Shown here: positions 1 through 64,000 of the stretch, piece after piece
How the letters are laid out: the number at the start of each line of letters is the position of its first letter
Position numbering within the stretch: the stretch's first letter is position 1
DNA from: a virus
Strand: one strand, 5' to 3'
IMG/VR virus record: IMGVR_UViG_3300037264_003623
Location: 45,084-109,083 of that record
DNA length: 64,000 nt
Position numbers and translations under genes: made by a program
Notes under the pieces: model-generated
What the model was told of the DNA's origin: nothing
What the model saw: only the letters and a program-made list of their open reading frames with translations
The model's database searches: none

Positions 1-78
1 GACTATTTGTCGAAGGCTCGAACATGGAAGAGCACCTGGGATGACAGTAGTGCAGCCAAGAGGCTCTACGAGGAGTAG
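1..78 (+). CDS. 3' end of a probable HipA/PI3-PI4K-like kinase paralog (partial)
   Basis: Frame 1 reads DYLSKARTWKSTWDDSSAAKRLYEE*; D-x-L-x5-W aligns with the C-termini of the two complete kinases (DVLKALGGW, REMKGLTEW) and it precedes the same small partner gene. Confidence 0.4.
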   Translation, partial: DYLSKARTWKSTWDDSSAAKRLYEE

Positions 79-98
79 AGCGGGTCAGGAGGAGAAAC

Positions 99-416
99 AT
101 GCTCATCGGGATGAGGGTTCGGAAGGACACGGATAAGGGCGAGGCTACCGTGTTCGAGTACCGGATGGGCCAGAATGGCAGGGTGGCCCTTACGGTCGGG
201 GATCCGAACGAGATCGTCTCGGAGATCACGCTGGGGTCGGGGGACAACACGATGATCGAGGACATGGGCGGGTCATACGGGGTGAGGATGCCCCCGTTCG
301 CGAAGGGGGCCGAGAAGACATACACCCCCGCCGACGGGGTGAGCTTCATCCTTGCGCTCCTCGTCCAGTTCAGCAGGAACAACGGCTACTCGTGGGCGGA
401 GCCGATCCTCTCATGA
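99..416 (+). CDS. small kinase-associated protein (putative immunity), paralog of 1603..1923
   Basis: RBS AGGAG; LIG.R...D.D.G....FEYR and TPADGVSFILALL..GY..AEP shared with 1603..1923. Confidence 0.75.
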   Translation: MLIGMRVRKDTDKGEATVFEYRMGQNGRVALTVGDPNEIVSEITLGSGDNTMIEDMGGSYGVRMPPFAKGAEKTYTPADGVSFILALLVQFSRNNGYSWAEPILS

Positions 417-1606
417 AGACGTTCTACTCCAGGAAGTTCGCGAGGTTCATGGGTTCCATCCTGGCGAAGGCCACATGGGACCCGGATCTCCACCCGAGGA
501 GCGAGGGCGGGAAGTTCTCCAGGACCGAGGGAGTCTCTGAGGAGAGGCGGGTCGCGGAGAGGCTCATGGGGACCTCGGCGGATCAGCTTGAGGCGGAGGC
601 ACGGGAGACCGAGCGGGAGGCTTCCGCGCTGAGGGCGATGGGGAAGGGCGAGAAGGCCGCGATGGCCGACGCCGTGGCGAGGGACCTGATGGAGAGGGCG
701 AAACTGGCGAGGGAGCCGGTCAGGGTGTTCAGGCCGGGATCGGAGCCGAGGAGGCCCGCCCCGCCGATAGATCCCACGAGGCATCCGCAGGAGTCCGTGA
801 GGGGGAGGGCAGAGACGATGAGAAAAGCCTCGGGGAAGCCTGAGGCTTTCATCATGAACACGCGCAGGGTCATGGGGGGCAAGGGAGAGTGCCACCGAGT
901 CCTCTTCGACGACGGGACCAGGGCCGCCTACAAGCCGACGGCGGGGTCCGTCCTTGTGCAGATGGAGAAGCAGGGCCGGGGTGAGGAGATCACGATCGAC
1001 CCGAAGATCCCGGAATCGAAGCGCGAACGGGCCGTCTTCGATCTCAGCGCGATGGCCGGGTTCGACGTGGTGCCCCCGGTCGAGCTCGTGGACTACGATG
1101 GGGTGGGGTCCCCCGGGGGCGGGCACGCTATGGCATGGGTGGACGGGCAGGAGGCCATTGACATCGAGGACCAGTACTACAAGGACATCTCCGCGAACCA
1201 TCCCGACCTTCACCGGATTGCGGCGCTCGACTTCATCACGGGCAATGTAGACCGGCACCAGGGGAACTTCATGAGGGGGAAGGACGGGCGCTGGTACGCG
1301 ATCGACAATGGCCTCTGCTTCACCAGGGACATGGAGCTCGGGATGTCGTGGTCCGATGTCATGCGGAAGCTCATGATGCACGTCACGCCGCCGGAGGTGC
1401 GGGCGGAGATCGCCTCGATCGACAAGGACGCTATGGGCGGAATCATGAAGGAGGCGGGCTTCGACGCCGTGGACATCAAGGCCGCGCAGACGAGGCTGGA
1501 TGTGCTCAAGGCCTTGGGCGGGTGGGGGACGGAGGGGCAAATGTACGGGGCGGCCGAGGACGCCTACTTCCAGGCGGGTGGGCGCAGGCGGCCAGGGAGG
1601 GAATGA
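413..1606 (+). CDS. HipA/PI3-PI4K-like kinase with N-terminal LAK|ATWDPDLHPRSEGGKF tag
   Basis: ATGA overlap start; motifs AAYKP, RERAVFDL, VVPPVEL, LDFITGNVDRHQGN, YAIDNGLCF. Confidence 0.85.
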   Translation: MKTFYSRKFARFMGSILAKATWDPDLHPRSEGGKFSRTEGVSEERRVAERLMGTSADQLEAEARETEREASALRAMGKGEKAAMADAVARDLMERAKLAREPVRVFRPGSEPRRPAPPIDPTRHPQESVRGRAETMRKASGKPEAFIMNTRRVMGGKGECHRVLFDDGTRAAYKPTAGSVLVQMEKQGRGEEITIDPKIPESKRERAVFDLSAMAGFDVVPPVELVDYDGVGSPGGGHAMAWVDGQEAIDIEDQYYKDISANHPDLHRIAALDFITGNVDRHQGNFMRGKDGRWYAIDNGLCFTRDMELGMSWSDVMRKLMMHVTPPEVRAEIASIDKDAMGGIMKEAGFDAVDIKAAQTRLDVLKALGGWGTEGQMYGAAEDAYFQAGGRRRPGRE

Positions 1607-1923
1607 TCGTGCTCATTGGGGTAAGATGGGTGAGGGACGTGGACACCGGGCGGGATGTGTCGTTCGAGTACAGGCTGGACCCGAGGACCGGCAAGGCTGT
1701 CCAGGTCGCGGGGCCCGCGAGGGCGAACGACGAGGTGATCCTCTCCCCGTGGGATGGGGTGATGGGCCCCGAGATCGCCAAGTATCACGGGATGGATTTC
1801 AAGCCGGTTCCGAAGGGCGGGAGGAGGCTGACCCCGGACGACGGGGTTGACTTCCTTCTCGCCGTTCTCGTCAAGTACGCGAGGAACACCGGCTACGGCA
1901 GGGTCGAGCCGATCAGCCGATAG
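1603..1923 (+). CDS. small kinase-associated protein (putative immunity)
   Basis: RBS GGAGG, ATGA overlap with the kinase; LTPDDGVDFLLAVL..GYGRVEP. Confidence 0.75.
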   Translation: MIVLIGVRWVRDVDTGRDVSFEYRLDPRTGKAVQVAGPARANDEVILSPWDGVMGPEIAKYHGMDFKPVPKGGRRLTPDDGVDFLLAVLVKYARNTGYGRVEPISR

Positions 1924-1932
1924 GAGGATCAG

Positions 1933-3258
1933 ATGGAGACGCCGTCGAGCAGGGCCACGAGCAATCTGATTTCCAAGTCCCTGGAGACCGTCCAGGAGAC
2001 GCCGGGCCAGGTGTCCTCGAAGGAGATGCAGGACCTCTCCGCGATGATCCTGAAGGCGATGGACGACCCCGCCTTCGTCGAGACGGTCTGCCCGAGCGGC
2101 GGCTGCCCCGAGCTCCGCGGCCTCCTCCTGGAGGTGGTCGAGCGGGCCAAGGAGGAGGACGACTCCCCCGAGGTCAAGGCGTGCGTCTCGAAGAAGATCC
2201 CGATCCTCATCGAAGAGGGATATCCGAGAGCCCAAAGTGTCGCGATCGCGTTCTCGGTTTGCCGCAAGGACCCGTCCGTCGCCGACAAGGCGGTGAAGGT
2301 CGAGGGGACGCCCCGCTACATGACCGAGGCGGAGCTCCGCGCCATGAAGCCGAAGAAGCCGGAGACCGACACGGACACGGAGATCGAGTCCGCGATCGGG
2401 TGCGATCTCGACGCGCTCAACAGGACGACTTCCGTCCTGATTTCCAAGGCCGGGACCTCTGATGGCGCGAAGCTGGGGTGGGAGACCCGTAGGGGCGGAG
2501 CGCCCACTGATGAACCCAAGGCTGGGATGCCCTCCAGGCAGGAGTGGGATGGGTTCCAATCGAACGCTGATGCGGTATTCGATGTCAGCAGGGGCGCGGT
2601 CAAAGAGGTTGAACGGATCGAGGAGAGGGCCATAGAAGCGGAAGAGGAGGGTAGATCCCGCCTACATCCGTTCGGCGTGAAAGAGCCGACGACGCCGAAG
2701 GGCGTGGAGCAGGCTCTGAACAAGCTGGCGGATGTCGCGCCGAAGGCCGCTGACCTCGCGGCGAGACTGAAAGGCGTCCCTGGGGTGGACGAGGGGAAGA
2801 GGAAGGCCGCTGAGGACAAGATGCGGGGATGGAAAGGTGGGGTGCCCCGTGAGGAGATGCAGGATTTCAACGACATCGTGTCCGACATCTACACGATGGT
2901 AGACAGCGCCAGGGCGGACCATGACCCGAAGTACATGGAGGGGTCCGAGCCCGTGACGCGGCCTTCCGTGGGCAAGGAGCTCGTTCTGAACCTGGGCGTG
3001 CAGAAGCGGTTCTTGTCCCTGCAAGACCTTGAGGGATTCAAGCCGACGAAACCGGAGGACGTCCGCCCGCCACGGGAGAGCACCAGGCACGAGGGCGAGC
3101 CGGAAGACTCGGGGCTTCGTCGCCTCATCATGCCGGGATGGGCCCGAAAGGGCGGCCAGGTTGCGCCTCCCGGTGACGTCCCGAAGGATAGGATCAGGGG
3201 CGATGGCTTGACCGAGATGCTCATGCCGAGCAGGAAAGAGGACGAGCCCAAGGAATAG
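1933..3258 (+). CDS. putative head-cargo protein with ISK|AGTSDGAKLGWETRR tag
   Basis: RBS AGGAGG; CVSKKIPILIEEGYPRAQSVAIAFSVC head-protein-like segment; tag at 2446-2493. Confidence 0.7.
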   Translation: METPSSRATSNLISKSLETVQETPGQVSSKEMQDLSAMILKAMDDPAFVETVCPSGGCPELRGLLLEVVERAKEEDDSPEVKACVSKKIPILIEEGYPRAQSVAIAFSVCRKDPSVADKAVKVEGTPRYMTEAELRAMKPKKPETDTDTEIESAIGCDLDALNRTTSVLISKAGTSDGAKLGWETRRGGAPTDEPKAGMPSRQEWDGFQSNADAVFDVSRGAVKEVERIEERAIEAEEEGRSRLHPFGVKEPTTPKGVEQALNKLADVAPKAADLAARLKGVPGVDEGKRKAAEDKMRGWKGGVPREEMQDFNDIVSDIYTMVDSARADHDPKYMEGSEPVTRPSVGKELVLNLGVQKRFLSLQDLEGFKPTKPEDVRPPRESTRHEGEPEDSGLRRLIMPGWARKGGQVAPPGDVPKDRIRGDGLTEMLMPSRKEDEPKE

Positions 3259-3273
3259 CGCACACGATGTGCG
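3259..3273. promoter_or_regulatory. 15-bp palindrome CGCACACnGTGTGCG, copy 1 (one mismatch)
   Basis: CGCACACGATGTGCG directly after the TAG of the previous gene. Confidence 0.55.
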
Positions 3274-3292
3274 GAAACCGGAGGAATACCCC

Positions 3293-3976
3293 GTGAAAGA
3301 GCGCAAGGACAAGGACCTGGGCTCGATTTTCAACGCCAAGTCCCTCCTCGACGGGCAGGGGACCCCACAGCGGGACACCGCCCAGAGCAGGAAGGTCGCC
3401 CTGGACTTCGCCGGGATGCTCGCGAAGGATGGCACGAGCGAGGGTGCGAAGAAGGGCTGGGAAACTCGACGCGGCGCGGCAGCCCTGTCCGAGGGCCCCA
3501 AGGAGTTCAGAGACTTCATGGTAGGAGCCATCGCCCAGCGCGACACCCCTGATGCCAAGGCGACGAAGGAGATGGCGGAGAATCTCAAGGACAGTGATGT
3601 TCCCCTGAAGGATGCTTTTACCGCCGCTCAGAAACGGGTTGACCAGGCCGACGCCCTCGCCGGGGAGACCCTCAAGCGGTTCGGCTCCGCCCTTTCCCAG
3701 TATCACGTCGACAACATCAATCGCGAGCGGGAGACGATCAAGCGGGCCATGGATGTCGCCGACAGGCATGTCCGGGAGAACAGCCGGGGGTATGCCGCCG
3801 ACGCCATCAGCAACGCCGTCGAGGGCGCGGACCTCATGTCGATCTGGGCATCTTCCGCGGTCGGAGAAGTCTGGAAAAAGCAGACCCGGGAGAGGGGGGT
3901 GGGGAAGTCCGGCACTTCCGAGGGGGTCCCGAAGACCCTCAAGGGGTCGTTCCTGACCGAAGGCGACACACAATAG
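3293..3976 (+). CDS. putative head-cargo protein with LAK|DGTSEGAKKGWETRR tag and a degenerate second tag
   Basis: GGAGG before GTG 3293; tags at 3425-3472 and 3905-3934. Confidence 0.7.
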   Translation: MKERKDKDLGSIFNAKSLLDGQGTPQRDTAQSRKVALDFAGMLAKDGTSEGAKKGWETRRGAAALSEGPKEFRDFMVGAIAQRDTPDAKATKEMAENLKDSDVPLKDAFTAAQKRVDQADALAGETLKRFGSALSQYHVDNINRERETIKRAMDVADRHVRENSRGYAADAISNAVEGADLMSIWASSAVGEVWKKQTRERGVGKSGTSEGVPKTLKGSFLTEGDTQ

Positions 3977-4001
3977 GTTGCGTTTCCCATCCGGTTCCTT
4001 C

Positions 4002-4029
4002 TTGGCGAATACGCTAAAGGGTGTATAAT
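4002..4029 (+). promoter_or_regulatory. sigma70-type promoter, probably leaderless transcript
   Basis: TTGGCG-16-TATAAT, ATG 6 nt downstream at 4036. Confidence 0.55.
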
Positions 4030-4035
4030 AGGATC

Positions 4036-5598
4036 ATGGAAGTGGGCGCGATCTATGACGTCCAGAAGGAAGGCACCTCCGAGGGTGCCTACCGCGGGTG
4101 GGAGACTAGGAGAGACGGCCCGAGGGCCGCCCCTTTCGTCGAAGCGCGGAGGAAGATTGGGAGCATGGTGGAGGAGGCCAACGAGGAGTTCAAGAGGGAG
4201 GTTGCTCTTCACCTGAAGGGTATCCCGAGCGACTACGCGGGGATGACACGCAGGGACAGGGAGAACAGAGCCGAAGGCCTGAGGCTCGTTCGGGATGCAG
4301 TCGAGAGACTGAGGGGGGCCGAGGTCGCGGAGGCGGACAGGGGTACGCTCGCCAGGATGATCGACTACGCGGAGCGGGAAGCCCCCATCATCAGCGAGCG
4401 CGACAAGGGGGACCGGAGGTGGCACGAGGAGTTCGACGCCTTCCTCGCCGAAGCCGAGGAGGTCGCGTCCAGGGCGAAGGAGCCCGAGGGAATGGAAAAG
4501 GGCGAGGTCGTCGTCTGGGAGCCGAGCAGGCATCCCCGGGGGGAGGGGGGCCGGTTCGCCCAGGCCGAGGCCAGGGATCCCGAGGAGAGGCGGAGGCTGG
4601 TCGAGTCCGCGGCGTCCGAGGCCGCCAGGCGGGTTATCGACAGCATGGGCCGAGACGCGAACAGGGTGATCTACGATACGGTGAGCGAGTTCGGCCTGTC
4701 CGGCAACGACGCGGCCGAGGCGTTCCAGATGGCCGACCGGAGGCTGCGGAAGGAGCGGGAGCTGGATGTGCTCCGCAAGGCCACTGGGGACCTGCTCTCG
4801 AAGGTCGAGTTCGAGGAGGACGAGCACCCGAGGGACCCCGCAGGCAGGTTCGCCTCCAGGGGAGAAGGGGTCGCGCCGAGGGCCGATGCCGTCTCGAAGG
4901 AGGAGATCGACAGGGTGTTCGACGGCAGGGCGAAGAACCCGAGCACGCCCGATGAGCAGAGCCGCCTGCACCAGGAGATCGAGGCCTCGGCGGACAGGGC
5001 GAGTCGGATGTCGCAGGAGGACCACATCTCCGGGGTGCCCGAGAGGATGACCAAGGTATCCGAGAGGGCGGAGGCCGTCGTGATGTCCCTCGGCAGGAGG
5101 ATCATGGAGGAGGGCGCAGCTAACTGGAAGGAGTTCGTCTTCGCGGTGGAGAACGGGAGCGGGGACGTGGTGGGGATGAGGGAGGGCGACAAGGAATCAG
5201 CGTCGTGCGTCGGGATCTACGGGGGGATGGACAGGGATAGGGGATACACGTTCGTCCACAACCATCCCACAAGCAACTCCTTCTCGGACGTGGACGTGAT
5301 CATATTCACTAGGATCCCCCAGTTTACGAGGGCGGTGGTGGTCAGCGGGATGTGGACGTACATTCTGGAGAAGCCGCCGGGGTGGAACTTCAGGAAGGTT
5401 TGGGGCGTGGACGATGCCAGGGCGGAGTACCTCCGCCAGAGCGACGTGCTGACGCCCAAGTACAAGCCCCCCGCCAACCCGGACGGGACGAGGGACGACG
5501 CCAGGGACAGGGTCGCGTGGCGGGAGCAGGGCCATGAGGTGATATCCAACCTGGCGAAGCTCTACGGGCTGTCCTACAGGAGGGAGAAGAGGGCATGA
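4036..5598 (+). CDS. polyprotein-like cargo with three tags and a C-terminal JAB/MPN (RadC-like) domain
   Basis: VQK|EGTSEGAYRGWETRR, MEK|GEVVVWEPSRHPRGEGGRF, LSK|VEFEEDEHPRDPAGRF; then E..HNHPTSNSFSDVD metal motif. Confidence 0.75.
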   Translation: MEVGAIYDVQKEGTSEGAYRGWETRRDGPRAAPFVEARRKIGSMVEEANEEFKREVALHLKGIPSDYAGMTRRDRENRAEGLRLVRDAVERLRGAEVAEADRGTLARMIDYAEREAPIISERDKGDRRWHEEFDAFLAEAEEVASRAKEPEGMEKGEVVVWEPSRHPRGEGGRFAQAEARDPEERRRLVESAASEAARRVIDSMGRDANRVIYDTVSEFGLSGNDAAEAFQMADRRLRKERELDVLRKATGDLLSKVEFEEDEHPRDPAGRFASRGEGVAPRADAVSKEEIDRVFDGRAKNPSTPDEQSRLHQEIEASADRASRMSQEDHISGVPERMTKVSERAEAVVMSLGRRIMEEGAANWKEFVFAVENGSGDVVGMREGDKESASCVGIYGGMDRDRGYTFVHNHPTSNSFSDVDVIIFTRIPQFTRAVVVSGMWTYILEKPPGWNFRKVWGVDDARAEYLRQSDVLTPKYKPPANPDGTRDDARDRVAWREQGHEVISNLAKLYGLSYRREKRA

Positions 5599-6704
5599 AG
5601 GATCCGAAGGTGCCGATCACCGAGTGGGACATCGACGACCGCGGCAACGTGCCTCCCTACGGGAACGCCGTCGCGAAGGAGGGCACTTCTGAAGGGGCGA
5701 AGCTGGGATGGGAAACGAGGCGGGAGGGCGGACAGGCGGAGGAGAAGAAGCCGGACGCCTCATCCTTCGAGACGCCCCCCGAGAATTGGCAGCAAAGTCT
5801 GCCGTACCAGCATCGGCTGAACTTGGGTGCATGGACGGAGTGGCTCACCAACCTGAGGATGTCCCATGTCTACCGCCAGGGGGGCGAGGCCAAGCCCTAC
5901 CGGCCAGAGTTCGCCGACGTCGCGGCTCGGCGCGAGGTCGGGCGGTGGCTCGATCGCAACGACGATAAGATGATCTACCACATCTCGCGGAAGGTGGACA
6001 TCTCGCATGGGCCGAGGGACGAGAAGATCGGCGAGGCGGTCGGGCTGGTTCAGGAGATCGTTCGCATGGCCCAGGCCGAGGCGCGGAGGGAGGCCGAGAC
6101 GCAGGCCAAGAAGAACCCTCTGTCCGGCGTCCTGTTCGGGAAGGCCAGGGTCGTGGGCGGATTCCCACTCACGCAGGAGGACGCGCTCGCGAAGGAAGGC
6201 ACGTCCGAAGGCGCCAAGAAAGGGTGGGAGACCAGGCGCGAGGGCGGCGGGGCGCTATCCGAAGAGGAGCGCAAGAGGGCCATTCGATCCCTTGAGGTGC
6301 GGGGCGCGGCGGACAGGGGCGACGTGTCCGTGAAGATCGTCCCCCTTCTTACCGGGGAGGGGTTCGGGGTGGAGACCACGGTGGCTGGCGACAGGAGGAA
6401 CCCGAGGGAGCCCGCCATGACGATGGAGGAGGCACGCAGGTTCGCCCTGGAGCAGCTCCAGAGCCCCCGCCCGACCCAGACCCCCGAGATGAAGCCGAAG
6501 CCCGAGGCGGAGGAGAAGAAGCCCTCTCCGACGCCCGTGAGGCCCTACAGGAACCCCGGAGACTTGGCCGCCGACTACAAGCGGCAAGGTATCCCGAAGC
6601 AACGTGCCTGGGATCAGTTCATCATCGACACTGTCCTCTCCCCGAAGTTCCGGTCGGAGCAGGTGGACGCGAGGGAGTTCTTCCAGGCCTACGATAGGGC
6701 GTAG
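5595..6704 (+). CDS. polyprotein-like cargo with two GTSEGAK.GWETRR tags
   Basis: Tags at 5676-5723 and 6192-6239; ATGA overlap. Confidence 0.7.
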   Translation: MKDPKVPITEWDIDDRGNVPPYGNAVAKEGTSEGAKLGWETRREGGQAEEKKPDASSFETPPENWQQSLPYQHRLNLGAWTEWLTNLRMSHVYRQGGEAKPYRPEFADVAARREVGRWLDRNDDKMIYHISRKVDISHGPRDEKIGEAVGLVQEIVRMAQAEARREAETQAKKNPLSGVLFGKARVVGGFPLTQEDALAKEGTSEGAKKGWETRREGGGALSEEERKRAIRSLEVRGAADRGDVSVKIVPLLTGEGFGVETTVAGDRRNPREPAMTMEEARRFALEQLQSPRPTQTPEMKPKPEAEEKKPSPTPVRPYRNPGDLAADYKRQGIPKQRAWDQFIIDTVLSPKFRSEQVDAREFFQAYDRA

Positions 6705-6789
6705 GTCGCGGGGAGATGGAACGGTGGAGGCAGACTGCATCCTATCTCTGCTTCTTGCCCTACCAGATCCTGCGGCTTGAGCACAGAGG

Positions 6790-6804
6790 CGCACACGGTG
6801 TGCG
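6790..6804. promoter_or_regulatory. 15-bp palindrome CGCACACGGTGTGCG, copy 2
   Basis: Perfect 7-1-7 inverted repeat at a gene junction. Confidence 0.6.
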
Positions 6805-6818
6805 GGAATGGGTGTCAC

Positions 6819-7397
6819 ATGGCGGAGGCGGGAGGAAGGGTTTGCTCGTGCGGCCATCCCGAGTCGTCGCACGACCGGTTCGGCTGCCACTATGGCGGCT
6901 GCCCTTGTCCCCGCTTCGACCCCTTGCCTTCCTTGGCAGAGAACTTCAAGGAGGTCATCGACCTTGTGCGCCTCGCAATCGAGCTGCACCCACAGCTCAA
7001 GATGTACTGGTATTACTCTCCTCGGGGTCACCGGCGCTACCTGATGCCCACCCGGGTTGGGAAGTCGAGGCGCTACTCGACGGGCACCCTGAAAGGTGAC
7101 ACGGAAGCGGCCCCCGTAGGGCTCGGATCCGGGTCGGCCGCGCCCTCAAACCCCTCCGGAATCGGTCGCGGGGCCGTCCAGGCTGCCCCCAGGAACCAGC
7201 GCGAAGCCTCTTGGGCCACTTCCCCGCATGGGCGCGGCGGCCTCCTCGCTCCGGGCCGCGGGCGCCGTCTCCCCTTCTCCATCAACGACTTGCATCCCAC
7301 CAGGAACCAGGACGCACACGCATACCCCCTCGATGGGTATGCGCCGGCTCTCAAAAACGTCGCAAGTCCTCGCGCACGAGGGATTTACGTCAGATAG
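6819..7397 (+). CDS. Cys/His zinc-finger protein (start and C-terminal half uncertain)
   Basis: CSCGHPESSHDRFGCHYGGCPCPRF. Confidence 0.5.
   Translation: MAEAGGRVCSCGHPESSHDRFGCHYGGCPCPRFDPLPSLAENFKEVIDLVRLAIELHPQLKMYWYYSPRGHRRYLMPTRVGKSRRYSTGTLKGDTEAAPVGLGSGSAAPSNPSGIGRGAVQAAPRNQREASWATSPHGRGGLLAPGRGRRLPFSINDLHPTRNQDAHAYPLDGYAPALKNVASPRARGIYVR
6958..7021 (+). repeat. 64-bp imperfect direct repeat, copy 1
   Basis: 55/64 identical to 8033..8096; encodes DLVRLAIELHPQLKMYW. Confidence 0.8.
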
Positions 7398-7417
7398 AGA
7401 AGTCATAGGAGGAGGCT

Positions 7418-7627
7418 ATGAGAGCGGAAACGAGTGAGGAAACGAGGTCCCCGACGAGGGTGATGTCGTCTGCCCTGGAGAAGGCGGGGTTCCGGGACCT
7501 GGGGGCGTACTTCCGGGCGAGGACGAGGGCGACGTTCGTCGTAATGTCAAGGGAGATGGGGGTTTCGGGCGAGACAGTGAGGCGGTGGTACAGGGATTGG
7601 TCGGGGGTGAACTCGGACTGCTCGTAG
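7418..7627 (+). CDS. small helix-turn-helix protein
   Basis: RBS AGGAGG; TFVVMSREMGVSGETVRRWY. Confidence 0.6.
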   Translation: MRAETSEETRSPTRVMSSALEKAGFRDLGAYFRARTRATFVVMSREMGVSGETVRRWYRDWSGVNSDCS

Positions 7628-7651
7628 GAAGACGATTCCCAACTCTCCGTC

Positions 7652-7756
7652 TTTGCATGCCTCTTGGAGAGGCGTGTTATTCCCTTGATCCGCCTCTGGG
7701 AGAGGCGTATTATCCCCAGGAAAGCACTTGACCAGCCTCTCGGAGAGGCGTATAAT
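7652..7756 (+). promoter_or_regulatory. three tandem sigma70 promoters, each with a GCCTCT-N3-AGAGGC operator in the spacer
   Basis: Operators 7659-7673, 7692-7706, 7735-7749; TTTGCA/TTGATC/TTGACC-17-TGTTAT/TATTAT/TATAAT. Confidence 0.75.
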
Positions 7757-7762
7757 AGAGAC

Positions 7763-8029
7763 ATGACCAGAACGAGGAAGCACACGAAGGAGATCCGGGT
7801 CTGGGTCACGCCGGAGCTCGACGCTCTGTTGGGGGAGAAGGCAGGGACGGAGGGCCGGAGCAAGTCCGATTTCGTGAGGAGGCTGTTGGAGGGGGTGCTG
7901 TCTCCAGGCCAGGCGGATTCCCATCGAGCGGCCCCCGCTGATGCTTCCTCCCGCGCCGCGCCTTGGGGGACATCGGTGAAGTTGACGCGGACCAGCATGA
8001 GCTCGGACGAGTTCCTGAAGGACACGTAG
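7763..8029 (+). CDS. ribbon-helix-helix (CopG-like) regulator
   Basis: KEIRVWVTPELDALLGEKAGTEGRSKSDFVRRLL; ATG 6 nt after TATAAT. Confidence 0.75.
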   Translation: MTRTRKHTKEIRVWVTPELDALLGEKAGTEGRSKSDFVRRLLEGVLSPGQADSHRAAPADASSRAAPWGTSVKLTRTSMSSDEFLKDT

Positions 8030-8032
8030 GAT

Positions 8033-8096
8033 TCGACCTAGTGCGCCTCGCACTGGATCTGCACCCGCAACTCAAGATGTATTGGGATCACTCTCC
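8033..8096 (+). repeat. 64-bp imperfect direct repeat, copy 2
   Basis: Encodes DLVRLALDLHPQLKMYW, out of frame with any start. Confidence 0.8.
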
Positions 8097-8102
8097 ACGT
8101 CG

Positions 8103-8549
8103 ATGGAGGCGTCACCTGATCTGGAGGACGCGATGAGGAAGGCTCGGTTCAAGGTGAAGAAGGCGGAGCCCTGGCTGTGCCTGCTGTGCGGGAAGCCCGT
8201 GTCCCAGCCCGTGCTCCTGAGGGGGAGGGGCGGGGCGAACGTGGTCTCCCACGAGTTCGGCCAGGCCCTGCACTTCTACATGCCGGGGAACTGGGGCTCG
8301 GGCATCTGGGACCCCTGCTCTACGAGCTCCACGCAGACGAGGCTGGAGGGCGCGATCTGCGACGTCTGCCTGATGCCTCTGCTCAAGAGGGTGCGCGTGG
8401 TGCGCTTCAGGGAGGAGTACCACGAGGTCTACAGCGAGCCGCACCCTGTGTGGGAGAAGGAGCAGAAGAGGCTGCACAGGGAGAGGCTCAAACACGAGAG
8501 GCGCGAGAAGGCCAGGAGGGGGAGATGCCGGGTGAAGAAGAGTTCGTGA
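8103..8549 (+). CDS. hypothetical zinc-binding protein
   Basis: CLLC...CDVC, basic C-terminus; start uncertain. Confidence 0.6.
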   Translation: MEASPDLEDAMRKARFKVKKAEPWLCLLCGKPVSQPVLLRGRGGANVVSHEFGQALHFYMPGNWGSGIWDPCSTSSTQTRLEGAICDVCLMPLLKRVRVVRFREEYHEVYSEPHPVWEKEQKRLHRERLKHERREKARRGRCRVKKSS

Positions 8550-8773
8550 AGTGCGCGTGCTGCAAGGAAGAGGTCGCGGGCGAGGACATCATCAAGTGCT
8601 CGCGCTGCAAGCGCGGTGTGTGTGACGAGTGCTACCTCGTGACGTGCGCGGGCAGCATGTGTGAGGACTGCGCCGCGGGCGAGGAAGAGGACGACGAGGA
8701 TCCCGGCGATAGTGATGAGCGTGATGAGTGGGATGAAGAGGAAGAAGAGGAAGAGGACACTGACGAGGACTGA
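8546..8773 (+). CDS. Cys-rich protein with acidic tail
   Basis: GTGA overlap; four CxxC-like pairs then poly-D/E. Confidence 0.65.
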   Translation: MKCACCKEEVAGEDIIKCSRCKRGVCDECYLVTCAGSMCEDCAAGEEEDDEDPGDSDERDEWDEEEEEEEDTDED

Positions 8774-9037
8774 CAGTGCTGACTCCGAGTGACAGGAGGA
8801 GGCATCTTCTACACGGGCATGAGACCAGGGGGGTGGTCAAACTTTCCTCCGCATGCCGATCGATCGCCCCCTGCACCGCCTCCCATCGCCCCTCCCGCCT
8901 TGCACATACTGGGCGGAATTATGCGGGGTCGGGGCGTGTCGGCCTGCCCACAATGTTCCCTCCTGTGGATCGGATCGGCTCCCCGGATGGCCTCCGGAAA
9001 TTTCGGTGGATTTCCCCCCGGTTTTTCGGGGATTCTA

Positions 9038-9078
9038 CTTGACGAAAGGCCAGAAACACATATAATATGTGTGTCAAG
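9038..9078 (+). promoter_or_regulatory. conserved early promoter (CTTGACG-16-TATAAT..GTGTCAAG)
   Basis: Matches copies at 15098, 26993, 32041, 34748. Confidence 0.85.
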
Positions 9079-9093
9079 ATAAAGGAGTCAGAG

Positions 9094-9369
9094 ATGAGCG
9101 AGACGAACGTGGACTTGGGGACGGCGTACATCGCGGTGCGTAGGGAGGGGGCGACGGGGATCGAGTTCGGCGACTCCTCGACGTTGAGCCGCTACTTGGT
9201 GGACGCGGTTCGGTCCGCGAGAAGGCATGACAAGCTTCGTGATTCTGCGTCCAGCGACTACCCTGTGGTGCGGTTCGCCACGGTGCAGTTGGTCGAGGTG
9301 GCGGACGCGACGAAGGATGCCTGCATGGAGGAGATCGAGGCGGCTATGGGCCTGCGGGGGGAGGGGTAG
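9094..9369 (+). CDS. hypothetical early protein
   Basis: RBS AAGGAG, first gene after promoter. Confidence 0.7.
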   Translation: MSETNVDLGTAYIAVRREGATGIEFGDSSTLSRYLVDAVRSARRHDKLRDSASSDYPVVRFATVQLVEVADATKDACMEEIEAAMGLRGEG

Positions 9370-9438
9370 GGGGAGATCAATCCGAGGTGCCACTGGTTCA
9401 AGAACACGAGGGAGAGGGCGGCATAGCCGGTCTTTCTT

Positions 9439-9466
9439 TTGACGAAGGCGGGAAAACGCCTATAAC
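9439..9466 (+). promoter_or_regulatory. degenerate copy of the early promoter
   Basis: TTGACG-16-TATAAC, then ATGGGTGT. Confidence 0.65.
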
Positions 9467-9498
9467 ATGGGTGTTGTTTCAAGGCAAGGGAGGAAGCG

Positions 9499-9756
9499 AT
9501 GGTGATCAAGCTGAGGTCCGAGCGCAAGGGCGGGCACGTCCACGAGCGGGTGTTCGTCGGCCCCGACGAGGGGCACCTCGCCCTGGCGGGGACTCTGGTG
9601 CTCGACGTCGGGCAGTGGCAGGAGCTCGGGGCCGCGCTGCTCCTCGGGGCGGGCAGGATGCACGGGAGAGTGAAGGTGCTGCTGGAGGGGGATCGGCAGG
9701 TCGTCGGCGGGTTCGACGAGATCCCGGAGGTCACCGAGGGGAGGGTCGAGGGGTGA
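9499..9756 (+). CDS. hypothetical protein
   Basis: RBS GGAGG; ORF track. Confidence 0.7.
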   Translation: MVIKLRSERKGGHVHERVFVGPDEGHLALAGTLVLDVGQWQELGAALLLGAGRMHGRVKVLLEGDRQVVGGFDEIPEVTEGRVEG

Positions 9757-10235
9757 GCAAGGGCCGGAGGATCTTCAGGCGGGTCAACCCGTTCGTCGGT
9801 CGCTCGAAGTGCGCGCCGAAGTCGAAGGTCGACCACTACCTAGATCTCCCCGGCGGGCTCTTCGTCGTCTACAAGGACGGGACGAAGATCAGGTCCGGCT
9901 ACTCGCTCTACGACCTCCTTGGGCCGGACAAGCCGGAGGGCGACATCATCGAGGTCGACGGGCAGGGCCGGGAGATCAAGGCGTGGCGGGGGCTGGGCGA
10001 GGATCGGGAGGGGGAGAGGATGACCGAGGAACGGAAGACCCTGATCAGGCGGGCGAGGCGCGAGTGCTCTAAGTGCTACCGCGGGCCGAAGATCGTGGGG
10101 CATGCGTTCACGGCCTTCATCTGCTCCCTGTGCGGGGAGGAGAAGTCTTACCCAAACACGGGCGTCCCGAAGGTCTGCGACGAGTGTTGCGAGAAGAAGG
10201 GGGTCTGCTGTAGATGCGGCGGGCCTATGGATTGA
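9753..10235 (+). CDS. hypothetical protein with C-terminal Cys-rich domain
   Basis: GTGA overlap; CSKC, CSLC, CDEC, CCRC; possible internal start at MTEERK. Confidence 0.55.
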   Translation: MSKGRRIFRRVNPFVGRSKCAPKSKVDHYLDLPGGLFVVYKDGTKIRSGYSLYDLLGPDKPEGDIIEVDGQGREIKAWRGLGEDREGERMTEERKTLIRRARRECSKCYRGPKIVGHAFTAFICSLCGEEKSYPNTGVPKVCDECCEKKGVCCRCGGPMD

Positions 10236-10236
10236 C

Positions 10237-10494
10237 ATGAGCGCCAAGAAGAAGCGGATGTCGCTGCAAGAGGTCGTCAATGAACTTGAGAGGAGAACCG
10301 GCAGGACCCCGGTGTTCGTTGACGGTCAGTTCAGGGACCCCAAGACGTGCTCGAAGTCCAAGGACAGGAGGTGCCCGAAGTGCAAGTCGGTCCTGAGGCT
10401 AGGCTACGGCTTCGCCGGGGGCTACGGACTCGGGGGGTACAACTACTGTGAGAAGTGCCACAAGGTCTACGATTTCGTCGAGGACAAGGAGTAG
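10237..10494 (+). CDS. zinc-ribbon protein
   Basis: CPKC...CEKC. Confidence 0.6.
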   Translation: MSAKKKRMSLQEVVNELERRTGRTPVFVDGQFRDPKTCSKSKDRRCPKCKSVLRLGYGFAGGYGLGGYNYCEKCHKVYDFVEDKE

Positions 10495-10497
10495 GGG

Positions 10498-11010
10498 ATG
10501 GTCGAGTACACCCACAAGTCGGCGGTCCTGTCCGAGGACGGGAAGTACCGGTACGTGTTGCGTCGCCAGTGGTCGATGTGCGATGCGACCCAGTTCTTCA
10601 CCCCCGTCTTCATATGCTTAAATCCTTCGACCGCCGACGAATCGGTGGACGACCCGACCGTCCGCAGGTGCGTGGGGTTCGCGAAGGCGTGGGGCTGGTG
10701 TGAGGTGACCATCCTGAACCTCTTCGCCCTGCGCTGCACCGACCCGAGGGGCCTGGTCGGCCATCCCGATCCTCGTGGCCCCGAGAACGAGAAACACCTC
10801 CTGGAGTTCGGAAAGTTCAACCAGGCGATCGCGTGCTGGGGCGTCGGTGGGGCGCTGATGGGAGAGGGGAAGAGGGTAAGCCAGATGCTCGCGTTCCACG
10901 GGTGCGAGCTTCTGCACCTCGGGCTGACGAAGGATGGGTATCCCAGGCACCCGCTGTATCTCCCATCCTCGGCGAGGCCGGTCTCGTGGGTGTGGCGAAG
11001 GAGGATTTGA
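10498..11010 (+). CDS. DUF1643 family protein
   Basis: YRYVLRRQW, CLNPSTADESVDDPTVRRC, NLFA, TKDGYPRHPLY. Confidence 0.85.
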   Translation: MVEYTHKSAVLSEDGKYRYVLRRQWSMCDATQFFTPVFICLNPSTADESVDDPTVRRCVGFAKAWGWCEVTILNLFALRCTDPRGLVGHPDPRGPENEKHLLEFGKFNQAIACWGVGGALMGEGKRVSQMLAFHGCELLHLGLTKDGYPRHPLYLPSSARPVSWVWRRRI

Positions 11011-11495
11011 TGGACAGCTACGGTGACACGATGAAGCACATCGGCAGGGTGAGGGAGATCCTGTCGATCGTGGCGGAGAGGCTGAAGAATAGGGGAGTGG
11101 GCCACGACCGGTCCAAGCTGGAGTCTCCGGAGAAGGATGTCCTCGACGAGTTCACCCCGAAGCTGGCTGGGTCCGAGTACGGGGGCGAGGAGTACAAGGG
11201 CTTCCTCAAGGCGATGAAGCCTGCCCTGGACCACCACTACGCGGAGAGCCCTCACCACCCGGAACATTACCCGAACGGAATCAACGACATGACCCTGATC
11301 GATCTGGTGGAGATGATGGCGGACTGGGCCGCCGCGTCAGAAAGACACCAGAGCGGAAGTGTGGCACGGTCGGTCGAGGTGAACCGGAAACGGTTCGGGC
11401 TAACGGACCAGCTTGCCACCATCTTCCTCAACACCTACAGGGAACTGGGACTGCTTCCGAAACCGAACGATGCTGGCGCACAAGTCAAGGAATAG
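11010..11495 (+). CDS. DUF5662 family (HD-like) protein
   Basis: HDRSK, HHY..SPHHPEHY, DLVEMMADWAAA. Confidence 0.8.
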   Translation: MDSYGDTMKHIGRVREILSIVAERLKNRGVGHDRSKLESPEKDVLDEFTPKLAGSEYGGEEYKGFLKAMKPALDHHYAESPHHPEHYPNGINDMTLIDLVEMMADWAAASERHQSGSVARSVEVNRKRFGLTDQLATIFLNTYRELGLLPKPNDAGAQVKE

Positions 11496-12185
11496 CGGCT
11501 CATGAATCTTATTCTTCATGACATTCACGATCGAGCAGACGAACTGGAAGTTGCCGATCTCGTACCCGAGCCCGGAATCTATCCTATCAATGGACGGGCG
11601 GTACGGGGATGCCTTGTCCACGATCATCGTGATGCCGGACAGGGCGCAGATTCCTCCCTGGAGGAGGAACTGATGGTCGAGATCCTCCTTTGTCAGATTC
11701 CACTCGTGGCCCCGGCGTGCGGCGCTGAACTTCCAGGCGAAGATCAATCGTCCCGCAAAGTTCTCGGAGCCGGTCCAGTTCGCGGTTCGACCGCCGTGCA
11801 TCTTCATGACGGCGTGGCGAACGCACCGGGGGCACAGATTCCGGTCGAACACCTTCTTTCCGTGCTGGGGCGTATTCCTGATCAGATGCTTGCCGCAATC
11901 TTCGCAGGTGTACTCGATCAGAACGGTTCGGTCCCTGGAGGCGAAGCAGGAGCGGCACCACGACGAAAGACCGTCGCTGGAGCGAGAGTTCTTCGTAAAC
12001 GACGCGGCGGGTCTCATGACCCCGCAATGACTGCATGTCTTGGACTTTACCAAGCGCGGCGGTTGTCTCTGCGCCTCGACTTGGCACCGGTGCGAGCAGT
12101 AGACGCGGGTGTGGCACCTCGGATGGAAGACTTCTTTGCATGTGGGACAGATGATCGACGTGAGGTGATGATAGATTCGGGCCAT
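11400..12185 (-). mobile_element. free-standing His-Me finger homing endonuclease with zinc fingers
   Basis: CALSG..PSIDRIDSGLGYEIGNFQFVCSIVNVMKN; own TATAAT and AAGGAGG; lower GC. Confidence 0.8.
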
Positions 12186-12245
12186 GCTTCCTCCTTGTTA
12201 AAAGTTCCTATCTCTATTATACCTGATAGCAGCTACAAGGCAATA

Positions 12246-12380
12246 GCGTCAGAAAGGCACATCACGGGGGATGTGCTCAAGAGCATCGAGATCAACACGA
12301 AGCGGTTCTCGATCTCTCCCCAGCTCGCGGCGATTCTGGTGAACACGGTGAGGGAGATATGGCCGAAGAAGGAGGGGTAG
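12246..12380 (+). pseudogene. displaced 3' end of the DUF5662 gene
   Basis: ASERHITGDVLKSIEINTKRFSISPQLAAILVNT parallels ASERHQSGSVARSVEVNRKRFGLTDQLATIFLNT. Confidence 0.8.
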
Positions 12381-12617
12381 ATGCCGATTCTCAGCATCGA
12401 GATCACCTGCTTGAAGACGCGGTGCGAGGGGTGCTACCACTGCCACTATGGGAAGGAGCGCAGGCTTGTCCCGGACATCACCTGTTCTCTCTTCGGTAGG
12501 GCGCTCCAGGCCCCGGGCGGGAGCCCGCTGCGCCTGAAGCAGTGCGTAGCGGCGGAGGCAAGGGCGCACCTTACCGAGACGGCGCGTAAGGCCCTGGCGA
12601 TGTGCGGGGTGGTGTGA
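12381..12617 (+). CDS. Cys-rich hypothetical protein
   Basis: RBS AGGAGG; CEGCYHC. Confidence 0.6.
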   Translation: MPILSIEITCLKTRCEGCYHCHYGKERRLVPDITCSLFGRALQAPGGSPLRLKQCVAAEARAHLTETARKALAMCGVV

Positions 12618-12799
12618 TGTGGACCGTGATCCGCGACGAGAAGGGGATGGCCGTTGCCCTCGGGTGGGACCCGAGGCCGGATCCCCCGAAACTGAGGATT
12701 CCCAAGCAGCGGCCCTACCCTCAGGCGGAGCGGTGGTGCCGTGAACGCGGGATGCTCGACGGGGACGGGTGCCTCAAGGAGGAGGAGAAGTCGAAGTGA
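12617..12799 (+). CDS. hypothetical protein
   Basis: TGATG overlap. Confidence 0.5.
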   Translation: MWTVIRDEKGMAVALGWDPRPDPPKLRIPKQRPYPQAERWCRERGMLDGDGCLKEEEKSK

Positions 12800-12840
12800 A
12801 CATCATCGACGGGAAGTGGCGGAAGTACAAGCGGGACTAG

Positions 12841-13524
12841 ATGGTCGCGCTGAAGGAGCCGGTCCAGGTCGTGAAGGTCGGCTACGAGGTTGGCCGGGAC
12901 GAGATCATGGAGCAGCTCGCGAGGGAGGCGAGCCCGGTGCCCGCGGATGCTCCGACCGGTTTCGAGGGGGACTACTTCCCGTTCAAGGACTTCGTCTTCC
13001 ATGTCGTGTCGGGGCACAACCTTCTCTGGAAGTACTGGAACGATAGGGAGAACTTCAGGAAGCATCTCGACTCGCTCCTGGGGGACGCCCTTGGATCCGC
13101 CGACATCGGCGAGGTCCTCCAGTCCATCGACATGGCGGTGGTGAGGCGGATGGTCCGGGCGCGGGTCCGGCAGGAGCTTGTCGGGAATCGAAAGCGGATC
13201 CTCTGGACCGAGCCGATCGAAGGTGATGCGGATGAATCGTGGAGGGGGCCCTGGGCGGTGCGCGGGTGGAGGATGGCGACCACCGGGACGTACACCCCCG
13301 GGTATGGGGGTGGGTATGGGGGTGGGGAGGATGAGGAGGGACCCTCGATCAGGAACGTGAAGCACCATGTCCTTCTGCTGGTCGAATGGGTCGGGGAAGG
13401 CGGGCTTAGGGGGGGCAGTTACGTCGTCGAAAAGGGGAACACTTACCCCTGGACGAATGTGGCGACGGCGAACACCCTGATGGAGGAGGATCGGTCATTG
13501 ATGTTGGTCGATCCGTTTGCATGA
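12841..13524 (+). CDS. hypothetical protein
   Basis: ORF track; preceded in frame by GTG 12796, 14 codons and TAG. Confidence 0.65.
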   Translation: MVALKEPVQVVKVGYEVGRDEIMEQLAREASPVPADAPTGFEGDYFPFKDFVFHVVSGHNLLWKYWNDRENFRKHLDSLLGDALGSADIGEVLQSIDMAVVRRMVRARVRQELVGNRKRILWTEPIEGDADESWRGPWAVRGWRMATTGTYTPGYGGGYGGGEDEEGPSIRNVKHHVLLLVEWVGEGGLRGGSYVVEKGNTYPWTNVATANTLMEEDRSLMLVDPFA

Positions 13525-13901
13525 TGAGCGAGTGCGTGAGGTGCGGGTACTGCTGCACGGTAGCCTCGTGTGGTTTCGGGGAGTGGAACCCGACGCTGGG
13601 GCAGTGCAGGTTCCTGACCGGCGACAACCTCTGTGGCAAGCACGAGGAGATCTTCGTCATGGAAGGATCCGACGTCAGCCCCGCGTTCGGGAAGGGGTGT
13701 CCCTCCTCGCTGTTCAACGAGCGGCGGGACGCGAAGATTAGGGGGGACTGGCCCAAGACATCGCAGGGGAAGGACATCGACATGAGCTTGGAGTTCGTTG
13801 GCCGGTTTCTCCGGTTCCCGGACGTGAACGAGGATTTCGAGTTCGGAGGGTACGCCTACGTCTACAAGGGCAACCGGGTGTGGGAAAGGAAGAAGGGATG
13901 A
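13521..13901 (+). CDS. CxxCGxCC (YkgJ-like) Cys-cluster protein
   Basis: ECVRCGYCC...CRFL...LC. Confidence 0.6.
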   Translation: MMSECVRCGYCCTVASCGFGEWNPTLGQCRFLTGDNLCGKHEEIFVMEGSDVSPAFGKGCPSSLFNERRDAKIRGDWPKTSQGKDIDMSLEFVGRFLRFPDVNEDFEFGGYAYVYKGNRVWERKKG

Positions 13902-14470
13902 GCCTACTTGTGGGGATCGACGAGGTGGGGCTCGGGCCTCTCGCGGGTCCCGTTGTGGCGGCGGCGGTCCTGATCGAGGACGGCGCGGTGCCCGGGGTGC
14001 GCGACTCGAAGAAGGTGCCGGAAGGGCGGCGGTACGCCCTGGCGGAGGAGATCCGGCAGAAGGCCAAGTGGTTCCACATCGCCCGGCGGGGGCCGGAGGA
14101 CGTGAACGCCCACAACACGATCTGGTGCTGGCGGGCGGTCCTATACGAGGCGGCGAAGGCGGCGCACCTCGCCTGGCCGGAGGTGGAAATCCTGATCGAC
14201 GGGCCGGGGAAGAAGGAGTGGCGGGGGACGCTGACCTACGCCCGGTTCGTCCCCGGCGGCGACGACAACGTGTACCAGGTTGCGGCGGCCTCCCTGTTGG
14301 CGAAGGCGGCGAGGGACCTGGAGATGATCGAGATGGGGGAGAAGTTCCCGAAGTACACCTTCGGCCACCACAAGGGATATGGAGTTCCGGCCCATCTGGC
14401 CGAGATCCGGCGGTGGGGACTGTGCGAGATCCACCGGCGCGTGCCCGCGATGCACGCGATCGAACGGTGA
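13898..14470 (+). CDS. rnhB: ribonuclease HII
   Basis: GIDEVGLGPLAGPVVAAAV, RDSKK, LIDG, VAAASLLAK..RD, HKGYG. Confidence 0.92.
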   Translation: MSLLVGIDEVGLGPLAGPVVAAAVLIEDGAVPGVRDSKKVPEGRRYALAEEIRQKAKWFHIARRGPEDVNAHNTIWCWRAVLYEAAKAAHLAWPEVEILIDGPGKKEWRGTLTYARFVPGGDDNVYQVAAASLLAKAARDLEMIEMGEKFPKYTFGHHKGYGVPAHLAEIRRWGLCEIHRRVPAMHAIER

Positions 14471-14474
14471 GGAC

Positions 14475-14546
14475 GCCAGCGTGGCGCAACGGTAGCGCGG
14501 CGGTTTTGTAAATCGCAGGTTGGGAGTTCGAGTCTCCCCGCTGGCT
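14475..14546 (+). tRNA. tRNA-Thr(TGT)
   Basis: Acceptor GCCAGCG/CGCTGGC, loop TT-TGT-AA, TTCGA T-loop. Confidence 0.9.
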
Positions 14547-14662
14547 CTCGGTTTTTTCAGGATTCCTTGCCCAATCCCCGGGTTCTCCGTCATTCCTTGT
14601 CACGGATTCTCGTACATAGGGATGTGAGGGGCGAAGTGAAACGCCCCGAAAGGAGGACGGAG

Positions 14663-14872
14663 ATGGGCAGGTTCTACGACTTTTTCGATGAGGTGGACGG
14701 GATCGGCAACCTAGTCAACGCCGAGGCGATCCTGGGGGAGAGGTACTTCCAGGAGGGGTACAGGGGCAAGGCGCTCCGCCGGAAGGTCCGGTGGGCGATG
14801 ATCATGATCCGGCACATGGATCGGCTCGACATGGCCGACGTTGTCCCCCTCTGGGAGATGGAGGTGGGGTAG
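14663..14872 (+). CDS. hypothetical protein
   Basis: RBS AGGAGG. Confidence 0.65.
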   Translation: MGRFYDFFDEVDGIGNLVNAEAILGERYFQEGYRGKALRRKVRWAMIMIRHMDRLDMADVVPLWEMEVG

Positions 14873-14902
14873 AATGGGAGGTGGACCTTCGGGGGCCGAC
14901 CG

Positions 14903-15073
14903 ATGGAAGACAGAGACAAGCCCTGGTACCACTGGCAGATCCGGTGCCAGGAGGATGGGGACGACGGGTGGACGTGCATCGCTAACATCAACGGGGGCAA
15001 GGCGGGCCCCTGCATGTTCAGGAGCAGGGGTGAGGCGGAGAGGAAGTGCCCCGTCTACAAGCCGGAGGGATGA
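14903..15073 (+). CDS. small hypothetical protein (56 aa)
   Basis: MEDRDKPWYHW...CPVYKPEG* read by eye. Confidence 0.45.
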   Translation: MEDRDKPWYHWQIRCQEDGDDGWTCIANINGGKAGPCMFRSRGEAERKCPVYKPEG

Positions 15074-15097
15074 CCTCCGATTTTTTTTGTTTTCCCC

Positions 15098-15138
15098 CTT
15101 GACGAAAGGGACGAAACGCATATAATATGAGTGTCAAG
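15098..15138 (+). promoter_or_regulatory. conserved early promoter
   Basis: CTTGACG-16-TATAAT-ATGAGTGTCAAG, upstream T-tract. Confidence 0.88.
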
Positions 15139-15154
15139 AGCGAAGGAGATGATG

Positions 15155-15385
15155 ATGGCCGAGACGACGACCCTGACGGCGGAACAGCAGAAGGAGTTCG
15201 TGAGGCTGGTGGGGGCGCTCTCCCCGGAGAACCTGTACTGCGACGGCGAGATCTCGCACGCCCAGGGCGTCAAGAAGTACAAGGCCCTGCGGAAGCAGTG
15301 GTGGGCCCTGGAGATCAGGGTCGGCCGCAAGGTGACCGAGGACGAGGTGTGGGCGGCCCACATGGCCGAGAATCGAAAGGAGTAG
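15155..15385 (+). CDS. hypothetical early protein
   Basis: RBS AAGGAG; LSPENLYCDGEIS. Confidence 0.7.
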   Translation: MAETTTLTAEQQKEFVRLVGALSPENLYCDGEISHAQGVKKYKALRKQWWALEIRVGRKVTEDEVWAAHMAENRKE

Positions 15386-15558
15386 AGGCCCCCTGGAAGA
15401 GGGGAGGGAGGGGCGCTGGCCGATCCGCAGGTAGCCGGTGCCCTATGCTCCGGGGGATGCGGGCCCCTGGCTTGTCCTTCCACGCAGGCCTCCGTCGCCC
15501 CTACGGTGGCGGAGGACCTGCGGGTGGGCTCGGTTCTCCTCTCTTTCAGCGGGCTTCT
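15384..15558 (+). ncRNA. candidate structured ncRNA (multibranch)
   Basis: Closing stem of about 23 bp with G-U pairs plus two internal hairpins; no convincing ORF. Confidence 0.5.
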
Positions 15559-15580
15559 GGGGAAGCGGACAGAAAATGAT

Positions 15581-15727
15581 CTCAGGGGGCCAGCCAGCGC
15601 CGGTTCCCGCCACGGTACTTGGAGTCGTGGGATCGGGGCCGATAAGCGTGGGCCGTGGAGGCCAGCGGCAGGAGGGGGGCCAAGCCTCTGAATGTCGTCG
15701 CGGGTTCGAGGCCCGTCCCTGGGGCCA
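15581..15727 (+). ncRNA. tRNA-like RNA of 147 nt with acceptor stem, T-arm and encoded CCA
   Basis: CTCAGGG/CCCTGGG-G-CCA; GCGGG-TTCGAGG-CCCGT; several hairpins in place of D and anticodon arms. Confidence 0.55.
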
Positions 15728-15875
15728 GATGCGTGGGGGTCATGATGAAGCGGTTCGAGAACAAGGTCGATACCGACGCGGACTGCGTCCGGGCCGGGCC
15801 TCCGATTCCCCCTCCGGGGTGCGAACTCTCGTTCGTGAGGAGGATGGTGGCCTTGTGGCGGGAGAGGAGCAAGCG

Positions 15876-16139
15876 ATGACCGAATCCAAGGGAGAGCCGA
15901 CGGGATTCCTGGCGGGGAAGCGGTACCGCAGGATGGCGCTGGCGCAGCACGTCATGGTGGTCGCCGTGTTCGACCTGGAAGTGGGGGACTGGTCGGCCTA
16001 CATCGACGCCGTGCCGGGGAACGACCACGCGGCGGAGTGGGGGTCCGTGGTGGACCATGGCGACAAGATCCCGAAGGACGTAGCGGCGGTGCTGTTCCCC
16101 GGCCTCGCGGCGGACAAGGGGCTGAAGTGGAGAGAGTGA
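15876..16139 (+). CDS. hypothetical protein
   Basis: RBS AGGAG; DWSAYIDAVPG. Confidence 0.65.
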   Translation: MTESKGEPTGFLAGKRYRRMALAQHVMVVAVFDLEVGDWSAYIDAVPGNDHAAEWGSVVDHGDKIPKDVAAVLFPGLAADKGLKWRE

Positions 16140-16405
16140 CGGAGGAAGAGATGGCCTTGCCGATGGAAGGGGCGAAGCTCGACCTCTGCCGGGAGGCGGT
16201 GAAGACGCTCCCCGAGAGGGCCTGTGCCTACTACGCCGAGAGGTTTCGGCGGGGTTTCATGGAACAACATCGCCCAAGCCCCGACGACGCGGCCCTGGAG
16301 ATCTACCGCTACGCCTTCTTAGGGGAGAAGCCCCCGAGGCGGTTCCGTGAACTGGTCAGGCCGATCCTGGTGGCGTTGAGGTTCGCGGCAGATGGAGATG
16401 ATTGA
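16136..16405 (+). CDS. hypothetical protein
   Basis: GTGA overlap. Confidence 0.55.
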   Translation: MTEEEMALPMEGAKLDLCREAVKTLPERACAYYAERFRRGFMEQHRPSPDDAALEIYRYAFLGEKPPRRFRELVRPILVALRFAADGDD

Positions 16406-16658
16406 GATCCTGCGGCGGCTGGGTACCGTCGAGAAGAGGAAGGGGGGAGTCCTGCGAGACGGGATGCAGATAGGGATGATCCGTCTTGTTCTTTTCTCGG
16501 ACGGGAGCGGGGAGGTGCAGGCGGACTGGGCCAAGTATGACGAGGAAATGTGCCGGGAGGAGAAACTTCTTCATGCGATATTCTCGGTCGACGGTCCTAT
16601 CTTCGAGTTTGAGAAGATCGAGCAGTTAGAGGCGTGGCTGGTGGAGCAGAGCGGATGA
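16398..16658 (+). CDS. hypothetical protein
   Basis: ORF track, coupled genes. Confidence 0.55.
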   Translation: MIEILRRLGTVEKRKGGVLRDGMQIGMIRLVLFSDGSGEVQADWAKYDEEMCREEKLLHAIFSVDGPIFEFEKIEQLEAWLVEQSG

Positions 16659-16942
16659 ATGAGCATGGAGGGCCGGACTCGAAGGTGATGTCCAGGTGGG
16701 AGGAGTGCTACTTCGCCGCCAAGGATCTCCCGTCGTTTGTCTGCGTCCGTCTTGCCAGGAGGACTCGGGCGAGGATGAACTGGACGGCGGGGGGGTCGAC
16801 GGAGAGCGTTGCGGCCTCGGAGATCTACGCGATCGCCTTCGAGGGGGTTCCGATCCTTCGTAGCGTCGAGGAGCATCTTCAGCCGGTCCTCGACCGGCTC
16901 AGGGCGTTGCAAGTGGCCGAGAGGATGATGGGCGATGAGTAG
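16655..16942 (+). CDS. hypothetical protein with C-terminal VAERMMG tag
   Basis: ATGA overlap; ends LQVAERMMGDE. Confidence 0.6.
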   Translation: MNEHGGPDSKVMSRWEECYFAAKDLPSFVCVRLARRTRARMNWTAGGSTESVAASEIYAIAFEGVPILRSVEEHLQPVLDRLRALQVAERMMGDE

Positions 16943-17171
16943 AGACCTCAAGTGCAGGACATGCGGGGAGTGGATGAAGGAGATTGCCTGTCACGAGGAC
17001 TCCAACGCTCGCGACTGGATCACGATGTGGTGCCCGGAGTGCGGGACCATCTGCGGATCCTTCGAGTCGGTGTCAGGTCCGCAGGATTACCACTGGGAGT
17101 TCCCGAAGATGGCATCCCTCCCCGAGGTCGGGGCCGCACTTTCTCTCATGCGTGACAGGAACAAGGGTTGA
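16935..17171 (+). CDS. zinc-ribbon protein
   Basis: CRTC...CPECG. Confidence 0.65.
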   Translation: MSRDLKCRTCGEWMKEIACHEDSNARDWITMWCPECGTICGSFESVSGPQDYHWEFPKMASLPEVGAALSLMRDRNKG

Positions 17172-17195
17172 CGGAGAGGCGAAACCGCCTATAAT
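17168..17195 (+). promoter_or_regulatory. promoter of the tRNA cluster
   Basis: TTGACG-16-TATAAT. Confidence 0.75.
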
Positions 17196-17377
17196 AGGGT
17201 CATGAAGATCGGTGCTGACATCCGCGAGGGAAACCGGGGGGCGGCCACGCTCCTCTGGTCCAGCACCACGCCAACATCATGCCTTAGCTTCCACTACCCG
17301 CTGTCCTTGTAGGGCCGCCAGGCCTCTTCGACTCGGTTCCTTGGTCTGGCGGCGGAAACCCCTTCGGGAACCACTGC

Positions 17378-17462
17378 GGGCAGGTCGGATAGCGGCAAGT
17401 CCACCTGGCTGTAAACCAGGCGCCTCAGGCTTACGTGAGTTCGAGTCTCACCCTGCCCACCA
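17378..17462 (+). tRNA. tRNA-Tyr(GTA)
   Basis: GGGCAGG/CCTGCCC, CCTGG-CTGTAAA-CCAGG, long variable arm, CCA. Confidence 0.92.
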
Positions 17463-17537
17463 CGCGCTGTGGCCCAGTCTGGCTAGGGCGCCTGCTTCGG
17501 GAGCAGGAAAACGCCGGTTCGATTCCGGCCAGCGCGA
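17463..17537 (+). tRNA. tRNA-Pro(CGG)
   Basis: CGCGCTG/CAGCGCG, CCTGC-TTCGGGA-GCAGG. Confidence 0.9.
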
Positions 17538-17538
17538 T

Positions 17539-17615
17539 GCTGGGATAGCTCAGACGGTAGTAGCACTGGACTGAAAATCCAGGTGTCGCCGGTTCGATTC
17601 CGGCTCCCAGCGCCA
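17539..17615 (+). tRNA. tRNA-Phe(GAA)
   Basis: GCTGGGA/TCCCAGC, CTGGA-CTGAAAA-TCCAG, CCA. Confidence 0.9.
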
Positions 17616-17703
17616 GCGGAAGTGGCGGAACGGCTAACGCACCCGGTTCAAGGCCGGGCGGCTCGAAAGGGCCTTGCGGGTTCGAGTCCCGCCTTCCGCA
17701 CCA
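17616..17703 (+). tRNA. tRNA-Leu(CAA)
   Basis: GCGGAAG/CTTCCGC, CCCGG-TTCAAGG-CCGGG, long variable arm, CCA. Confidence 0.9.
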
Positions 17704-17787
17704 GGGCGAGTGGTGGAGTTGGCAGACACCTGTGTTTGAGGGGCACAGGCCCGAAAGGGCATGCGGGTTCGACCCCCGCCTCGCCCA
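17704..17787 (+). tRNA. tRNA-Leu(GAG)
   Basis: GGGCGAG/CTCGCCC, loop TTGAGGG, variable arm GCCCGAAAGGGC. Confidence 0.85.
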
Positions 17788-17789
17788 TT

Positions 17790-17821
17790 GCCGGGGTGGT
17801 GAAGTTGGCAGACGCGCTGGC
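17790..17821 (+). tRNA. 5' half of a split tRNA-Leu(GAG)
   Basis: GCCGGGG, D-arm and CTGGC; pairs perfectly with the 3' half at 18501..18555. Confidence 0.8.
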
Positions 17822-17823
17822 AT

Positions 17824-17907
17824 GTTGGAGTGGCGTAATGGCTAACGCACCGGACTCAGGATCCGGGTCCGAAAGGACACCTGTGGGTTCGACTCCCACC
17901 TCCGACA
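17824..17907 (+). tRNA. tRNA-Leu(CAG), nested inside the split tRNA
   Basis: GTTGGAG/CTCCGAC, CCGGA-CTCAGGA-TCCGG. Confidence 0.88.
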
Positions 17908-17915
17908 TTAAAGAC

Positions 17916-17944
17916 TTGGCAGACTCATAGGAACGGGTTATAAT
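17916..17944 (+). promoter_or_regulatory. promoter of the HNH gene
   Basis: TTGGCA-17-TATAAT, RBS AGGAGG downstream. Confidence 0.65.
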
Positions 17945-17970
17945 ATGTCGTCCAAGTAGGAGGACGACAG

Positions 17971-18504
17971 ATGAGAAGGGAAGAGGATCTGCGAAGGGTG
18001 GTTTCCGAGTGCGTGTCTTTTGCCCAGGTTCTTCGACGTTTGGGATTGAAGCAGGCTGGCGGAAGTCAGAGCGAGTTGAAGAAGAGGGTGGAGGCGCTCG
18101 GGATAAGCACAAGTCATTTCCTTGGCAGGAGGACGAACTCGGGGGCGCACCATCGCGGCGGGTGCCCCAAGAAGGCTTGCTCGGAGGTATTGGTTCGTAG
18201 CGTGAGGCGGCATCCCTACCTTCTTCGCCGGGCCTTGCTCGAATCGGGGAGGGAGTACCGCTGCCAAGGAGACGGTTGCCCGGTAAGGGATGAATGGCTT
18301 GGGAAGAAGATCGTCTTGCAGGTGGATCACGTTGATGGAGACAGGAGCAACAATAGGGCTTCCAACCTTCGATTCCTTTGCCCCAACTGTCATTCGCAGA
18401 CAGGCAACTGGGGAAAGAACGAAGGGGGAACGGATCTGACCACTAACGCGAGGCAGTGCCAGAACTGGAGACGGAAACGCCGGGAAGCATCGGGCACGGT
18501 TTGA
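17971..18504 (+). mobile_element. HNH homing endonuclease in the tRNA cluster
   Basis: LQVDHVDGDRSNNRASNLRFLCPNCHSQT; N-terminal SFAQVLRRLGL domain. Confidence 0.9.
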
Positions 18505-18555
18505 GGAGCCAGTGCCCGAAAGGGCGTGCGAGTTCGACCCTCGCCCCCGGCACCA
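18501..18555 (+). tRNA. 3' half of the split tRNA-Leu(GAG)
   Basis: TTGAGGA-GCCAG, variable arm, GCGAG-TTCGACC-CTCGC, CCCCGGC-A-CCA. Confidence 0.8.
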
Positions 18556-18556
18556 T

Positions 18557-18630
18557 GTGGTCGTGGTCCAGCGGTAGGGCGCTTGGTTGTGCCCCAAGAG
18601 ATGGCGGTTCGACTCCGCCCGATCACCCCA
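18557..18630 (+). tRNA. tRNA-His(GTG)
   Basis: GTGGTCG/CGATCAC, CTTGG-TTGTGCC-CCAAG, C73, CCA. Confidence 0.85.
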
Positions 18631-18706
18631 GCCCTCGTAGCTCAGTTGGTAGAGCGGCGCTTTCGTAAAGCGCAGGCCGCAGGTCCGATGCCTGCCGGGG
18701 GCTCCA
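18631..18706 (+). tRNA. tRNA-Thr(CGT)
   Basis: GCCCTCG/CGGGGGC, GCGCT-TTCGTAA-AGCGC, CCA; T-loop TCCGATG. Confidence 0.85.
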
Positions 18707-18950
18707 GGGGCATGGAAATCGCGGATAGCCTATCCGCGCCGCTATACCGCATCTATATCCGGAACGGTGAGTTCACCCCTCGGGACCTACCCCCGGCGAT
18801 CTTTTTCCCCCTTCTCCAGATGTGGATTCCTGTCGAACTTCGCACTTCTCGCGGAATAGGAGGGAATCAGAGGACGATTCCTGTAAGAAACGCGATCGAC
18901 AGGTGTTCAGGAGGGATGAAGTGAGGTTGAAGTGAGGCTGGAGGTGGCTG

Positions 18951-19466
18951 ATGAACGAGGTCAGGGCGAGGATCAGGTGCTCCGGGACGTTCCACACGAT
19001 CGGGATCGACCGCGACGGGATGCCTTTCGCCGCCCACCACTCCCGCGAGGAGATGGAGGCGGCCAGGGTCGCCGAGCAGATCGGAGGGGTCCAGGTGGAC
19101 GTGCCCTGCGTCAGGATGCTGGCGGAGATCGAGGAGTGCCTGCGGAGGAAGTCCTCGCCCCCGTCCGACATGCCCAGGGCGATCCTCGATTTCCTCCTCC
19201 GGCGGAGAGCGCAGGCGGTGGTCGAGCTGCGGGACCGGCAGAGGTACCTGGAGAGGAGGGTCAAGCGGGTGATGCGGCAGGCCGAGCTGGCGGCCAAGGG
19301 GGACCTCTCCTGCCTGGAGGACATCCTGGAGGGGGTGGAGGACGAGATCTACGACCGGTTCCACGGGGAGGGCACCAACGTCCTCCTGGACGTCTTTACC
19401 GAGGCCGAGGCCAGGATCATGCACCGGAGGCAGGATTTCGACCTGCGGAACTTCGAGTCCGTGTGA
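18951..19466 (+). CDS. hypothetical protein
   Basis: RBS GGAGG; typical codon usage. Confidence 0.7.
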   Translation: MNEVRARIRCSGTFHTIGIDRDGMPFAAHHSREEMEAARVAEQIGGVQVDVPCVRMLAEIEECLRRKSSPPSDMPRAILDFLLRRRAQAVVELRDRQRYLERRVKRVMRQAELAAKGDLSCLEDILEGVEDEIYDRFHGEGTNVLLDVFTEAEARIMHRRQDFDLRNFESV

Positions 19467-19483
19467 TTTTTTTTGCTTTTACC

Positions 19484-19524
19484 CTTGACGAAGACCGTGA
19501 TATGTGTATAATACAGGTGTCGAG
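19484..19524 (+). promoter_or_regulatory. conserved early promoter (variant)
   Basis: CTTGACG-16-TATAAT..GTGTCGAG, upstream T-tract. Confidence 0.8.
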
Positions 19525-19539
19525 TTTGAGGTACGCGAG

Positions 19540-19854
19540 ATGGACGAGACGAACGGGCGCAAGACACTCCGGGAGGCTCATGCCGAGTACTGCCGTGAGG
19601 CGGGGATGGCCGAGGAGGCGATAGCCCGGGACTGGGCCGAGTTCCAGACCGACTACGACGCCTGGCTCGACGATCGCCGGGCGCAGGAAGACGCTGATGA
19701 CCCAAGGTTCGCCGACGCGGACTGCGATGAGGAGTCCGAGGATCTGGAGGAGGTCCTCACCGGATCGGGATGGGACCATGACGATTACCGCAACATCATC
19801 ACGGGATCCTTCGACGACGAGACACCATTCGGCCACGAATTAGAGGGCGAGTGA
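19540..19854 (+). CDS. highly acidic small protein
   Basis: About one third Asp/Glu over 104 aa. Confidence 0.65.
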   Translation: MDETNGRKTLREAHAEYCREAGMAEEAIARDWAEFQTDYDAWLDDRRAQEDADDPRFADADCDEESEDLEEVLTGSGWDHDDYRNIITGSFDDETPFGHELEGE

Positions 19855-20378
19855 TGACGACGACTGAGATCACGGCCAACGACGTGGCCCTCGCGCAGGC
19901 GGGGGATTCCGAGGCGAAGGAACGGCTGATCGCCCGGATCGAGCCCCTGATCGGCTGGTGGCTCAAGCGGGTGAGGTGGGCGGGGGCATGGGAGGAAGGG
20001 ATGCAGGAGGGGCGCGTGGGCGTCCTGGAGGCCCTCCGGCGGTTCGATGCTGGTCGTGGGGCCAGGTTCACGACCTTCGCGGGCTGGTGGATCCGCCAGG
20101 CGGTCGAGAGCGCGATGACCCATGCTCCGCTCTCGGTCGAGGAAGTCCCGGAGCGGGAGTCAGGCATGGACGTGGTGGTGGACGCCGCTGCCGCCGCCGA
20201 GATCGTCGGGGCGGTCGGACTGCTTCCTGAGAGGGAGGCCGACCTTCTTCGGTGGCGGTTCTGGGAGGAGGAGTCCCTGGAGGCGATAGGCAAGCGGCTG
20301 GGCCGCCACAAGTACAGCGTGTCCCTGATGATCCAGAAGTCCCTCCGCAAGGTGCGGGGGCTGGTCGGCAAGTGCTGA
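19851..20378 (+). CDS. sigma-70 family sigma factor (regions 2 and 4)
   Basis: QEGRVGVLEALRRFDAGRGARFTTFAGWWIRQAV; LPERE..SLEAIGKRLG. Confidence 0.88.
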   Translation: MMTTTEITANDVALAQAGDSEAKERLIARIEPLIGWWLKRVRWAGAWEEGMQEGRVGVLEALRRFDAGRGARFTTFAGWWIRQAVESAMTHAPLSVEEVPERESGMDVVVDAAAAAEIVGAVGLLPEREADLLRWRFWEEESLEAIGKRLGRHKYSVSLMIQKSLRKVRGLVGKC

Positions 20379-20388
20379 GAGGTGCAGG

Positions 20389-20628
20389 ATGTTCTGTGCA
20401 AAGTGTGCCAGGGATTTCACCGGCGGACGGATGGGCGTGGTCGTGAAGACCGTCCGCAAGGTCACCCGGCGCAACGAGAAGACGAAGCAGGACGTCGTGA
20501 TCGAAAAGGCATCCTTCCGTCGCGGCGACGAGTGCGTTTGTCCCGGGTGTGGGGCGGTCGTGATCGCCCATTTCGGGGATTCTTACGAGGGCGAGACGCG
20601 GACGCCGGACTACACGGTCCAGGCGTAG
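20389..20628 (+). CDS. zinc-ribbon protein
   Basis: CAKC...GD..VCPGCG; similar to 22089..22310. Confidence 0.65.
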   Translation: MFCAKCARDFTGGRMGVVVKTVRKVTRRNEKTKQDVVIEKASFRRGDECVCPGCGAVVIAHFGDSYEGETRTPDYTVQA

Positions 20629-20638
20629 GGGGTCCTTC

Positions 20639-20971
20639 ATGCTCTACGGGAGGATGGCGAGGCGCGTCTACAGTCATCATCCATTAGGCAGGATGACGAA
20701 CTTCCCTGAGACGGGGAAGATAGTACACGCTTTCATTGTGGACGAACCCGTCCGCCACGACTCCAGCAAGTCCCCGCTTCTGGAGATGACTTCTCTGTGC
20801 GGCAAGGTCGTGGCTAGGAGGTGGACTGTTGATGTATGGGATGTGTCGTGGCCGAAGCGTCTGGTCAAGACGTGCAAACAGTTCGACTTTTACATGCACC
20901 CGTGCCGGTCGTGCAAGAAGAGGCACTACGATGCGAGGGTTGTGGAGATATTGGCTGGAGTAGAGACATGA
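20639..20971 (+). CDS. H-CG-CxxC zinc-finger family protein with C-terminal tag
   Basis: VHAF..SLCG..CRSC..VVEILAG. Confidence 0.65.
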   Translation: MLYGRMARRVYSHHPLGRMTNFPETGKIVHAFIVDEPVRHDSSKSPLLEMTSLCGKVVARRWTVDVWDVSWPKRLVKTCKQFDFYMHPCRSCKKRHYDARVVEILAGVET

Positions 20972-21336
20972 GGATCCTCATCCTTGATGACGACCCGACT
21001 CGTGGGATGGCCTTCCGGAGGGTACTGATCGGACACCTCGTCACGGTCGTGACGACGGCCCCGGAGGCGATCCAGAGACTCGCCGCGGAGGACTGGGACG
21101 CGACATCCCTGGACCACGACCTGGGCGACGAGCAGATGGTCGACTCCGGGCCGGGGACCGGGTGGGAGGTGGCGAGGTGGCTCGCCGAGAACCCCACCAG
21201 GATTCCCAAGGCGGTCGTCCTGCACTCCTTCAACCCCCCGGGGCGGGCGAGGATGAGGGACCTGCTCCCGGACTCCGTGCTGGCCCCGGGGTGGTGGATG
21301 ACCGGGAAGTGGCCGCTGGAGGCGGATGTCGGATGA
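20968..21336 (+). CDS. cyclic-phosphate-processing receiver-like domain protein
   Basis: RILILDDD, SLDHDLG, TGWEVARWL, LHSFNPPGRARM. Confidence 0.8.
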   Translation: MRILILDDDPTRGMAFRRVLIGHLVTVVTTAPEAIQRLAAEDWDATSLDHDLGDEQMVDSGPGTGWEVARWLAENPTRIPKAVVLHSFNPPGRARMRDLLPDSVLAPGWWMTGKWPLEADVG

Positions 21337-21674
21337 GCGGATGTGCGCCGGACGATAGCGCGAACCGGTTCTACATCGGGGATCTGATGATCTCCGCCGA
21401 GCCCTTGTATCACGTCTGGACCCTGATCGACGGCAACCTTGGGGAGGGGACTCTGCGCTCGATGTGCGGACTCACGAAACGGCGCGATGAGATATCGCTG
21501 TATCGGGGAATGTGGAGAAAGTTGAAGCGGTACAGGGGTGGTCTCTGCAAGAAGTGTCGGTGGGAGGAAGTCCAGGCCGCTGCCATACTTTCGGATGTCG
21601 ACAGGAACGTGACTCTGGACGAGCATGATTTTCTGGCGGCCATGTTCGATGAGGAGGATGAGGGTCTGCCGTGA
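21333..21674 (+). CDS. H-CG-CxxC zinc-finger family protein
   Basis: YHVW..SMCG..CKKC..AAAILSD. Confidence 0.6.
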   Translation: MSGCAPDDSANRFYIGDLMISAEPLYHVWTLIDGNLGEGTLRSMCGLTKRRDEISLYRGMWRKLKRYRGGLCKKCRWEEVQAAAILSDVDRNVTLDEHDFLAAMFDEEDEGLP

Positions 21675-21997
21675 GGATGTTCATCTACGTCAAGGACACG
21701 CCGGAGCAGCGGAAGGCCCGACGCCGGTTTCGGAACCGGTCCCCGAGGCGGGTGGTCCACACCACGACATCTTTCGCATCGGCCGGGGTCTACCTCTGCG
21801 GCTGCGGCCTGAAGGCCCGTGTAGACGACGTCAAGGACTTCGAGTCGGTCGCCGGGAGGGTGTCCAACTCCTTCGACATGGACAGGGCCGGGGGGGTCGA
21901 GTGCATCGACCAGATGTCGTGCTGGGAGTGGTGCCCAGGCTGCCGTGAGGACTATATGACGGAGGTGACGGCGGAGATCCTGGCTGGGAAGAGGTGA
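21671..21997 (+). CDS. H-CG-CxxC zinc-finger family protein with C-terminal tag
   Basis: VHTT..GCG..CPGC..TAEILAG. Confidence 0.65.
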   Translation: MRMFIYVKDTPEQRKARRRFRNRSPRRVVHTTTSFASAGVYLCGCGLKARVDDVKDFESVAGRVSNSFDMDRAGGVECIDQMSCWEWCPGCREDYMTEVTAEILAGKR

Positions 21998-22013
21998 TTT
22001 TTTTAGGTTGGGT

Positions 22014-22051
22014 CTTGACGAAAGGACGAAAACATCTATAATATGGGTGTC
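22014..22051 (+). promoter_or_regulatory. conserved early promoter (variant)
   Basis: CTTGACG-16-TATAAT-ATGGGTGTC. Confidence 0.82.
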
Positions 22052-22088
22052 GGTTTGAGGTAAGTACCGTGAAGATGATGGAGGGTGC

Positions 22089-22310
22089 ATGAGGCCGATC
22101 TGCGTGAGGTGTCGCCGGGAGATGGCCCCGGGGGTCAACGAGTTCCTGGTCAAGGACAAGGCTGTCGGCAATTCCCCGTCGACCTACCGGTTCGGAGACC
22201 TGTTCGAGTGCCCCGACTGTGGGGCCCAGGTCGTCGTCGGATTCGGGAAGGGGCTGACGGAGTCGGAGGTCGGGGGCAGGGCGAAGGACGCGCTGGAGTT
22301 CATTCGATGA
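22089..22310 (+). CDS. zinc-ribbon protein
   Basis: CVRC...GDLFECPDCG. Confidence 0.7.
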   Translation: MRPICVRCRREMAPGVNEFLVKDKAVGNSPSTYRFGDLFECPDCGAQVVVGFGKGLTESEVGGRAKDALEFIR

Positions 22311-22642
22311 GACGGTCCTTCTTCAGCAGCCACGATAAGGAGTTCGCCGCCGTTCATGCCCTGGAGCGCAGGGGATGGTGCCGGGCGTGCTCCGCTGCCC
22401 CGTCTCTGCGGAGCCTGAGGGTGCCGGTCGAGATGGTCCCGATGCCGTACCGGGGGAAGAACTGGTTCCATCTCCGAATCGTTCCGTGGGCACCCAAGTG
22501 GGCGGTGGGACTGGTTAAGCGCATGAAGGGGCTCAAGGTCAGGCGGTCGGACAGGGCCGCCGCCTTCAAGGAGGCGCTGGAACTGGGGGGAGCGGGCCCC
22601 CTTGCCGAGGCTATTATCGTGGCCGGGAAGATGATGAGGTAG
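22307..22642 (+). CDS. hypothetical protein with C-terminal tag
   Basis: Ends EAIIVAGKMMR. Confidence 0.6.
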   Translation: MRRSFFSSHDKEFAAVHALERRGWCRACSAAPSLRSLRVPVEMVPMPYRGKNWFHLRIVPWAPKWAVGLVKRMKGLKVRRSDRAAAFKEALELGGAGPLAEAIIVAGKMMR

Positions 22643-22645
22643 GCC

Positions 22646-22912
22646 ATGCATTATGTGTTGATCGCGAGGAAGAGAGGGTTGAACCTCCATCTCCCACCCG
22701 GCGCCAGGAGATGTGGGAAGATCCACGCCTATGAGGAGGAACCTAATGTGGGGGAGCCCATCGTGTCTTTGTGCGGTCAGCGGGCCGTGTCCCATAGGTG
22801 CGACTTCCCGGGGAATCCGCTTCCCAACCGCCGCTGGAAGGTCTGCAAGAGGTGCCTCCCGGCGATCGAAGCGGAGACGGTGGGCAAGATTTTGGCAGAG
22901 AGGCCGCCATGA
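22646..22912 (+). CDS. H-CG-CxxC zinc-finger family protein with C-terminal tag
   Basis: IHAY..SLCG..CKRC..VGKILAE. Confidence 0.65.
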   Translation: MHYVLIARKRGLNLHLPPGARRCGKIHAYEEEPNVGEPIVSLCGQRAVSHRCDFPGNPLPNRRWKVCKRCLPAIEAETVGKILAERPP

Positions 22913-23121
22913 CCGACGCGGACATCTTCTACAGGGAGCCCGGCACTGGATGGAGGAAGTACTGCATCCGGTCGGGGACGCGGAAGGAGATCGAGGAGAC
23001 GGCCAGGGATCTCCTCAAGAGCCTGCGGGAGGAGAGCGCGAGGTCCTCGGTCAAGATCGTGTGGCCGGGGAACCGGACGACGATGGTGCGGCTCCAGAGT
23101 GGTGCCGCGAAGGGGGCGTGA
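22909..23121 (+). CDS. hypothetical protein
   Basis: ATGA overlap. Confidence 0.55.
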   Translation: MTDADIFYREPGTGWRKYCIRSGTRKEIEETARDLLKSLREESARSSVKIVWPGNRTTMVRLQSGAAKGA

Positions 23122-23579
23122 TGGACCAGAAGATGAAGGCTCTCATCAAGAAGTTCGCCGACTTCTTCCTGATGGATCCGGCGTTCAAGGACATCCCGGA
23201 CGACATCATGGGGGCGGTCTCCGACCCGGCTTTGGCCCCTATCCTGGCCTCGACGGCGCACGTCTTCCTCTTGGGGAAGGAGGACAACGGGACGGACGAG
23301 GAGCTGGAGAAGGAAGGGGACGCCCTTTTCCATGCGTTCTATCTGGAGAGCCTCAGGCGGATGTTCGCCTCCGACCGGCCGAAGACCTTCGCCTTTCGGG
23401 ACCGGAAGGTCCGCGACTTCATGAAGGTCTTGGAGTTCGCGTTCGACGAGGACGAGGCGATCCACTCGATGCGTCTGAAGATCCAGGGGCTTATCGGCAT
23501 CGAGCTCTCGGTCGAGAAGATGCGGGAGATCATGCAGGAGACGATCGCGGACGCGATCAGGCCCCACGAGGGAAGATGA
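23121..23579 (+). CDS. hypothetical helical protein
   Basis: Coupled ORF MDQKMKALIKK. Confidence 0.65.
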   Translation: MDQKMKALIKKFADFFLMDPAFKDIPDDIMGAVSDPALAPILASTAHVFLLGKEDNGTDEELEKEGDALFHAFYLESLRRMFASDRPKTFAFRDRKVRDFMKVLEFAFDEDEAIHSMRLKIQGLIGIELSVEKMREIMQETIADAIRPHEGR

Positions 23580-23908
23580 TCGAGCAGGGCGAGCCGGTGA
23601 AGGCAAGGTTCGGGAGGACCGCGCCTGTCGGGGATGGGTGGGTCTACGGGTGCATCGTCTGCAAAGTCAGGCCGAGAACCCTGACGATATGCAAGTGTCT
23701 CTCCGACGGGAACGAGTACGCCTTGTGCTTCCCGTGCCTGGACGCGATGGGCGACCTCGGGATGGTCGAGGAGAGGATCGAGACATACGTCTAGGAGTCC
23801 GGCAACAACTTCACTTTGAGGCATACGACGACAGTCAACAAGCACGACCTGACCCGGTGTCCAAGGGACGAGGGCCTCCGGGCGGCGGTCATGCTGGCGA
23901 GGCGGTGA
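23576..23908 (+). pseudogene. Cys-rich paralog interrupted by in-frame TAG at 23792
   Basis: Reading through TAG gives CPRDEGLRAAVMLARR*, matching the CP+tag ends of the next three genes. Confidence 0.6.
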
Positions 23909-23909
23909 G

Positions 23910-23924
23910 CGCACACCGTGTGCG
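23910..23924. promoter_or_regulatory. 15-bp palindrome CGCACACCGTGTGCG, copy 3
   Basis: Perfect palindrome just after TGA 23908. Confidence 0.6.
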
Positions 23925-24187
23925 CGGATCAGAGGAAGTGCGGGTACTGCGGAATGACGGGCGATCGGCGCACACGGTGGAAGATGTTCCAGTGCTCGTG
24001 CGGGAAGATCCACTACTTCTGCGAGCTCTGCTACAGGGACCTCCTGAGCAAGGGGATCATCGTCCGCAGGGGGCGGAGGGGCGGGGGGAAGAAGGACTTC
24101 CTGAAGGCGTGCCCGGCGGAGGTCCGTGTCGCCGAGGCGATTATGCGGGAGAACCGCAGGGTGGACTGGGAGGTCACGAACCTGTGA
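23918..24187 (+). CDS. Cys-rich tandem paralog
   Basis: CGYC..CSCG..CELC..CPAEVRVAEAIMR. Confidence 0.65.
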   Translation: MCADQRKCGYCGMTGDRRTRWKMFQCSCGKIHYFCELCYRDLLSKGIIVRRGRRGGGKKDFLKACPAEVRVAEAIMRENRRVDWEVTNL

Positions 24188-24402
24188 TCTGCGATCTATG
24201 CAAGACGGCTTTCATCTCCAGGGGGTCGGTTCGGGACCTCCAGTGCGGGTGCGGGAGCGTCTACCGGGCGTGCCTGACGTGCAGGCGTGCCCTGCTGAGG
24301 CAGGACTTCGCCTACTACGAGGGCAAGGGGATGGTCCTCAAGATATGCCCGACGGCATTAGAGGTCGCCCAGAGGCTGATGGATGGTGGGGACGGCGGAT
24401 GA
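24184..24402 (+). CDS. Cys-rich tandem paralog
   Basis: CDLC..CGCG..CLTC..CPTALEVAQRLMDG. Confidence 0.65.
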   Translation: MICDLCKTAFISRGSVRDLQCGCGSVYRACLTCRRALLRQDFAYYEGKGMVLKICPTALEVAQRLMDGGDGG

Positions 24403-24650
24403 GCGAGTCTCTATGCGTGATCTGCGGGAAGGGGCAGTACCAGCCCGACGAGCAGGGGGGGTACATCGGGATGCGCGACGTGTTGTGCGCGTGCGGGGAT
24501 GTCCACCGCGTCTGCAAGCGGTGCTGGACGAACCCCGGGAGCAAAGTCCTGGCCGAGGCGTTCTCCTGGGATTCCAAAACCTGGATGGGGGACGCCAAGT
24601 TCGACGTGTGCCCGAAGGATATTCTGGTGGCCTGGAGGTTGATGGGATGA
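24399..24650 (+). CDS. Cys-rich tandem paralog
   Basis: CVIC..CACG..CKRC..CPKDILVAWRLMG. Confidence 0.65.
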   Translation: MSESLCVICGKGQYQPDEQGGYIGMRDVLCACGDVHRVCKRCWTNPGSKVLAEAFSWDSKTWMGDAKFDVCPKDILVAWRLMG

Positions 24651-24801
24651 TCAGGTTCAAGAAGAGCATGTTCGGGTTAGGGGCCAACTCCTGCGTCTCG
24701 CCGACGAAGGGGACGGCGGACAAATGCGAGGGGTGCCCGGTCAAGGGCCTGGTCGGGATCGTGGTCGTGGTGAAGGTGGGGCCGAGGCCGATCGGGAGGG
24801 G

Positions 24802-25272
24802 ATGATGCCCAGGGAAGACCCGATCCGCGAGTACTTCGAGATCGATCTCCCCGACAAGAGATTCCGTGAGCAGAACGAGCGCCTTCAGCGGAAGATCGAC
24901 GAGGGCATCGGGATGAGGGGGAGTCCGCCGCGTTTGAGGAAGACATGGTGGATCTCCACTCCAGGGATGGATTCCAAACGTGCGTTCGGTCTCTCCGATG
25001 CCATTGAGGCGCTCGACTCCCCGGACATGATCTCGGATATGGGCCACATCCCTCTGGTCCGGTGGAGCGGGTGTTTGTGGCACCTGATGGTTTCCTCCCA
25101 CTGCAACCCGGCCAGGGTGGTGTCGGCGTGCGGAGAAACCTTCCCGATGGGAGAGAGGGTGGAGGGGAAACTGGAGATCGAGCCGAACCGGAACCTGACC
25201 TGCATGGGGTGCTGGACCCACGTCGAGGCGGCCAAGGTCGCCCTGATCCTGGCGGGGGAGAGCGATGAGTGA
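24802..25272 (+). CDS. H-CG-CxxC zinc-finger family protein with C-terminal tag
   Basis: WHLM..SACG..CMGC..VALILAG. Confidence 0.65.
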   Translation: MMPREDPIREYFEIDLPDKRFREQNERLQRKIDEGIGMRGSPPRLRKTWWISTPGMDSKRAFGLSDAIEALDSPDMISDMGHIPLVRWSGCLWHLMVSSHCNPARVVSACGETFPMGERVEGKLEIEPNRNLTCMGCWTHVEAAKVALILAGESDE

Positions 25273-26896
25273 GGCCGACCGCTTCGCCGGATTTCCATCG
25301 CCCTCGTGGGCATCGCCCGCTGGCTGGGCCCGGCTTCACCTGGGGAACTGCGTCGAGGTGATGAGGTCCCTGCCTGAGTCCTCGATCGACGCGATCGTGA
25401 CCGACCCCCCGTATGGTATTGAGTTCATGGGGAGGGATTTCGACAAGTTGGGGCAGGGGCCGCAGATGCAGGAATGGCACCGGGCGTGGGCGGTCGAGGC
25501 TCTTCGAGTGGCTAAACCCGGTGCCTTCCTTCTTGCCTTTGGCGGAACCCGGACTTGGCATCGACTTGCGTGCGCGATTGAGGATGCAGGATGGGAGATC
25601 AGGGATACTCTCATGTGGATGTACGGGCAGGGATTTTCTAAAAGCATGGATGTCTCGAAGGCGATCGATAAGGCGGCGGGGTCTGATCGGGAGAAGATCC
25701 CGGAGGGGAACTCCGTAAAGCGGATGGTGCCGGGGGCGGACCAATACAAGACTAATTCCTGGATCAAAAGCGACGATCACATGTACCAGTCGGGGCGGGA
25801 GGTTCCGGTGACGGAGGCCGCGAGGACTTGGGAGGGCTATGGCACATCGCTAAAACCAGCCTGGGAGCCGGTCGTGGTCGCCCGGAAGCCCCTGGCCGGG
25901 ACGGTGGTTGATAACGTCCTGAAGCACGGGACGGGGGCGCTGAACATCGATGGGACGAGAATCAGGATCGCGCCCACTTCTCAGGATGGCTCTCGTAGTA
26001 GTCCTGATGATAGCATTTGCGACACATGCCCTTCGCGTGAGGTTTCCCATACTGTCCGCAGCGAGGACATTCACATGGAGGCCTCGTCTGCTCCTCAACG
26101 CGACGGTCGTAGCGTCCTTCGACCCAGTGAATCCGAATATGAGATCGAGAATCAATCACGCATAGATTCTCGGGCGAGTCGTCGTCCTTCCTACCGTTTA
26201 GATGATGGACTTGCTCATGCGGAAGAAGAGCCCGACCAAGCATACGTTCAGCAACGACTCGGTGATACCGAGTCTCCCGTCCGTCAACTAAGCAGCAGGT
26301 GTATCCACGCGGGTCTTTCCACATGTTTACATCGTACTACACCACATGTTGAAAGTCAAGGCCGCTTCCCCGCGAACGTGATCCACGACGGGAGCGAGGA
26401 GGTGGTAGGGATGTTCCCCGATCGCAAGACGACCTGGATCGATCCGTCTCATGCGAACAACCGGGGCGGGGATTTCCTGGGGGCTCTTGGGCATCCCGGG
26501 ATGCAGGGGTTCAACGACTCCGGCTCCGCCGCCCGCTTTTTCTACACGTCGAAGGCTGATGCGTCCGAGCGGTGGTTCTACTGCCGGATCTGCCAGGGGG
26601 CCTACCCCGCGTCCGCGGAGCAGGGGCACCACCACGGGAAGGGGCTGGGGAAGTGCCAGCACATCTTTAGACACCCGACCGTGAAGCCCTTGTCTCTATG
26701 CTCTTGGCTCTGCCGCCTCGTCTCGATGCCAGGGGGGAGCGTGATCCTCGATCCGTTCATGGGGTCGGGCTCGACGGGCGTGGCGGCCCTCGTGGAGGGC
26801 CAGCGGTTCGTTGGGGTGGAGATGGACGGGGAGTTCTTCGCCCTATCGGCGGCCCGGGTCGCGGACGCGAAGCGCCAGCCGGGCCTCTTCGACTGA
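25265..26896 (+). CDS. N6-A/N4-C DNA methyltransferase (beta class) with a long in-frame insertion
   Basis: IVTDPPY, LKPAWEP, GRFPAN, HPTVKP, LDPFMGSGSTG. Confidence 0.92.
   Translation: MSEADRFAGFPSPSWASPAGWARLHLGNCVEVMRSLPESSIDAIVTDPPYGIEFMGRDFDKLGQGPQMQEWHRAWAVEALRVAKPGAFLLAFGGTRTWHRLACAIEDAGWEIRDTLMWMYGQGFSKSMDVSKAIDKAAGSDREKIPEGNSVKRMVPGADQYKTNSWIKSDDHMYQSGREVPVTEAARTWEGYGTSLKPAWEPVVVARKPLAGTVVDNVLKHGTGALNIDGTRIRIAPTSQDGSRSSPDDSICDTCPSREVSHTVRSEDIHMEASSAPQRDGRSVLRPSESEYEIENQSRIDSRASRRPSYRLDDGLAHAEEEPDQAYVQQRLGDTESPVRQLSSRCIHAGLSTCLHRTTPHVESQGRFPANVIHDGSEEVVGMFPDRKTTWIDPSHANNRGGDFLGALGHPGMQGFNDSGSAARFFYTSKADASERWFYCRICQGAYPASAEQGHHHGKGLGKCQHIFRHPTVKPLSLCSWLCRLVSMPGGSVILDPFMGSGSTGVAALVEGQRFVGVEMDGEFFALSAARVADAKRQPGLFD
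25962..26324 (-). mobile_element. HNH endonuclease embedded antisense inside the methyltransferase ORF
   Basis: HRVVAERMLGRAL..VHHLNGRKDDDSPENL..H...H plus C-terminal CPRC..CRKC; lower GC. Confidence 0.85.
26331..26359 (-). promoter_or_regulatory. promoter of the antisense HNH (leaderless)
   Basis: TTGACT-17-TACGAT-6-ATG on the minus strand; AACATGTGG repeated twice. Confidence 0.7.
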
Positions 26897-26992
26897 GACA
26901 TCCCCGTCGGATTTCGGGAAAGAATCTCGCCGGTTCGCCGTAAGTCATTCCCTGTCAACCGATAAAAACTTGCGGGGGAAAACGGATTTCCC

Positions 26993-27033
26993 CTTGACGA
27001 AAGGGACGAAACGTATATAATATGGGTGTCAAG
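26993..27033 (+). promoter_or_regulatory. conserved early promoter
   Basis: CTTGACG-16-TATAAT-ATGGGTGTCAAG. Confidence 0.88.
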
Positions 27034-27049
27034 AGTGGAGGAGAAAGAG

Positions 27050-27544
27050 ATGAGCGAGACGATGACGAGAAGCGGCCTGGTGGACCTGATCAACGCCAAG
27101 GGCGGCGCCTTCCCGGTGGGGCTCCTCACGAAGACCCAGCCGAAGGTCCGCAAGACCGGCAACCCCTACCCCGAGATCAGCCGGGTCACCCGGCGCAACA
27201 TGTTCCTCGGCGCCTCCTACGAGTCCTGCGTGAACAACAAGCAGGAGCGGCAGGGCGGAGAGCGGGACTTCGAGGCCGAGTCCCTTCCCTGGGGCGAGCA
27301 CAGGGGCCGGTTCCTCATCGAGCATAAGGGCAAGACCTACCTCGCCGCCTACCCGGTCGCGAGCGGCTGCCACGGCGAGGACAAGTGGATCACCCCGGAC
27401 GGGGTCGAGGTGGACTTCTCCGTGGTCGAGCCCTTCCTTCCCAAGTCGAACGAGCCCAAGTCGGGCGTGGCCTGGAGGACGATCGCCCTGGAGAACATCC
27501 TGGAGGTCTCCCTCGACGGGCGGACGATCACCCTGGTCGGCTAA
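27050..27544 (+). CDS. hypothetical early protein
   Basis: RBS GGAGG; KTGNPY..YE..VN..LPWG. Confidence 0.75.
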   Translation: MSETMTRSGLVDLINAKGGAFPVGLLTKTQPKVRKTGNPYPEISRVTRRNMFLGASYESCVNNKQERQGGERDFEAESLPWGEHRGRFLIEHKGKTYLAAYPVASGCHGEDKWITPDGVEVDFSVVEPFLPKSNEPKSGVAWRTIALENILEVSLDGRTITLVG

Positions 27545-27663
27545 ATAGGGGCGGGGAGGCTTCCCGCCACCCGGCCCCCCTCGGCCTTCGGTCTCTGACT
27601 GGGGGGTACCGAGATAAGGGGGTCGGGCGGCAGGGGGCCTCGGGCCCCGAGATGGAGGATACG

Positions 27664-27843
27664 ATGGACGAGCGCGAGAGCAACGAGGCGGCGGACGAGC
27701 TCCTGGCGGGGATCCGGCGGGTCGAGACGGAGCGGTGCAGGCGGGACCGCCGGAATTGGCGCCGCAGGGAGCGCGAGCAGTGCCTCCGCGACCTGGGGCT
27801 CACGAAGGTCAAGGGCACCCTGGGCGGCACCTACTGGGAGTGA
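27664..27843 (+). CDS. small basic protein
   Basis: RBS GGAGG; DLGLTKVKGTLGGTYWE. Confidence 0.6.
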   Translation: MDERESNEAADELLAGIRRVETERCRRDRRNWRRREREQCLRDLGLTKVKGTLGGTYWE

Positions 27844-27848
27844 TCGCC

Positions 27849-28118
27849 ATGAAGAACCCCTGCGGCAAGCTGCGTCCCATCGAGGACCCCTACGCCGTCT
27901 ACTGGTCGGCGGACGGGTGGGAGTGGAGGGTCCTGAAGAAGAACCTGTCTCCCGACCAGGAGGCGAGGAACCCCTTCGCGGCCTGGTTCTGCGCCACGAA
28001 GTCTCCCTTCACGTTCGGGCGGTACGAGTACGGGGACGTGTACGCGGCCGATGTGCTCAAGAACGGGGTGGACGTCACGGAGGAGACGATGGTGGCGGAT
28101 AGGATCGCCGGGGGGTGA
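27849..28118 (+). CDS. hypothetical protein with C-terminal tag
   Basis: WEWRVLK..WFCATKSPFTFG..EYGDVY; ends MVADRIAGG. Confidence 0.7.
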   Translation: MKNPCGKLRPIEDPYAVYWSADGWEWRVLKKNLSPDQEARNPFAAWFCATKSPFTFGRYEYGDVYAADVLKNGVDVTEETMVADRIAGG

Positions 28119-28135
28119 TCTTTTCGGATTTCCCT

Positions 28136-28163
28136 TTGACGAAAGGGGGAAAATACCTATAAT
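28136..28163 (+). promoter_or_regulatory. conserved early promoter (no downstream half-site)
   Basis: TTGACG-16-TATAAT. Confidence 0.78.
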
Positions 28164-28190
28164 ATACACAGTGAGAGTGGGGGACGGGAG

Positions 28191-28456
28191 ATGCCAAAGG
28201 TTGCAAAGACGTACATCCGGCCCTCTCCGAGCGGACAGGGCTGGAGGTCCGCCGGGAGGGCGGGGAGTCGCATCACGTCCGGGCGGTCGGGCATGACCGG
28301 GACACGGGCGAGCCCCGTCTGGCGTGCGACTGCGAGGGGTTCCGGTTCCGGCGGCGCTGCTGCCACATCGAGGAGGCCGAGGCCGCCGCGAACTTCGACG
28401 AGGAGATGATGCACGGCGAGATCGAGGTCGACTGGCCGTGGCCGTTCACGGATTGA
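28191..28456 (+). pseudogene. SWIM zinc-finger protein, frameshifted near 28243
   Basis: ACDCEGFRFRRRCCHI lies in a frame with no start; one added G joins it to ATG 28191. Confidence 0.6.
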
Positions 28457-28466
28457 GGAGGACGCG

Positions 28467-29099
28467 ATGATCACCAGGTCGAGCGACTGGCTGAAGAACG
28501 ACTCCAGGTTCAAGTCCTGGGGCAAGAAGGTCCGCCCCCAGGACGTGGACCTCTCGAAAGAGAACGGATACGCCCTCGGGGGCGCGTGGGCCCGGTGGGA
28601 CGAGAGCGTGGCCCTGGGGGCCGGGGAGTTCCTGGTCGTGGCGGCGGAGACGGGGAGCAGGGCGAGCCACGACTACGACTACGCCCTCATCGAGGGAGGA
28701 GAGACGGCGCGGTGCCTGTTCAACGGGCAGGACAAGGCCAAGGGCCTTCCGGCGGAGGAGTGGAGGGCACTGAAGGAAGCGGCCCTGAAGGACCTGCCCG
28801 AGGATCAGCGGGCCAAGGCGATGAACTCGACCCTGTATCGGTTCGCGGCGGTCATCCATCACCTGGGCCAGTCGGAGCGCGTGGCGAAGGCCCTCGGGGA
28901 CATCCAGGAGGAGGTCCGGGGATCGGCCTGGTGCGGGATCTTCAGGGGGAAGGACGGCAACGGCACCCCCCGGACGATCCTCGGCACGCACGCGGTCGCC
29001 GAGACGCGGGACGAGGCATACGAGAAGGGTAACGCCGATCCGGACTTCCTCGGGGTGGTGAAGGTCGAGGTCGTGTGGGGCGGCAAGATGCCGGAATGA
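28467..29099 (+). CDS. hypothetical protein
   Basis: RBS AGGAGG. Confidence 0.7.
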   Translation: MITRSSDWLKNDSRFKSWGKKVRPQDVDLSKENGYALGGAWARWDESVALGAGEFLVVAAETGSRASHDYDYALIEGGETARCLFNGQDKAKGLPAEEWRALKEAALKDLPEDQRAKAMNSTLYRFAAVIHHLGQSERVAKALGDIQEEVRGSAWCGIFRGKDGNGTPRTILGTHAVAETRDEAYEKGNADPDFLGVVKVEVVWGGKMPE

Positions 29100-29386
29100 C
29101 GATGACGAAAGAAGAGCTGGATCTTTGCTTCCACCGGGCGCATCAGGAGGTGGAGGACTTCGCGGTGAAAGCCGCGATCCCGTGGGAGGACGGGAAGAAG
29201 GTCGAGGTCACCACGGAGCAGGCGGCGGCCTTCCTCCGGTGGCAGGCCCTCCAGCTCAACGGCGAGTGGGATGCCGAGGCGCTGAAGGATGCCCGCTGGT
29301 GTCTCTGTACCAAGACGGAGCTTATCAAGGGAGGGCCGGGCTGGGTCCTAGTATGGGACGGGGGCGTCCAGGGGGCGGTTCGATGA
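29096..29386 (+). CDS. hypothetical protein
   Basis: ATGA overlap. Confidence 0.6.
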   Translation: MTMTKEELDLCFHRAHQEVEDFAVKAAIPWEDGKKVEVTTEQAAAFLRWQALQLNGEWDAEALKDARWCLCTKTELIKGGPGWVLVWDGGVQGAVR

Positions 29387-29741
29387 TCGTCTTCAAGCAT
29401 CTTGAGTACCGGATCTACAAGGTGAAACGGCACCGTCAGTACAGCTACGACCTCCACCGGTACGTCGAGAAGCGGGAGTACGACTACGAGCATCCCGTCG
29501 TGAAGACGCGGGCGCATTCGCATCTCTTCATCCGGGAGGAGGGGATAGGTGGATGTCCCCGTGCGGGCACGAGATCGAGCACAAGGCGGCCTTCGGGGGT
29601 ATCCGCCCCGAAGACCTTGATCACGCAGTGGAGATTTTCGTCGGTAGGGAATCGGTCATCCTTCCCTGCCTGAAGTGCAGGGATTGGCTGCGGAGGAACA
29701 AGGAGGCGGTGCTCGCCGCGGAGCACCTGAATAGAGAATGA
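29383..29741 (+). pseudogene. H-CG-CxxC family protein, frameshifted in the G run at 29541-29544
   Basis: HLFIREEG + DRWMSPCG..CLKC..AAEHLNRE parallels the adjacent paralog 29738..30016. Confidence 0.6.
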
Positions 29742-30016
29742 TCGTGATCAGAAACAAGGGGACGATCTTCGAACGTGGGGTAGTGCATGTCTTCGTCCGG
29801 CAGGGATCCGAGTTCAGGGCTCTGTGTGGGGTCAAGGCCGACTTCCCCGCCTCCGAAATGCGGACGCTTGCCGAGGACATCCTGTCAGAGGACGGGGCCG
29901 AGCGGGCCGTCGAGAGGTTCAAGAGGGTTCGGGATGGGTGCGAGAGGTGCGCGGTCTGGCTGGAGAAGAACTGGGATGCCCTGGTCGTGGCGGAGCGCCT
30001 GGCGGCGACGAGGTGA
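29738..30016 (+). CDS. H-CG-CxxC zinc-finger family protein with C-terminal tag
   Basis: VHVF..ALCG..CERC..VVAERLAA. Confidence 0.65.
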   Translation: MIVIRNKGTIFERGVVHVFVRQGSEFRALCGVKADFPASEMRTLAEDILSEDGAERAVERFKRVRDGCERCAVWLEKNWDALVVAERLAATR

Positions 30017-30019
30017 TTC

Positions 30020-30469
30020 ATGTTCGTCCTGGTGGGGAAGGATCTGGTGGACCTGGTGACCCGGCGCATCCCCGAGGTCGTCGAGAAGGTGATGCAGAGG
30101 GGCCACTCGAAGTGGTGCGATAGCGCGAGGATCGTCCCCTGGTCGGCGGGTGACGAGGTGGGGGCGACCCTTCGGGTTTCCATCAAGCCTTCCTCCGTTC
30201 GGGCCTCGCGTGGGGACTTCGCCCTCTCATGGGGCGTGGCGCTCAACGGGCAATCGAAGATGGAGATCGCCCTCTATGACGGGGACATGGCGGGCCTTCT
30301 TCACGAGTCACTGTTCGGTCGGGATGGGCAGGTGGACGACGTGAGGCTCGACCTCGACTCGGCCATCAAGGGGAGGGTGGGGTGCGCGGACGTGAATGTC
30401 CTCGTGAGCAGGGTCGTCGAGAAAGTCCGGAACGCGGTGGTGGCCCACAAGATGATGGAGGGGGCATGA
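30020..30469 (+). CDS. hypothetical protein with C-terminal tag
   Basis: Ends NAVVAHKMMEGA. Confidence 0.6.
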   Translation: MFVLVGKDLVDLVTRRIPEVVEKVMQRGHSKWCDSARIVPWSAGDEVGATLRVSIKPSSVRASRGDFALSWGVALNGQSKMEIALYDGDMAGLLHESLFGRDGQVDDVRLDLDSAIKGRVGCADVNVLVSRVVEKVRNAVVAHKMMEGA

Positions 30470-30738
30470 CGAGGTGCAAGTTCGACCGGTCGAACAAGGG
30501 GGGCGTGACCTACGAGAAGCCCTGCCGCGTATGCGGGCTGGGGATCATGCGGGCGCTTCGGGACGACTGCCCGTACCGCAAGCTCGAAGGGAAGCTCGCG
30601 GTCCTCATCAAACGGCACCTCGCCTACTACGAGGGGATCGGGTTGGCGCTGAAGGACGTGAGGAAGTATCGGAGCACCGGGGAACCGGCGCTGTCGGACC
30701 GAGAGGAGATCGAGAGGTTGAAGGGGAGGAAGTCATGA
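30466..30738 (+). CDS. hypothetical Cys-containing protein
   Basis: ATGA overlap. Confidence 0.55.
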   Translation: MTRCKFDRSNKGGVTYEKPCRVCGLGIMRALRDDCPYRKLEGKLAVLIKRHLAYYEGIGLALKDVRKYRSTGEPALSDREEIERLKGRKS

Positions 30739-31076
30739 GCGAGCAGGGTGTCAGTCTGGAGTTCTTCGCCGGGGCGTGCAAGTTGCTCGCCAGGAGCTTC
30801 GGGAACCGGCTCATGGACGTGTCCACGGCGAACGCGATCAAGGACCATTTCGCCGACATCGAGGCCCTCTACAAGACGCTGGAGATGGTCCCCAGGCGGA
30901 AGCCGGGGCACAAGGGCAAGAACGCCTACTACTGCACCTGCTGGGACAGGGACGCCTGGGTGGAGCCGATAGGCGGGGATGCGGTGAAAGACAAGAGCGT
31001 CCGGCGGGGCCGTTCCGACGGGCCCCTCCACGAGCGCGGGAGCGAGAAGTGCTGGGTCGGGAAGGAGAAAAAGTGA
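30735..31076 (+). CDS. hypothetical protein
   Basis: RBS GGAGG, ATGA overlap. Confidence 0.55.
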   Translation: MSEQGVSLEFFAGACKLLARSFGNRLMDVSTANAIKDHFADIEALYKTLEMVPRRKPGHKGKNAYYCTCWDRDAWVEPIGGDAVKDKSVRRGRSDGPLHERGSEKCWVGKEKK

Positions 31077-31483
31077 ACGAGGAGAGGCTGTTCTCGATGC
31101 TCCAAGAGCTGACGGAGGCCGTCGTCGCCCTCGCGAAGGCGGTCGAGGCCGGGCGCAAGGAGACGGAGCGTCTCTGTGACCTGATCCAGCCGATCACCGA
31201 GAAGGTATTGGATTCCGAGGACGAGGGGAGGGTTGCCAGGGCCATCATGGGCCCCCCGAAAGTGGGGATGATGCTTCGCAACGACTACGCGGCCCTCAAG
31301 GACGCGATCGAGAATCCCCCCGATGCGGGCAAGAAGATCAGTGCCATAAAGGCCGTCCGGTCGGCGACGAGAAGTAGCCTGAAGGACGCGAAGGACCTGG
31401 TCGACAAGTATTGGGACACGCTGGAGAGAAGGCGGAATCTCCTCGACATGTTCGATGTTGGTGAGGCACCTTCCCCCGTATGA
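31073..31483 (+). CDS. coiled coil plus ribosomal L7/L12 C-terminal-like domain
   Basis: GKKISAIKAVRSATRSSLKDAKDLVD. Confidence 0.7.
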   Translation: MNEERLFSMLQELTEAVVALAKAVEAGRKETERLCDLIQPITEKVLDSEDEGRVARAIMGPPKVGMMLRNDYAALKDAIENPPDAGKKISAIKAVRSATRSSLKDAKDLVDKYWDTLERRRNLLDMFDVGEAPSPV

Positions 31484-31728
31484 CGAGGCAGTGCGCGTGG
31501 TGCGGGAACTTCGACGGCCAGTCTTACTGGAAGGTCGTCGGCGGGATCCTGGGCGGGAAGAGCGGCAGGGCGCGGGGCGTCTGCCGCCTACGGGATTTCC
31601 ATGCGATCGTCGTGGACGAGCTGGGTAATAGGAATGAGATTGATGTCTCCTGCTGCTCGAAGAAGGAGGCGGACCTCTGGGCGAAGGCTCTCGGGAAGGG
31701 GGAGATCAAGTGGGTCCTGGGGCTCTGA
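31480..31728 (+). CDS. hypothetical protein
   Basis: ATGA overlap; CAWC. Confidence 0.5.
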   Translation: MTRQCAWCGNFDGQSYWKVVGGILGGKSGRARGVCRLRDFHAIVVDELGNRNEIDVSCCSKKEADLWAKALGKGEIKWVLGL

Positions 31729-32018
31729 TCCTGCCGAAGGCGTTCTTCGACGCCCTGACTGCCGGGAGCCTGCATCGGAGGGACGTCGGGTTGTCGGTCG
31801 CGTTGCGCGACGATGCGACGATCCTCGAAGTCATCGCCGGAGGGGAGACTCATTCGTTCGCGATCTCCCGCGCCAAGAAGAACGGGAAGATCCACATCAG
31901 CGCCCTCTTCACCGAGCATCTATGGGCGGAGGATGCGAGGGGGTGGGAGGTGGCGGGCAGGACCATACGCGGGGCGGTGGAGGCGGCATGGGTCGGATCC
32001 GTCTTCGCCAACGATTGA
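31710..32018 (+). CDS. hypothetical protein
   Basis: RBS GGAG before GTG. Confidence 0.5.
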   Translation: MGPGALILPKAFFDALTAGSLHRRDVGLSVALRDDATILEVIAGGETHSFAISRAKKNGKIHISALFTEHLWAEDARGWEVAGRTIRGAVEAAWVGSVFAND

Positions 32019-32040
32019 CCTGCTTTTTTTCGGTTTCCTA

Positions 32041-32080
32041 TTGACGAAAGGGAGAAAACAGATATAATATCGGTGTCAAG
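32041..32080 (+). promoter_or_regulatory. conserved early promoter
   Basis: TTGACG-16-TATAAT-ATCGGTGTCAAG. Confidence 0.88.
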
Positions 32081-32095
32081 AGCGAGGAGGATGAA

Positions 32096-32497
32096 ATGGG
32101 CTGGTTGTTCATGTTCGAGATGGCGACCCGCAAGGCGATGATCGCCGATCGGATCGCCCCCCAGGAATGGGTGAACCCGGACGGGACCAAGTGCTCCCAA
32201 ACGACCCTCGCCCACACGTTCAAGGGGTCCCCCTTCGCGGGGGTCCTCTACTACGTGCGCGAGACCCGGATCGGCGAGAAGACCGATCGGTTCATCCAGA
32301 TCGACCTCCTCAGGTACTCCAAGACAGACGGCCCCGGGTGCTGGGGCTACAAGGACATGACAGAAGAATGCGGACCAAACCACGTATCATGCCCCCGCAG
32401 TTATTTGGGCATGGTTCCTTGCCCTGACAATCAGATCGCAAGAGCATGGCGGGGTAGAGTATTGGCATGGCATGATGAAAGATACAAAATTACTTGA
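32096..32497 (+). CDS. DUF6927-like protein with replaced C-terminus
   Basis: MGW start; WGYKDMTEECGP...CP...ARAWR. Confidence 0.7.
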   Translation: MGWLFMFEMATRKAMIADRIAPQEWVNPDGTKCSQTTLAHTFKGSPFAGVLYYVRETRIGEKTDRFIQIDLLRYSKTDGPGCWGYKDMTEECGPNHVSCPRSYLGMVPCPDNQIARAWRGRVLAWHDERYKIT

Positions 32498-32529
32498 CAG
32501 CGGGGGGAATGATTTTGTATCCTAAACAC

Positions 32530-33114
32530 ATGAAAACAAAAACATGTAGCCGATGCGGCAGGAACCTTCCGGCCACAGAGGAATTTTTCTTCAGAAAAAG
32601 CAAGAGGACCGGCTGGTTGTCGGGGTGCCGGGACTGCCGAAGAGTTTTGTCGAGGGATGCTTATCGCAATCGCAACAGAATCAATCACGGAAGGCTGCAA
32701 AAACTGGAGGAGCTTAGAGTCTGGAGGAGCAAGTACGGCCTCCGGAAAAAGGCGGCACAGAGGTCACATGACCCAATCGGTTATTATGCGTCTGTCATGT
32801 TCAATTCTTCTTACAGGGCATCTCTTCGTAAGAAGATACCGCATACCATTACCAGGGCATGGATCCGGCAACAGTTAGACAAGGGGATATGCTCGGCAAC
32901 TGGGCTACATTTTAGATTTCCGAAACCAGAGGAAGGGAACCTTATAGGGCGGGATCCTTACCGGCCTTCACTTGACAGAATAGACAACACCAAGGGGTAC
33001 ACCCCGGATAATAGCAGAGTAGTTCTTTGGTGGTACAACGTCGCCAAGGGGCCTTGGTCGGACGAAGAGATGCTGGTCTTGGCGGAGGCGGTAGTCCGTT
33101 ACGTAAGACGATGA
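32530..33114 (+). mobile_element. free-standing His-Me finger homing endonuclease
   Basis: CSATG..PSLDRIDNTKGYTPDNSRVVLWWYNVAKG; own TTGACA..TATCCT promoter; low GC. Confidence 0.82.
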
Positions 33115-33269
33115 TGGGGCCCTGCTACTACGGGTGCCCCCTCAAGTACCTGGAGATGGTGCCCTGCCCGGACAGTCAGTACGCCCGCGAGTGGCGGGAG
33201 GTGGTGAAGCGGTGGTGGGCGGTCCAGCGGGAGCGGAGGCAGGAGCGCAAGGCGAGGCAATCGGCGTGA
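33111..33269 (+). pseudogene. displaced original 3' end of gene 32096
   Basis: MGPCYYGCPLKYLEMVPCPDSQYAREWR parallels CGPNHVSCPRSYLGMVPCPDNQIARAWR. Confidence 0.8.
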
Positions 33270-33277
33270 GGTGTTGG

Positions 33278-33490
33278 ATGCCCGAGATGCCCGAGATGCC
33301 CTTAGAAGTGAAGCTGGCCATCGGACGGTTGTTCAGGATGATGAGCCGCCCCAGTCAGCCTGGCGATGTGGACATGTTCTACAAGTGCCGATCCATCATC
33401 CTGAACGCCGCGGAGGCCGGGGGTGTCTCTGTGGATGACTATCAGCCGAACTGGGTCCGAGATCGGTTGAAGGGTGCCCAGGGCGATTGA
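33278..33490 (+). CDS. hypothetical protein
   Basis: RBS GAGG; MPE repeat start. Confidence 0.55.
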   Translation: MPEMPEMPLEVKLAIGRLFRMMSRPSQPGDVDMFYKCRSIILNAAEAGGVSVDDYQPNWVRDRLKGAQGD

Positions 33491-33632
33491 GGGGGGTGGG
33501 AGATGAGGCGGTTGGCGGTATGGATTCTCAGGAGAGCGGCCTTGCTCTGCTACCGGGGCGAGGTCATCTTTCGGATCGGATGCTGGCCGGGGCCGAATGG
33601 TTCCGGAGAAAGAGTTACGGAGGGAGGGGCAG

Positions 33633-33911
33633 GTGAAGATTCTCGACATGTCGGTGGTGGCGGTTCGGAAGCCACTAATTAGCGACACGAGGGAGTGCGA
33701 CTGCTGCGGCAAGACGATACCTCGCAAGACGAAGGCGTTGCGGGGCAAAGTTAGGGAGGGTTACGCAACCACGACGCTGTACGTCTGCGGAGACTGCGAG
33801 ACGGCTTACGGGGGAGAGGAAGCGATCAAGAGGGCCCACGCGAAACTAGTCAGCGACATCCGGACGATGCTCGCCAACGCGAAGCCCGCGACGGACATGG
33901 ATTTGAGGTGA
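33633..33911 (+). CDS. zinc-binding protein
   Basis: CDCCG...CGDC; start uncertain. Confidence 0.55.
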   Translation: MKILDMSVVAVRKPLISDTRECDCCGKTIPRKTKALRGKVREGYATTTLYVCGDCETAYGGEEAIKRAHAKLVSDIRTMLANAKPATDMDLR

Positions 33912-33914
33912 TAC

Positions 33915-34727
33915 GTGACCTGGTTCAAGATCGAGTGGCCGAAGATGGTCGAGGTGGTTCCCGAGGGGCAGATCGGGGAGGCCAAGGTTATGCACTTCGA
34001 GGTGTCGGAGAAGATGAGCCGCATGACGTCCATCCGTGCGGCCCTCAACTCCAGCCGGAACGAGTACGTCCCCGGGGGCCGATACGCGAAGCTCATCGTC
34101 GGCCAGGACTTGATGATGAGCGACACGCTCATGGAGCAGTCCACGAACGCCAGGGCCGTGATGGAGGCCAACGGTGACGTTCTGATTGCGGGTATGGGGC
34201 TCGGGGTCATGCTGATCCCGGTCTGCCGCAAGCCTGATGTCAGGAGCGTCCTGGTCGTCGAGAAGTCCGCCGACGTGATCGTCCTGATCGAGCCCCACGT
34301 CCGCCGGTTCCTGGGCGCGGACGCCGCGAAGCTCACGGTGGTCCAGGGGGACATCTTCGACTTCAAGCCCCCCAAGGGGCAGAAGTGGGATGTTCTGTGG
34401 TTCGATATATGGGCGCAAAAGTGCGAAGACAACCTGGACGAGATGAGCGTCCTGAAGCGCCGGTTCGCCCGGCGGCTCAATCGCGGGAATCCGAAGTGCT
34501 GGATGGGTGCGTGGGAGGAGGCACGCCTCCGCTACCTCCGACGGCAGAGTAGGCGCGAGAACGCATACCAGATGGCGAGGGGCCTCGATAGCGAGGAGAA
34601 GATCGCCGACTTCGTGTCGGCGTTCGCCGAGGCCACGGGGGAGGACCAGGGGGATGTCCGGAGGGAGGTCGTCGGGATCATCCGGGACGTGCGGATGTCC
34701 GACCGGGCGGTGGTGGCTAGGGTGTGA
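33915..34727 (+). CDS. class I SAM-dependent methyltransferase (spermidine-synthase-like fold)
   Basis: GDVLIAGMGLG, VVEKS, QGDIF, WFDIW. Confidence 0.75.
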   Translation: MTWFKIEWPKMVEVVPEGQIGEAKVMHFEVSEKMSRMTSIRAALNSSRNEYVPGGRYAKLIVGQDLMMSDTLMEQSTNARAVMEANGDVLIAGMGLGVMLIPVCRKPDVRSVLVVEKSADVIVLIEPHVRRFLGADAAKLTVVQGDIFDFKPPKGQKWDVLWFDIWAQKCEDNLDEMSVLKRRFARRLNRGNPKCWMGAWEEARLRYLRRQSRRENAYQMARGLDSEEKIADFVSAFAEATGEDQGDVRREVVGIIRDVRMSDRAVVARV

Positions 34728-34747
34728 TCGTTTTTTTTTGCTTTCCT

Positions 34748-34788
34748 CTTGACGAAAGGGAACAAACGGATATAATATGAGTGTCAAG
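34748..34788 (+). promoter_or_regulatory. conserved early promoter
   Basis: CTTGACG-16-TATAAT-ATGAGTGTCAAG, upstream T-tract. Confidence 0.88.
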
Positions 34789-34804
34789 AGTGAGGAGTAG
34801 GACG

Positions 34805-35236
34805 ATGATCTGGAACACCGAAGCGACGAAGAAAGCGAAGAAGGTCCTGGTCCAGGACGTCCTGGAGCGGTCCGACGATTTCGTGGTCAGGGCGCTCAAG
34901 GCCGTCTACGCCCGGCAGACCGCCGACGAGCGGGGGGCCGAGATCACCGTCCACCAGAACGGGAGGGGCTTCACCGGCTTCGACGCCCACATCCTCTCCT
35001 CCTTCGCCAAGCAGGTCGAGAAGTGGGAGGCTGCCGCCGAGAGGCAGTTCCCCTCCCCTCTGTCCCCCAAGCAGATGGCGACTGCCCGCAAGATGATGGG
35101 CAAGTACTGGGCACAGCTTATCGAGGTGGCCGACGAGAAGGCGAAGACCGCCCCTGCCCCGGTCGTACCCGTCCAGGCTCCCGCGGTCCTGCGGGTGTCC
35201 CCCTACAAGGGGCGGCGGATAGCCGAGGCGAGTTAG
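34805..35236 (+). CDS. hypothetical early protein
   Basis: RQTADE..NGRGFTGFDA.ILSSFA..LSPKQ..KYWAQL. Confidence 0.75.
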   Translation: MIWNTEATKKAKKVLVQDVLERSDDFVVRALKAVYARQTADERGAEITVHQNGRGFTGFDAHILSSFAKQVEKWEAAAERQFPSPLSPKQMATARKMMGKYWAQLIEVADEKAKTAPAPVVPVQAPAVLRVSPYKGRRIAEAS

Positions 35237-35239
35237 GAC

Positions 35240-35851
35240 GTGAGGACGGACATGTACGCGAATCGAATCGATTTGACCGAGGACGAGATCCTGCTCCTCG
35301 ACGGGAGGAGTCGGGCGGAGGTCCAGTCCGAGGTAGATAGGATCAAGTCCTTCCGGGCCAAGGTCGCGGGGGGGATGAGCATCTACATGGCCCGGATCAT
35401 CTCTGACGCTGAGACGACGGGTATCCTGGACTTCAAGAACTCATCAGGAGGGAAATGCGCCCGGTGCGGGGAGCCGGGGTCGTCTGATGCCGTGTACCTT
35501 CGGGGGCCGAATAGGGGCCAGAGGAAGAAGCGCAACCCCACCATCTATCACACGACCTCTTATGTGGGGAGTCAGAGCTTCTGTATGGGGTGCTGGCCGA
35601 CCGTCATGAAGGAGCTCAGGGAGATGGACCACGCCCCGCTTTACGAGATCAAGATACAGGGGATCGTCAACAAGGTGATCCTCGATTTGGAGATGAAGTG
35701 CTACGGTTGCGAGCTGGTGTATTGGAAGACAGAGACGAAGGCCGGGTGGGATTGCCCTAGCTGCGGGAGGAGTATGAGACCGTTCAATGGGTCAGGCAAG
35801 AGGATCATCGAGATCGCCGCGCTGAACGCGGCTAATATACTGATGAGGTGA
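35240..35851 (+). CDS. zinc-binding protein with C-terminal tag
   Basis: Four CxxC; ends LNAANILMR. Confidence 0.65.
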   Translation: MRTDMYANRIDLTEDEILLLDGRSRAEVQSEVDRIKSFRAKVAGGMSIYMARIISDAETTGILDFKNSSGGKCARCGEPGSSDAVYLRGPNRGQRKKRNPTIYHTTSYVGSQSFCMGCWPTVMKELREMDHAPLYEIKIQGIVNKVILDLEMKCYGCELVYWKTETKAGWDCPSCGRSMRPFNGSGKRIIEIAALNAANILMR

Positions 35852-35854
35852 CCG

Positions 35855-36325
35855 GTGGACCCGAGACACGATCCGAGGCGGATTCGGGAGGCCAGGCAGG
35901 CTGTCAGGGATGCCCGTGAGGAGATCAGGGCCGCCGCGGGGCGGCAGAGGAACGGCTCCATCCTGGCCCTGGTCGAGGGCTTCCTCTGCGCGTCGGTCCT
36001 GGCGGGGGTATCGGACGCCGACCTCCCCCTTCTCGGGCTCATCAAGGACTACTTGATCAAGGGCCTCCAGGTGTCCCGGAATCTCAGGGAGTTCATCGAT
36101 GTGCTGCTGGACGGGGGGAGCGTCCAGGAAGGGGAGGAGCGCGAGATCATCCTCGACATGCTCAAGGGGGCGGTGGGCCTGCTGTCAGGGGCGAGGAAGG
36201 AGTCCGTCTACGGGCTGCTCAGGATGAGAGAGAAGTTCCTGTGTCTTCGCGGCGAGGAGTGGGATCGGGTCATTATTCTTCTGGATGAGGCGCTCGGTAG
36301 GGGCGTGTTCGCTTTCCGGTGCTGA
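35855..36325 (+). CDS. hypothetical helical protein
   Basis: RBS GAGG. Confidence 0.55.
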   Translation: MDPRHDPRRIREARQAVRDAREEIRAAAGRQRNGSILALVEGFLCASVLAGVSDADLPLLGLIKDYLIKGLQVSRNLREFIDVLLDGGSVQEGEEREIILDMLKGAVGLLSGARKESVYGLLRMREKFLCLRGEEWDRVIILLDEALGRGVFAFRC

Positions 36326-36338
36326 CAGGAGGTGGTCC

Positions 36339-37475
36339 GTGGTAAAGGTTGATGAGCGGGTGAATCCGGTCTCACTTTTTTGCACGGAGGGGAACTCCAA
36401 CAAGCAGTACACGGTGTGGATGGAGAAGTCCGGGTCCGGCTGGCTCGTGAACTTCCAGTTCGGGCCCGTGGGCGGATGGGTTCAGGGCGGCACCAAGACG
36501 CCGTCTCCGGTGTCCCGCGCCCAGGCGGAGAAGGTCTTCGAGGGCCTCCTCAAGCAGAAGCGGGCGAAGGGCTACTCCGAGGGCGAGGATGCCCCGGCTT
36601 TCTCGCATCCGGCCGTCAAAGCCGTGGCTGCATCGGTCCCCAATGTCTCCGCGAAGGCGGAGGAGGACTCCGGCCTGCGACCCATGCTCCTGACCTGGGC
36701 CGAGGAAAGCGACCTGGAGTGGCTTATCGGGGACGACGGGTGGGGTGCCCAGGAGAAGATCAACGGCAATCGCATCCAGATCAAGGTGATGCCGGACGGA
36801 GTGGTCGGGTCGAACAAGCGGGGTCTGCCCTGCCCGATCCCGGAGGCCGTGGCCCGCGAGATGTCCGGGCTGCTCGGAGAGTTCGACGGGGAGATGGTCG
36901 GGGACGTCTACAACGACTTCGACATGACGATGAACTCGATCTCGGCCGACTTCAAGCGCGAGCGGTGTGACTACCGGCACGAGCGGCTCGCGTCGCGGCT
37001 GGCGAACAGGCCGATGGCCCATGTGAGGCTCGTCCCGCTCGTGGTGGGAGCGGGGCAGAAGAGGGCGCTGGTCGAGAGCCTGCGGGCGAACAGGAAGGAA
37101 GGGGTGGTCTTCAAGCGGCTGGACGCGCCCTACGAGGCCGGGAGGCGTCCGAGCTTGGGGAAAGCGATCGCCGTGAAGGTCAAGTTCTACGCCGAGATCG
37201 CGGTTGAGGTCCTGCGCTGGAACAAGGACAAGTCCTCCGTCGAGGTCGCGGCCTTGGACTCCGGGCGGCTCGTTTCGGTGGGGAAGGTCACGATCCACAA
37301 CAAGTACGTCAGCCAGGTGGTGCCGGGGGTGGTGGTCCGGGTGAAGTACCTGTACGCGACCGAGGCCGCGCAACTGTACCAGGCGAACCTGGACCCGACC
37401 GACGATGGGTCGGTGGTCGCTGACCAGGTGGCAGCGGACCCGATCGGGCGGCTGAAGTTCGAGAACAAGGATTAA
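36339..37475 (+). CDS. WGR domain fused to ATP-dependent DNA ligase
   Basis: SNKQY..FQFGPVG..KRAKGY; QEKINGNR, FDGE, EGVVFK, KVK. Confidence 0.82.
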   Translation: MVKVDERVNPVSLFCTEGNSNKQYTVWMEKSGSGWLVNFQFGPVGGWVQGGTKTPSPVSRAQAEKVFEGLLKQKRAKGYSEGEDAPAFSHPAVKAVAASVPNVSAKAEEDSGLRPMLLTWAEESDLEWLIGDDGWGAQEKINGNRIQIKVMPDGVVGSNKRGLPCPIPEAVAREMSGLLGEFDGEMVGDVYNDFDMTMNSISADFKRERCDYRHERLASRLANRPMAHVRLVPLVVGAGQKRALVESLRANRKEGVVFKRLDAPYEAGRRPSLGKAIAVKVKFYAEIAVEVLRWNKDKSSVEVAALDSGRLVSVGKVTIHNKYVSQVVPGVVVRVKYLYATEAAQLYQANLDPTDDGSVVADQVAADPIGRLKFENKD

Positions 37476-37489
37476 GAAGGGGGGGTAAC

Positions 37490-37690
37490 ATGGGGGCGTG
37501 GAAGAGGTGTCCGTACTGCGGGGGGAGGATCAGGATCCTCATGGTCATGGGGAGCAGGGAGGAACGCTGTGCCGCCGTGCTGCGGGACGAGGTCGATCCG
37601 AGCCGGGAGGCGTGGGAGTGCCTCAACCCGGCCTGCAAGCAGATCATGATCGTCAAGAAAGGCGCGATTCTGGCGCACCAGGGGAAGTAG
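37490..37690 (+). CDS. zinc-ribbon protein
   Basis: CPYCG...CLNPAC. Confidence 0.55.
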   Translation: MGAWKRCPYCGGRIRILMVMGSREERCAAVLRDEVDPSREAWECLNPACKQIMIVKKGAILAHQGK

Positions 37691-37700
37691 GAGGATTTCC

Positions 37701-38258
37701 ATGCCCGACTTCGGCTTCAGGGTCGAGGAGAAGGACCTCGACTCTCTTGCCCCTTTGGACGGGAACCCGAGGACGATCATCGATGAGTCTCTCGACGGTC
37801 TGGAGAGGTGCATCCTCAAGTATGGGTTGGTCCAGCCGATCGTGTGGAACGAGAGGACGGGCCACATCGTCGGAGGCCACCAGCGGCTGAAGGTGCTGCG
37901 TAGGAACGGGGCGGCCAGGACGCAGGTCGTCGTGGTGGACCTACCGATCGATGATGAGAGGTCCCTCGCCGTCGCCCTGAACAACGAGAAGCTTCAGGGC
38001 CGGTGGACGGACGGCCTCTCCGCTTTCCTGGCAAGCATCGGGGATGGGAAGGCCATCGAGGGCCTGATGACGGACGAGCTGGTCGAGTCCCTGGGTGGGC
38101 ACGACGAGGGCGTGGTTCGCCCCGTGAACGTGTCCAGGCCCCCTCGCATGGTGTGGACGGTCGTCGCCGTGCCTGAGGACAAGGCCGGGGAGGCTACCCC
38201 CTACATCGATAGGTTGTCGAGGATCGAGGGGGCCTTCGTCGAATCGGTGAAGAGATGA
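37701..38258 (+). CDS. ParB-like N-terminal domain protein
   Basis: NPR..KYGLVQPIVWNERTGHIVGGHQRLKVL..ALNN. Confidence 0.82.
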   Translation: MPDFGFRVEEKDLDSLAPLDGNPRTIIDESLDGLERCILKYGLVQPIVWNERTGHIVGGHQRLKVLRRNGAARTQVVVVDLPIDDERSLAVALNNEKLQGRWTDGLSAFLASIGDGKAIEGLMTDELVESLGGHDEGVVRPVNVSRPPRMVWTVVAVPEDKAGEATPYIDRLSRIEGAFVESVKR

Positions 38259-38881
38259 GCCAGGTCGAGGCATTCGTTCTCCTTCGGAAGCACTTCATCG
38301 ACCGGCACCACCAGGACGGCGATGTGCGGGTACTCGATTGCGCCGGGAACGGGGCGGTGTGGGATCGCCTGGCGTGCGGGCGCGTGATATACCTGGGGTA
38401 CGACGCGGGGAAGGCCGCCGCGGAGGGGCTCGCGCTCGACTTCGGGAAGGTGGACGCCGACATCGTTGACATCGGGGGAGGGAACCCGTGGGGGATGTAC
38501 GCCGACGTTTTGGATGGCTTCGCGGGCAGGAGTCTCACCGTCTTCCTCCTCATCCCGGACACCACGCTGAGGGTCAAGGACGGGCTGCCCAAGTACGTGT
38601 GGGAGCGAACCGGGATACCGATTGACTGGAGCCGATGGGAGGGCCCGGGCTTCGACTCCCTTGTTATGAGGGCCGGGCTGTCCTACGCTCTTGACAAGGG
38701 GTTCGAGATTGAGGACGCCCAAGCGGTTCAATTCGTAGGCAAGCCGTTCCCTTGGCGTTACAATCATGTCGGGATAAGACTTCGTTCAATGGGTGAGGAT
38801 GGACGAGAAGGAATCAGTCCTGCTGGAGTTCAAGGCCCGGGAGGAGCTTCGGGCGGAGAACCTCCATCCTCTCATCCGTGA
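38255..38881 (+). CDS. methyltransferase-like hypothetical protein
   Basis: VRVLDCAGNGAVW. Confidence 0.45.
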   Translation: MSQVEAFVLLRKHFIDRHHQDGDVRVLDCAGNGAVWDRLACGRVIYLGYDAGKAAAEGLALDFGKVDADIVDIGGGNPWGMYADVLDGFAGRSLTVFLLIPDTTLRVKDGLPKYVWERTGIPIDWSRWEGPGFDSLVMRAGLSYALDKGFEIEDAQAVQFVGKPFPWRYNHVGIRLRSMGEDGREGISPAGVQGPGGASGGEPPSSHP

Positions 38882-39224
38882 CCCCATCCTGCGGAACCTC
38901 GTCACCGCCTGGGCCATGTACCCCGTGAGGTTTGGGGACCCGGAGGGGGCCAAGCCCGCCGACGAGAAGGGTCAGTGGCAGTGGCTCTGGTCGAACGTCG
39001 AGTTCGACTCCGAGGAGCTCGCCGACATCCTCCGGCTCGACTCCCTGAAGATAGGGAAGATCGTGAAGCGGGCTGCCGCCTTCCGGTTGATCTATCCGGA
39101 TGGGTCATCCTCCGGGCTTGCCCTCCAGTTCGTCAGGAGAGAGATCGAGAAGGCGGTCGCCAAGAAGCCGGGGCGTCCGAAGAAGGAGGACAAGGAGGAC
39201 AAGTCAGAGGGGAAGGAGAAGTAG
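38799..39224 (+). CDS. hypothetical protein with AT-hook-like tail
   Basis: KKPGRPKK. Confidence 0.65.
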   Translation: MDEKESVLLEFKAREELRAENLHPLIRDPILRNLVTAWAMYPVRFGDPEGAKPADEKGQWQWLWSNVEFDSEELADILRLDSLKIGKIVKRAAAFRLIYPDGSSSGLALQFVRREIEKAVAKKPGRPKKEDKEDKSEGKEK

Positions 39225-39225
39225 G

Positions 39226-39729
39226 ATGTACGCGACCAAGCCATCGACGCAGGAGACCTACGAGCGCAGGATCAAGGTCTTCCGCATGAAGATGCGGGGC
39301 CTGAGCCACACGTCGATCGCCAAGGAGCTGAGTGTCACTCGGAACGCGATCATCAGGGACGCGAAGTGGATCCAGGAGCACTTCACCCAGCTCGCGGCGG
39401 ATGCCGATCGAAACTCCGAGATGGGCATGGCGATGGCGAAGCTGGAGGAGATCGAGAAGGAGGCCATGTTCAACTATTCCGAGACGGAGAACCCGAAGGC
39501 CAAGAACGACTTCCTCCTGACCGCCATCACCGCCTGCGAGAAGCGGATCAAGCTGATGATGGACGCCGGGATCATCTCGAAGGCCCCTGTGGACCTGAAC
39601 CTCACGATGGACTTCTCGAAGATGTCCACCGAGGAGTTGGTCCAGCGCAGGCGCGAGGTCGTGAACCGTCTCGCCACGTTCGGTGTGGCGGCGGCTATGG
39701 GGGCTGATGGTGAGCAAGCCCAAAACTAA
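39226..39729 (+). CDS. terS: probable terminase small subunit
   Basis: HTH (GLSHTSIAKELSVTRNAIIRD), helical body, directly upstream of terL. Confidence 0.6.
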   Translation: MYATKPSTQETYERRIKVFRMKMRGLSHTSIAKELSVTRNAIIRDAKWIQEHFTQLAADADRNSEMGMAMAKLEEIEKEAMFNYSETENPKAKNDFLLTAITACEKRIKLMMDAGIISKAPVDLNLTMDFSKMSTEELVQRRREVVNRLATFGVAAAMGADGEQAQN

Positions 39730-42700
39730 GGTCCCGAAGCCGGACATGGCGGCGCTCCGGAACGACCTGACCTACCTCGCCCGCCTCGACGGCGAGATCT
39801 CGGGGCGGATCAAGTCTCAGGACCCGAGGACGTATGGCCTTCCTGACCTCCTCCGACCCAAGGAGGACGGTGAGACGGAGGAGCAGCTTGTCGATCGGCA
39901 GAACCGGGAGATCAAGGACCTGATCGAGAAGCAGCTCTGGGTCCTGAAGGACGCGAGAAGGCTCGCGATCAAGCTCTCGCCCCCGATGGTCGACTTCATC
40001 GCCACGATGTTCTACCGGCGGGCGAACCTCGCGATCCTGTGGAAGGGGCGCGGCTCCGGCGGGACCCTGTGCGCGGCCATCCTCGTCTGGCTCTGCCTCG
40101 TCTACCACCGGATGTCGTTCACCAGCATGGCCGGGTGCCTCCTGCCGGGCACGCTCGTCTCCACAAGGAGGAGGGGGTGGGTGCCGGTGGAGGACGTGTC
40201 TGATGATGATGAGGTGGTGGGGCGGGACGGGGTGGTCCGCAGGGTAGTCTCGAAGACCTCGAAGGAGTGGGACGGTCCGATCACTAAGTTGGAGCCCCAC
40301 GGTTTCGACGGGAACTTCTTCACCTCTGACCACCGAATCTGGGTCCTTCGTGATGCGGTCGAAGAGGATAAGCGCGGGCATCTTGTTGGGCAGGATATTC
40401 GGCGGTGGGACACCATGTCTCCGGAATGGGTCCCGTGCGGAGAGGTCACGAGGCGGGACGTGTTTGTCCTCCCGAGGCCGAAGCGGACGGGCGTCCTGCT
40501 GCCGTCCCTGATGGTGTCGACCGGCGTCGGGGGCAAGGGGGAGAAGGTGGAGGTGCCTTGGACGCCGGATCTCTGCCGATTCATCGGGTACTGGCTTGCC
40601 GAGGGTAGCGTCTATCGACTCAAGGATGGGGGTCGATTTGTTCGGTTCGATGTGGGGAAGCGGGATCAGTGGCTTGATGACCTTCAGGATCTGATCGTGC
40701 GGTTGTTCGGCAGGAAGCCTTCCTACGATGAGCCGGGGGGGGATCTGACACTTGAGGCGAGGGTGCGGTTCGGGTCGAAGGATGTGGCCCAGTTCCTGGA
40801 GGACAACTTCGGGACCGGGGCGGTCGGAAAGCGCATCCCGTGGGAGATGGTGGTGGGTCTCGACGACGAGTGCGCGATGGCCCTACTCGCCGGTTTCCTT
40901 CGGGGAGATGGGGCCGTGGACATGACGAGCCGAGGGGGGCTCGACGTGTCTCTTTATACGGTCTCCCCTGCCCTCTCGTCCGGGATCTACTGGCTGTCTT
41001 TGCGCCTTGGCCTGGTCCCGTCGCTGGGGATCTCGAAGCCGAAGAATCGCAGCGGCTTTCACAAGGTTCACGACGGGTGGAGGATGCGGTACGGGTCCAT
41101 CGACGCCGATCGTCTTCTGGAGGAGGCGTTCGGTTGGCGCTCTCAGAAGGAGAGGGTTTCGAGGCAGCGTAGGGTGTGGGTCTCCGAGGACCGGGTGTAC
41201 GTCGGCGTGAGGGACGTGAAGCACTCGACCTATCAGGGCGAGGTGTGGGACCTTGAAGTCGAGGGGGACCCGTCGTTCTCCGTTCCGATGATGGAGGTTC
41301 ACAACTCCACCGAGCAGGCTAAGCTGATCTACCAGTACACCAAGTCCTTCTGGGAGTGCTTCCCGGTCCTGTCGGAGTCGCTCCTTGAGGTGGACCCCCT
41401 CCAGACCGAGACCAGGCTGAAGAACGGGGTCATCCTCAAGATCATCAGCGCGTCGGAGAAGCAGACACGCGGCAAGCACAACCCCGGGTTCATCGTTGAC
41501 GAGTCCTGCCAGTCGTCGCAGAACGTGGACTACCTGATCCAGGCCGCCATGCAGGGCTCGATGTCCGAGCCCAACCACATGGTGGTGGTGCTCTCGACCT
41601 TCCACTACCCGATTGGTCTGTTCCAGGAGCTGTGGGACTACGCCGAGGAGCGCGGGTTCAAGCGGTTCAACTGGGACTGCGTCCTGCCCGGAACGTGGAT
41701 CATCACTGCCAGGGGCCTCATCAAGATCGAGGAGGTGGTGGCGGGGGATCTCGTCCTTGCCGAGAACGGCAGGTTCGAGACGGTGGAGAGGGCGTGGTCG
41801 TCGCAGGTCTCGGGCGGGGCTGTCCGAATCTTTCCGTATGGATGGACCGAGGGGATCGAGACTACACCAGACCATCGTTTCAAGGTTCGTAGGGATGGCC
41901 GGGACGATTGGGTCGAGGCGTCGAAGATCCGCGAGGGGGACGATCTTGTTTTCCCGCGTCCGCAGAGGGCGGGGGTTTCGGTCGATCATCTGGGGTCGCA
42001 GATCTCGCCGGACTTCGCCCGTTTTCTCGGGTACTGGTACGGGGACGGGTGGCTTGATGGGAACCGGGTCGGCATCTCGTTCGGAGATCCCGAGAAGTTC
42101 AAGGAGGACTACCTGTCGCTCGTGGGCGGGCTGTTCAAGGCCGACGTTCGTCTGAGGCATAGGGAGCCCAACGAGCAGGGCAGGTTCGACAATGGGCCGC
42201 TCGCTGACTGGATGAGGACGGTTGGGTATCGGGGCGGGGAGAAGCATGTCCCGATCGAGATGGTCCTTGGGATGTCGGACGACGCGCTTCGGGAGTTCGT
42301 GACCGGGATGCTCAGGACGGATGGGTGCGTGACGTTGGCGAACGGGGTGCCGGTCGTGAAGTTCACCCAGGTCTCCTCAAGCGTGACGTGCGCCGTGTTT
42401 CTTGCGTGCGCCAGGCTTGGGGTGTTCATGGCCGTGGACAGGAGGCGGCAGTCCACCTTTGTCATCGAGGGGAGGGAAGTATCGGGCCAGGACTGGTGGA
42501 TGCTTCGGTCGGGGGGGAGGGACACGGATCGGCTCATGGGGTGGCTCGGGGAGTCTACGGATAGGGTTATGAGGAATGGGCAGCACTCCCTGGATGGGGA
42601 CGTGTATCTTACGCGGGTGAGGAAGGTCGAGCGGAGAGAGTACGCCGGACTCGTATTCGATCTGGCGGTCAAGGACGTCCACTCGTTCTCGATGCCCTGG

Positions 42701-45079
42701 GCGGTGGCCCACAACTGTTACGACTCGATGTCCCCCTGCAACGAGGGGCTGCTGACCGCCACGGAAGGAGACCCGGACGCCCTGGAATTCTGTCGGACGC
42801 AGTGCCCGCTGACGGAGAAGCGGTCGAACCTCGACGCCGAAGGCAACCAGGATGGGTGGAAATACATCGGGTGCGGCGGGAAGGCACGGCACTCCGAGGG
42901 GTTCCAGACCAGGGCCAACATGATCCTGGCGAAGAAGATGAACCGGGGGACGGACGTCTTCGAGAACGAGTACGAGAACAACCGGCCCAAGTGGATGCAG
43001 CCGATCTACAACCCCGAGCTCGTCGACCAGATTCTCGTGCCCGAGACGTGGCCGCTGCCATCGGCCTCGGACGCGGAGGCCCCTGACGTCGTGGCGGGTA
43101 GGGTCATGGGTGATAGCGGGTTCGAGATCGTCGAGAAGTCGGTGGGGATCGACTGGGGGTTGGAGGGGCAGACCGCTCTGGTCCTGGCGGCCCTGATTCG
43201 GTTCCATCGTTCGAGGCCGGTGGTGCCCTCCAAGGGTCTCCCGGATGGACCGCCGGTCGACTGGTGCATCGGGATCCTGGAATCCGAGTTCCTGTCGGGG
43301 AAGCTCACGTCCGAGGCCATTAAGGTCCTCATGATGTGGCAGGAGATGTACGGGGAGAACAACTTCTTCGTCTACGGCGACGCGAGCCACCCATTCAACA
43401 ACCTGGAGGTCGAGCAGGCCGGGTTCAACACCAACAACGTGCAGTTCGCCAAGTGGAAGGACTATGGGGTGGGGAACTGCATCAAGTATCTCGTGACGCC
43501 GGGCAAGCTGTTCATCAGGGAGAACCTGCACACCCTCCTGGATCAGATGAAGCGGTACAGGAGGGACAAGTTCGGGAGGCCGATTAAGAAGGACGACCAC
43601 GGTCCTGACGCATGGATGTCCTATCTCGATGCCAAGACGAGAGTTATAACACGTTCGGGATGGACCCCGGTGGGAAGGCTGGGTGTGGGGGTTGAAGTTC
43701 TGACGCATGCCGGAAGGTTTCGTCCGATCGTCAGGTATGAGCCCGCCCGCTACACGAGAGGGAGTCTTGTGGAGGTGAACTTTGCGGGTCAGACGCATCC
43801 GGTCGATGCCCATCGAGTGACTCTTGAACATCCGTTCCAGCTTGATGATGGTTCATGGGTTGAGGCTGAGAACCTGAAGTCGGGGATGAGGGTCCGGTGT
43901 CTGGCCTCTCGATGTGCTAGGTGCGGGATGAAGATCCCCTGGTCGCGCAAGTTTTGTGACGGGTGCGTAGGGAAGGGACGTAACGTGAGATGGAAAAATC
44001 CTGGGGAGCGCGAGCGGGTAGAGGCCGAAAAGAAGGCGGAGGCTCTCCGATCCGAATACGCGACGGGAGCGCGAGACGCGGCCACGAACGCAAGGGCTGC
44101 GACAGCGGCTCGGGCCGACATGATCCGGTCGAACCCTGGGGAGAGAGAGAAGGTCCGAGAACATCTGAGAGCGATTCTTCCGCTGGTGAATACGCCCGAG
44201 AAGAGGGTACGGCAGTCACATCTGATGAAGATGCTTCACGCCAGGGAGGGATTCTTTGATCATCTTCGTACCCTTGAAGGGAGGGAGAATGCCCGTCAGC
44301 GGGTCATCGCACGGATGCTTGCTGATCGTCAGATTCCCTTCAACTGCCGTTTGAGGCACTTCACCGACATCGAGCGGGAGATGTTCGACTCGTTCGTGAG
44401 GGCGGGATTCGAGCCGGTTCATAATCTTCGGGTTGGACGATGGTTTCTTGACGTTGCTCTCCCGGAGTTGAAGGTCGCGGTGGAGTGCGACGGGGGAAAC
44501 TGGCACAACTCGAAGCAGGCTCGGGAGAGGGACGCCAAGAAGGACGCCTACTTGAGGGGACACGGATGGGAGGTGTTCCGGTTTTCAGGGAAACGGATCA
44601 AGGACGACGTGGACGGGTGCCGGGACGATGTTCTGCGGGTTGCGGCCAACCACGAGGGTCTCTACGAGTTCACTTCGATCGAGGTCGTCTCGGTGAAGAT
44701 CGTCGAGATGAAACGGCCACGGACGGCGTACCACTTTGAGGTGGAGGAGGACCGGAGCTACGTGGCCCGTGGGATCGTCTCCCATAACTGCTCGATGCTC
44801 CACTACCGGTTCGAGGAGAGGTTCCACGAGGTGTACGACATCGAGGCGGCCCCGCCGAAGGCCGCTTCCAGCGCGATGCCCATCCCCGCCCCCGTGGCGG
44901 GGGCGTTCGGGGTTGCCCCAGTCACCTGTTCGCCCGACTTCGGGGGGGATTCCTTCTCCCAGCCGGTCCTGTTCGGCGGCGTCCAGGCCCCTGCGATGGA
45001 TCGTCCGGCTGGTTCTCCTATTGACACAAGGGGCAAATCACGGAAGACTGGTGGTAACGGTTCCGTGGTCGTCATCTGA
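39707..45079 (+). CDS. terL: terminase large subunit with three inteins (about 664 aa after splicing)
   Basis: KGRGSGGT, STEQA, FIVDE, LSTF, GIDWG, YGDAS, KKDDHGPDA. Confidence 0.9.
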   Translation: MVSKPKTKVPKPDMAALRNDLTYLARLDGEISGRIKSQDPRTYGLPDLLRPKEDGETEEQLVDRQNREIKDLIEKQLWVLKDARRLAIKLSPPMVDFIATMFYRRANLAILWKGRGSGGTLCAAILVWLCLVYHRMSFTSMAGCLLPGTLVSTRRRGWVPVEDVSDDDEVVGRDGVVRRVVSKTSKEWDGPITKLEPHGFDGNFFTSDHRIWVLRDAVEEDKRGHLVGQDIRRWDTMSPEWVPCGEVTRRDVFVLPRPKRTGVLLPSLMVSTGVGGKGEKVEVPWTPDLCRFIGYWLAEGSVYRLKDGGRFVRFDVGKRDQWLDDLQDLIVRLFGRKPSYDEPGGDLTLEARVRFGSKDVAQFLEDNFGTGAVGKRIPWEMVVGLDDECAMALLAGFLRGDGAVDMTSRGGLDVSLYTVSPALSSGIYWLSLRLGLVPSLGISKPKNRSGFHKVHDGWRMRYGSIDADRLLEEAFGWRSQKERVSRQRRVWVSEDRVYVGVRDVKHSTYQGEVWDLEVEGDPSFSVPMMEVHNSTEQAKLIYQYTKSFWECFPVLSESLLEVDPLQTETRLKNGVILKIISASEKQTRGKHNPGFIVDESCQSSQNVDYLIQAAMQGSMSEPNHMVVVLSTFHYPIGLFQELWDYAEERGFKRFNWDCVLPGTWIITARGLIKIEEVVAGDLVLAENGRFETVERAWSSQVSGGAVRIFPYGWTEGIETTPDHRFKVRRDGRDDWVEASKIREGDDLVFPRPQRAGVSVDHLGSQISPDFARFLGYWYGDGWLDGNRVGISFGDPEKFKEDYLSLVGGLFKADVRLRHREPNEQGRFDNGPLADWMRTVGYRGGEKHVPIEMVLGMSDDALREFVTGMLRTDGCVTLANGVPVVKFTQVSSSVTCAVFLACARLGVFMAVDRRRQSTFVIEGREVSGQDWWMLRSGGRDTDRLMGWLGESTDRVMRNGQHSLDGDVYLTRVRKVERREYAGLVFDLAVKDVHSFSMPWAVAHNCYDSMSPCNEGLLTATEGDPDALEFCRTQCPLTEKRSNLDAEGNQDGWKYIGCGGKARHSEGFQTRANMILAKKMNRGTDVFENEYENNRPKWMQPIYNPELVDQILVPETWPLPSASDAEAPDVVAGRVMGDSGFEIVEKSVGIDWGLEGQTALVLAALIRFHRSRPVVPSKGLPDGPPVDWCIGILESEFLSGKLTSEAIKVLMMWQEMYGENNFFVYGDASHPFNNLEVEQAGFNTNNVQFAKWKDYGVGNCIKYLVTPGKLFIRENLHTLLDQMKRYRRDKFGRPIKKDDHGPDAWMSYLDAKTRVITRSGWTPVGRLGVGVEVLTHAGRFRPIVRYEPARYTRGSLVEVNFAGQTHPVDAHRVTLEHPFQLDDGSWVEAENLKSGMRVRCLASRCARCGMKIPWSRKFCDGCVGKGRNVRWKNPGERERVEAEKKAEALRSEYATGARDAATNARAATAARADMIRSNPGEREKVREHLRAILPLVNTPEKRVRQSHLMKMLHAREGFFDHLRTLEGRENARQRVIARMLADRQIPFNCRLRHFTDIEREMFDSFVRAGFEPVHNLRVGRWFLDVALPELKVAVECDGGNWHNSKQARERDAKKDAYLRGHGWEVFRFSGKRIKDDVDGCRDDVLRVAANHEGLYEFTSIEVVSVKIVEMKRPRTAYHFEVEEDRSYVARGIVSHNCSMLHYRFEERFHEVYDIEAAPPKAASSAMPIPAPVAGAFGVAPVTCSPDFGGDSFSQPVLFGGVQAPAMDRPAGSPIDTRGKSRKTGGNGSVVVI
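40136..41305 (+). mobile_element. intein 1 in terL, LAGLIDADG
   Basis: G|CLLPGT..TSDH..FIGYWLAEG..LAGFLRGDG..VHN|S. Confidence 0.92.
41678..42715 (+). mobile_element. intein 2 in terL, LAGLIDADG
   Basis: D|CVLPGT..TPDH..FLGYWYGDG..VTGMLRTDG..AHN|C. Confidence 0.92.
43619..44788 (+). mobile_element. intein 3 in terL, Ser1, DUF559/Vsr-like endonuclease
   Basis: M|SYLDAKT..TLEH..LDVAL..AVECDG..WH..GWEVFRF..SHN|C. Confidence 0.85.
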
Positions 45080-45096
45080 TCCGAAGGAGAACAGCG

Positions 45097-45393
45097 ATGA
45101 AGAACGTGTACGTTTCGTTCCCTCAGATGGGGGTGTCGGGCCCCGAGGCCGATTTCCTGGAGCCGATCGCCGAGGCGCTCGCCGACGCGGTCGCCGAGAG
45201 ATCGTTCACCATGTTCTTCCGCGACCGGGTCGGCGCGGTCCGGGTCCTCCTGGAGGACGCGGACAATCGCGACGACGCCGCCCTCGCGGTCGCCACAGGC
45301 GTCAACGCCATCACGGGAGGGACCTCCTTCAAGGCCGTCGAGATCGACTCGACGGGCACGAGGACCGAGCTCACCGACCCCGTCGTCCCGTAA
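45097..45393 (+). CDS. hypothetical protein
   Basis: RBS AAGGAG. Confidence 0.7.
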   Translation: MKNVYVSFPQMGVSGPEADFLEPIAEALADAVAERSFTMFFRDRVGAVRVLLEDADNRDDAALAVATGVNAITGGTSFKAVEIDSTGTRTELTDPVVP

Positions 45394-45434
45394 CGGGGTC
45401 GCCGTAGGTCCTTGCTGACATCGAAGAGGATCGT

Positions 45435-46142
45435 ATGGTTCCATCGCGGGGCGAGGACGGCCTGTCCGTCCTGAAGTCTGTCACCAGGGGGATGGTCGAG
45501 AAGTTCAATCCCTTCCACGACGAGCAGGGGCGTTTCACCAGCGCGTCGGGTGGGGAGAAGGAGTCGATGGGGCGCTCCGAGCGTGAGCTGGAGCAGAAGC
45601 ACGTCGACTACATCCACGCCAACGAGAAGGCGGGCAAGACGCCGGGCCCCCGCGGCCACTTCCTCCATTACACGACCAAGGCGGAGATGACCGGAAGGGA
45701 GCCAGAGGGCTGGAAGAAGTTGAACACCAAGATCGGCAACTACGAGGGGATGGCGAACGCCTACATCAAGAGGGGGACGGAGAAGGGGGCGGAGGGTTGG
45801 CAGAGGAAGCTCAATCTGGCGCGTGCCGAGACCATGCGGAAGGCCTCCGATCAGTACAAGAGGCAGAGGGACAAGATCGAGGTCCCGAAGGCCGAGGCCG
45901 CTCCTGCGTCCGCCGTTCCGAAGCCGGAGGAGAAGTCGATGGAAGCTGCCAAGGCCAAGATCCATCCGCTTCTTGCGGCGGACTTCAAGCTGATCGAGGA
46001 GGCGCACGGGTACAGCGCGGAGGAGGAGAGCAAGCTCCCACCCGAGGAGATCAAGCAGGTCAAGGTCGGTGCCGTGAAGGACGCCGTTCGGATCGGGATG
46101 ATCACGGCCGAAGAGGGCAAGGAAATCATCGACGGGCTGTAA
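45435..46142 (+). CDS. putative head-cargo protein with VEK|FNPFHDEQGRF tag
   Basis: Tag at 45501-45536. Confidence 0.7.
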   Translation: MVPSRGEDGLSVLKSVTRGMVEKFNPFHDEQGRFTSASGGEKESMGRSERELEQKHVDYIHANEKAGKTPGPRGHFLHYTTKAEMTGREPEGWKKLNTKIGNYEGMANAYIKRGTEKGAEGWQRKLNLARAETMRKASDQYKRQRDKIEVPKAEAAPASAVPKPEEKSMEAAKAKIHPLLAADFKLIEEAHGYSAEEESKLPPEEIKQVKVGAVKDAVRIGMITAEEGKEIIDGL

Positions 46143-46152
46143 GGAGGGATAG

Positions 46153-47298
46153 ATGTCCACCGAGAAGACTCCGTGGGAAGGACGCCTCGGGATCGAGGTG
46201 ATGGGCAAGATGCACGGATGCTGCGTCGGGACCATCGCCAAGTGGCGGCCCCAGATGATCGGGGTCAAGAAGGAGTGCTCCTACTGCGGCTCCTTCCTGA
46301 AGACGATCCGGGCGGGCGAGGTACTCTCCCCCGTCTTCACGGGCGGCATGCTGGAGCACCACCGGGACGTCGAAGAGCCCCCGATGGTCATCGGCGGGCT
46401 CTACTTCGCCTCGTACAAGTTCCCGACCGAGGAGGCCGTGAAGGCGTGGATGGGCGAGCGGGAGATCCCGGGGGACTTCGTCGGCAAGATCGACGACCAT
46501 GCCTTCTACCACCCCATCGACGACTCCCTCATGGTGAACTCCGTCCGGCTGATCTGGGTCGCCCCCGGCGTCGTGGGAGAGATCGGGGTGTCCGAGAAGC
46601 AGGTCGCCACGGGTGGGGGCCAGGCGTCCATGTCGTCCCCCGGAATGACGACCACATCCATCGCGTCCGGGGGTGATCTCTTCCCGGCCCAGGGCCCGGC
46701 GCAGGCTGCCGCCGAAGTCCCTGGCGTGCCGTCCGTGATCCAGGGGATCACCGACGTGCAGGACGGGCACCAGCACGAGTTCTTCCTGACGCCTACCCCC
46801 GAGGTCGGCGGGTGGAGGGTCAAGTCGTTCACGTCCTACAACAGCGGGCACGCGCACATGGTGGAGTGCTCCATCGGGGCGGGCGGAGAGATCGATACCA
46901 GGACGGCCCCGGACCAGACCCCCGTGGGCGGGCACGCGCACGCGCACCGGATCGCGTGGCCGGTCGGCAAGTCCTTCGGCGAGACGAAGCCCTACGAGAG
47001 GCAGTTCCGGGTCACCTCCGGCGACGTGGTCCTGCTCCGCCGGGCGGCGGGGATGGTGGACAACTTCTGCAAGAACATCCAGAATGGCAGGAGTGTCCTC
47101 GACTCCGCGAGCGACTTCCAGGCCCAGCTCTCCAGCGCGATCGAGAGGGCCAGGGGGCAGGTCACGGGCATGGAGGGGGTGGTCGCCATCAAGACCGCGG
47201 ACATCGAGCGCCTCCAGGGGTGCGCGAAGTTCATCGACGACATGGGCGACGGCCTCGCCATAAACATCGGGATGGAGAAGGGGAAGGAGCAACCATGA
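46153..47298 (+). CDS. head-associated protein with HxH metal-binding repeats
   Basis: KFPTEEAVKAWM; DGHQH, SGHAH, GHAHAH. Confidence 0.65.
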   Translation: MSTEKTPWEGRLGIEVMGKMHGCCVGTIAKWRPQMIGVKKECSYCGSFLKTIRAGEVLSPVFTGGMLEHHRDVEEPPMVIGGLYFASYKFPTEEAVKAWMGEREIPGDFVGKIDDHAFYHPIDDSLMVNSVRLIWVAPGVVGEIGVSEKQVATGGGQASMSSPGMTTTSIASGGDLFPAQGPAQAAAEVPGVPSVIQGITDVQDGHQHEFFLTPTPEVGGWRVKSFTSYNSGHAHMVECSIGAGGEIDTRTAPDQTPVGGHAHAHRIAWPVGKSFGETKPYERQFRVTSGDVVLLRRAAGMVDNFCKNIQNGRSVLDSASDFQAQLSSAIERARGQVTGMEGVVAIKTADIERLQGCAKFIDDMGDGLAINIGMEKGKEQP

Positions 47299-48515
47299 AC
47301 GAGGGACGCGACGTATGGAGCGGGGGCAACCTCTCCGAGAAGGGTGTCCAGGTCAACAAGTCGCTCCGCAGGGGCCTCGACATCCACAAGGGCATGGAGC
47401 TCTTCCCGAAGAAGGCGAAGCCCTCCGAGATCGATCAGACCCTCGAAGATCTCCAGGATGCCCAGGATTACATCGAGAAGGAGAGGAGACTCCGCAAGGT
47501 CGGAGGCCCTTTCGTCAATAGCCCCCTCGTCGAGAAGGAAGGTACCTCCGAGGGGGCGAAGCGCGGATGGGAGACCCGTCGAGAGGGTGGGGCCGGAGAT
47601 GAGGAGAAACCGACGGGTTCCTCCAAGGCCGAGCGTATGGGCATCCAGAACCCCGACTCCTCCGGCATGGGATCCCACCCGGACCACGACAAGCATCCCC
47701 TTCACGAGACCCTCGCCAACGCGGGGCTTGAGTATTCCCACTCGGTGGTGGTCAACCACGGGTCGGGGGACGACCGCGTCCATCACGCCTACAAGATCCC
47801 CGGAACCGACCGCCAGGTCGGGGTACACCAGACGGCGAAGGGCGACTGGATGTGGGAGTCGAGCAAGGCCGGTTCGGGCCGCATGAAGACGGGGGGAGAC
47901 GCGGCCTCCCTGGCCTCCCACCTCAAGAGGGCGGAGAAGGGCCTCGATGGCGACGAGTCGGTGCGGATCTCCAAGGACCAGGTCGAGAAGATCCTGAAGG
48001 ACGCAGGGTGGGACAAGCTCCCGCTCCCCGACAAGGCGAAGGAGGCACTGGAGGATCTGGTCAGCAACGGGGCGAAGCCGGTGTCCGAGTACACCGGGAA
48101 GATCATGGTGGAGCATGGGATTCCCGAGGAGCCACCGGCGTTCGTCAGGCCGAAGAAGCTGGAAGTCGGGGACATGGTGATCCCGATCGACTGGAGGTCC
48201 GTCGGGGCGTTCGGGGGAAAGTTCGACATGCCGATGGTGCCCCAGGCCGCCAAGGTGAAGAAGATCTACATGGGCCCCGCGAGGGTCTCGAAGAACGCCT
48301 ATCCGTTCGGAAGGACGCCTGCTGATCTCTCCAAGGTCGAGATGGTCACCGAGGATCGGATGTGGGGACTCGACCTGGAGGAGGGGAAGGTCAAGAAGGA
48401 CGACGACACTTTCCCCTCCCCTGTTTCTACCCGGGACACTACAATGGTACTTCGGATGGAGGCGCTGGCCTCGCCAGAAGGGGAGATCAACCCCGGCGCG
48501 GCATCGCCTCGTTGA
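47295..48515 (+). CDS. putative head-cargo protein with VEK|EGTSEGAKRGWETRR tag
   Basis: RBS AAGGAG; tag at 47535-47582. Confidence 0.72.
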   Translation: MNEGRDVWSGGNLSEKGVQVNKSLRRGLDIHKGMELFPKKAKPSEIDQTLEDLQDAQDYIEKERRLRKVGGPFVNSPLVEKEGTSEGAKRGWETRREGGAGDEEKPTGSSKAERMGIQNPDSSGMGSHPDHDKHPLHETLANAGLEYSHSVVVNHGSGDDRVHHAYKIPGTDRQVGVHQTAKGDWMWESSKAGSGRMKTGGDAASLASHLKRAEKGLDGDESVRISKDQVEKILKDAGWDKLPLPDKAKEALEDLVSNGAKPVSEYTGKIMVEHGIPEEPPAFVRPKKLEVGDMVIPIDWRSVGAFGGKFDMPMVPQAAKVKKIYMGPARVSKNAYPFGRTPADLSKVEMVTEDRMWGLDLEEGKVKKDDDTFPSPVSTRDTTMVLRMEALASPEGEINPGAASPR

Positions 48516-48516
48516 A

Positions 48517-48531
48517 CGCACACGGTGTGCG
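48517..48531. promoter_or_regulatory. 15-bp palindrome CGCACACGGTGTGCG, copy 4
   Basis: Perfect palindrome 1 nt after TGA 48515. Confidence 0.6.
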
Positions 48532-48548
48532 GTTTTTCGGAGGAGCCC

Positions 48549-48968
48549 ATGAACCTTGGAAACTACGCGAGATCGGGGGCTGGCAAGGTGTCCAAGTCCC
48601 AGCGGGCGCGGGAGGGCGACGTCAACAAGCAGTTCGACCCGACCAAGCAGCCCCGCGTGCCGTCGAACATCCCCGGGGCGGGGCCGCAGGGCGTCCCCCC
48701 GGCGGATCGCGACGAGATGGCCGCCTTCGCCAGGACCGGGAACGCGGAGATGATCCCGCAGGTGGTCGCGGCTCAGACGGGCCTCGCCTCCCACGGGCCC
48801 GCGCTGGCCTCCTCGCTCGCCCGGATGGGCGGGCAGGTGCGCCTGTCGCCGGGGCAGTTCCGCGCCTGGGCGAACCCGCAGGACCCGGCCCCGAAGCCCT
48901 CGACGCAGGTCACGAGCGATGCGTCGAAGCCGGGTTCGCTGCCGCCTCCGGCCCCCCCGGTGTACTAG
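48549..48968 (+). CDS. putative head-cargo protein with VNK|QFDPTKQPRVP tag variant
   Basis: RBS GGAGG; Pro-rich. Confidence 0.62.
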   Translation: MNLGNYARSGAGKVSKSQRAREGDVNKQFDPTKQPRVPSNIPGAGPQGVPPADRDEMAAFARTGNAEMIPQVVAAQTGLASHGPALASSLARMGGQVRLSPGQFRAWANPQDPAPKPSTQVTSDASKPGSLPPPAPPVY

Positions 48969-49000
48969 CTGGGCGGGAACCTGAATGACGGAGTGGAGCG

Positions 49001-49588
49001 ATGGCCCAGAGCCATGTCTACAAGGTGATCCCCGCGTCAAAGGCGGCGGAGGACGAGGCCGCCCTGAACGCTTTCGCGAAGGAAGGCTGGAGTCTCCTCG
49101 GGGGCACCGGCGGGAACCTCTACCTCGTGAAGGCGTTGGCCCCCCATGAGACGGGGGGAAGGGTCGACCCTGATGTCAAGGTCGCCAAGGTTTGTGCGAA
49201 CTGCGGCTCCTTCGAGACCGTGAAGGACACGGACGGGGTGGGTCGATGCCCCGAATGGAATCTCCTGGTGGAGGCATCCGGAGGGTGCGGGAAGTTCAAG
49301 ACGAGGGGCATGACCGAGAAGTCCATCCCGGACGAGGTCAGCGCATGGCACTGGACGCCGAGGACGGAGATTGGCGAGAAGCGGATCGAGGCGATCACGA
49401 CCCAGGGGTCGGGGGTCGCCTCCCCGGAGCACAAGCACCGGGTCATGGTGATCCGCGCCAAGGATGGCTCCGTCGTGAGGGGAAAGACCGACGTTGTGAA
49501 TGGACACGACCACCTCATCAAGTTTATGGGGATGGTCGAGGAGGCGGACGGGCACGGTCACACTTTCCTGCTTCCGCAGGAGTCATGA
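49001..49588 (+). CDS. multi-module protein (DUF4177-like start, CxxC, HxH repeats)
   Basis: YKVI..LNAFAKEGW; CANC; EHKH, NGHDH, DGHGH. Confidence 0.6.
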   Translation: MAQSHVYKVIPASKAAEDEAALNAFAKEGWSLLGGTGGNLYLVKALAPHETGGRVDPDVKVAKVCANCGSFETVKDTDGVGRCPEWNLLVEASGGCGKFKTRGMTEKSIPDEVSAWHWTPRTEIGEKRIEAITTQGSGVASPEHKHRVMVIRAKDGSVVRGKTDVVNGHDHLIKFMGMVEEADGHGHTFLLPQES

Positions 49589-49602
49589 AGGAGGATTGAG
49601 AG

Positions 49603-49974
49603 ATGGGAACCTTCACCACGAGTGCGACGATGGGGCTCTCGACGAGCGACGGGATCTCCCTGTCCAAGATCGTCAACGGCGACGCCATGAACGCGAAGGC
49701 GCTGCTCGACGACAACTTCGGGGCCCCGGTCAGCGTCGACCTCGCCCCGATCTGTCTCAGCATCGCCGACCCGAAGTGGGCGCTGCTGGTCTGCGACGGC
49801 GACGGGGCGCAGCTCAAGTTCGACGGCGTGGCCGCCTTCACGAACAAGGCGTACAAGGCGATGATGCTCCAGCTCACGCCGAACAGCCCCGGTCCGTCGG
49901 GCGTGCTCGACCTGGAGCTCCAGACGAACGGAACCTCCGCGCAGAGGATCCGGTTCATCTGCACAGGCGACTAA
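49603..49974 (+). CDS. putative virion protein
   Basis: RBS GGAGG; beta-rich. Confidence 0.6.
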   Translation: MGTFTTSATMGLSTSDGISLSKIVNGDAMNAKALLDDNFGAPVSVDLAPICLSIADPKWALLVCDGDGAQLKFDGVAAFTNKAYKAMMLQLTPNSPGPSGVLDLELQTNGTSAQRIRFICTGD

Positions 49975-49995
49975 CCCCGGCGGTAGTGAGGGATC

Positions 49996-50898
49996 ATGCA
50001 GACCCCCGAGTCTGCCAGGATGCGGCTCTTCGCGGGGGGCCTGCGGCCTGAGAACCAGGCTGTAGGCTCCCCGCTTGGTATTGGCCTTCTGTCCAAGATG
50101 AAGTCGTCCGCTGGAGGGCGTCAGTGGCCCCCGGCAGCCCCCAAGGAGGCCGACTTCACCGTGGTGGACATGATGTGCCAAGCTCTTCTTGGGGGCCAGG
50201 AGACCCTGGTCGAGCCCATCGGGGTGGGAATCCACAGGCCGTACAGGGTCGAGTTCCTCGACGGGATGGACTCCGGCCCGATGACCACGAGGCGGGCCGC
50301 CCTCAAGACGATCTACTGCCAGTACGAGAACAAGCGGTACTGCGCCTCTGTGGACTTGGATGTGACGGGGCCGGAGCGGGAGATCCTCTCCTTCGAGCTG
50401 GACCGCATGTTCGGGTTCGACCTGGTGCCCCCGACCGTGGGGAGAGAGATCGAGAAGGTCGGGTTTGGGAGCGTCCAGGCGTGGGTGGACTGTCCGACGG
50501 CGTGGCAGTGGATCGAGCGGGGCTACGACTACCGCGAGGACAAGACGAACCCCTGGCTCCACCGGCTTGCTGCCTTCGACTTCATCCGGGGTGAGATCGA
50601 TCGACACTCGAACAATTTCATCATGGACGACCAGCGGCGGGTCTACGCCATTGACAATGGGTACTCCATCGTGAAGGGTGACGACCGGACCTGGATGAGG
50701 TCGAGCGCGGGGAAGCACCTGGTGGGCACGCCCATCCATCCCGGAGTCATGGTGCAGATCCAGGCGATCGACGAGGGAAAGGCGTTCGACCTCGTGGACC
50801 GTGGCCGCTTCAAGAGCGGCGAGGCCGACGGGGTGGTCAAGCGGATCAGGGAGATGAAGGGTCTGACGGAATGGCGGAAGCTCGGCGATCTCTGGTAG
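49996..50898 (+). CDS. HipA/PI3-PI4K-like kinase
   Basis: REILSFELD, LVPPTV, GSVQAWV, FDFIRGEIDRHSNN, YAIDNGYS. Confidence 0.85.
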   Translation: MQTPESARMRLFAGGLRPENQAVGSPLGIGLLSKMKSSAGGRQWPPAAPKEADFTVVDMMCQALLGGQETLVEPIGVGIHRPYRVEFLDGMDSGPMTTRRAALKTIYCQYENKRYCASVDLDVTGPEREILSFELDRMFGFDLVPPTVGREIEKVGFGSVQAWVDCPTAWQWIERGYDYREDKTNPWLHRLAAFDFIRGEIDRHSNNFIMDDQRRVYAIDNGYSIVKGDDRTWMRSSAGKHLVGTPIHPGVMVQIQAIDEGKAFDLVDRGRFKSGEADGVVKRIREMKGLTEWRKLGDLW

Positions 50899-51482
50899 GG
50901 GCCCCGCAGCCGGTGGTGGCCGTCGACGTGGACGGGACCATCCTGTCCGAGAAGGACGGGTCCCTTCTTCCGGGTGCCCGCGAGGCGCTCGAACGCCTGA
51001 GAGCGACCGGGTGGCGGATCGTCATCTGGACGCACCGAGTGAACCTCGACGAGGTCAAGGCCGACCTGAAGAGGCACCGGATTCCCTACGACCACATCAA
51101 TGAGGACCCGGAGACGGACGCGAACGGGTTCTCGCGCAAGGTCTACTTCGACGCCACGGTGGACGACAAGGCGGTCCCGTTCGACGGGGATTGGGCCGCC
51201 GCGATCGGGGCATTGGAGAGGAAGAGGGCTGGGTGGAGGTCGGCGGGGGAGACGAAGGTTCGGATCATGGAGGCCAGGTCGGAATCTCCTCTGGCGGTCT
51301 TCTCACTCCGGGACGGGGTGGCCGTGGAGGAAACGGGTACCACGAGCAAGGCCGTCTTGGGTATGATAGAGGGCGGCATCGAGAACGAGGAAGGTCAGGT
51401 TGTTCGCCCCGGCGACGGGGAGATGTTCCTGAAGGCGCTCTCGGCCATGCGAGGCACGTACCTCTGGGCCGAGGCACGTTGA
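50871..51482 (+). CDS. HAD-family phosphatase fused to kinase-partner (immunity-like) domain
   Basis: VAVDVDGTI, IWT, K..FDATVDDKA; C-term VRPGDGEMFLKAL..GTYLWAE. Confidence 0.75.
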   Translation: MAEARRSLVGAPQPVVAVDVDGTILSEKDGSLLPGAREALERLRATGWRIVIWTHRVNLDEVKADLKRHRIPYDHINEDPETDANGFSRKVYFDATVDDKAVPFDGDWAAAIGALERKRAGWRSAGETKVRIMEARSESPLAVFSLRDGVAVEETGTTSKAVLGMIEGGIENEEGQVVRPGDGEMFLKALSAMRGTYLWAEAR

Positions 51483-51496
51483 AGAGGAGGTCAAAA

Positions 51497-51742
51497 ATGC
51501 CTGTTGGCGGCGGCGATCCGAAGGTCATCGGGGACGGGAATGTCGTGAAGATCCGTCCCGAGTTCACCCGGGGCAACTGCGACGTGTGGGACCTGCGCGA
51601 CGTGGTCGTGGCCCTGCTCGAAGAGCGCGAGGATCTCCGGACGGCCCTCGCGGGAGCGGCGACCTACGCCGACTTCCAGATCGCCGTCGCGGCGCTGCCC
51701 CGCTGGGTGCAGATCATCGACTCCCTCAACAACAACCCGTAG
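51497..51742 (+). CDS. hypothetical virion-region protein
   Basis: RBS AGGAGG. Confidence 0.65.
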   Translation: MPVGGGDPKVIGDGNVVKIRPEFTRGNCDVWDLRDVVVALLEEREDLRTALAGAATYADFQIAVAALPRWVQIIDSLNNNP

Positions 51743-51766
51743 CGGGGGCGCGGGGGGGAGGTCGAG

Positions 51767-52234
51767 ATGGAGCCGAAGCAGCCTGTTGTTCTGCCGGTGG
51801 TCCAGCTTGGCCTTCCTCCCTATCCCGCGATCCGCGCCGTGCTCCAAGTGCGACGGGTGGTCGCGGCGACTCTGCATCGGCAATCTGGCGAGGGGAGCAT
51901 GTCCTCACTCGGGACAGTCCGGCAGGGGGATGTCGGTACCGTCTTCGAGATCACGATCATCGACGAGGATGGTGCGGTGGACATCAGCAACTCGGCCATC
52001 CGGGAGATACTTTTCGGCCGACCCGTGGCGGGGTGGTTCTCCCGCCATGCTGAGTTCACCACCGACGGTCAGGACGGAAAGATCAGGTACAAGTCCCAGC
52101 CTGGCGATCTCGACGTTCCGGGGGATTGGCGGCTTCAGGGGAAGGTCGCCCTCCCCACTTTCGTTGACGAGTTCCACACCGAGATGGCGAGGTTCACGGT
52201 GGAACCCATCGTCGAGGAGATGAATCATGCCTAA
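51767..52234 (+). CDS. BppU N-terminal-like domain protein
   Basis: QGDVGTVFEITI..VDIS..DGKIRY..GDLDVPG.W; start may be 51899. Confidence 0.6.
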   Translation: MEPKQPVVLPVVQLGLPPYPAIRAVLQVRRVVAATLHRQSGEGSMSSLGTVRQGDVGTVFEITIIDEDGAVDISNSAIREILFGRPVAGWFSRHAEFTTDGQDGKIRYKSQPGDLDVPGDWRLQGKVALPTFVDEFHTEMARFTVEPIVEEMNHA

Positions 52235-52637
52235 GTGGGGACCGAACCTCGACGAGGACTTCATCGTGGACGCGGGGAGCCCCCTCACCGCCGACTTCGC
52301 GGACAACTCCAGGGTCGGTCGCCTTGCGGGGGGTTCCGGCGTCGGCCAGATGTTCCTCTACGTGGACTACACGAAGGGGGACGAGACGGAGATGGATGTG
52401 GATGTCCGGTTCTCATCGGCTGAGGACGCCCCGCCGGGCGAGACGTTCTTCACGGAGGTCATCTCCAGCGACGTGGGTGCGCTTGGCGTCTTCCGCTACA
52501 GGCTCATCGCCACGGAGAACTATCGCATCCCGATCCAGTTCGGACGAAGCGAAGACTACGCTCAAGTATCGGTCAGGGGAACCGGGGGCGCGGGTCCGTT
52601 CACAGGAACAGCGAACCTCTTTTTCGGGATCGGATAG
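52227..52637 (+). CDS. putative virion protein
   Basis: RBS AGGAG; beta-rich. Confidence 0.6.
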   Translation: MPKWGPNLDEDFIVDAGSPLTADFADNSRVGRLAGGSGVGQMFLYVDYTKGDETEMDVDVRFSSAEDAPPGETFFTEVISSDVGALGVFRYRLIATENYRIPIQFGRSEDYAQVSVRGTGGAGPFTGTANLFFGIG

Positions 52638-53552
52638 ATGGGCAGAAAAAGCCTTGACGCGAACCGAGGCGACTTCGCCCCGAGGCCCTTCGGGGCCAGG
52701 ATCGCTGTGGGTAGTGGGATTCCAGCCGCCCACGCCCCCGTGCATGAGTCCGGGGGAATCGATCCCCTTGACCTCGGGAGCATCGTGGGCGAGATCACTG
52801 ACGCCCAGCATGGGGATCGAGCAGGGGGAACTCTGCATGACCTCGTCACGCCCGATCCGGCTGGTGTGGCGGGTTTCATGGACCCCGCCGACAAGGCGAA
52901 GCTGGATGGCTTTCCTTCGAGCGTGCCTCCGACCACGCGCCAGATCATCGCGGGAGCGGGGCTCACGGGCGGAGGGGACCTGAGTGCCGACCGTACCTTG
53001 AATGCGGCGGCGAACGCGGATGGCTCTATCGTCGTGAACGCCGACGATATTCAGGTCGGGGTGCTCGCCACGGATGCTCAGCATGGTGTCAGGGGTGGGG
53101 GAACACAGCACGCGGTTGCGACGGTGCTCCTGGCCGGGTTCATATCGGCGGCAGACAAGGGGAAGCTGGACAGCATCCTGGGAACCGGGAAGACCTTCGA
53201 CTACCAGTTCGGCAGGAACACCATCATCCCCGGCGGGGGATCCCTCCAGCTTTTCGGTCCGGGTCCGACGCAGACGGCCCTCCGGCTCCTCCGGGCGGGC
53301 ATCCTCACCGCCGCCTCGATCCAGGTGGGGGTGGTGGATGCCACGCGGACCTACAATCTTGATGTCCGAGTCAACGGCATCTTGGTCCAGACCGTCCCGC
53401 TCGCCATCAGCACACTTGGGAACCAGGTCGTGTTCGCTGTCCCGACCATCGTTGCCGCGGGGGATCTTGTAACGGTGTTCATGGTCAGGACCGGGGGGGT
53501 AGGGGCCTCGACCTTCTCTGACATGCAGGCGGTCGTCGAGGTGATTAGCTGA
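52638..53552 (+). CDS. fibre-like virion protein
   Basis: Two TDAQHG.R.GG..H...AGF...DK.KLD repeats; AGAGLTGGGDLSADRTL. Confidence 0.7.
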   Translation: MGRKSLDANRGDFAPRPFGARIAVGSGIPAAHAPVHESGGIDPLDLGSIVGEITDAQHGDRAGGTLHDLVTPDPAGVAGFMDPADKAKLDGFPSSVPPTTRQIIAGAGLTGGGDLSADRTLNAAANADGSIVVNADDIQVGVLATDAQHGVRGGGTQHAVATVLLAGFISAADKGKLDSILGTGKTFDYQFGRNTIIPGGGSLQLFGPGPTQTALRLLRAGILTAASIQVGVVDATRTYNLDVRVNGILVQTVPLAISTLGNQVVFAVPTIVAAGDLVTVFMVRTGGVGASTFSDMQAVVEVIS

Positions 53553-54316
53553 TGATGTACTTGAAGCTCAGGTACATGGGGACGGGGCAGTACCCTCTTG
53601 TGGATGTGGGGGTCTTCATCGACCCCGATCCCGGATCGGACTTTCCCGATGTGGCGCTCATGCGTCAGCTCGCGGAGTCGGCGGCGCTCCGGGCGCTCGT
53701 TCTGGCCGGGACCGTGGAAGTTGACGCGGGGGCGGGGTGGCTGACGGCGGCAAACGGGCTGAAGCATCTGGAACTGATTCACCTGATGGCGGGAAACGAC
53801 ACAGCCCCGCAGTTCACGCACATCGAGGGGCAGATCACCGACTACCAACACGGGGCTCGCGGGGCCGGTACGTTGCATCCCGATGCTACCCCGAGCGTTG
53901 CCGGTTTCATGAGTCCGACCGACAAGGGGAAGCTGGATGGGATTGGGAACGGGGGGATGCCGCGCACCGTCTTCACCTTCGGCGACCAGTCCGGGTCGGG
54001 GATCACCAAGACGGGGACGGGGTATGCCGCGAGGCGCTACTTCCGCTTCCCAGGGACTACTGCCATCGGCAGGACGACCGGGTTCTCCTGCTACATCATC
54101 GCTTTCAGGACATCCGGGACAAACTCCTGCTCGGTCAGGCTCTACAACGAGACGAACGGGCAGGTGATCGCGGAGCAGACCGGGATCGTTGCCGTCACGC
54201 GCACGATCTACACGCCGACAGTGTCGAACCTCCCGGCTGGGCAGGCTCTTTTCAGGATTGACCTGGATGGCGGCTCTGGATCAGCCGTGAACTGCGACCA
54301 CTTGGAGATCAATTAG
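53552..54316 (+). CDS. fibre-like virion protein
   Basis: TDYQHGARGAGTLH..AGFMSPTDKGKLDGI. Confidence 0.7.
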   Translation: MMYLKLRYMGTGQYPLVDVGVFIDPDPGSDFPDVALMRQLAESAALRALVLAGTVEVDAGAGWLTAANGLKHLELIHLMAGNDTAPQFTHIEGQITDYQHGARGAGTLHPDATPSVAGFMSPTDKGKLDGIGNGGMPRTVFTFGDQSGSGITKTGTGYAARRYFRFPGTTAIGRTTGFSCYIIAFRTSGTNSCSVRLYNETNGQVIAEQTGIVAVTRTIYTPTVSNLPAGQALFRIDLDGGSGSAVNCDHLEIN

Positions 54317-55135
54317 ATGGCCTCGACCTACAACAAGTACGCCTTGTGGTGTGATACCTGCGGGGCCACGCGGTACACGGACTACCGCAATGAGGAGGAA
54401 GGGGAGCCCACGGTCTGCCCCTTCAACGCCGCGCATACGAACATTCGGGACATCACCATCGTGGACACGTTCTCCACCGACCCCATGTCCGTCAAGATCG
54501 AGGACACGGAGGACATTGATCCCGCCAAGGCCAGGTCGAAAGTCAAGGGGGTCAACTTCGACGCCGTGCCCCAGGCTTGGACTAAGCACGGCGTTTCTTT
54601 CCCCTACAAGACAAACATCCTCTGCGGGAAGGGGTACGGTGGCTTCTGCGAAGACGGCGACAAGGTGGAGTTCTCCGTCGAGCCCCAGCAGATTGGTGCG
54701 GTCATGGCTCCCGCCGCCCAGGGCGCGACCGTGATCAACGCATTCCTTCCGCCTGAGGCGTGGGCCGTTCTTCTCCGGGGCATGTGGCTTCAGTTCGCCA
54801 GGAACCCCGGCCAGAACCCGGTGCCCGACTCCCAGCACCCCGGTGATGACGAGTACGAGATCGGGGACTTCGACGAGGTGGCGGAGACGATCACTCTCCG
54901 GACGGGGCTGGCGACGGCCCTCGCCGGAGGGGATGCCGTGTTCATGGTCGTGAAGTACGGCGAGGAGATTGAGCTCCAGAACAAGGAACTGGTGGACGTT
55001 GGGGCCGACGCCGCCGGTTCCGCCTCGCTCCCCGCGAACACGGTCTTCAACGTCTGGTACTACAACGCAGGAACGGCCCAGAAGAGGGTGCGGTTCCGCC
55101 TCTCCTTCAAGTACGGTCCCCCGAAGTCCCCGTAG
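54317..55135 (+). CDS. putative virion protein
   Basis: CDTC..CPFNAAH N-terminus, beta-rich. Confidence 0.6.
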   Translation: MASTYNKYALWCDTCGATRYTDYRNEEEGEPTVCPFNAAHTNIRDITIVDTFSTDPMSVKIEDTEDIDPAKARSKVKGVNFDAVPQAWTKHGVSFPYKTNILCGKGYGGFCEDGDKVEFSVEPQQIGAVMAPAAQGATVINAFLPPEAWAVLLRGMWLQFARNPGQNPVPDSQHPGDDEYEIGDFDEVAETITLRTGLATALAGGDAVFMVVKYGEEIELQNKELVDVGADAAGSASLPANTVFNVWYYNAGTAQKRVRFRLSFKYGPPKSP

Positions 55136-55296
55136 GAGTATGTTCCCAACGAATCCACCCAGGGGGTAGAATGAGGCAAGACCCGGAGGATCTATGGCCG
55201 CGAACGAGGGGACGATGAGAATGACGCGGGAGGACATCCTTCGGGAGCTCCATCGGATTCACCGTCTCTTCAACGCATGGGTGGAGATGAACGGAA

Positions 55297-55863
55297 ATGG
55301 GAACGGACGACATCCTGAAGCAGATCTTGGAGGCGTTGAAGCGGCTGGAGCGGGGCCTTCCCCCGGACGAGCCCCCTCGCTCTGCTTCTTCACGACCACC
55401 GGACCCAAGGGCGACAGAGCAATTCCCAAGGGTGGAGCTGGCGATCAAGGACGCAATCGAGAAACACTCGGACAAGTGCCTCGGGGCGACGAAAGAAAGG
55501 ATTACAGAGAAGACTGATCCCCTGGAGGTCAGGATTGAGAAGCTGGAGACCGACCTGAAGGACGCGCTCAAGGACTTGAAGGGGCGCATTCTTACGGCCA
55601 AGGAAGACGCGGCGAAAACGGCTGCGGGGCCGGTGATTTCGTTGGAGGAGAAGGTCAGGCTCGTCATGGAAAGCCTGAAAGGAGTTCAGGGCGAGCCGGG
55701 CCTGGAGGAGATGGTCAGAGACTTGGGGCAATGGGTGGAAACCGAGGAGCAGACCAGGCGGGATGTTGCGGAGAAGTCCAAGTTCAACCTGACGACCTTC
55801 CTTGAGATCATCGGCATCCTGACGGGAATTGGTCTCGGACTTGCAGGCATTTTCTTGAAGTAG
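55297..55863 (+). CDS. coiled-coil protein with C-terminal transmembrane helix
   Basis: Heptads; FLEIIGILTGIGLGLAGIFLK. Confidence 0.65.
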   Translation: MGTDDILKQILEALKRLERGLPPDEPPRSASSRPPDPRATEQFPRVELAIKDAIEKHSDKCLGATKERITEKTDPLEVRIEKLETDLKDALKDLKGRILTAKEDAAKTAAGPVISLEEKVRLVMESLKGVQGEPGLEEMVRDLGQWVETEEQTRRDVAEKSKFNLTTFLEIIGILTGIGLGLAGIFLK

Positions 55864-55870
55864 GTGAAGC

Positions 55871-56500
55871 ATGGCTGGAGTGGATCCCGCTTTTGTCGGC
55901 AGCGTCTTCAACAGCTTGCCCCTCGACCGAATGATCACCATCCCGCTCATGGCGATGGTGCAGGCCCAGGTCCAGGCGAGCAAGGCCTACGTGGACTTCC
56001 TCCTGGCCGTCTGCATCAAGGACGGGAAGGCCATCGCGGTCCAGTTCGACTACGACGAGACCCTGACGGACTCCGAGGGGAATATCACTGGTGTCATGAA
56101 GCGGACGATCCGGGTCCCGCTCATGGCCGCGGTGGTCCACCCCTGCATCTGCATCGAGGAAGGCACCATCGACTTCGAGTTGACGGTCTCCCAGGCGGAG
56201 GAGGAGAAGACGGCGACGGAGGGGGCCGCGACCTTGGAGGCCAGCATCGGCTGGGGGCCGTTCAAGGTGAGCGTCCACGGGTCGCTCTCCCACAAGAGCG
56301 AACAGACCAGGAAGACCGATACGAGGGCGAAGTACAGCATCCACATCACGGCCAAGCGGCAACCCGCGCCGGAGGGTCTCCAGAGGATCATCGACCATCT
56401 GGTTGACGCGGCCACGAGGCCGGGGACCCTGCCCGCGAACGCGGAGCCCCATAAGCCCGAAACCCTTGTGAACGAGATTCCACCACCGAAGCAACCTTGA
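55871..56500 (+). CDS. DUF2589 family protein
   Basis: LPLDRMI..PL.A...AQ, VPLMAAV..P...I....IDF, TDTRAKY, PEGLQRIID. Confidence 0.8.
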   Translation: MAGVDPAFVGSVFNSLPLDRMITIPLMAMVQAQVQASKAYVDFLLAVCIKDGKAIAVQFDYDETLTDSEGNITGVMKRTIRVPLMAAVVHPCICIEEGTIDFELTVSQAEEEKTATEGAATLEASIGWGPFKVSVHGSLSHKSEQTRKTDTRAKYSIHITAKRQPAPEGLQRIIDHLVDAATRPGTLPANAEPHKPETLVNEIPPPKQP

Positions 56501-56658
56501 CTCCCGGGGTGGGTATGGATCCCGGCAGTAATCCGAGATGCAGGGATTGCGGAAAAGAGTTGCTGCCGGGGGAGGCACGGTATCTGGCAAATGGCGAGGG
56601 GCGCGGGGGTCCTTTTTGCGTAAAATGCCACGATAAGAGAAAGAAGAAAGTGTGAACC

Positions 56659-57177
56659 TTGGGCTGGTTGAAGGAATGGTGGGAAGGCAAGCCGGTCAGC
56701 AAGCATGCCTTGACCGACATCACGCGGGGGATGCAGCACGCCGCGAGCACCACGACGGCGATGCTTGGCGAGCAGTTCCTTCATCTCATCAACCAGTACT
56801 TCGACAAGGAGAAGGACGGCACCCTCCGGGCGAAGATGGTCCGGGTTGAGCTCAGCCCGGGCAACATGGTCAACGTCCCCCTGATTTCCCTCGTCCAGCC
56901 CAGCGCCATCGTCCTCAAGAAGCTTCGGATTCGGATGTCGATCCGCATTGAGGAGGCGGAGATCAAGGCTGCCCAGAAGGAGCTGATGGGCAACTCTGAG
57001 GCGACCAGGCTCTCGTTCAAGGTGAGCATGTCCCCCAGGACTGGCATCCTCGGGCGCAGGTCGGACGTGACGGACATCGAGATGGTCTTCGAGGGGACGG
57101 ACGCCCCCGAGGGGATCATGCGGCTGATCGAGCAGCACACGAACCAGATCGAGCCCCGCAAGGAGGAGAAGAAGTGA
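56659..57177 (+). CDS. DUF2589 family protein (second type)
   Basis: ITRGMQHAA, VPLISLV.P, PEGIMRLIE. Confidence 0.75.
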   Translation: MGWLKEWWEGKPVSKHALTDITRGMQHAASTTTAMLGEQFLHLINQYFDKEKDGTLRAKMVRVELSPGNMVNVPLISLVQPSAIVLKKLRIRMSIRIEEAEIKAAQKELMGNSEATRLSFKVSMSPRTGILGRRSDVTDIEMVFEGTDAPEGIMRLIEQHTNQIEPRKEEKK

Positions 57178-57761
57178 AAATCCGACTCGTGTTCGCCAGG
57201 AAGGATGACTCGATCATCTCCAGGGCGATCTGCTGGTTCAGCCAGCGGAAGAGTGAGCCCGAGCGGAGATGCTCCCATGTCATGGTGAAGTTCCAGCCGG
57301 GAGGGGTCTACGAGCAGGATTGGGCCTGTTTCGAGGCGATGGAACGGGGGGTGTGGGCGAGCCCCTACGACGTGGCCCTGGGGAAACAAACCGTGGTGGC
57401 GGAGTTCGAGGCCGTGGTCTCGGACGAGGCCGCCTACAAGACCATGAGGGTCGCCCTCAACCGCTACCTGTCGTGGTACTACGATTTCTACGGGATCGGG
57501 CTCTGGGCCATCTGGATCCTGGCGAAGAAGTGGTTCTGGACACCTCTTCATTGGCTGGGGGTCACCTTCCGTCCAGGGAAGGCGCACAAGGCCCTGTTCT
57601 GCTCCGGGCTCGCTCTCCAGGTGGTGCAGATCATGGAGCAGATGGACCCGTTCGCGGACCTCGGGATGAAGGACTTGACGGCCAGAACGTCCACCCCTCA
57701 GAACGAGATCGACATCTGCTTCGACCATACGAAGGGATGGAAGAAGATCGGGGAACCTTGA
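57174..57761 (+). CDS. permuted papain-like amidase (YiiX/YebB-like)
   Basis: SHV..FEA..YDF..LFCSGL. Confidence 0.7.
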   Translation: MKIRLVFARKDDSIISRAICWFSQRKSEPERRCSHVMVKFQPGGVYEQDWACFEAMERGVWASPYDVALGKQTVVAEFEAVVSDEAAYKTMRVALNRYLSWYYDFYGIGLWAIWILAKKWFWTPLHWLGVTFRPGKAHKALFCSGLALQVVQIMEQMDPFADLGMKDLTARTSTPQNEIDICFDHTKGWKKIGEP

Positions 57762-57786
57762 CGCAAGCCCCGATGGGGGATACGTT
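57758..57786 (+). promoter_or_regulatory. candidate promoter upstream of the portal operon
   Basis: TTGACG-17-TACGTT. Confidence 0.45.
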
Positions 57787-57811
57787 AGGATTGTCTTTTG
57801 GGGAGTAGCCG

Positions 57812-58165
57812 ATGGGAGCTTCCGAAGGAACCTACCAGCCGGAACGCGGCTACAAGAATGGGGCGGGGGATTTCATTCTCGAAGCCGGGGCGCGATATCA
57901 CCCTTTCCGCCTCACCACGGTCCTCTGGCAGCGCAAGAACGTCAACGCCGTGGACATCCATCTGGAGATGCTCGACGGCGACAAGGTGTTCACCATCGAC
58001 GAGTATCTCACCTGCACGGACAAGCACTATTCCTGGCCGAACGAGGATAGCCCATGTCCTCTCGCTCTCGTGCCTTCGCAGAGGGTTAGGCTCCGAGTGA
58101 CCGGGGCCAATGCGACGGAGGAGCAGTCGGCGGTGGTCGTATGGGCGGAGCTGGGCGCGGTGTAG
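57812..58165 (+). CDS. putative virion protein
   Basis: RBS GGAG. Confidence 0.6.
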   Translation: MGASEGTYQPERGYKNGAGDFILEAGARYHPFRLTTVLWQRKNVNAVDIHLEMLDGDKVFTIDEYLTCTDKHYSWPNEDSPCPLALVPSQRVRLRVTGANATEEQSAVVVWAELGAV

Positions 58166-58184
58166 ACCCGGCTTGGGGGATTGC

Positions 58185-61100
58185 ATGGACGGCGACGGGA
58201 TCAGAGAAACGCTCGGGGAGGCGCTCATAGGCAAGGATGTTGGCCCCGATGCAATGGAGAACCTAGTGAAAGTTCTCCTGGTGGGCGGGGATGTCGAGGG
58301 GCAGAGTCCTCGGAAGAAGAAGAACAACGAGGAGCCGGAAGCGCCGCCCGCCACGAAACAGCTCGACGATTTTCAACAGATCGTCGGGGAGTTCGTCCCA
58401 CCCGCCTTCAACCCCGGTATATGGGCACAGACGCTCAAGGTCAACACTCGCCTCGCCAGGTGTATCCGGTCGTTCGCGAGGAACACCGTCGGCCTTGGGT
58501 GGAGCATCGAACCCATCCACCCGGTCACGGAGGAAATTCCGAAGCCGATCCGCGATCTCATCACGAAGCAGACCGAGGCGCTCCGGGAGTTCTTCAACCA
58601 CCCGAACCCGACGATACCGATGACCGAGATCTTCTACCTGGAGAAGGTGGATGAGGAGGCCACGGGCAACGGGTACATCGAGGTGGTGCGGAACAACTCG
58701 GGGAAGATCTCGAAGATGTTCCACGTCCCTTCCATCACAGTCCGGAGGAGGATCATCCGGGAGGAAGGGAAACCGGTGGTGTCGGGGTTCGTGCAGATCC
58801 GTGGGAGCCAGAAGAGATACTTCAAGGACTTTGGCGACAAGCGGGTGATGGATGCCTTCAATGGGAAGTACCATGACGGGAAGGAGCCGCTTTCGGCCGA
58901 TCATCGCGCCACCGAGATCCTCCATTTCCTGGTCTACGACCCGGGGAGCTCCTACTACGGGGCCCCGAGGTACATCCCGGCGGCGACCGCCATCGCGGGC
59001 AACCGTCAGGCCGCCATCCGCAACGTGAACTTCTTCGAGAATGACGCCGTCCCGCGCATGGCGCTCCTCATCTCCGGTGGGAAGCTCACCGGGGACTCCG
59101 TGCAGCAGATCGAGGACTTCGTTCGGGCCAAGGGCCGCGGCGTCGAGAACGCGCACAGGGTGATGATCGTCCAGGTGGAGCCGATCAAGGTCGGGTTCCA
59201 GCAGCAGAACAAGGTCATGGTGGACCTGAAGCCGCTGACCGTGGGCGTGACTGAGGACGCCAGCTTCTCCCAGTATCGGGAGGCGAACGACGAGGAGGTC
59301 CGCGAGATATTCGGGCTGGGCCAGATCTTCTTCAAGGCGGAGGGCGCGAACCGGGCGAACGCGCAGGTCTGTCTCGCGGGGCATGTCTCTATCCCCCTCC
59401 TCGATGGACGGGTTATCACGATGAGGGATCTCACCCGGGAATTCGCGGACGGGAGGAGGTTCGCCGTCTATTCCCTGGACCATGCGGGGAATGTCGTCTG
59501 CGGATGGGCTCACCATCCGAGGAAGACCAAAACCGACCAGACCTATGATGTCATTCTCGACTCGGGGCAGGCCGTCAGGGCCAACGCGAGTCATCCGTTC
59601 ATGCTCCGGGATGGGACGTATTGCCCCGTGGGCAACCTCAGGCCAGGGATGAGCCTGATGCCCTGGTATGTCCGGATGGGGTTCAAGAACGCCTTGAGCG
59701 TCGATGCGAGCACTTACGGATACTGGGAGATCTACAACCCTGCATCGGACAGATGGGATCTTGTGCATCGGAGGATCCTTGCGGGCGAGGGCGTGGACCT
59801 TCGCGGGATGTCGGTCCATCATCGAGACGGGAACCCGTTGAACAACGACTTGTCGAATCTGGACGCGCTAACGTGCTCGGAACATATCCGTCTGCACAAG
59901 GGCGGGAGGCGTGGTGAGTACTTCGGTTCGGATCACCCAGGGTTCAAGCACTTCGATTTCGATGAGGTGGTGAGGGTCGCGGCCACCTGCGGGGGTCGTC
60001 CGACGCTCCTGAGGCGACTGGAGATCGGCTCTTCGGCGCTCTACCGGGTCCTCAAGGAGCATGGACTGACCTATGAGGAGTTCCGATGGAAGCACATGGG
60101 GCCGAAGAATCGCCCTCCAGGGGGGAGGTCTCACACAAGGTTCCGGAAGGACGCGAGTTTTGAGCATCTCGCGGAGAAGGCACCGGGTTGCCGGTATCGG
60201 AGGGATTTGATCTCGGCCACGGGGTACTCCGCGAACCTCATCCTCCGTCTCATGAGGGAGCACGGGTACGACTACGCGAGATTCCGTGCGGAGTTCATGG
60301 GCATGAAAGCCCCCGTGATGAATCATCGTGTGGTGGCCGTGGTCCCCGCCGGGATCGAGGATGTGTTCGACCTCACGGTGGACCGGTATGAGAACTTCGC
60401 CGTGGCGGCGGGGGTGTTCGTCCACAATTCTCGCGAGATCACCAACGAGCAGGAGCTTGAGCCCGATCGCCTCTCGAAGGAGTACGTCATCAACCAGACC
60501 ATCGTGGAGGACATCCTCTTCCAGCAGATGGGCGTGACAGGCGATGAGTCTCCCGAGGAGGTCGAGGAGTTCCACAAGAACATCCACGTCCGGTTTCGGT
60601 TCGCCAGGCTTACGCTGACCGATCCGCTCGACGAGGCGCGGATGAACCAGATGTACGCCTCGCTCGGGGCAATCACCCCGAACGAACTCCGCGAGAGCCT
60701 CGGCAAGCCGCCGTTCCCGAAGGACTACTACTTCGCCGACAAGCCTTTGGCGATCGCGATGGCCGAGCTCACGGCAGGGCTCGCGCTTGCCATCGCCCAG
60801 AAGGACGAGGAGAAGATGCCGCAGGTCGCCGCCCCCGGTGCGCCTCCAGGGGTGGGGGTTCCAGGGGAAGAAGGCGTACCGCCGGAAGGGGTGCCTGCCG
60901 AGGAGGAACCTGAGGAAGAGGAAGCCCCGCCTGACGAGATGAATGGGCGGGAGCCGAAGGGCGTCGCTGGGATGCCTCCCATCCCTGGGGCACCGGGGGC
61001 GACACCGATCCCGGGGCTTCAGGTCATGCCGAAACCCGGTGGAGTCAAGAAGCCTTTGAGGAAACCCAGGCCCCCGAAACCAACACAGGGTATTGCATCT

Positions 61101-61250
61101 CTCCACGGGGTGCCGGTATCATCGAGGAAGACGATGGTTCCGAACCCACAGGCGTTCGGGATTCTTTCGGAGCTCATGAGCGACATCAGGAAGTTCGCCC
61201 TCGCGGGGGTGAGCTTTGCAAAGGGGGATGGAGATGGACAAGGTCGCTGA
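58185..61250 (+). CDS. portal protein with an intein
   Basis: DEEATGNGYIEVVRN, EILHF, YYGAP, FFENDAVP, ITPNELRE; upstream of protease and capsid. Confidence 0.9.
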   Translation: MDGDGIRETLGEALIGKDVGPDAMENLVKVLLVGGDVEGQSPRKKKNNEEPEAPPATKQLDDFQQIVGEFVPPAFNPGIWAQTLKVNTRLARCIRSFARNTVGLGWSIEPIHPVTEEIPKPIRDLITKQTEALREFFNHPNPTIPMTEIFYLEKVDEEATGNGYIEVVRNNSGKISKMFHVPSITVRRRIIREEGKPVVSGFVQIRGSQKRYFKDFGDKRVMDAFNGKYHDGKEPLSADHRATEILHFLVYDPGSSYYGAPRYIPAATAIAGNRQAAIRNVNFFENDAVPRMALLISGGKLTGDSVQQIEDFVRAKGRGVENAHRVMIVQVEPIKVGFQQQNKVMVDLKPLTVGVTEDASFSQYREANDEEVREIFGLGQIFFKAEGANRANAQVCLAGHVSIPLLDGRVITMRDLTREFADGRRFAVYSLDHAGNVVCGWAHHPRKTKTDQTYDVILDSGQAVRANASHPFMLRDGTYCPVGNLRPGMSLMPWYVRMGFKNALSVDASTYGYWEIYNPASDRWDLVHRRILAGEGVDLRGMSVHHRDGNPLNNDLSNLDALTCSEHIRLHKGGRRGEYFGSDHPGFKHFDFDEVVRVAATCGGRPTLLRRLEIGSSALYRVLKEHGLTYEEFRWKHMGPKNRPPGGRSHTRFRKDASFEHLAEKAPGCRYRRDLISATGYSANLILRLMREHGYDYARFRAEFMGMKAPVMNHRVVAVVPAGIEDVFDLTVDRYENFAVAAGVFVHNSREITNEQELEPDRLSKEYVINQTIVEDILFQQMGVTGDESPEEVEEFHKNIHVRFRFARLTLTDPLDEARMNQMYASLGAITPNELRESLGKPPFPKDYYFADKPLAIAMAELTAGLALAIAQKDEEKMPQVAAPGAPPGVGVPGEEGVPPEGVPAEEEPEEEEAPPDEMNGREPKGVAGMPPIPGAPGATPIPGLQVMPKPGGVKKPLRKPRPPKPTQGIASLHGVPVSSRKTMVPNPQAFGILSELMSDIRKFALAGVSFAKGDGDGQGR
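59370..60428 (+). mobile_element. intein in portal with HNH endonuclease
   Basis: V|CLAG..NASHPF..VHHRDGNPLNNDLSNL..FVHN|S. Confidence 0.9.
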
Positions 61251-62943
61251 TGTCAGCTCGGCCAACGACATCCTGTTCTCCTTCGACGCGGTGTGCGAGA
61301 AGGCGTGGCAGGACGAGAAGGGCAAGATGTTCGTTCGGGCCGTGGCCTCCGACGACCGCCTCGACCTCCAGCGCGACCGCATGAGCGCCAATGCCCTGAA
61401 GAAGATGGCCGACGCCGCCAAGAAGGGCGTCCCCTTCCTGGAAACCCACCGCTCCGTGTTCGAGTTCGGGAAGACCGTGGGCGGAGACGTGGTGGACTTC
61501 GAGGAGGGCGGGAAGAAGGTCCAGAAGTTCGTGGTGGACGTCGAGCTCGACGGTGACTTCCCTCAGGCGAGGAAGCTCTTCAAGGAGGTCGCCGGGAACA
61601 CCTGCAAGCGCCAGCTCTCGATCGGCGGGAAGCTGAACCTCAAGAACAAGGAGGCCGTCCACGTCGAGATGACTCCGACCGGCCTTGCTCGCACGATCAA
61701 CGACCTCGACCTCGATCACATCGCCTCAACCAGGGAGAGCCAGGCGGCCAATCCGCGCACCTCTTTCACCGAGGCGATTTCCAAGGCTCTCGACGATGCG
61801 GAAAAAGGGCTTGCAAAAGAAAAAGGGGATGGTCAGAATGTAACGCAGATGCAGTTCTCGCCTGAGATGCTGGCTGCGTTGAAGAAAGTGATCGAGATAG
61901 CGCAAGTTGGAGGGAAGGACATGAACAAGGCTCCGGAGACACCGGCCACTCCGGCGACGCCCGCCGAGACTCCCACGACTCCCACCGAAACGGCCCCCAC
62001 GACCGAGATCGCCTCGAAGGCTGTGGGAACGCCCCGCAACACCGAGACACCGAAGACCCCGGCGACCCGGCCGGAGCAGACGGCCCTCACGCCCGAGGCC
62101 CCCAAGTTCGGCCAGATCAAGGGCAAGGACGCCGCCTCCGCCTCCGACCTCGCCAACGACATCGCGATCCTGCTCGCCAAGAAGAAGCCCTTCCCCGGCG
62201 CGGCCACTCCCTTCGGGTCCGAGGATTCCAAGGACTCCGAGGACGAGATGACCGACGAGGAGAAGGCGGTCGTCGACTCCCTGTGGGCGACGCGCTTCGT
62301 GCTGGCGAAGCAGGCATCCGGCGCGGAGCTGGGCGCGGGCGAGAAGGCCAAGGCATCCGACATCGTGGGCGCGGGCCCCTACGCTCCGCGCTCCGGCGCG
62401 AAGGGTCTCGCCGCCGGTCCGTTCATCCCGGACAAGGCCCCGAAGGGCGACACGACGGACATGGGGACGAGCGCGGTCACCGACCACCGGAAGAACATCC
62501 AGGTGGGCGGCGAGATCAAGTCGACGGCCCCGACCGCCAAGGACGCTCTCGACCTGACCCTCCGGAACGCCAAGGAGGCCGACAGGCTCCCGCAGGGAGT
62601 CGACCTCGTCTCCTTCGGCAAGACCCTCGGCGAGGAGATCATCTCCAAGAGCGCTGAGATCACCAAGTCCCTCGTGATCGATGCCATCGAGAGGGTGGCC
62701 TCCGATAGCGTCAAGTCCGCCACCGAGATCCAGAAGTCGGTCGCGGGTCTCGGGGATGTGGTCAACGATTCCTCGAAGCGACTCGCCGCGATGGAGTCCC
62801 GGCTCGCCAGGGTGGAGAAGGCCGGGGGCGTGAGCCAGAGCGGACCGAAGGGCAAGGAGGACGCCGCTCCCGAGAGGGCTCGCGGTGGCGTGTGGGGAGG
62901 ACTCTTCAACCGGGCCGCCAAGGACGCGCTGGCCCAGTACTGA
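61228..62943 (+). CDS. prohead protease (HK97-like) fused to scaffold
   Basis: VASDDRLDLQRD, ETH, LSIGG, DHIA..AANP; low-complexity and coiled-coil C-terminus. Confidence 0.85.
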   Translation: MEMDKVADVSSANDILFSFDAVCEKAWQDEKGKMFVRAVASDDRLDLQRDRMSANALKKMADAAKKGVPFLETHRSVFEFGKTVGGDVVDFEEGGKKVQKFVVDVELDGDFPQARKLFKEVAGNTCKRQLSIGGKLNLKNKEAVHVEMTPTGLARTINDLDLDHIASTRESQAANPRTSFTEAISKALDDAEKGLAKEKGDGQNVTQMQFSPEMLAALKKVIEIAQVGGKDMNKAPETPATPATPAETPTTPTETAPTTEIASKAVGTPRNTETPKTPATRPEQTALTPEAPKFGQIKGKDAASASDLANDIAILLAKKKPFPGAATPFGSEDSKDSEDEMTDEEKAVVDSLWATRFVLAKQASGAELGAGEKAKASDIVGAGPYAPRSGAKGLAAGPFIPDKAPKGDTTDMGTSAVTDHRKNIQVGGEIKSTAPTAKDALDLTLRNAKEADRLPQGVDLVSFGKTLGEEIISKSAEITKSLVIDAIERVASDSVKSATEIQKSVAGLGDVVNDSSKRLAAMESRLARVEKAGGVSQSGPKGKEDAAPERARGGVWGGLFNRAAKDALAQY

Positions 62944-63004
62944 GAGTCCGAATCGGAGAGGTCGCCCCGTGCGGGGCATAAGTCGAGAGTAAAGAGGAGG
63001 ATTC

Positions 63005-64000
63005 ATGGAAACGGCCACTCGCGGAAGAGGGGTCGGCGGGGTCAACGAGGACATGATCGAGAAGACGATCACCACGGGCGACCTGCTGACCGGCGGACTG
63101 CTGAACCCGATCCAGCAGACGCAGTTCATCACCCTGGTCAAGAAGTTCTCGGTTCTCCTTCCCATCTCCCGGTTCATCCGCATGCCCCGCCCGCTCATGG
63201 ACGTGGACAAGCTGTGGATCGGCGAGCCGGTGACGGAGTCGGTGGACGAGGCGACGGACACGGGCAACCTGGCCCGCGCCAAGTTCCAGCGCATCGTTCT
63301 CCGCGCCCAGAAGGTGCGGAGCGCCTGGAACATCACCACCGAGGTGCTCCAGGGCAACATCGAACAGAACGAGTTCGAGCAGACCGTGATGAACACGATG
63401 ATCGAGAGGATCGCGACCGACCTCGAAGATCTCGGCATCAACGGCGACACCACCACGGTCGGCACCACGCCCCGCGACCGGCTGCTCCGCCGCCTCAACG
63501 GCTGGAACCAGTCGACCGAGGGAGCGCACATCCTCGACGTCAAGGGCTCCAGCATCCAGAAGGGCATCTTCTCCGAGATGAAGCGCCGGATGCCGAAGCA
63601 GTACAAGAACGACCCGGGCCTGCGTTGGCTGGTCGGCGACGCCATCGCGACCGACTGGGCCGACGTGGTCTCGGACCGCGGCACGATCCTCGGCGACGCG
63701 GCCCTCCAGGGAGCCGAGATGTCCCCGCTGGGCACGCCGATGATCCGCGTCCCTCTGATCCCGGACGACGCCCCGATCACCATCCTCCAGGCGACCCGTG
63801 CGGAGTTCCTGGGCTCGGAGTACGGGCCGTTCGTCATCACCGCCGCCAACGACACGCTCCTCCTCCAGGTGGGCGGGGCACCCGGCCCCGGTGTCACCGT
63901 GGTCCTGACCCACGGCACCCTGAACACGGTCGAGATCGCTCGGCAGATCAACGCCGCCCTCAAGGCCGCCATCGCCACCCTGACCCAGGACGTGGCTCGC
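63005..64000 (+). CDS. major capsid protein (HK97 fold, partial)
   Basis: RBS GAGGAGG; IEK|TITTGDLLTGGLLNP, NIE, DLEDLGINGDT, MPKQY; read by eye because it has no stop in the window. Confidence 0.9.
   Translation, partial: METATRGRGVGGVNEDMIEKTITTGDLLTGGLLNPIQQTQFITLVKKFSVLLPISRFIRMPRPLMDVDKLWIGEPVTESVDEATDTGNLARAKFQRIVLRAQKVRSAWNITTEVLQGNIEQNEFEQTVMNTMIERIATDLEDLGINGDTTTVGTTPRDRLLRRLNGWNQSTEGAHILDVKGSSIQKGIFSEMKRRMPKQYKNDPGLRWLVGDAIATDWADVVSDRGTILGDAALQGAEMSPLGTPMIRVPLIPDDAPITILQATRAEFLGSEYGPFVITAANDTLLLQVGGAPGPGVTVVLTHGTLNTVEIARQINAALKAAIATLTQDVAR

Follow-up and report, generated by a model that had tools for sequence, protein, structure and literature searches.

Short peptides shared by the ends of otherwise different proteins are known from several systems. 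In phage T4, the unrelated proteins gp43, gp33 and gp55 end in one short hydrophobic peptide, the clamp-binding tail, that enters one hub. Several ESCRT-III proteins carry C-terminal amphipathic MIM helices, whose single conserved face is read by one groove in the MIT domain of the AAA ATPase Vps4, and early proteins of animal viruses, of differing origins, end in the same PDZ-binding motif and reach one class of host hub. Portable terminal labels also occur as encapsulin C-terminal peptides, microcompartment encapsulation helices and the T4 capsid-targeting sequence, which send unrelated cargo to a shell protein. At the DNA level, start-associated sequences recur just upstream of many starts in the high-GC Cluster K mycobacteriophages. 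The tag described here, a short helix of the form V-A-x-x-L-M/A-G, resembles each of these in part; it is borne by about 20 small non-structural proteins, mostly without sequence kinship, of an uncultured phage of ~150 kb. Coordinates refer to the window, the whole stretch of 64,000 nucleotides that was analyzed, and all tags lie on the + strand.

The C-terminal box and its bearers

An initial annotation had listed 16 terminal and three internal copies of the tag; all of these peptides are present in the sequence, and the coordinates attached to them refer to gene starts rather than to the tags themselves. The consensus as first written matched 8 times within 6 aa of the C-terminus, against 0.055 expected from 2,000 residue shuffles. 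In a wider form, [VAT]-[AVG]-x-x-[LIM]-[MA]-[GRDEA] at most 6 residues from the C-terminus, the box was found in 15-16 of the 160 called proteins; residue shuffles expect 0.45, so the proposed C-terminal enrichment over shuffles held for the wider expression as well (16 vs. 0.45). This is a short motif, defined in part post hoc. None of 1,291 non-gene ORFs (at least 40 aa, six frames, same DNA) bore the box, as compared with 15 of 160 genes. When four members of a single zinc-finger family, the RING-like family B, were used as a profile, 11 of the 146 proteins belonging to neither family A nor family B scored at least 8 (1.49 expected, P = 3.9e-7), and a profile of family A alone was weaker across families (7 vs. 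2.65 expected, P = 0.018). By location, 12 of 46 genes in the small-gene block at 16-36 kb bear the tag and none of the 27 structural-block genes does (Fisher P = 0.0026). A home-made EM motif finder recovered EVAERLKG on the C-termini, yet its LLR of 161 compared with 113-149 in controls; it overfits, and this rediscovery was therefore kept out of the evidence. The earlier caution that some hits may be due to chance applied to the internal copies (14, with ~11.7 expected in total when all positions are counted), among which those in the kinase at 413 and in genes 18951 and 31073 cannot be told from chance; the terminal set is far above shuffles.

The highest cross-validated score (15.5) belongs to VAERMMG (16913..16933), two residues before the end of a 95-aa protein without a zinc site (gene 16655-16942). 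Gene 16136-16405, which by eye resembles a paralog of the 16655 gene, holds a degenerate VALRFAA (16370..16390; 4 aa after; weak profile score of ~5-6), and the zinc-ribbon gene 16935-17171 a tag-like AALSLMR (17133..17153; 5 aa after). The tags of HC3-type proteins are as follows: VVEILAG (20939..20959) lies in gene 20639-20971, 8 aa after a CxxC; AAAILSD (21576..21596) in gene 21333-21674, where a 25-aa acidic extension follows and relatives retain AA[AV][IL]L[GS]; TAEILAG (21968..21988) in gene 21671-21997, with 91 nt to the next gene downstream; VGKILAE (22880..22900) in gene 22646-22912, whose AF2 model has a helix at 71-85 beginning at the CxxC; and VALILAG (25237..25257) in gene 24805-25272, whose ortholog in the syntenic relative G001 has VAEALMG plus a 12-aa tail. 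Two more follow downstream, AAEHLNR (29715..29735), which closes ORF 29553-29741 (3' portion of the gene that starts at 29383), and VAERLAA (29987..30007), 12 aa after a CxxC in gene 29744-30016. The family B genes carry AAVMLAR (23882..23902; gene 23576-23908), VAEAIMR (24128..24148; gene 23918-24187), VAQRLMD (24364..24384; gene 24184-24402) and VAWRLMG (24627..24647), which terminates gene 24399-24650. The remaining tags are VAGKMMR (22619..22639) at the extreme end of gene 22307-22642, whose G001 ortholog ends in VAGRMMG; VADRIAG (28092..28112) of gene 27849-28118; VAHKMME (30440..30460) of gene 30020-30469 (149 aa), retained in homologs at 67% and 49% identity; and AANILMR (35828..35848), which terminates the multi-zinc-ribbon gene 35240-35851.

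The residues after the box vary (DE, VET, KR, RPP, GGDGG, ESDE, a 12-aa tail, a 25-aa tail). Two of the peptides that had been placed at or near C-termini are in fact further inside, QAAAILSD (21333) 25 aa and RVAEAIMR (23918) 12 aa from the end, the latter with 1 aa after it in the G001 ortholog. Two bearing genes are interrupted. The peptide RAAVMLAR, listed as a readthrough of the 23576 gene, lies beyond an in-frame TAG at 23792-23794 that aligns with a Gln in the intact 111-aa G001 ortholog, and LAAEHLNR, assigned to 29383, is in a frame different from that of the 5' part of the gene, which is therefore frameshifted.

Conservation of the tag as a peptide

The tag was kept in all eight ortholog pairs shared with G001, at overall identities of 41-72%; tag positions 1, 2, 5 and 6 were identical in 24 of 32 comparisons and the other positions in 11 of 24, and the tags of these pairs differed by eight synonymous codon changes. 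The G001 proteome is itself enriched (9 vs. 0.65 expected, P = 2e-8) and includes extra bearers of its own. In this phage, Val is encoded by GTC, GTG or GTT, Ala by all four GCN codons, and the Leu/Ile/Met positions by six codons, and the distance from the tag gene to the next gene start runs from -14 to about +350 nt. The tag is thus conserved, and selected, as a peptide. It could be argued that the box is due to chance, to base composition or to an in-frame reading of a DNA signal, such as a Shine-Dalgarno or coupling region or a start-associated repeat, given the high GC, the close packing of the genes, which have ATGA overlaps, and the GGAG-like runs that some tags overlap. We consider this explanation excluded and rejected it: codons and spacing vary, none of the non-gene ORFs is tagged, orthologs keep the tag despite synonymous change, and some tags lie 91-350 nt ahead of the next called gene. 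Moreover, the high-GC relatives G005 (distant) and G006 (a sister lineage) showed no tag enrichment, and therefore the tag is not general to such proteomes; the single bearer in G006 is a family B member ending in TAVRLM. Two further records, one with structural genes alone (G007) and one unrelated and low in GC (G008), were of no help for the tag. No matches came from GenBank phages (megablast with the block), from GTDB genomes searched for prophage relatives that could point to the host, or from literature searches for a description of such a tag.

A tail was gained by the 27849 protein, whose tag is inside a stretch of ~15 aa added to a widespread family of ~75-aa beta-barrel proteins. Most of the 56 members found stop shortly after ...NAxKV, and the tail GVDVTxExxxAxxxxG, with eight invariant positions, is confined to this phage and four close relatives, which answers the suggested check of whether homologs in other phages lack it. 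In the AF2 model (pLDDT 95; average of 84 in the last block), the body is a beta-barrel and the tail is a helix at 77-86; this high confidence may mean that the tail folds onto the barrel in cis. In these comparisons, the tag behaves as a portable module, able to join a protein that existed before without it. Its retention in close relatives and its addition to a widespread family in at least one case suggest a portable address or docking label. For one family, this natural gain offers a clean comparison with and without the tail.

Tag-bearing bodies and possible roles of the helix

The bodies of the bearers had been described as unrelated, and for most of them this stands: once the tag was removed, BLASTP left 23 bearers in 20 groups, leave-one-out HMM E-values were 0.01-2.5 and hhalign probability did not exceed 21%. 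However, three bearers are detectable paralogs within family B, the ligand pattern H..CG..CxxC is common to 6-7 bearers, and a Cys or CxxC occurs just upstream of the tag (within 22 aa) in 11 of 17, with a zinc ligand 4-12 residues upstream, so that the signal may partly be that of a common zinc-knuckle-plus-helix module. The best profile-profile match among the HC3-type proteins is a C-terminal stretch of ~24 aa with the CxxC and the tag, at a CxxC-to-tag spacing of 6, 8 or 12 by our own count of the sequences. That six of these proteins are plain paralogs, which would explain their tag, was rejected, as BLASTP, leave-one-out HMM and hhalign failed without the tag. Pfam and PHROGs gave sub-threshold zinc-finger matches alone for the bearers. 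The HC3-type bodies reached at best 13.4 bits against Pfam zf-HC3 (PF16827; cutoff 25) and 13.2 bits against DUF5318 (cutoff 31), each matched by one of nine members, and the HC3 profile had no match among PDB sequences. Family B bodies scored 15.2 bits with Prok-RING_4 (PF14447), below the cutoff of 27; their alignment has seven conserved Cys, including a terminal C-P, and the eighth ligand of the eight in a RING cross-brace is not conserved. Foldseek returned nothing at E<=0.001 for either AF2 model, and for 27849 gave weak chromo/Tudor/Sm-type (small beta-barrel) rows.

Our tentative reading, which we place somewhat short of an even chance, is that the C-terminal tag forms an amphipathic alpha-helix, portable and specific to the clade, that docks many small proteins in trans to one partner. 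V-A at positions 1 and 2 and [LIM]-[MA] at positions 5 and 6 share one face, positions 3 and 4 are variable and mostly charged, and a Gly or polar cap and 0-12 (once 25) variable Gly/acidic residues come after. This small, hydrophobic conserved face would dock in trans into one groove, such that many small proteins, often zinc fingers, would be plugged into one common partner. This partner may be a machine of the host or a conserved phage protein; alternatively, the bearers might bind one another by helix-helix packing of small residues, for which the Ala at position 2 and the AxxxA spacing of the ILAG subclass might serve. Family B, whose helix is already present in the sister lineage, would be the likely source of the spread. 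No candidate for the reader protein was found: the genes common to the relatives compared, which are too close or too distant, singled none out. There was no clamp gene among the ~20 larger proteins annotated.

The helix could also act without a common reader, the box being the C-terminal half of the helix after the last zinc knuckle and stabilizing each fold in cis. Treble-clef or RING-like fingers would then be fast-evolving deep paralogs or share a recombined 3' module, and the few non-zinc bearers would result from 3'-end capture or convergence. The Cys or CxxC upstream of the tag, which fits an integral treble-clef helix, the H..CG..CxxC pattern, the AF2 helix that begins at the CxxC, the confident 27849 tail and the family A homologs of other phages, which keep the post-CxxC helix with a loosely conserved sequence, all speak for it. 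We nevertheless regard it as rather doubtful, since the same face occurs on differing bodies, namely the modelled barrel of 27849 and the proteins 16655, 22307 and G001 1637 and 6467, which are without a zinc site just upstream of the tag; since ~50 homologs of 27849 fold without the tail that was gained here; and since packing on different cores offers no cause for a recurring V-A..L-M/A-G. As for capture of 3' DNA, the codon-level diversity speaks against a recent event.

A hub-docking or degron role, as first suggested for the tag, is plausible. As a stability tag, the helix would be read by an AAA+ protease or an adaptor, of the host or of the phage, and the early proteins would be cleared or protected together; host proteases are known to control the lambda proteins CII, O, N and Xis. 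The restriction of the tag to small non-structural genes, its terminal position before a flexible Gly/acidic tail and a phage-encoded classic-clade AAA ATPase (PF00004, 5e-17) are in line with such a role, which we still judge unlikely: the extreme C-terminal residues are not conserved, the 0-25 variable residues after the box do not fit ssrA/LAA-type recognition of a free terminus, the tag is predicted as a well-formed helix, and the ATPase is not supported as the reader, since G004, a relative that also bears the tag, has no ortholog of it in the syntenic position. Even less probable, in our judgment, is a membrane-targeting amphipathic helix of the MinD/FtsA type that would bring the small proteins to the inner membrane. 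The i, i+1, i+4, i+5 hydrophobic spacing is of that type, and the frequent Arg/Lys at position 4 and the terminal G or GG are reminiscent of the C-terminus of E. coli MinD, but the best-conserved residue is a small, near-invariant Ala, the face is V/A/L/M and not F/L/W, and ~7 conserved residues give a weak hydrophobic moment for insertion.

Comparison with known terminal peptides

Returning to docking in trans, small early phage proteins are mostly orphans that offer no handle for study. Should one helix connect ~20 of them to the same molecule, the tag could serve as bait to identify it in a single pull-down; a functional group covering a fifth of the accessory proteome would emerge, and a portable targeting tag for infected cells would be at hand. 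In a wider version, possible but on the doubtful side, the tag would be an address system specific to this phage clade, in which ~20 otherwise unrelated early proteins share one putative receptor of host or phage and the label is transferable, as in the 27849 family. It would then be a local dialect of a wider, hitherto undescribed habit of large phages, that of putting lineage-specific terminal tags on their small accessory proteins.

Set against the known systems, the tag lacks the conserved non-polar extreme C-terminus with a free carboxylate of ssrA/LAA-type ClpXP degrons, and beta-clamp motifs (QL[SD]LF or QLxLxL-like) are absent from the last 16-20 residues of every bearer. Nor does it read as a helix-turn-helix, with most proteins ending 0-5 residues past the Gly and a register of L-[MA]-G in place of L-G. 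Cluster K start-associated sequences are conserved as nucleotides and keep a constant spacing to the start codon, whereas the tag DNA, which likewise recurs just upstream of starts, varies synonymously and in its spacing. Unlike the clamp tails of T4 and PIP peptides, the tag has no QLxLF or PIP pattern, is helical and conserves Ala and Gly, and none of its ~20 bearers is a recognizable replication or transcription enzyme. ESCRT-III proteins are mutually homologous, whereas the tagged bodies are not, and the AAA ATPase of the phage is not conserved among tag-bearing relatives. PDZ-binding motifs require a free C-terminus and span 3-4 residues, whereas the helix of the tag can be followed by 0-25 residues. 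Finally, in contrast to the peptides that direct cargo to shells, the tag is found in non-structural small-gene blocks, on proteins known here from their genes and not as virion proteins, and its sequence is unrelated to theirs.

Enrichment of a shared C-terminal tag

Every peptide that the initial annotation had listed as a common C-terminal tag (roughly V-A-x-x-L-M/A-G) is present in the sequence, but the coordinates attached to them mark where each bearing gene starts and not the position of the tag itself. The 160-163 genes were called with a simple codon-usage caller, such that the starts are approximate but the stops, and hence the C-termini, are not. The consensus first proposed, [VA]A..[LIM][MA][GR], is found no more than 6 residues from the C-terminus in 8 proteins, where 2,000 shuffles predict 0.055, which bears out the suspected enrichment. 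A wider pattern tuned on the data, [VAT]-[AVG]-x-x-[LIM]-[MA]-[GRDEA], gave 16 C-terminal matches against 0.45 expected from shuffles, and its 14 internal matches are at chance level (about 11.7 expected in total, all positions counted).

As the pattern was derived from these same proteins, we added pattern-independent controls. In a cross-validation, a BLOSUM profile built from four members of family B (RING-like multi-Cys proteins) alone was run on the 146 proteins that belong to neither family A nor family B, and 11 C-termini scored at least 8, when 1.49 were expected from internal windows (P=3.9e-7); the profile of family A alone, the HC3-type zinc proteins, was weaker (7 vs 2.65 expected, P=0.018). 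The tag ends 15 of 160 genes; among non-gene ORFs of 40 aa or more, collected from all six frames of this genome, it ends 0 of 1,291. Since the wider pattern was fitted to the data, the cross-validated and off-frame controls carry most weight. Bearers make up 12 of the 46 genes in the small-gene block at 16-36 kb, whereas the 27 structural genes include none (Fisher P=0.0026); another five bearers precede the window in the genome.

The signal is at the protein level. At the conserved positions, Val is encoded by GTC, GTG and GTT, Ala by all four GCN codons, and the Leu/Ile/Met position by six codons; moreover, 0 to 25 residues follow the tag, and the distance to the next called gene start ranges from a 14-nt overlap up to about 350 nt downstream. 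This variety of codons, tails and spacing excludes a Shine-Dalgarno or other start-associated DNA element read in frame.

The bearers and their genome

The bodies carrying the tag had been described as unrelated. This is largely so, BLASTP sorting the 23 bearers into 20 groups altogether, but the word overstates their independence, given the family B paralogs, a shared ligand pattern and a common Cys or CxxC upstream of the tag. Family B (23918, 24184, 24399 and the interrupted 23576, named by gene start) is a detectable family ending in C-P-x4-6-tag; the upstream pair at -42074 and -41346 (negative coordinates lie upstream of the window) are also paralogs, and 16136 and 16655 look paralog-like by eye. 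The ligand pattern H, C-G, CxxC, with the tag 6-12 residues on, is found in 20639, 21333, 21671, 22646, 24805, 29744 and the frameshifted 29383 gene. These six or seven HC3-type proteins were first assumed to be paralogs; however, after removal of the tag they gave no BLASTP pair, leave-one-out HMMs returned E values of 0.01-2.5 for the omitted member, and hhalign probability did not exceed 21%. When the tag was retained, the best profile-profile match (65%) was the C-terminal CxxC-plus-tag stretch alone, about 24 residues. In HC3-type homologs of other phages the helix after the CxxC is kept with a looser sequence; in these proteins it is ancestral, not an add-on.

A Cys or CxxC lies within 22 residues upstream of the tag in 11 of 17 profile-positive bearers, so a module of zinc knuckle plus helix explains part of the pattern. 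In 16655, 22307, 27849 and genes 1637 and 6467 of G001, a related phage record, the tag is not closely preceded by a zinc site, and 30020 has only a lone Cys near it.

Two bearer genes are interrupted. The family B gene at 23576-23908 has one in-frame TAG (23792-23794), where the intact 111-aa ortholog of G001 has Gln (CAG), and the 29 residues past it are 93% identical to that ortholog; the TAG may have arisen by recent nonsense mutation or by an error in sequencing, or it may be read through, and no suppressor tRNA is found among the 9 phage tRNAs. The HC3-type gene at 29383-29741 is split by a frameshift, its N-terminal part lying in the 29383 frame and the C-G..CxxC..tag part in the frame of the ORF at 29553-29741.

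The IMG/VR virus record is 109 kb long (CheckV completeness 75%), the window being its 3' 64 kb; GC is about 63%, and the + strand holds almost every gene. As a homolog was found on a 148-kb contig, the complete genome probably measures about 150 kb. A megablast search of GenBank phages gave no match. Upstream of the window are encoded a class II RNR, DnaB helicase, primase, family A DNA polymerase and RecA, most with inteins (genome 4091-24477, stretches L003 and L004): the primase matches a Hint domain, and each of the other four Intein_splicing and/or LAGLIDADG. Also upstream are a TnpB/IS605 OrfB-type gene (L004:5714-6844; OrfB_IS605, Cas12f1-like TNB and HTH) and a classic-clade AAA ATPase of 451 aa (genome 38338-39693, window -6745 to -5390) with an SRH-like NRPGRFD and a 200-aa N-domain.

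Within the window, eight tRNA genes (Tyr, Pro, Phe, three Leu, His, Thr) cluster at 17378-18706, where an HNH-like ORF (17971-18504) separates tRNA-Leu(cag) from tRNA-His. An ECF-like sigma factor (19851-20378; Sigma70_r2 and r4) and a cREC-type receiver protein (20968-21336) head the main run of tag-bearing genes. The DNA methyltransferase ORF at 25265-26896 stays open across an insertion-like, Ser/Arg-rich stretch of about 150 residues, and the codon caller accepted its 3' part alone (26411-26896). The 136-aa protein at 31073-31483 matches the ribosomal L7/L12 C-terminal domain over residues 86-113, the factor-binding helices (PF00542, E 8e-7), and may be a ribosomal stalk mimic; it carries an internal tag-like RVARAIMG followed by PP, and its G001 counterpart is 66% identical. 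The portal and other structural genes extend from about 38.8 kb onward, and the 1,790-aa ORF at 39707-45079 mixes terminase-like and RNR-like matches. Two PI3/PI4-kinase-like proteins (413-1606, and a copy ending at 78) have N-terminal HPRxxxGKF-type motifs, and both are ~30% identical to the C-terminal part of a 300-aa structural-block protein (49996-50898) that is 82% conserved in G001.

Retention and gain of the tag in relatives

Related IMG/VR records were found through a structural protein. G001 (63.8 kb, GC 0.667) shares synteny with the window and is likewise enriched for the tag (9 observed vs 0.65 expected, P=2e-8). The tag is kept in 8 of 8 ortholog pairs of 41-72% overall identity (VAGKMMR/VAGRMMG, VAHKMME in both, VADRIAG/VAESLAG and VALILAG/VAEALMG, window phage first); identity is 24 of 32 at positions 1, 2, 5 and 6 and 11 of 24 at the others, and eight codons differ synonymously. 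G001 has additional bearers without counterpart in the window phage, and a 49% identical homolog of 30020 ends in VVAHKMLEAA. The record G004, of the same clade and beginning inside the early block, keeps the tag in all four orthologous bearers present. No enrichment was seen in the complete 150-kb relative G005 (GC 0.68; 1 vs 1.95 expected) nor in G006 (GC 0.60, about 30 small genes included; 0 vs 0.86), so high-GC phage proteomes do not carry the tag as a rule. G006 shares its structural module with the window phage (34-85% identity), and the one bearer it has belongs to family B and ends in C-P-x5-TAVRLM, so this family had the helix before the split; it may be the source of the tag.

Protein 27849 is one of a widespread family, of which 56 members were found, most of 71-90 aa and ending a few residues past a conserved ...GDVYVxxIKxNAxKV. 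Only the window phage and four close relatives (63-70% identity) have the tail GVDVTxExxxAxxxxG, with 8 positions invariant among the five, and one of these relatives shares a contig with a 21333 ortholog. These sequences show that the tag can be added to an existing fold and then retained. An AF2 model of 27849 from a 50-sequence alignment (pLDDT 95) has four strands and short helices, with the tail predicted as a helix at 77-86 (pLDDT 84 in the last block) that may pack back on the barrel. Foldseek returned weak chromo/Tudor/Sm-type matches only.

Candidate explanations and known systems

The tag would be helical: small and hydrophobic residues are conserved on one face and charged residues vary on the opposite one, followed by a Gly cap and a floppy tail, an anatomy like that of a helix-in-groove docking motif. 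One shared reader would bind it, the candidates being a machine of the host, a conserved protein of the phage and the bearers themselves. We tentatively put this explanation first, because the same face occurs on different folds, was gained by the 27849 family and is limited to proteins of a single clade that are not structural. A helix with a purely cis-structural role, spread together with the zinc-knuckle module, accounts for the zinc bearers but leaves the others unexplained, and we consider it unlikely. A degron, also suggested initially, fits the class of genes; it is rather improbable given that the extreme C-terminus is not conserved, the helix is well formed, and the sole phage AAA ATPase lacks an ortholog at the syntenic position of G004. 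The spacing would suit a membrane-targeting helix, but the conserved Ala would not, which makes that role very improbable, and an artefact, excluded by the controls, is hardly credible.

Literature searches gave no description of such a shared C-terminal tag. In function, a docking tag recognized by a shared reader would come nearest to four systems: the clamp-binding C-termini of T4, docking of the MIM-MIT kind, PDZ-binding tails of viruses and peptides for cargo loading. It shows the defining sequence feature of none of them.

Follow-up and report, generated by a model that had tools for sequence, protein, structure and literature searches.

Homing endonuclease genes that reside in essential or useful genes are thought to persist because self-splicing introns or inteins conceal them. 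The gene for I-HmuI, for example, has the sense orientation within the self-splicing group I intron that carries it. Phages also have free-standing homing endonuclease genes, such as the seg and mob genes of T4 and the mobE gene that splits nrdA in Aeromonas phage Aeh1. These are found between genes, or they split the host gene into two polypeptides.

The closest known system to the locus described here is the same-strand, out-of-frame ShiLan domain (PMC11855218), a hidden HNH endonuclease in the mycobacteriophage DNA methylase gp65 (Gosselin et al. 2023, PMC9957025; Arsenault, Gosselin and Gogarten 2025, PMC11855218). The idea of hiding by read-through is already published for this domain: translation as a harmless loop was suggested as a third route of persistence, with the production of the nuclease left unexplained (PMC11855218). 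The same authors also considered removal of the insert by a splicing-type mechanism, and the methylase is dispensable in related mycobacteriophages (PMC11855218). The insertion in Pacc40 gp60 is a second hidden out-of-frame nuclease-like ORF (PMC11855218, section 3.6). An antisense form is mentioned in neither ShiLan paper (PMC9957025, PMC11855218).

Here we investigate such an antisense form. The window is a 64,000-nucleotide stretch of the IMG/VR virus record IMGVR_UViG_3300037264_003623, and it contains the following features.

25265-26896, + strand: DNA methyltransferase ORF of 543 aa, beta-class N6/N4 type, stop-free across the cassette (ORF list, PF01555, phrog_67)
25265-25963, + strand: N-terminal part of the methyltransferase, from DPPY to the NIDGTRI motif, forming the left flank of the insertion site (alignments)
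25964-26362, no strand assigned: inserted cassette of 399 nt, or 133 codons, with lower GC (GC profile, loop lengths of homologues)
25962-26324, - strand: HNH_3 endonuclease gene of 120 aa plus stop, antisense and nested, with a C-terminal CxxC...CxxC A20-like zinc finger (PF13392, PHROG)
26331-26359, - strand: sigma-70-like promoter of the HNH gene (consensus scan, 9/12 matches)
26363-26896, + strand: C-terminal part of the methyltransferase, from GRFPAN to the FMGSGS SAM-binding motif, forming the right flank (alignments)

The original prediction had described a segment of lower GC, about 400 nt long and bounded by NIDGTRI and GRFPAN, with an HNH gene antisense inside an unbroken methyltransferase frame. 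The NIDGTRI codons end at 25963 and the GRFPAN codons start at 26363, leaving 399 nt, and the GC profile, at 0.63-0.70 in the flanks, is lower across 25940-26360 (0.50-0.57). The + strand ORF is free of stops over its entire length and the 120-aa HNH is encoded on the - strand. A promoter-like sequence with a leaderless layout had also been proposed for the HNH gene. It is present on the - strand as a -35 element, TTGACT (26359-26354), a 17-nt spacer and a -10 element, TACGAT (26336-26331), followed by 6 nt to the ATG. Every part of the earlier description of the cassette anatomy in the window was confirmed. A TANNNT hexamer is located exactly 6 nt before the HNH start in 8 of 11 carriers of this cassette. 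In L065 and L066 the HNH start is preceded by a leader of 29 nt that contains GGAGG or GGGGG. We infer from these features where HNH transcription starts and that its translation is leaderless; that the methylase is active and that the HNH cleaves DNA and homes are likewise inferred.

The - strand ORF matches PF13392 (HNH_3) in Pfam with an E-value of 6e-8, scoring 32.7 bits where the cut-off is 24.8. It also matches 11 PHROG HNH families. Six other HNH ORFs, five from antisense carriers and one from the ShiLan-type locus L003, score 32-56 bits against PF13392. When nine carriers are aligned, H40, H41, N43, N53, H62, H66 and four Cys are invariant, and the His...Asn...His catalytic residues of the beta-beta-alpha-metal motif are present. 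The AF2 model of the HNH frame has a mean pLDDT of 84.6; its best PDB fold match is I-HmuI (1U3E), a weak match with an E-value of 6e-3 and a TM of 0.33-0.46. A search of PDB sequences with an HNH profile built from four carriers returned only A20-type zinc fingers, which match its C-terminal part; none of the chains was an HNH. A search of 5.8 billion predicted proteins gave one weak match to the HNH. We rejected this search as a count of homologues, since nested antisense ORFs are not called: gene callers annotate the methylase only. Nucleases of this kind are therefore systematically missing from protein databases.

Carriers were identified by HNH similarity alone (tblastn), a criterion that does not depend on whether the methylase frame is open. 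This revealed a homologous HNH, antisense in the same methylase family, at 13 further loci, making about 11 lineages including the window, which are not fully independent because the carriers are homologous. One is Mycobacterium phage MKC-IRE-02, where an HNH 58% identical to that of the window lies antisense between the methylase halves, inside an annotated methyltransferase CDS. The others are in IMG/VR (L004, L005) and in metagenomes (L060-L067, L069, L108). HNH nucleotide identity between lineages is about 54-76%; values of 100% obtained for L067 were disregarded as artefacts of free end gaps. The junctions at site A were read in ten carriers, and the cassette directly follows NIDxxR[IV] in 8/8 carriers in which the motif was read, L061 and L062 having given no reading. 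In L108 the antisense cassette is at a third site of the methylase, and L004 has a second antisense nested nuclease ORF. Among long-loop methylase proteins, P0015, with a loop of 130 aa, is likely to be an additional carrier; P0012 and P0022 are further long-loop proteins. No stop interrupts the methylase frame across the HNH in any of the 14 carriers, all of which share the same overlap register. Stops on the + strand of relatives bearing the insertion, which the original prediction had named as evidence against it, were looked for and there are none, the frame being open in 13/13 of the other carriers.

We consider it probable that this is a mobile homing-type HNH cassette, antisense in a variable loop of the methylase, that is read through without splicing and is under selection on both strands. 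The cassette would comprise a promoter and an HNH_3 ORF with a zinc finger, placed antisense where the gene of a phage beta-class methyltransferase encodes a variable surface loop. Ribosomes would read through the stop-free cassette to generate a full-length methylase in which a hydrophilic, disordered peptide of about 130 aa stands in for a native loop of 30-50 aa. The HNH would be made separately from the opposite strand via its own sigma-70-like promoter, on a leaderless mRNA in most carriers. Its presumed action, during co-infection, is to cut or nick alleles that lack the cassette, close to the sequence coding for NIDxxR[IV], and repair would then copy the cassette into such an allele. 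Selection would act on the HNH frame as a protein, while the methylase frame would only be kept stop-free and is probably benign. The earlier reading of a selfish endonuclease made harmless as a read-through loop is supported by these sequence comparisons.

Is the methylase still intact around its insertion? The + strand ORF matches PF01555 (N6_N4_Mtase) with an E-value of 7e-28 and phrog_67 with an E-value of 9e-62. Its motif order is DPPY (motif IV) near the N-terminus, before FMGSGS (motif I, FxGxG) near the C-terminus. The N-terminal part is 48-59% identical to 80 insertion-free IMG/VR loci. All invariant residues of the methylase family are kept in the window, including G366, R367, P369, N371, D375, D496, G500, S501 and G502 of the C-terminal part; P497 and F498 are also invariant in a smaller alignment of methylases. 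At highly conserved columns the window has as many deviations as some insertion-free homologues. The AF2 model has a pLDDT of 80-97 in the methylase core and Foldseek matches it to CcrM, M.BceJIV and M.RsrI, with a TMt of 0.55-0.76 over about 510-535 alignment columns; in this model both halves form a single methylase fold.

Alignment with insertion-free homologues bears out the claim that the cassette sits in a tolerant region. The native loop at the site is not conserved and ranges from 20 to 59 aa in these homologues, and in the window it is replaced wholly. The 133-codon insert in the + frame has no Pfam match. Its composition is hydrophilic and S/R/D/P-rich (S22 R16 E12 D11 P9 of 132 residues), and methylase-frame residues 240-363 have an AF2 pLDDT of 30-36 and no predicted secondary structure. 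These features are consistent with the junk loop that had been proposed and suggest that the insert peptide is probably disordered. VILFM residues make up 2-17% of the methylase-frame peptide, versus 34-41% in the codon-aligned antisense frame.

The loss of the native loop and the long terminal branch of the window's methylase in the methylase tree (1.23 versus a median of 0.35) indicate that its activity may be reduced or altered. The open frame could serve something other than methylase activity, such as the avoidance of polarity on downstream genes. Taken to its full extent, this would mean that the insert has crippled the methylase and that the frame stays open only to prevent premature termination, through which Rho-type polarity or mRNA decay would reach downstream phage genes or coupled translation. 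The gene arrangement is suitable for this, as the start codon of the methylase overlaps the stop codon of the ORF before it and its neighbours are on the same strand, and the methylase of related mycobacteriophages can be dispensed with (PMC11855218). However, the C-terminal half, downstream of the insert, has in the window lost none of the invariant catalytic and SAM-binding residues and is recognisably conserved in all carriers. This argues for selection on the protein, not merely on the transit of ribosomes. The bias of the read-through peptide to hydrophilic residues also speaks against a crippled methylase, which we consider unlikely.

A mobile element should be distinguished from a fixed partner of the methylase. 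The HNH could have been domesticated, for instance as a nuclease with expression linked to that of the methylase through convergent or antisense transcription, the two forming a compact modification-plus-nuclease module for conflict among phages or between phage and host. This methylase family has HNH_3 genes associated with it at three or more sites and in both orientations, separate HNH genes also adjoin the methylase in mycobacteriophages, and the HNH is intact, with catalytic residues invariant in all of the nine carriers aligned. Yet the cassette is in 0/80 of the most similar viral (IMG/VR) methylase loci, and the carriers are scattered on the methylase tree, where well-supported branches force at least four changes. 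The window itself falls in a 97%-supported methylase clade with 8 insertion-free proteins, and the GC of the cassette differs from that of its host gene. This sporadic distribution fits a parasite better than a fixed partner, and we regard domestication as improbable.

The location of the cassette in a conserved gene, beside a conserved motif, is like that of introns and inteins. The open frame might then be incidental, the insert being removed by unrecognised RNA or protein splicing or avoided by translational bypassing, and the authors of the ShiLan work also considered splicing (PMC11855218). An Rfam scan of 25200-27000 on both strands, with E-values up to 1, gave no matches to intron or other models. 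The + strand peptide has no Hint, intein or LAGLIDADG match in Pfam. The junction residues of the insert are R ... SQ|G, where an intein needs C/S ... HN|C/S/T. The 363-nt HNH ORF occupies all but 36 nt of the 399-nt insert, so there is no room for an intron core. The earlier statement that intein and intron signatures are absent stands on each of these counts. In addition, a spliced element would not need stop-free frames in every one of its 14 carriers or codon-level avoidance of stops, and we judge removal of the insert to be very unlikely.

Has the open frame been maintained by selection? As controls we used 121 HNH_3 relatives without a match to this methylase beside them. In the carriers' register the controls have 2.3-5.7 stops per 100 codons, or about 4 on average at similar GC, and 12 of the 121 are stop-free in that register, compared with 14/14 carriers (Fisher P = 2.5e-12). 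Across the 1579 codons of the carriers about 50 stops are expected and 0 are observed. GC bias fails to explain the open frame because the GC of the carrier HNH genes is only 0.43-0.65. Codon choice in the HNH gene was also investigated. When the synonymous codons of the window's own HNH were permuted, the + frame was open in only 2% of trials (P = 0.02), and with the codon usage of the flanks the probability of no stops was 0.18. Such per-locus synonymous shuffles are weak alone (P = 0.02-0.7) and were replaced by a pooled test of at-risk codon contexts against the controls; the synonymous signal being modest for the window alone, the case rests on the comparative set. All 61 at-risk contexts in the 11 lineages are in the safe form, whereas 40% are unsafe in the controls (P = 2.6e-11). 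The contexts are also rarer in the carriers, at 4.9 versus 9.0 per 100 codons in the controls (P = 1e-7), and in the count over 11 lineages there are no Phe-A contexts in the carrier HNH genes. Stop avoidance in related insertions, which the original prediction had proposed to look for, is thus present at both the amino-acid and the synonymous levels. A shadow ORF of GC-rich DNA, open by chance or through composition in a recently disrupted methylase, is an extremely improbable explanation against this excess of open frames and safe contexts at such GC values, even though long antisense ORFs are common in GC-rich genomes and the window alone gives only P = 0.02-0.18 in codon shuffles.

Identity is higher in the HNH frame than in the methylase frame in 36/36 pairs of carriers (56% versus 34%), and this, like the contrast in pLDDT between the two frames, points to the HNH frame as the one conserved as a protein. 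The overlap register pairs codon position 2 of the methylase with the wobble position of the HNH. By their coordinates this register is common to the antisense site A cassettes, the third-site cassette of L108 and the same-strand ShiLan inserts. It is not a universal rule, which was rejected because the second nuclease ORF of L004 uses the codon-aligned register by its coordinates; there is a tendency for the position-2-on-wobble register to be favoured. Selection appears to keep the methylase frame stop-free across the HNH, such that one stretch of 360 bases seems to be protein-coding on each strand.

A broader joint reading of these insertions can be offered only tentatively, being in our estimation slightly more doubtful than sound. 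Read-through nesting, in either orientation, may be a general route by which homing endonuclease genes colonise protein-coding genes, a third one beside introns and inteins that needs no splicing, with both strands of the 360 nt translated and the HNH sequence reshaped by the overlap to contain fewer risky dipeptides. The favoured register might let silent sites of the parasite remove stops from the host frame and keep the peptide hydrophilic. The antisense promoter might answer the question of ShiLan expression, and may couple HNH and methylase levels via convergent transcription. The antisense form adds to the ShiLan work a plausible independent route of expression, suggested by the conserved promoter and the leaderless start in the sequences of most carriers. 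It also adds numerical evidence that both strands have been under selection over the long term and that the nuclease amino-acid sequence has itself adapted to the overlap, and one methylase family that has been invaded at at least three sites in both orientations. Fully nested antisense coding overlaps under dual selection are rare and often disputed in bacteria and phages, and this is a clean natural example.

Among the known systems, I-HmuI (1U3E) is similar in being encoded by a small phage HNH gene lodged at a conserved motif of a conserved host gene. Unlike I-HmuI, the window cassette is without a detected intron and its insert is predicted to stay in the host protein. Inteins with homing endonuclease domains are likewise in-frame, stop-free insertions in conserved genes with a sporadic distribution. 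However, the endonuclease of an intein is part of the host-frame translation product and leaves it by protein splicing, whereas the nuclease of the window is on the other strand and its insert has no Hint or splicing motifs. Free-standing homing endonuclease genes are also self-promoted, have no intron or intein and can land inside a host gene, but the HNH of the window is wholly nested in a continuous host ORF. Pacc40 gp60 also conceals a nuclease-like ORF in a stop-free insertion of a phage methylase gene; it differs from the window in having a different methylase family, the same strand and an uncertain HNH assignment (PMC11855218).

The ShiLan domain is in the same methylase family, with ShiLan-type phages among our search matches (H18, H19; L002, L003), and its nuclease is of the same HNH_3 family, 41-52% identical over the core. 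The two forms share a stop-free host frame, a disjunct distribution and a read-through peptide that is disordered; neither shows signs of an intron or intein, and in both the HNH wobble position falls on position 2 of the host codon. They differ in that ShiLan encodes its HNH in another frame of the same strand, with a GTG start 18 bp into the insertion (PMC11855218), whereas the HNH of the window is on the opposite strand with an ATG. ShiLan-type inserts (L002, L003, L119, L123) lie between duplicated EPxxxAxKP segments and the insert of the window is in the NIDxxR[IV] | GRxPxN loop. Lastly, translation of the ShiLan HNH from the methylase mRNA is unexplained (PMC11855218), whereas HNH genes of the window type have a conserved promoter-like site of their own.

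The window comes from a 109-kb IMG/VR virus record of a sediment metagenome. Three features define the locus:

25265-26896 (+): methylase ORF of 543 aa with no interruption; PF01555 N6_N4_Mtase (E 7e-28) and phrog_67
25962-26324 (-): HNH ORF of 120 aa; PF13392 HNH_3 above the curated cut-off and 11 PHROG HNH families
26359-26331 (-): promoter-like TTGACT-17-TACGAT, ending 6 nt upstream of the HNH ATG

The methylase has DPPY near its N-terminus and FMGSGS near its C-terminus, the beta-class order. The NIDGTRI codons end at 25963 and GRFPAN begins at 26363, with 399 nt in between that have a GC content of 0.50-0.57 versus 0.63-0.70 in the flanks. Translated on the + strand, this insert has no Pfam match. 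The ORF, GC profile and Pfam match bear out the original prediction of about 400 nt of lower-GC DNA, free of + frame stops, that holds an antisense 120-aa HNH gene with a promoter-like site ahead of its ATG.

The surroundings have features of their own. Nine tRNA genes are clustered at 14475-18703 (+; Rfam RF00005, 42-67 bits). Small ORFs, at least four in a row, lie upstream of the methylase at about 23600-25270 (+) and have in common a Cys-rich pattern, CxxC ... CxC ... CxxC, suggestive of tandem zinc-ribbon paralogues; the two searched against PHROG had no match. Within the methylase, an extra Cys/His-rich segment (CRIC ... HHH ... C.H; residues ~436-470, 26570-26680, +) lies in a second variable region before HPTVKP and is predicted with low to moderate confidence. 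Just downstream, ahead of ORF 27050-27544, is a near-consensus σ70 promoter, TTGACG-16-TATAAT (11/12 matches; 26994-27021, +), overlapped by a terminator-like hairpin on the - strand.

The insert is probably an HNH cassette of the homing type. Ribosomes would translate the methylase without a break across it, and the host gene would tolerate it for this reason. Its site is a tolerant loop, as had been claimed. Both flanking motifs were found in 116 of the 120 best methylase homologues and are spaced by 20-59 residues in 112 of these, the four exceptions being the window protein and three other long-loop proteins, and when these are aligned with insertion-free homologues no loop position shows a consensus residue. 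The HNH is absent from all 80 IMG/VR loci nearest to the N-terminal half of the window methylase (48-59% identity). Most of these have a loop of 20-56 residues and two a loop of 4; in five the motifs were not found. The window methylase retains every invariant family residue and deviates, mostly conservatively, at 17 of 163 highly conserved columns, the same count as in some insertion-free homologues. An AlphaFold2 model built on a 71-sequence alignment has a confident core (10-residue blocks with pLDDT 80-97), and the structural match of this core to the beta-class enzymes CcrM, M.BceJIV and M.RsrI spans both halves; residues 240-363 have pLDDT 30-36 and no secondary structure. That the frame stays open solely to avoid polarity is less likely than a methylase translated through its insert.

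The antisense layout recurs. In a tblastn search of phage genomes, the HNH had its top match in Mycobacterium phage MKC-IRE-02, at 58% identity along its whole length; there the HNH lies inside an annotated 517-aa methyltransferase on the opposite strand. Pattern scans with the HNH found it in two IMG/VR loci (L004 and L005) and ten metagenome loci (L060-L067, L069 and L108), in each case antisense with methylase sequence at the flanks, and with both halves where the contig is long enough. These HNH-based searches do not depend on the state of the methylase frame. The resulting 14 carriers represent about 11 lineages, between which HNH nucleotide identity is at most 76%. None of the 14 has a stop in the methylase frame where it crosses the HNH, and all have the same overlap register. 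In the eight carriers at the NIDxxR[IV] site with the junction motif read, the HNH stop lies 0-30 nt past those codons; in L108 the antisense HNH is at a third site, downstream of GRWPAN, with the register unchanged.

In a maximum-likelihood tree of 102 methylases with the loop removed, carriers are scattered, requiring 6-8 changes by parsimony, of which at least 4 are forced by well-supported branches. The window methylase groups with eight insertion-free proteins at 97% support, and the sister of the MKC-IRE-02 methylase is a mycobacteriophage enzyme of the ShiLan type, one with a same-strand, out-of-frame HNH. This disjunct pattern and the foreign GC of the cassette fit repeated invasion by homing; a domesticated HNH acting as partner to the methylase is less likely. 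Removal of the insert by cryptic splicing is likewise a less likely account. An Rfam scan of 25200-27000 on both strands gave no match at E up to 1, and the HNH ORF takes 363 of the 399 nt, so there is no space for an intron core. The + frame peptide of the insert has no Hint, intein or LAGLIDADG match, and its junction residues (R first, G directly after its end) are incompatible with intein chemistry. The reported absence of intron and intein signatures is therefore upheld.

Which strand encodes the conserved protein? Identity is higher in the HNH frame than in the methylase frame in 36/36 carrier pairs (means 56% versus 34%), with no variation at the catalytic His/Asn/His positions or at four zinc-finger Cys. 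The predicted HNH structure (mean pLDDT 84.6) has as its best PDB match the phage homing endonuclease I-HmuI, a weak match, and its C-terminal CxxC...CxxC part is similar to A20-type zinc fingers. The methylase-frame peptide is hydrophilic (VILFM 2-17%; commonest residues S, R, D and P) because each methylase codon has at its centre the complement of an HNH wobble base, a position where A is rare. A codon-aligned antisense frame would have a hydrophobic share of 34-41%.

By the geometry of the shared register, a methylase-frame stop needs an HNH codon NTT, NTC or NCT followed by an A-initial codon. The carrier HNH ORFs (GC 0.43-0.65) contain no stop in this register; their codon-aligned antisense frame contains 0-4 and their third antisense frame 4-13. 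Among 121 control HNH_3 relatives without a match to this methylase beside them, the register has 2.3-5.7 stops per 100 codons and is stop-free in 12 (Fisher P 2.5e-12 versus carriers); about 50 stops would be expected in the carriers' 1579 codons. With one locus per lineage, carriers have 4.9 at-risk contexts per 100 codons and controls 9.0 (P 1e-7). In carriers no Phe codon precedes an A-initial one, and all 61 remaining contexts have a safe synonymous codon, versus 40% unsafe in controls (P 2.6e-11). In the window the four at-risk sites have codons CTA, GTG, ACG and GCG. The window by itself is only suggestive: its own codons give a probability of 0.02 for no stops, and the codon usage of the flanks gives 0.18. 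Across the related insertions these codon patterns indicate real stop avoidance; chance is a less likely explanation. The comparison of carriers with controls thus supports the proposal of a selfish HNH read through in a tolerant region of the methylase.

In the window the surrounding genes are on the + strand, so the antisense HNH gene requires its own promoter. A TANNNT hexamer ends exactly 6 nt upstream of the HNH start in 8/11 carriers, several with TTGACT 17 nt further upstream, a layout compatible with leaderless expression. In L065 and L066 the start is preceded instead by a 29-nt leader containing GGAGG or GGGGG. The window promoter has a conserved YTCAACRTK core (26345-26353, -) between its -35 and -10, also at matching places in L001, L004, L005 and L060-L066. 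It reads (N/H)VE in the methylase frame and may have been copied from the native codons that immediately precede GRxPxN, or may belong to the homing site.

This methylase family is a hot spot of mobile-element insertion. In two metagenome methylase genes a ShiLan-type, same-strand HNH and an antisense HNH occur together, and the host frame stays open over the full length (L063, 2965-3516 (-) and 2387-2911 (+); L108, 2186-2749 (+) and 3277-3780 (-)). In L004, a second and far longer antisense ORF (3228-4460, +) is nested between DPPY and FMGxxWD of the methylase ORF (1872-5063, -); it combines zinc-ribbon repeats with a nuclease-like C-terminal part and matches phrog_1271 'HNH endonuclease' (E 5.5e-10), and the host frame is open, but in the codon-aligned register. 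Among the aligned homologues, P0005, P0032, P0061 and P0100 have an internal tandem duplication of an EPxxxARKP...NIDxCR...GRFPANIIHDGS module. P0012 (699 aa), of the same family, has an in-frame LAGLIDADG domain (PF00961). The Starcevich methylase (L002:390-3548) has an intein-like insert.

A stop-free insertion in the mycobacteriophage methylase gp65 was reported without explanation by Gosselin et al. 2023 (PMC9957025). Arsenault, Gosselin and Gogarten 2025 (PMC11855218) showed that it conceals a same-strand, out-of-frame HNH, and suggested that translation passes through it to give a loop, leaving open how the HNH is translated. Among our matches this type is present in L002, L003, L119 and L123 and as the second inserts in L063 and L108. 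Neither paper mentions the antisense form, and a full-text literature search found no description of it. As its HNH differs from the ShiLan domain in being on the opposite strand, at a different site and with its own predicted promoter, the window element is a new variant of the ShiLan kind.
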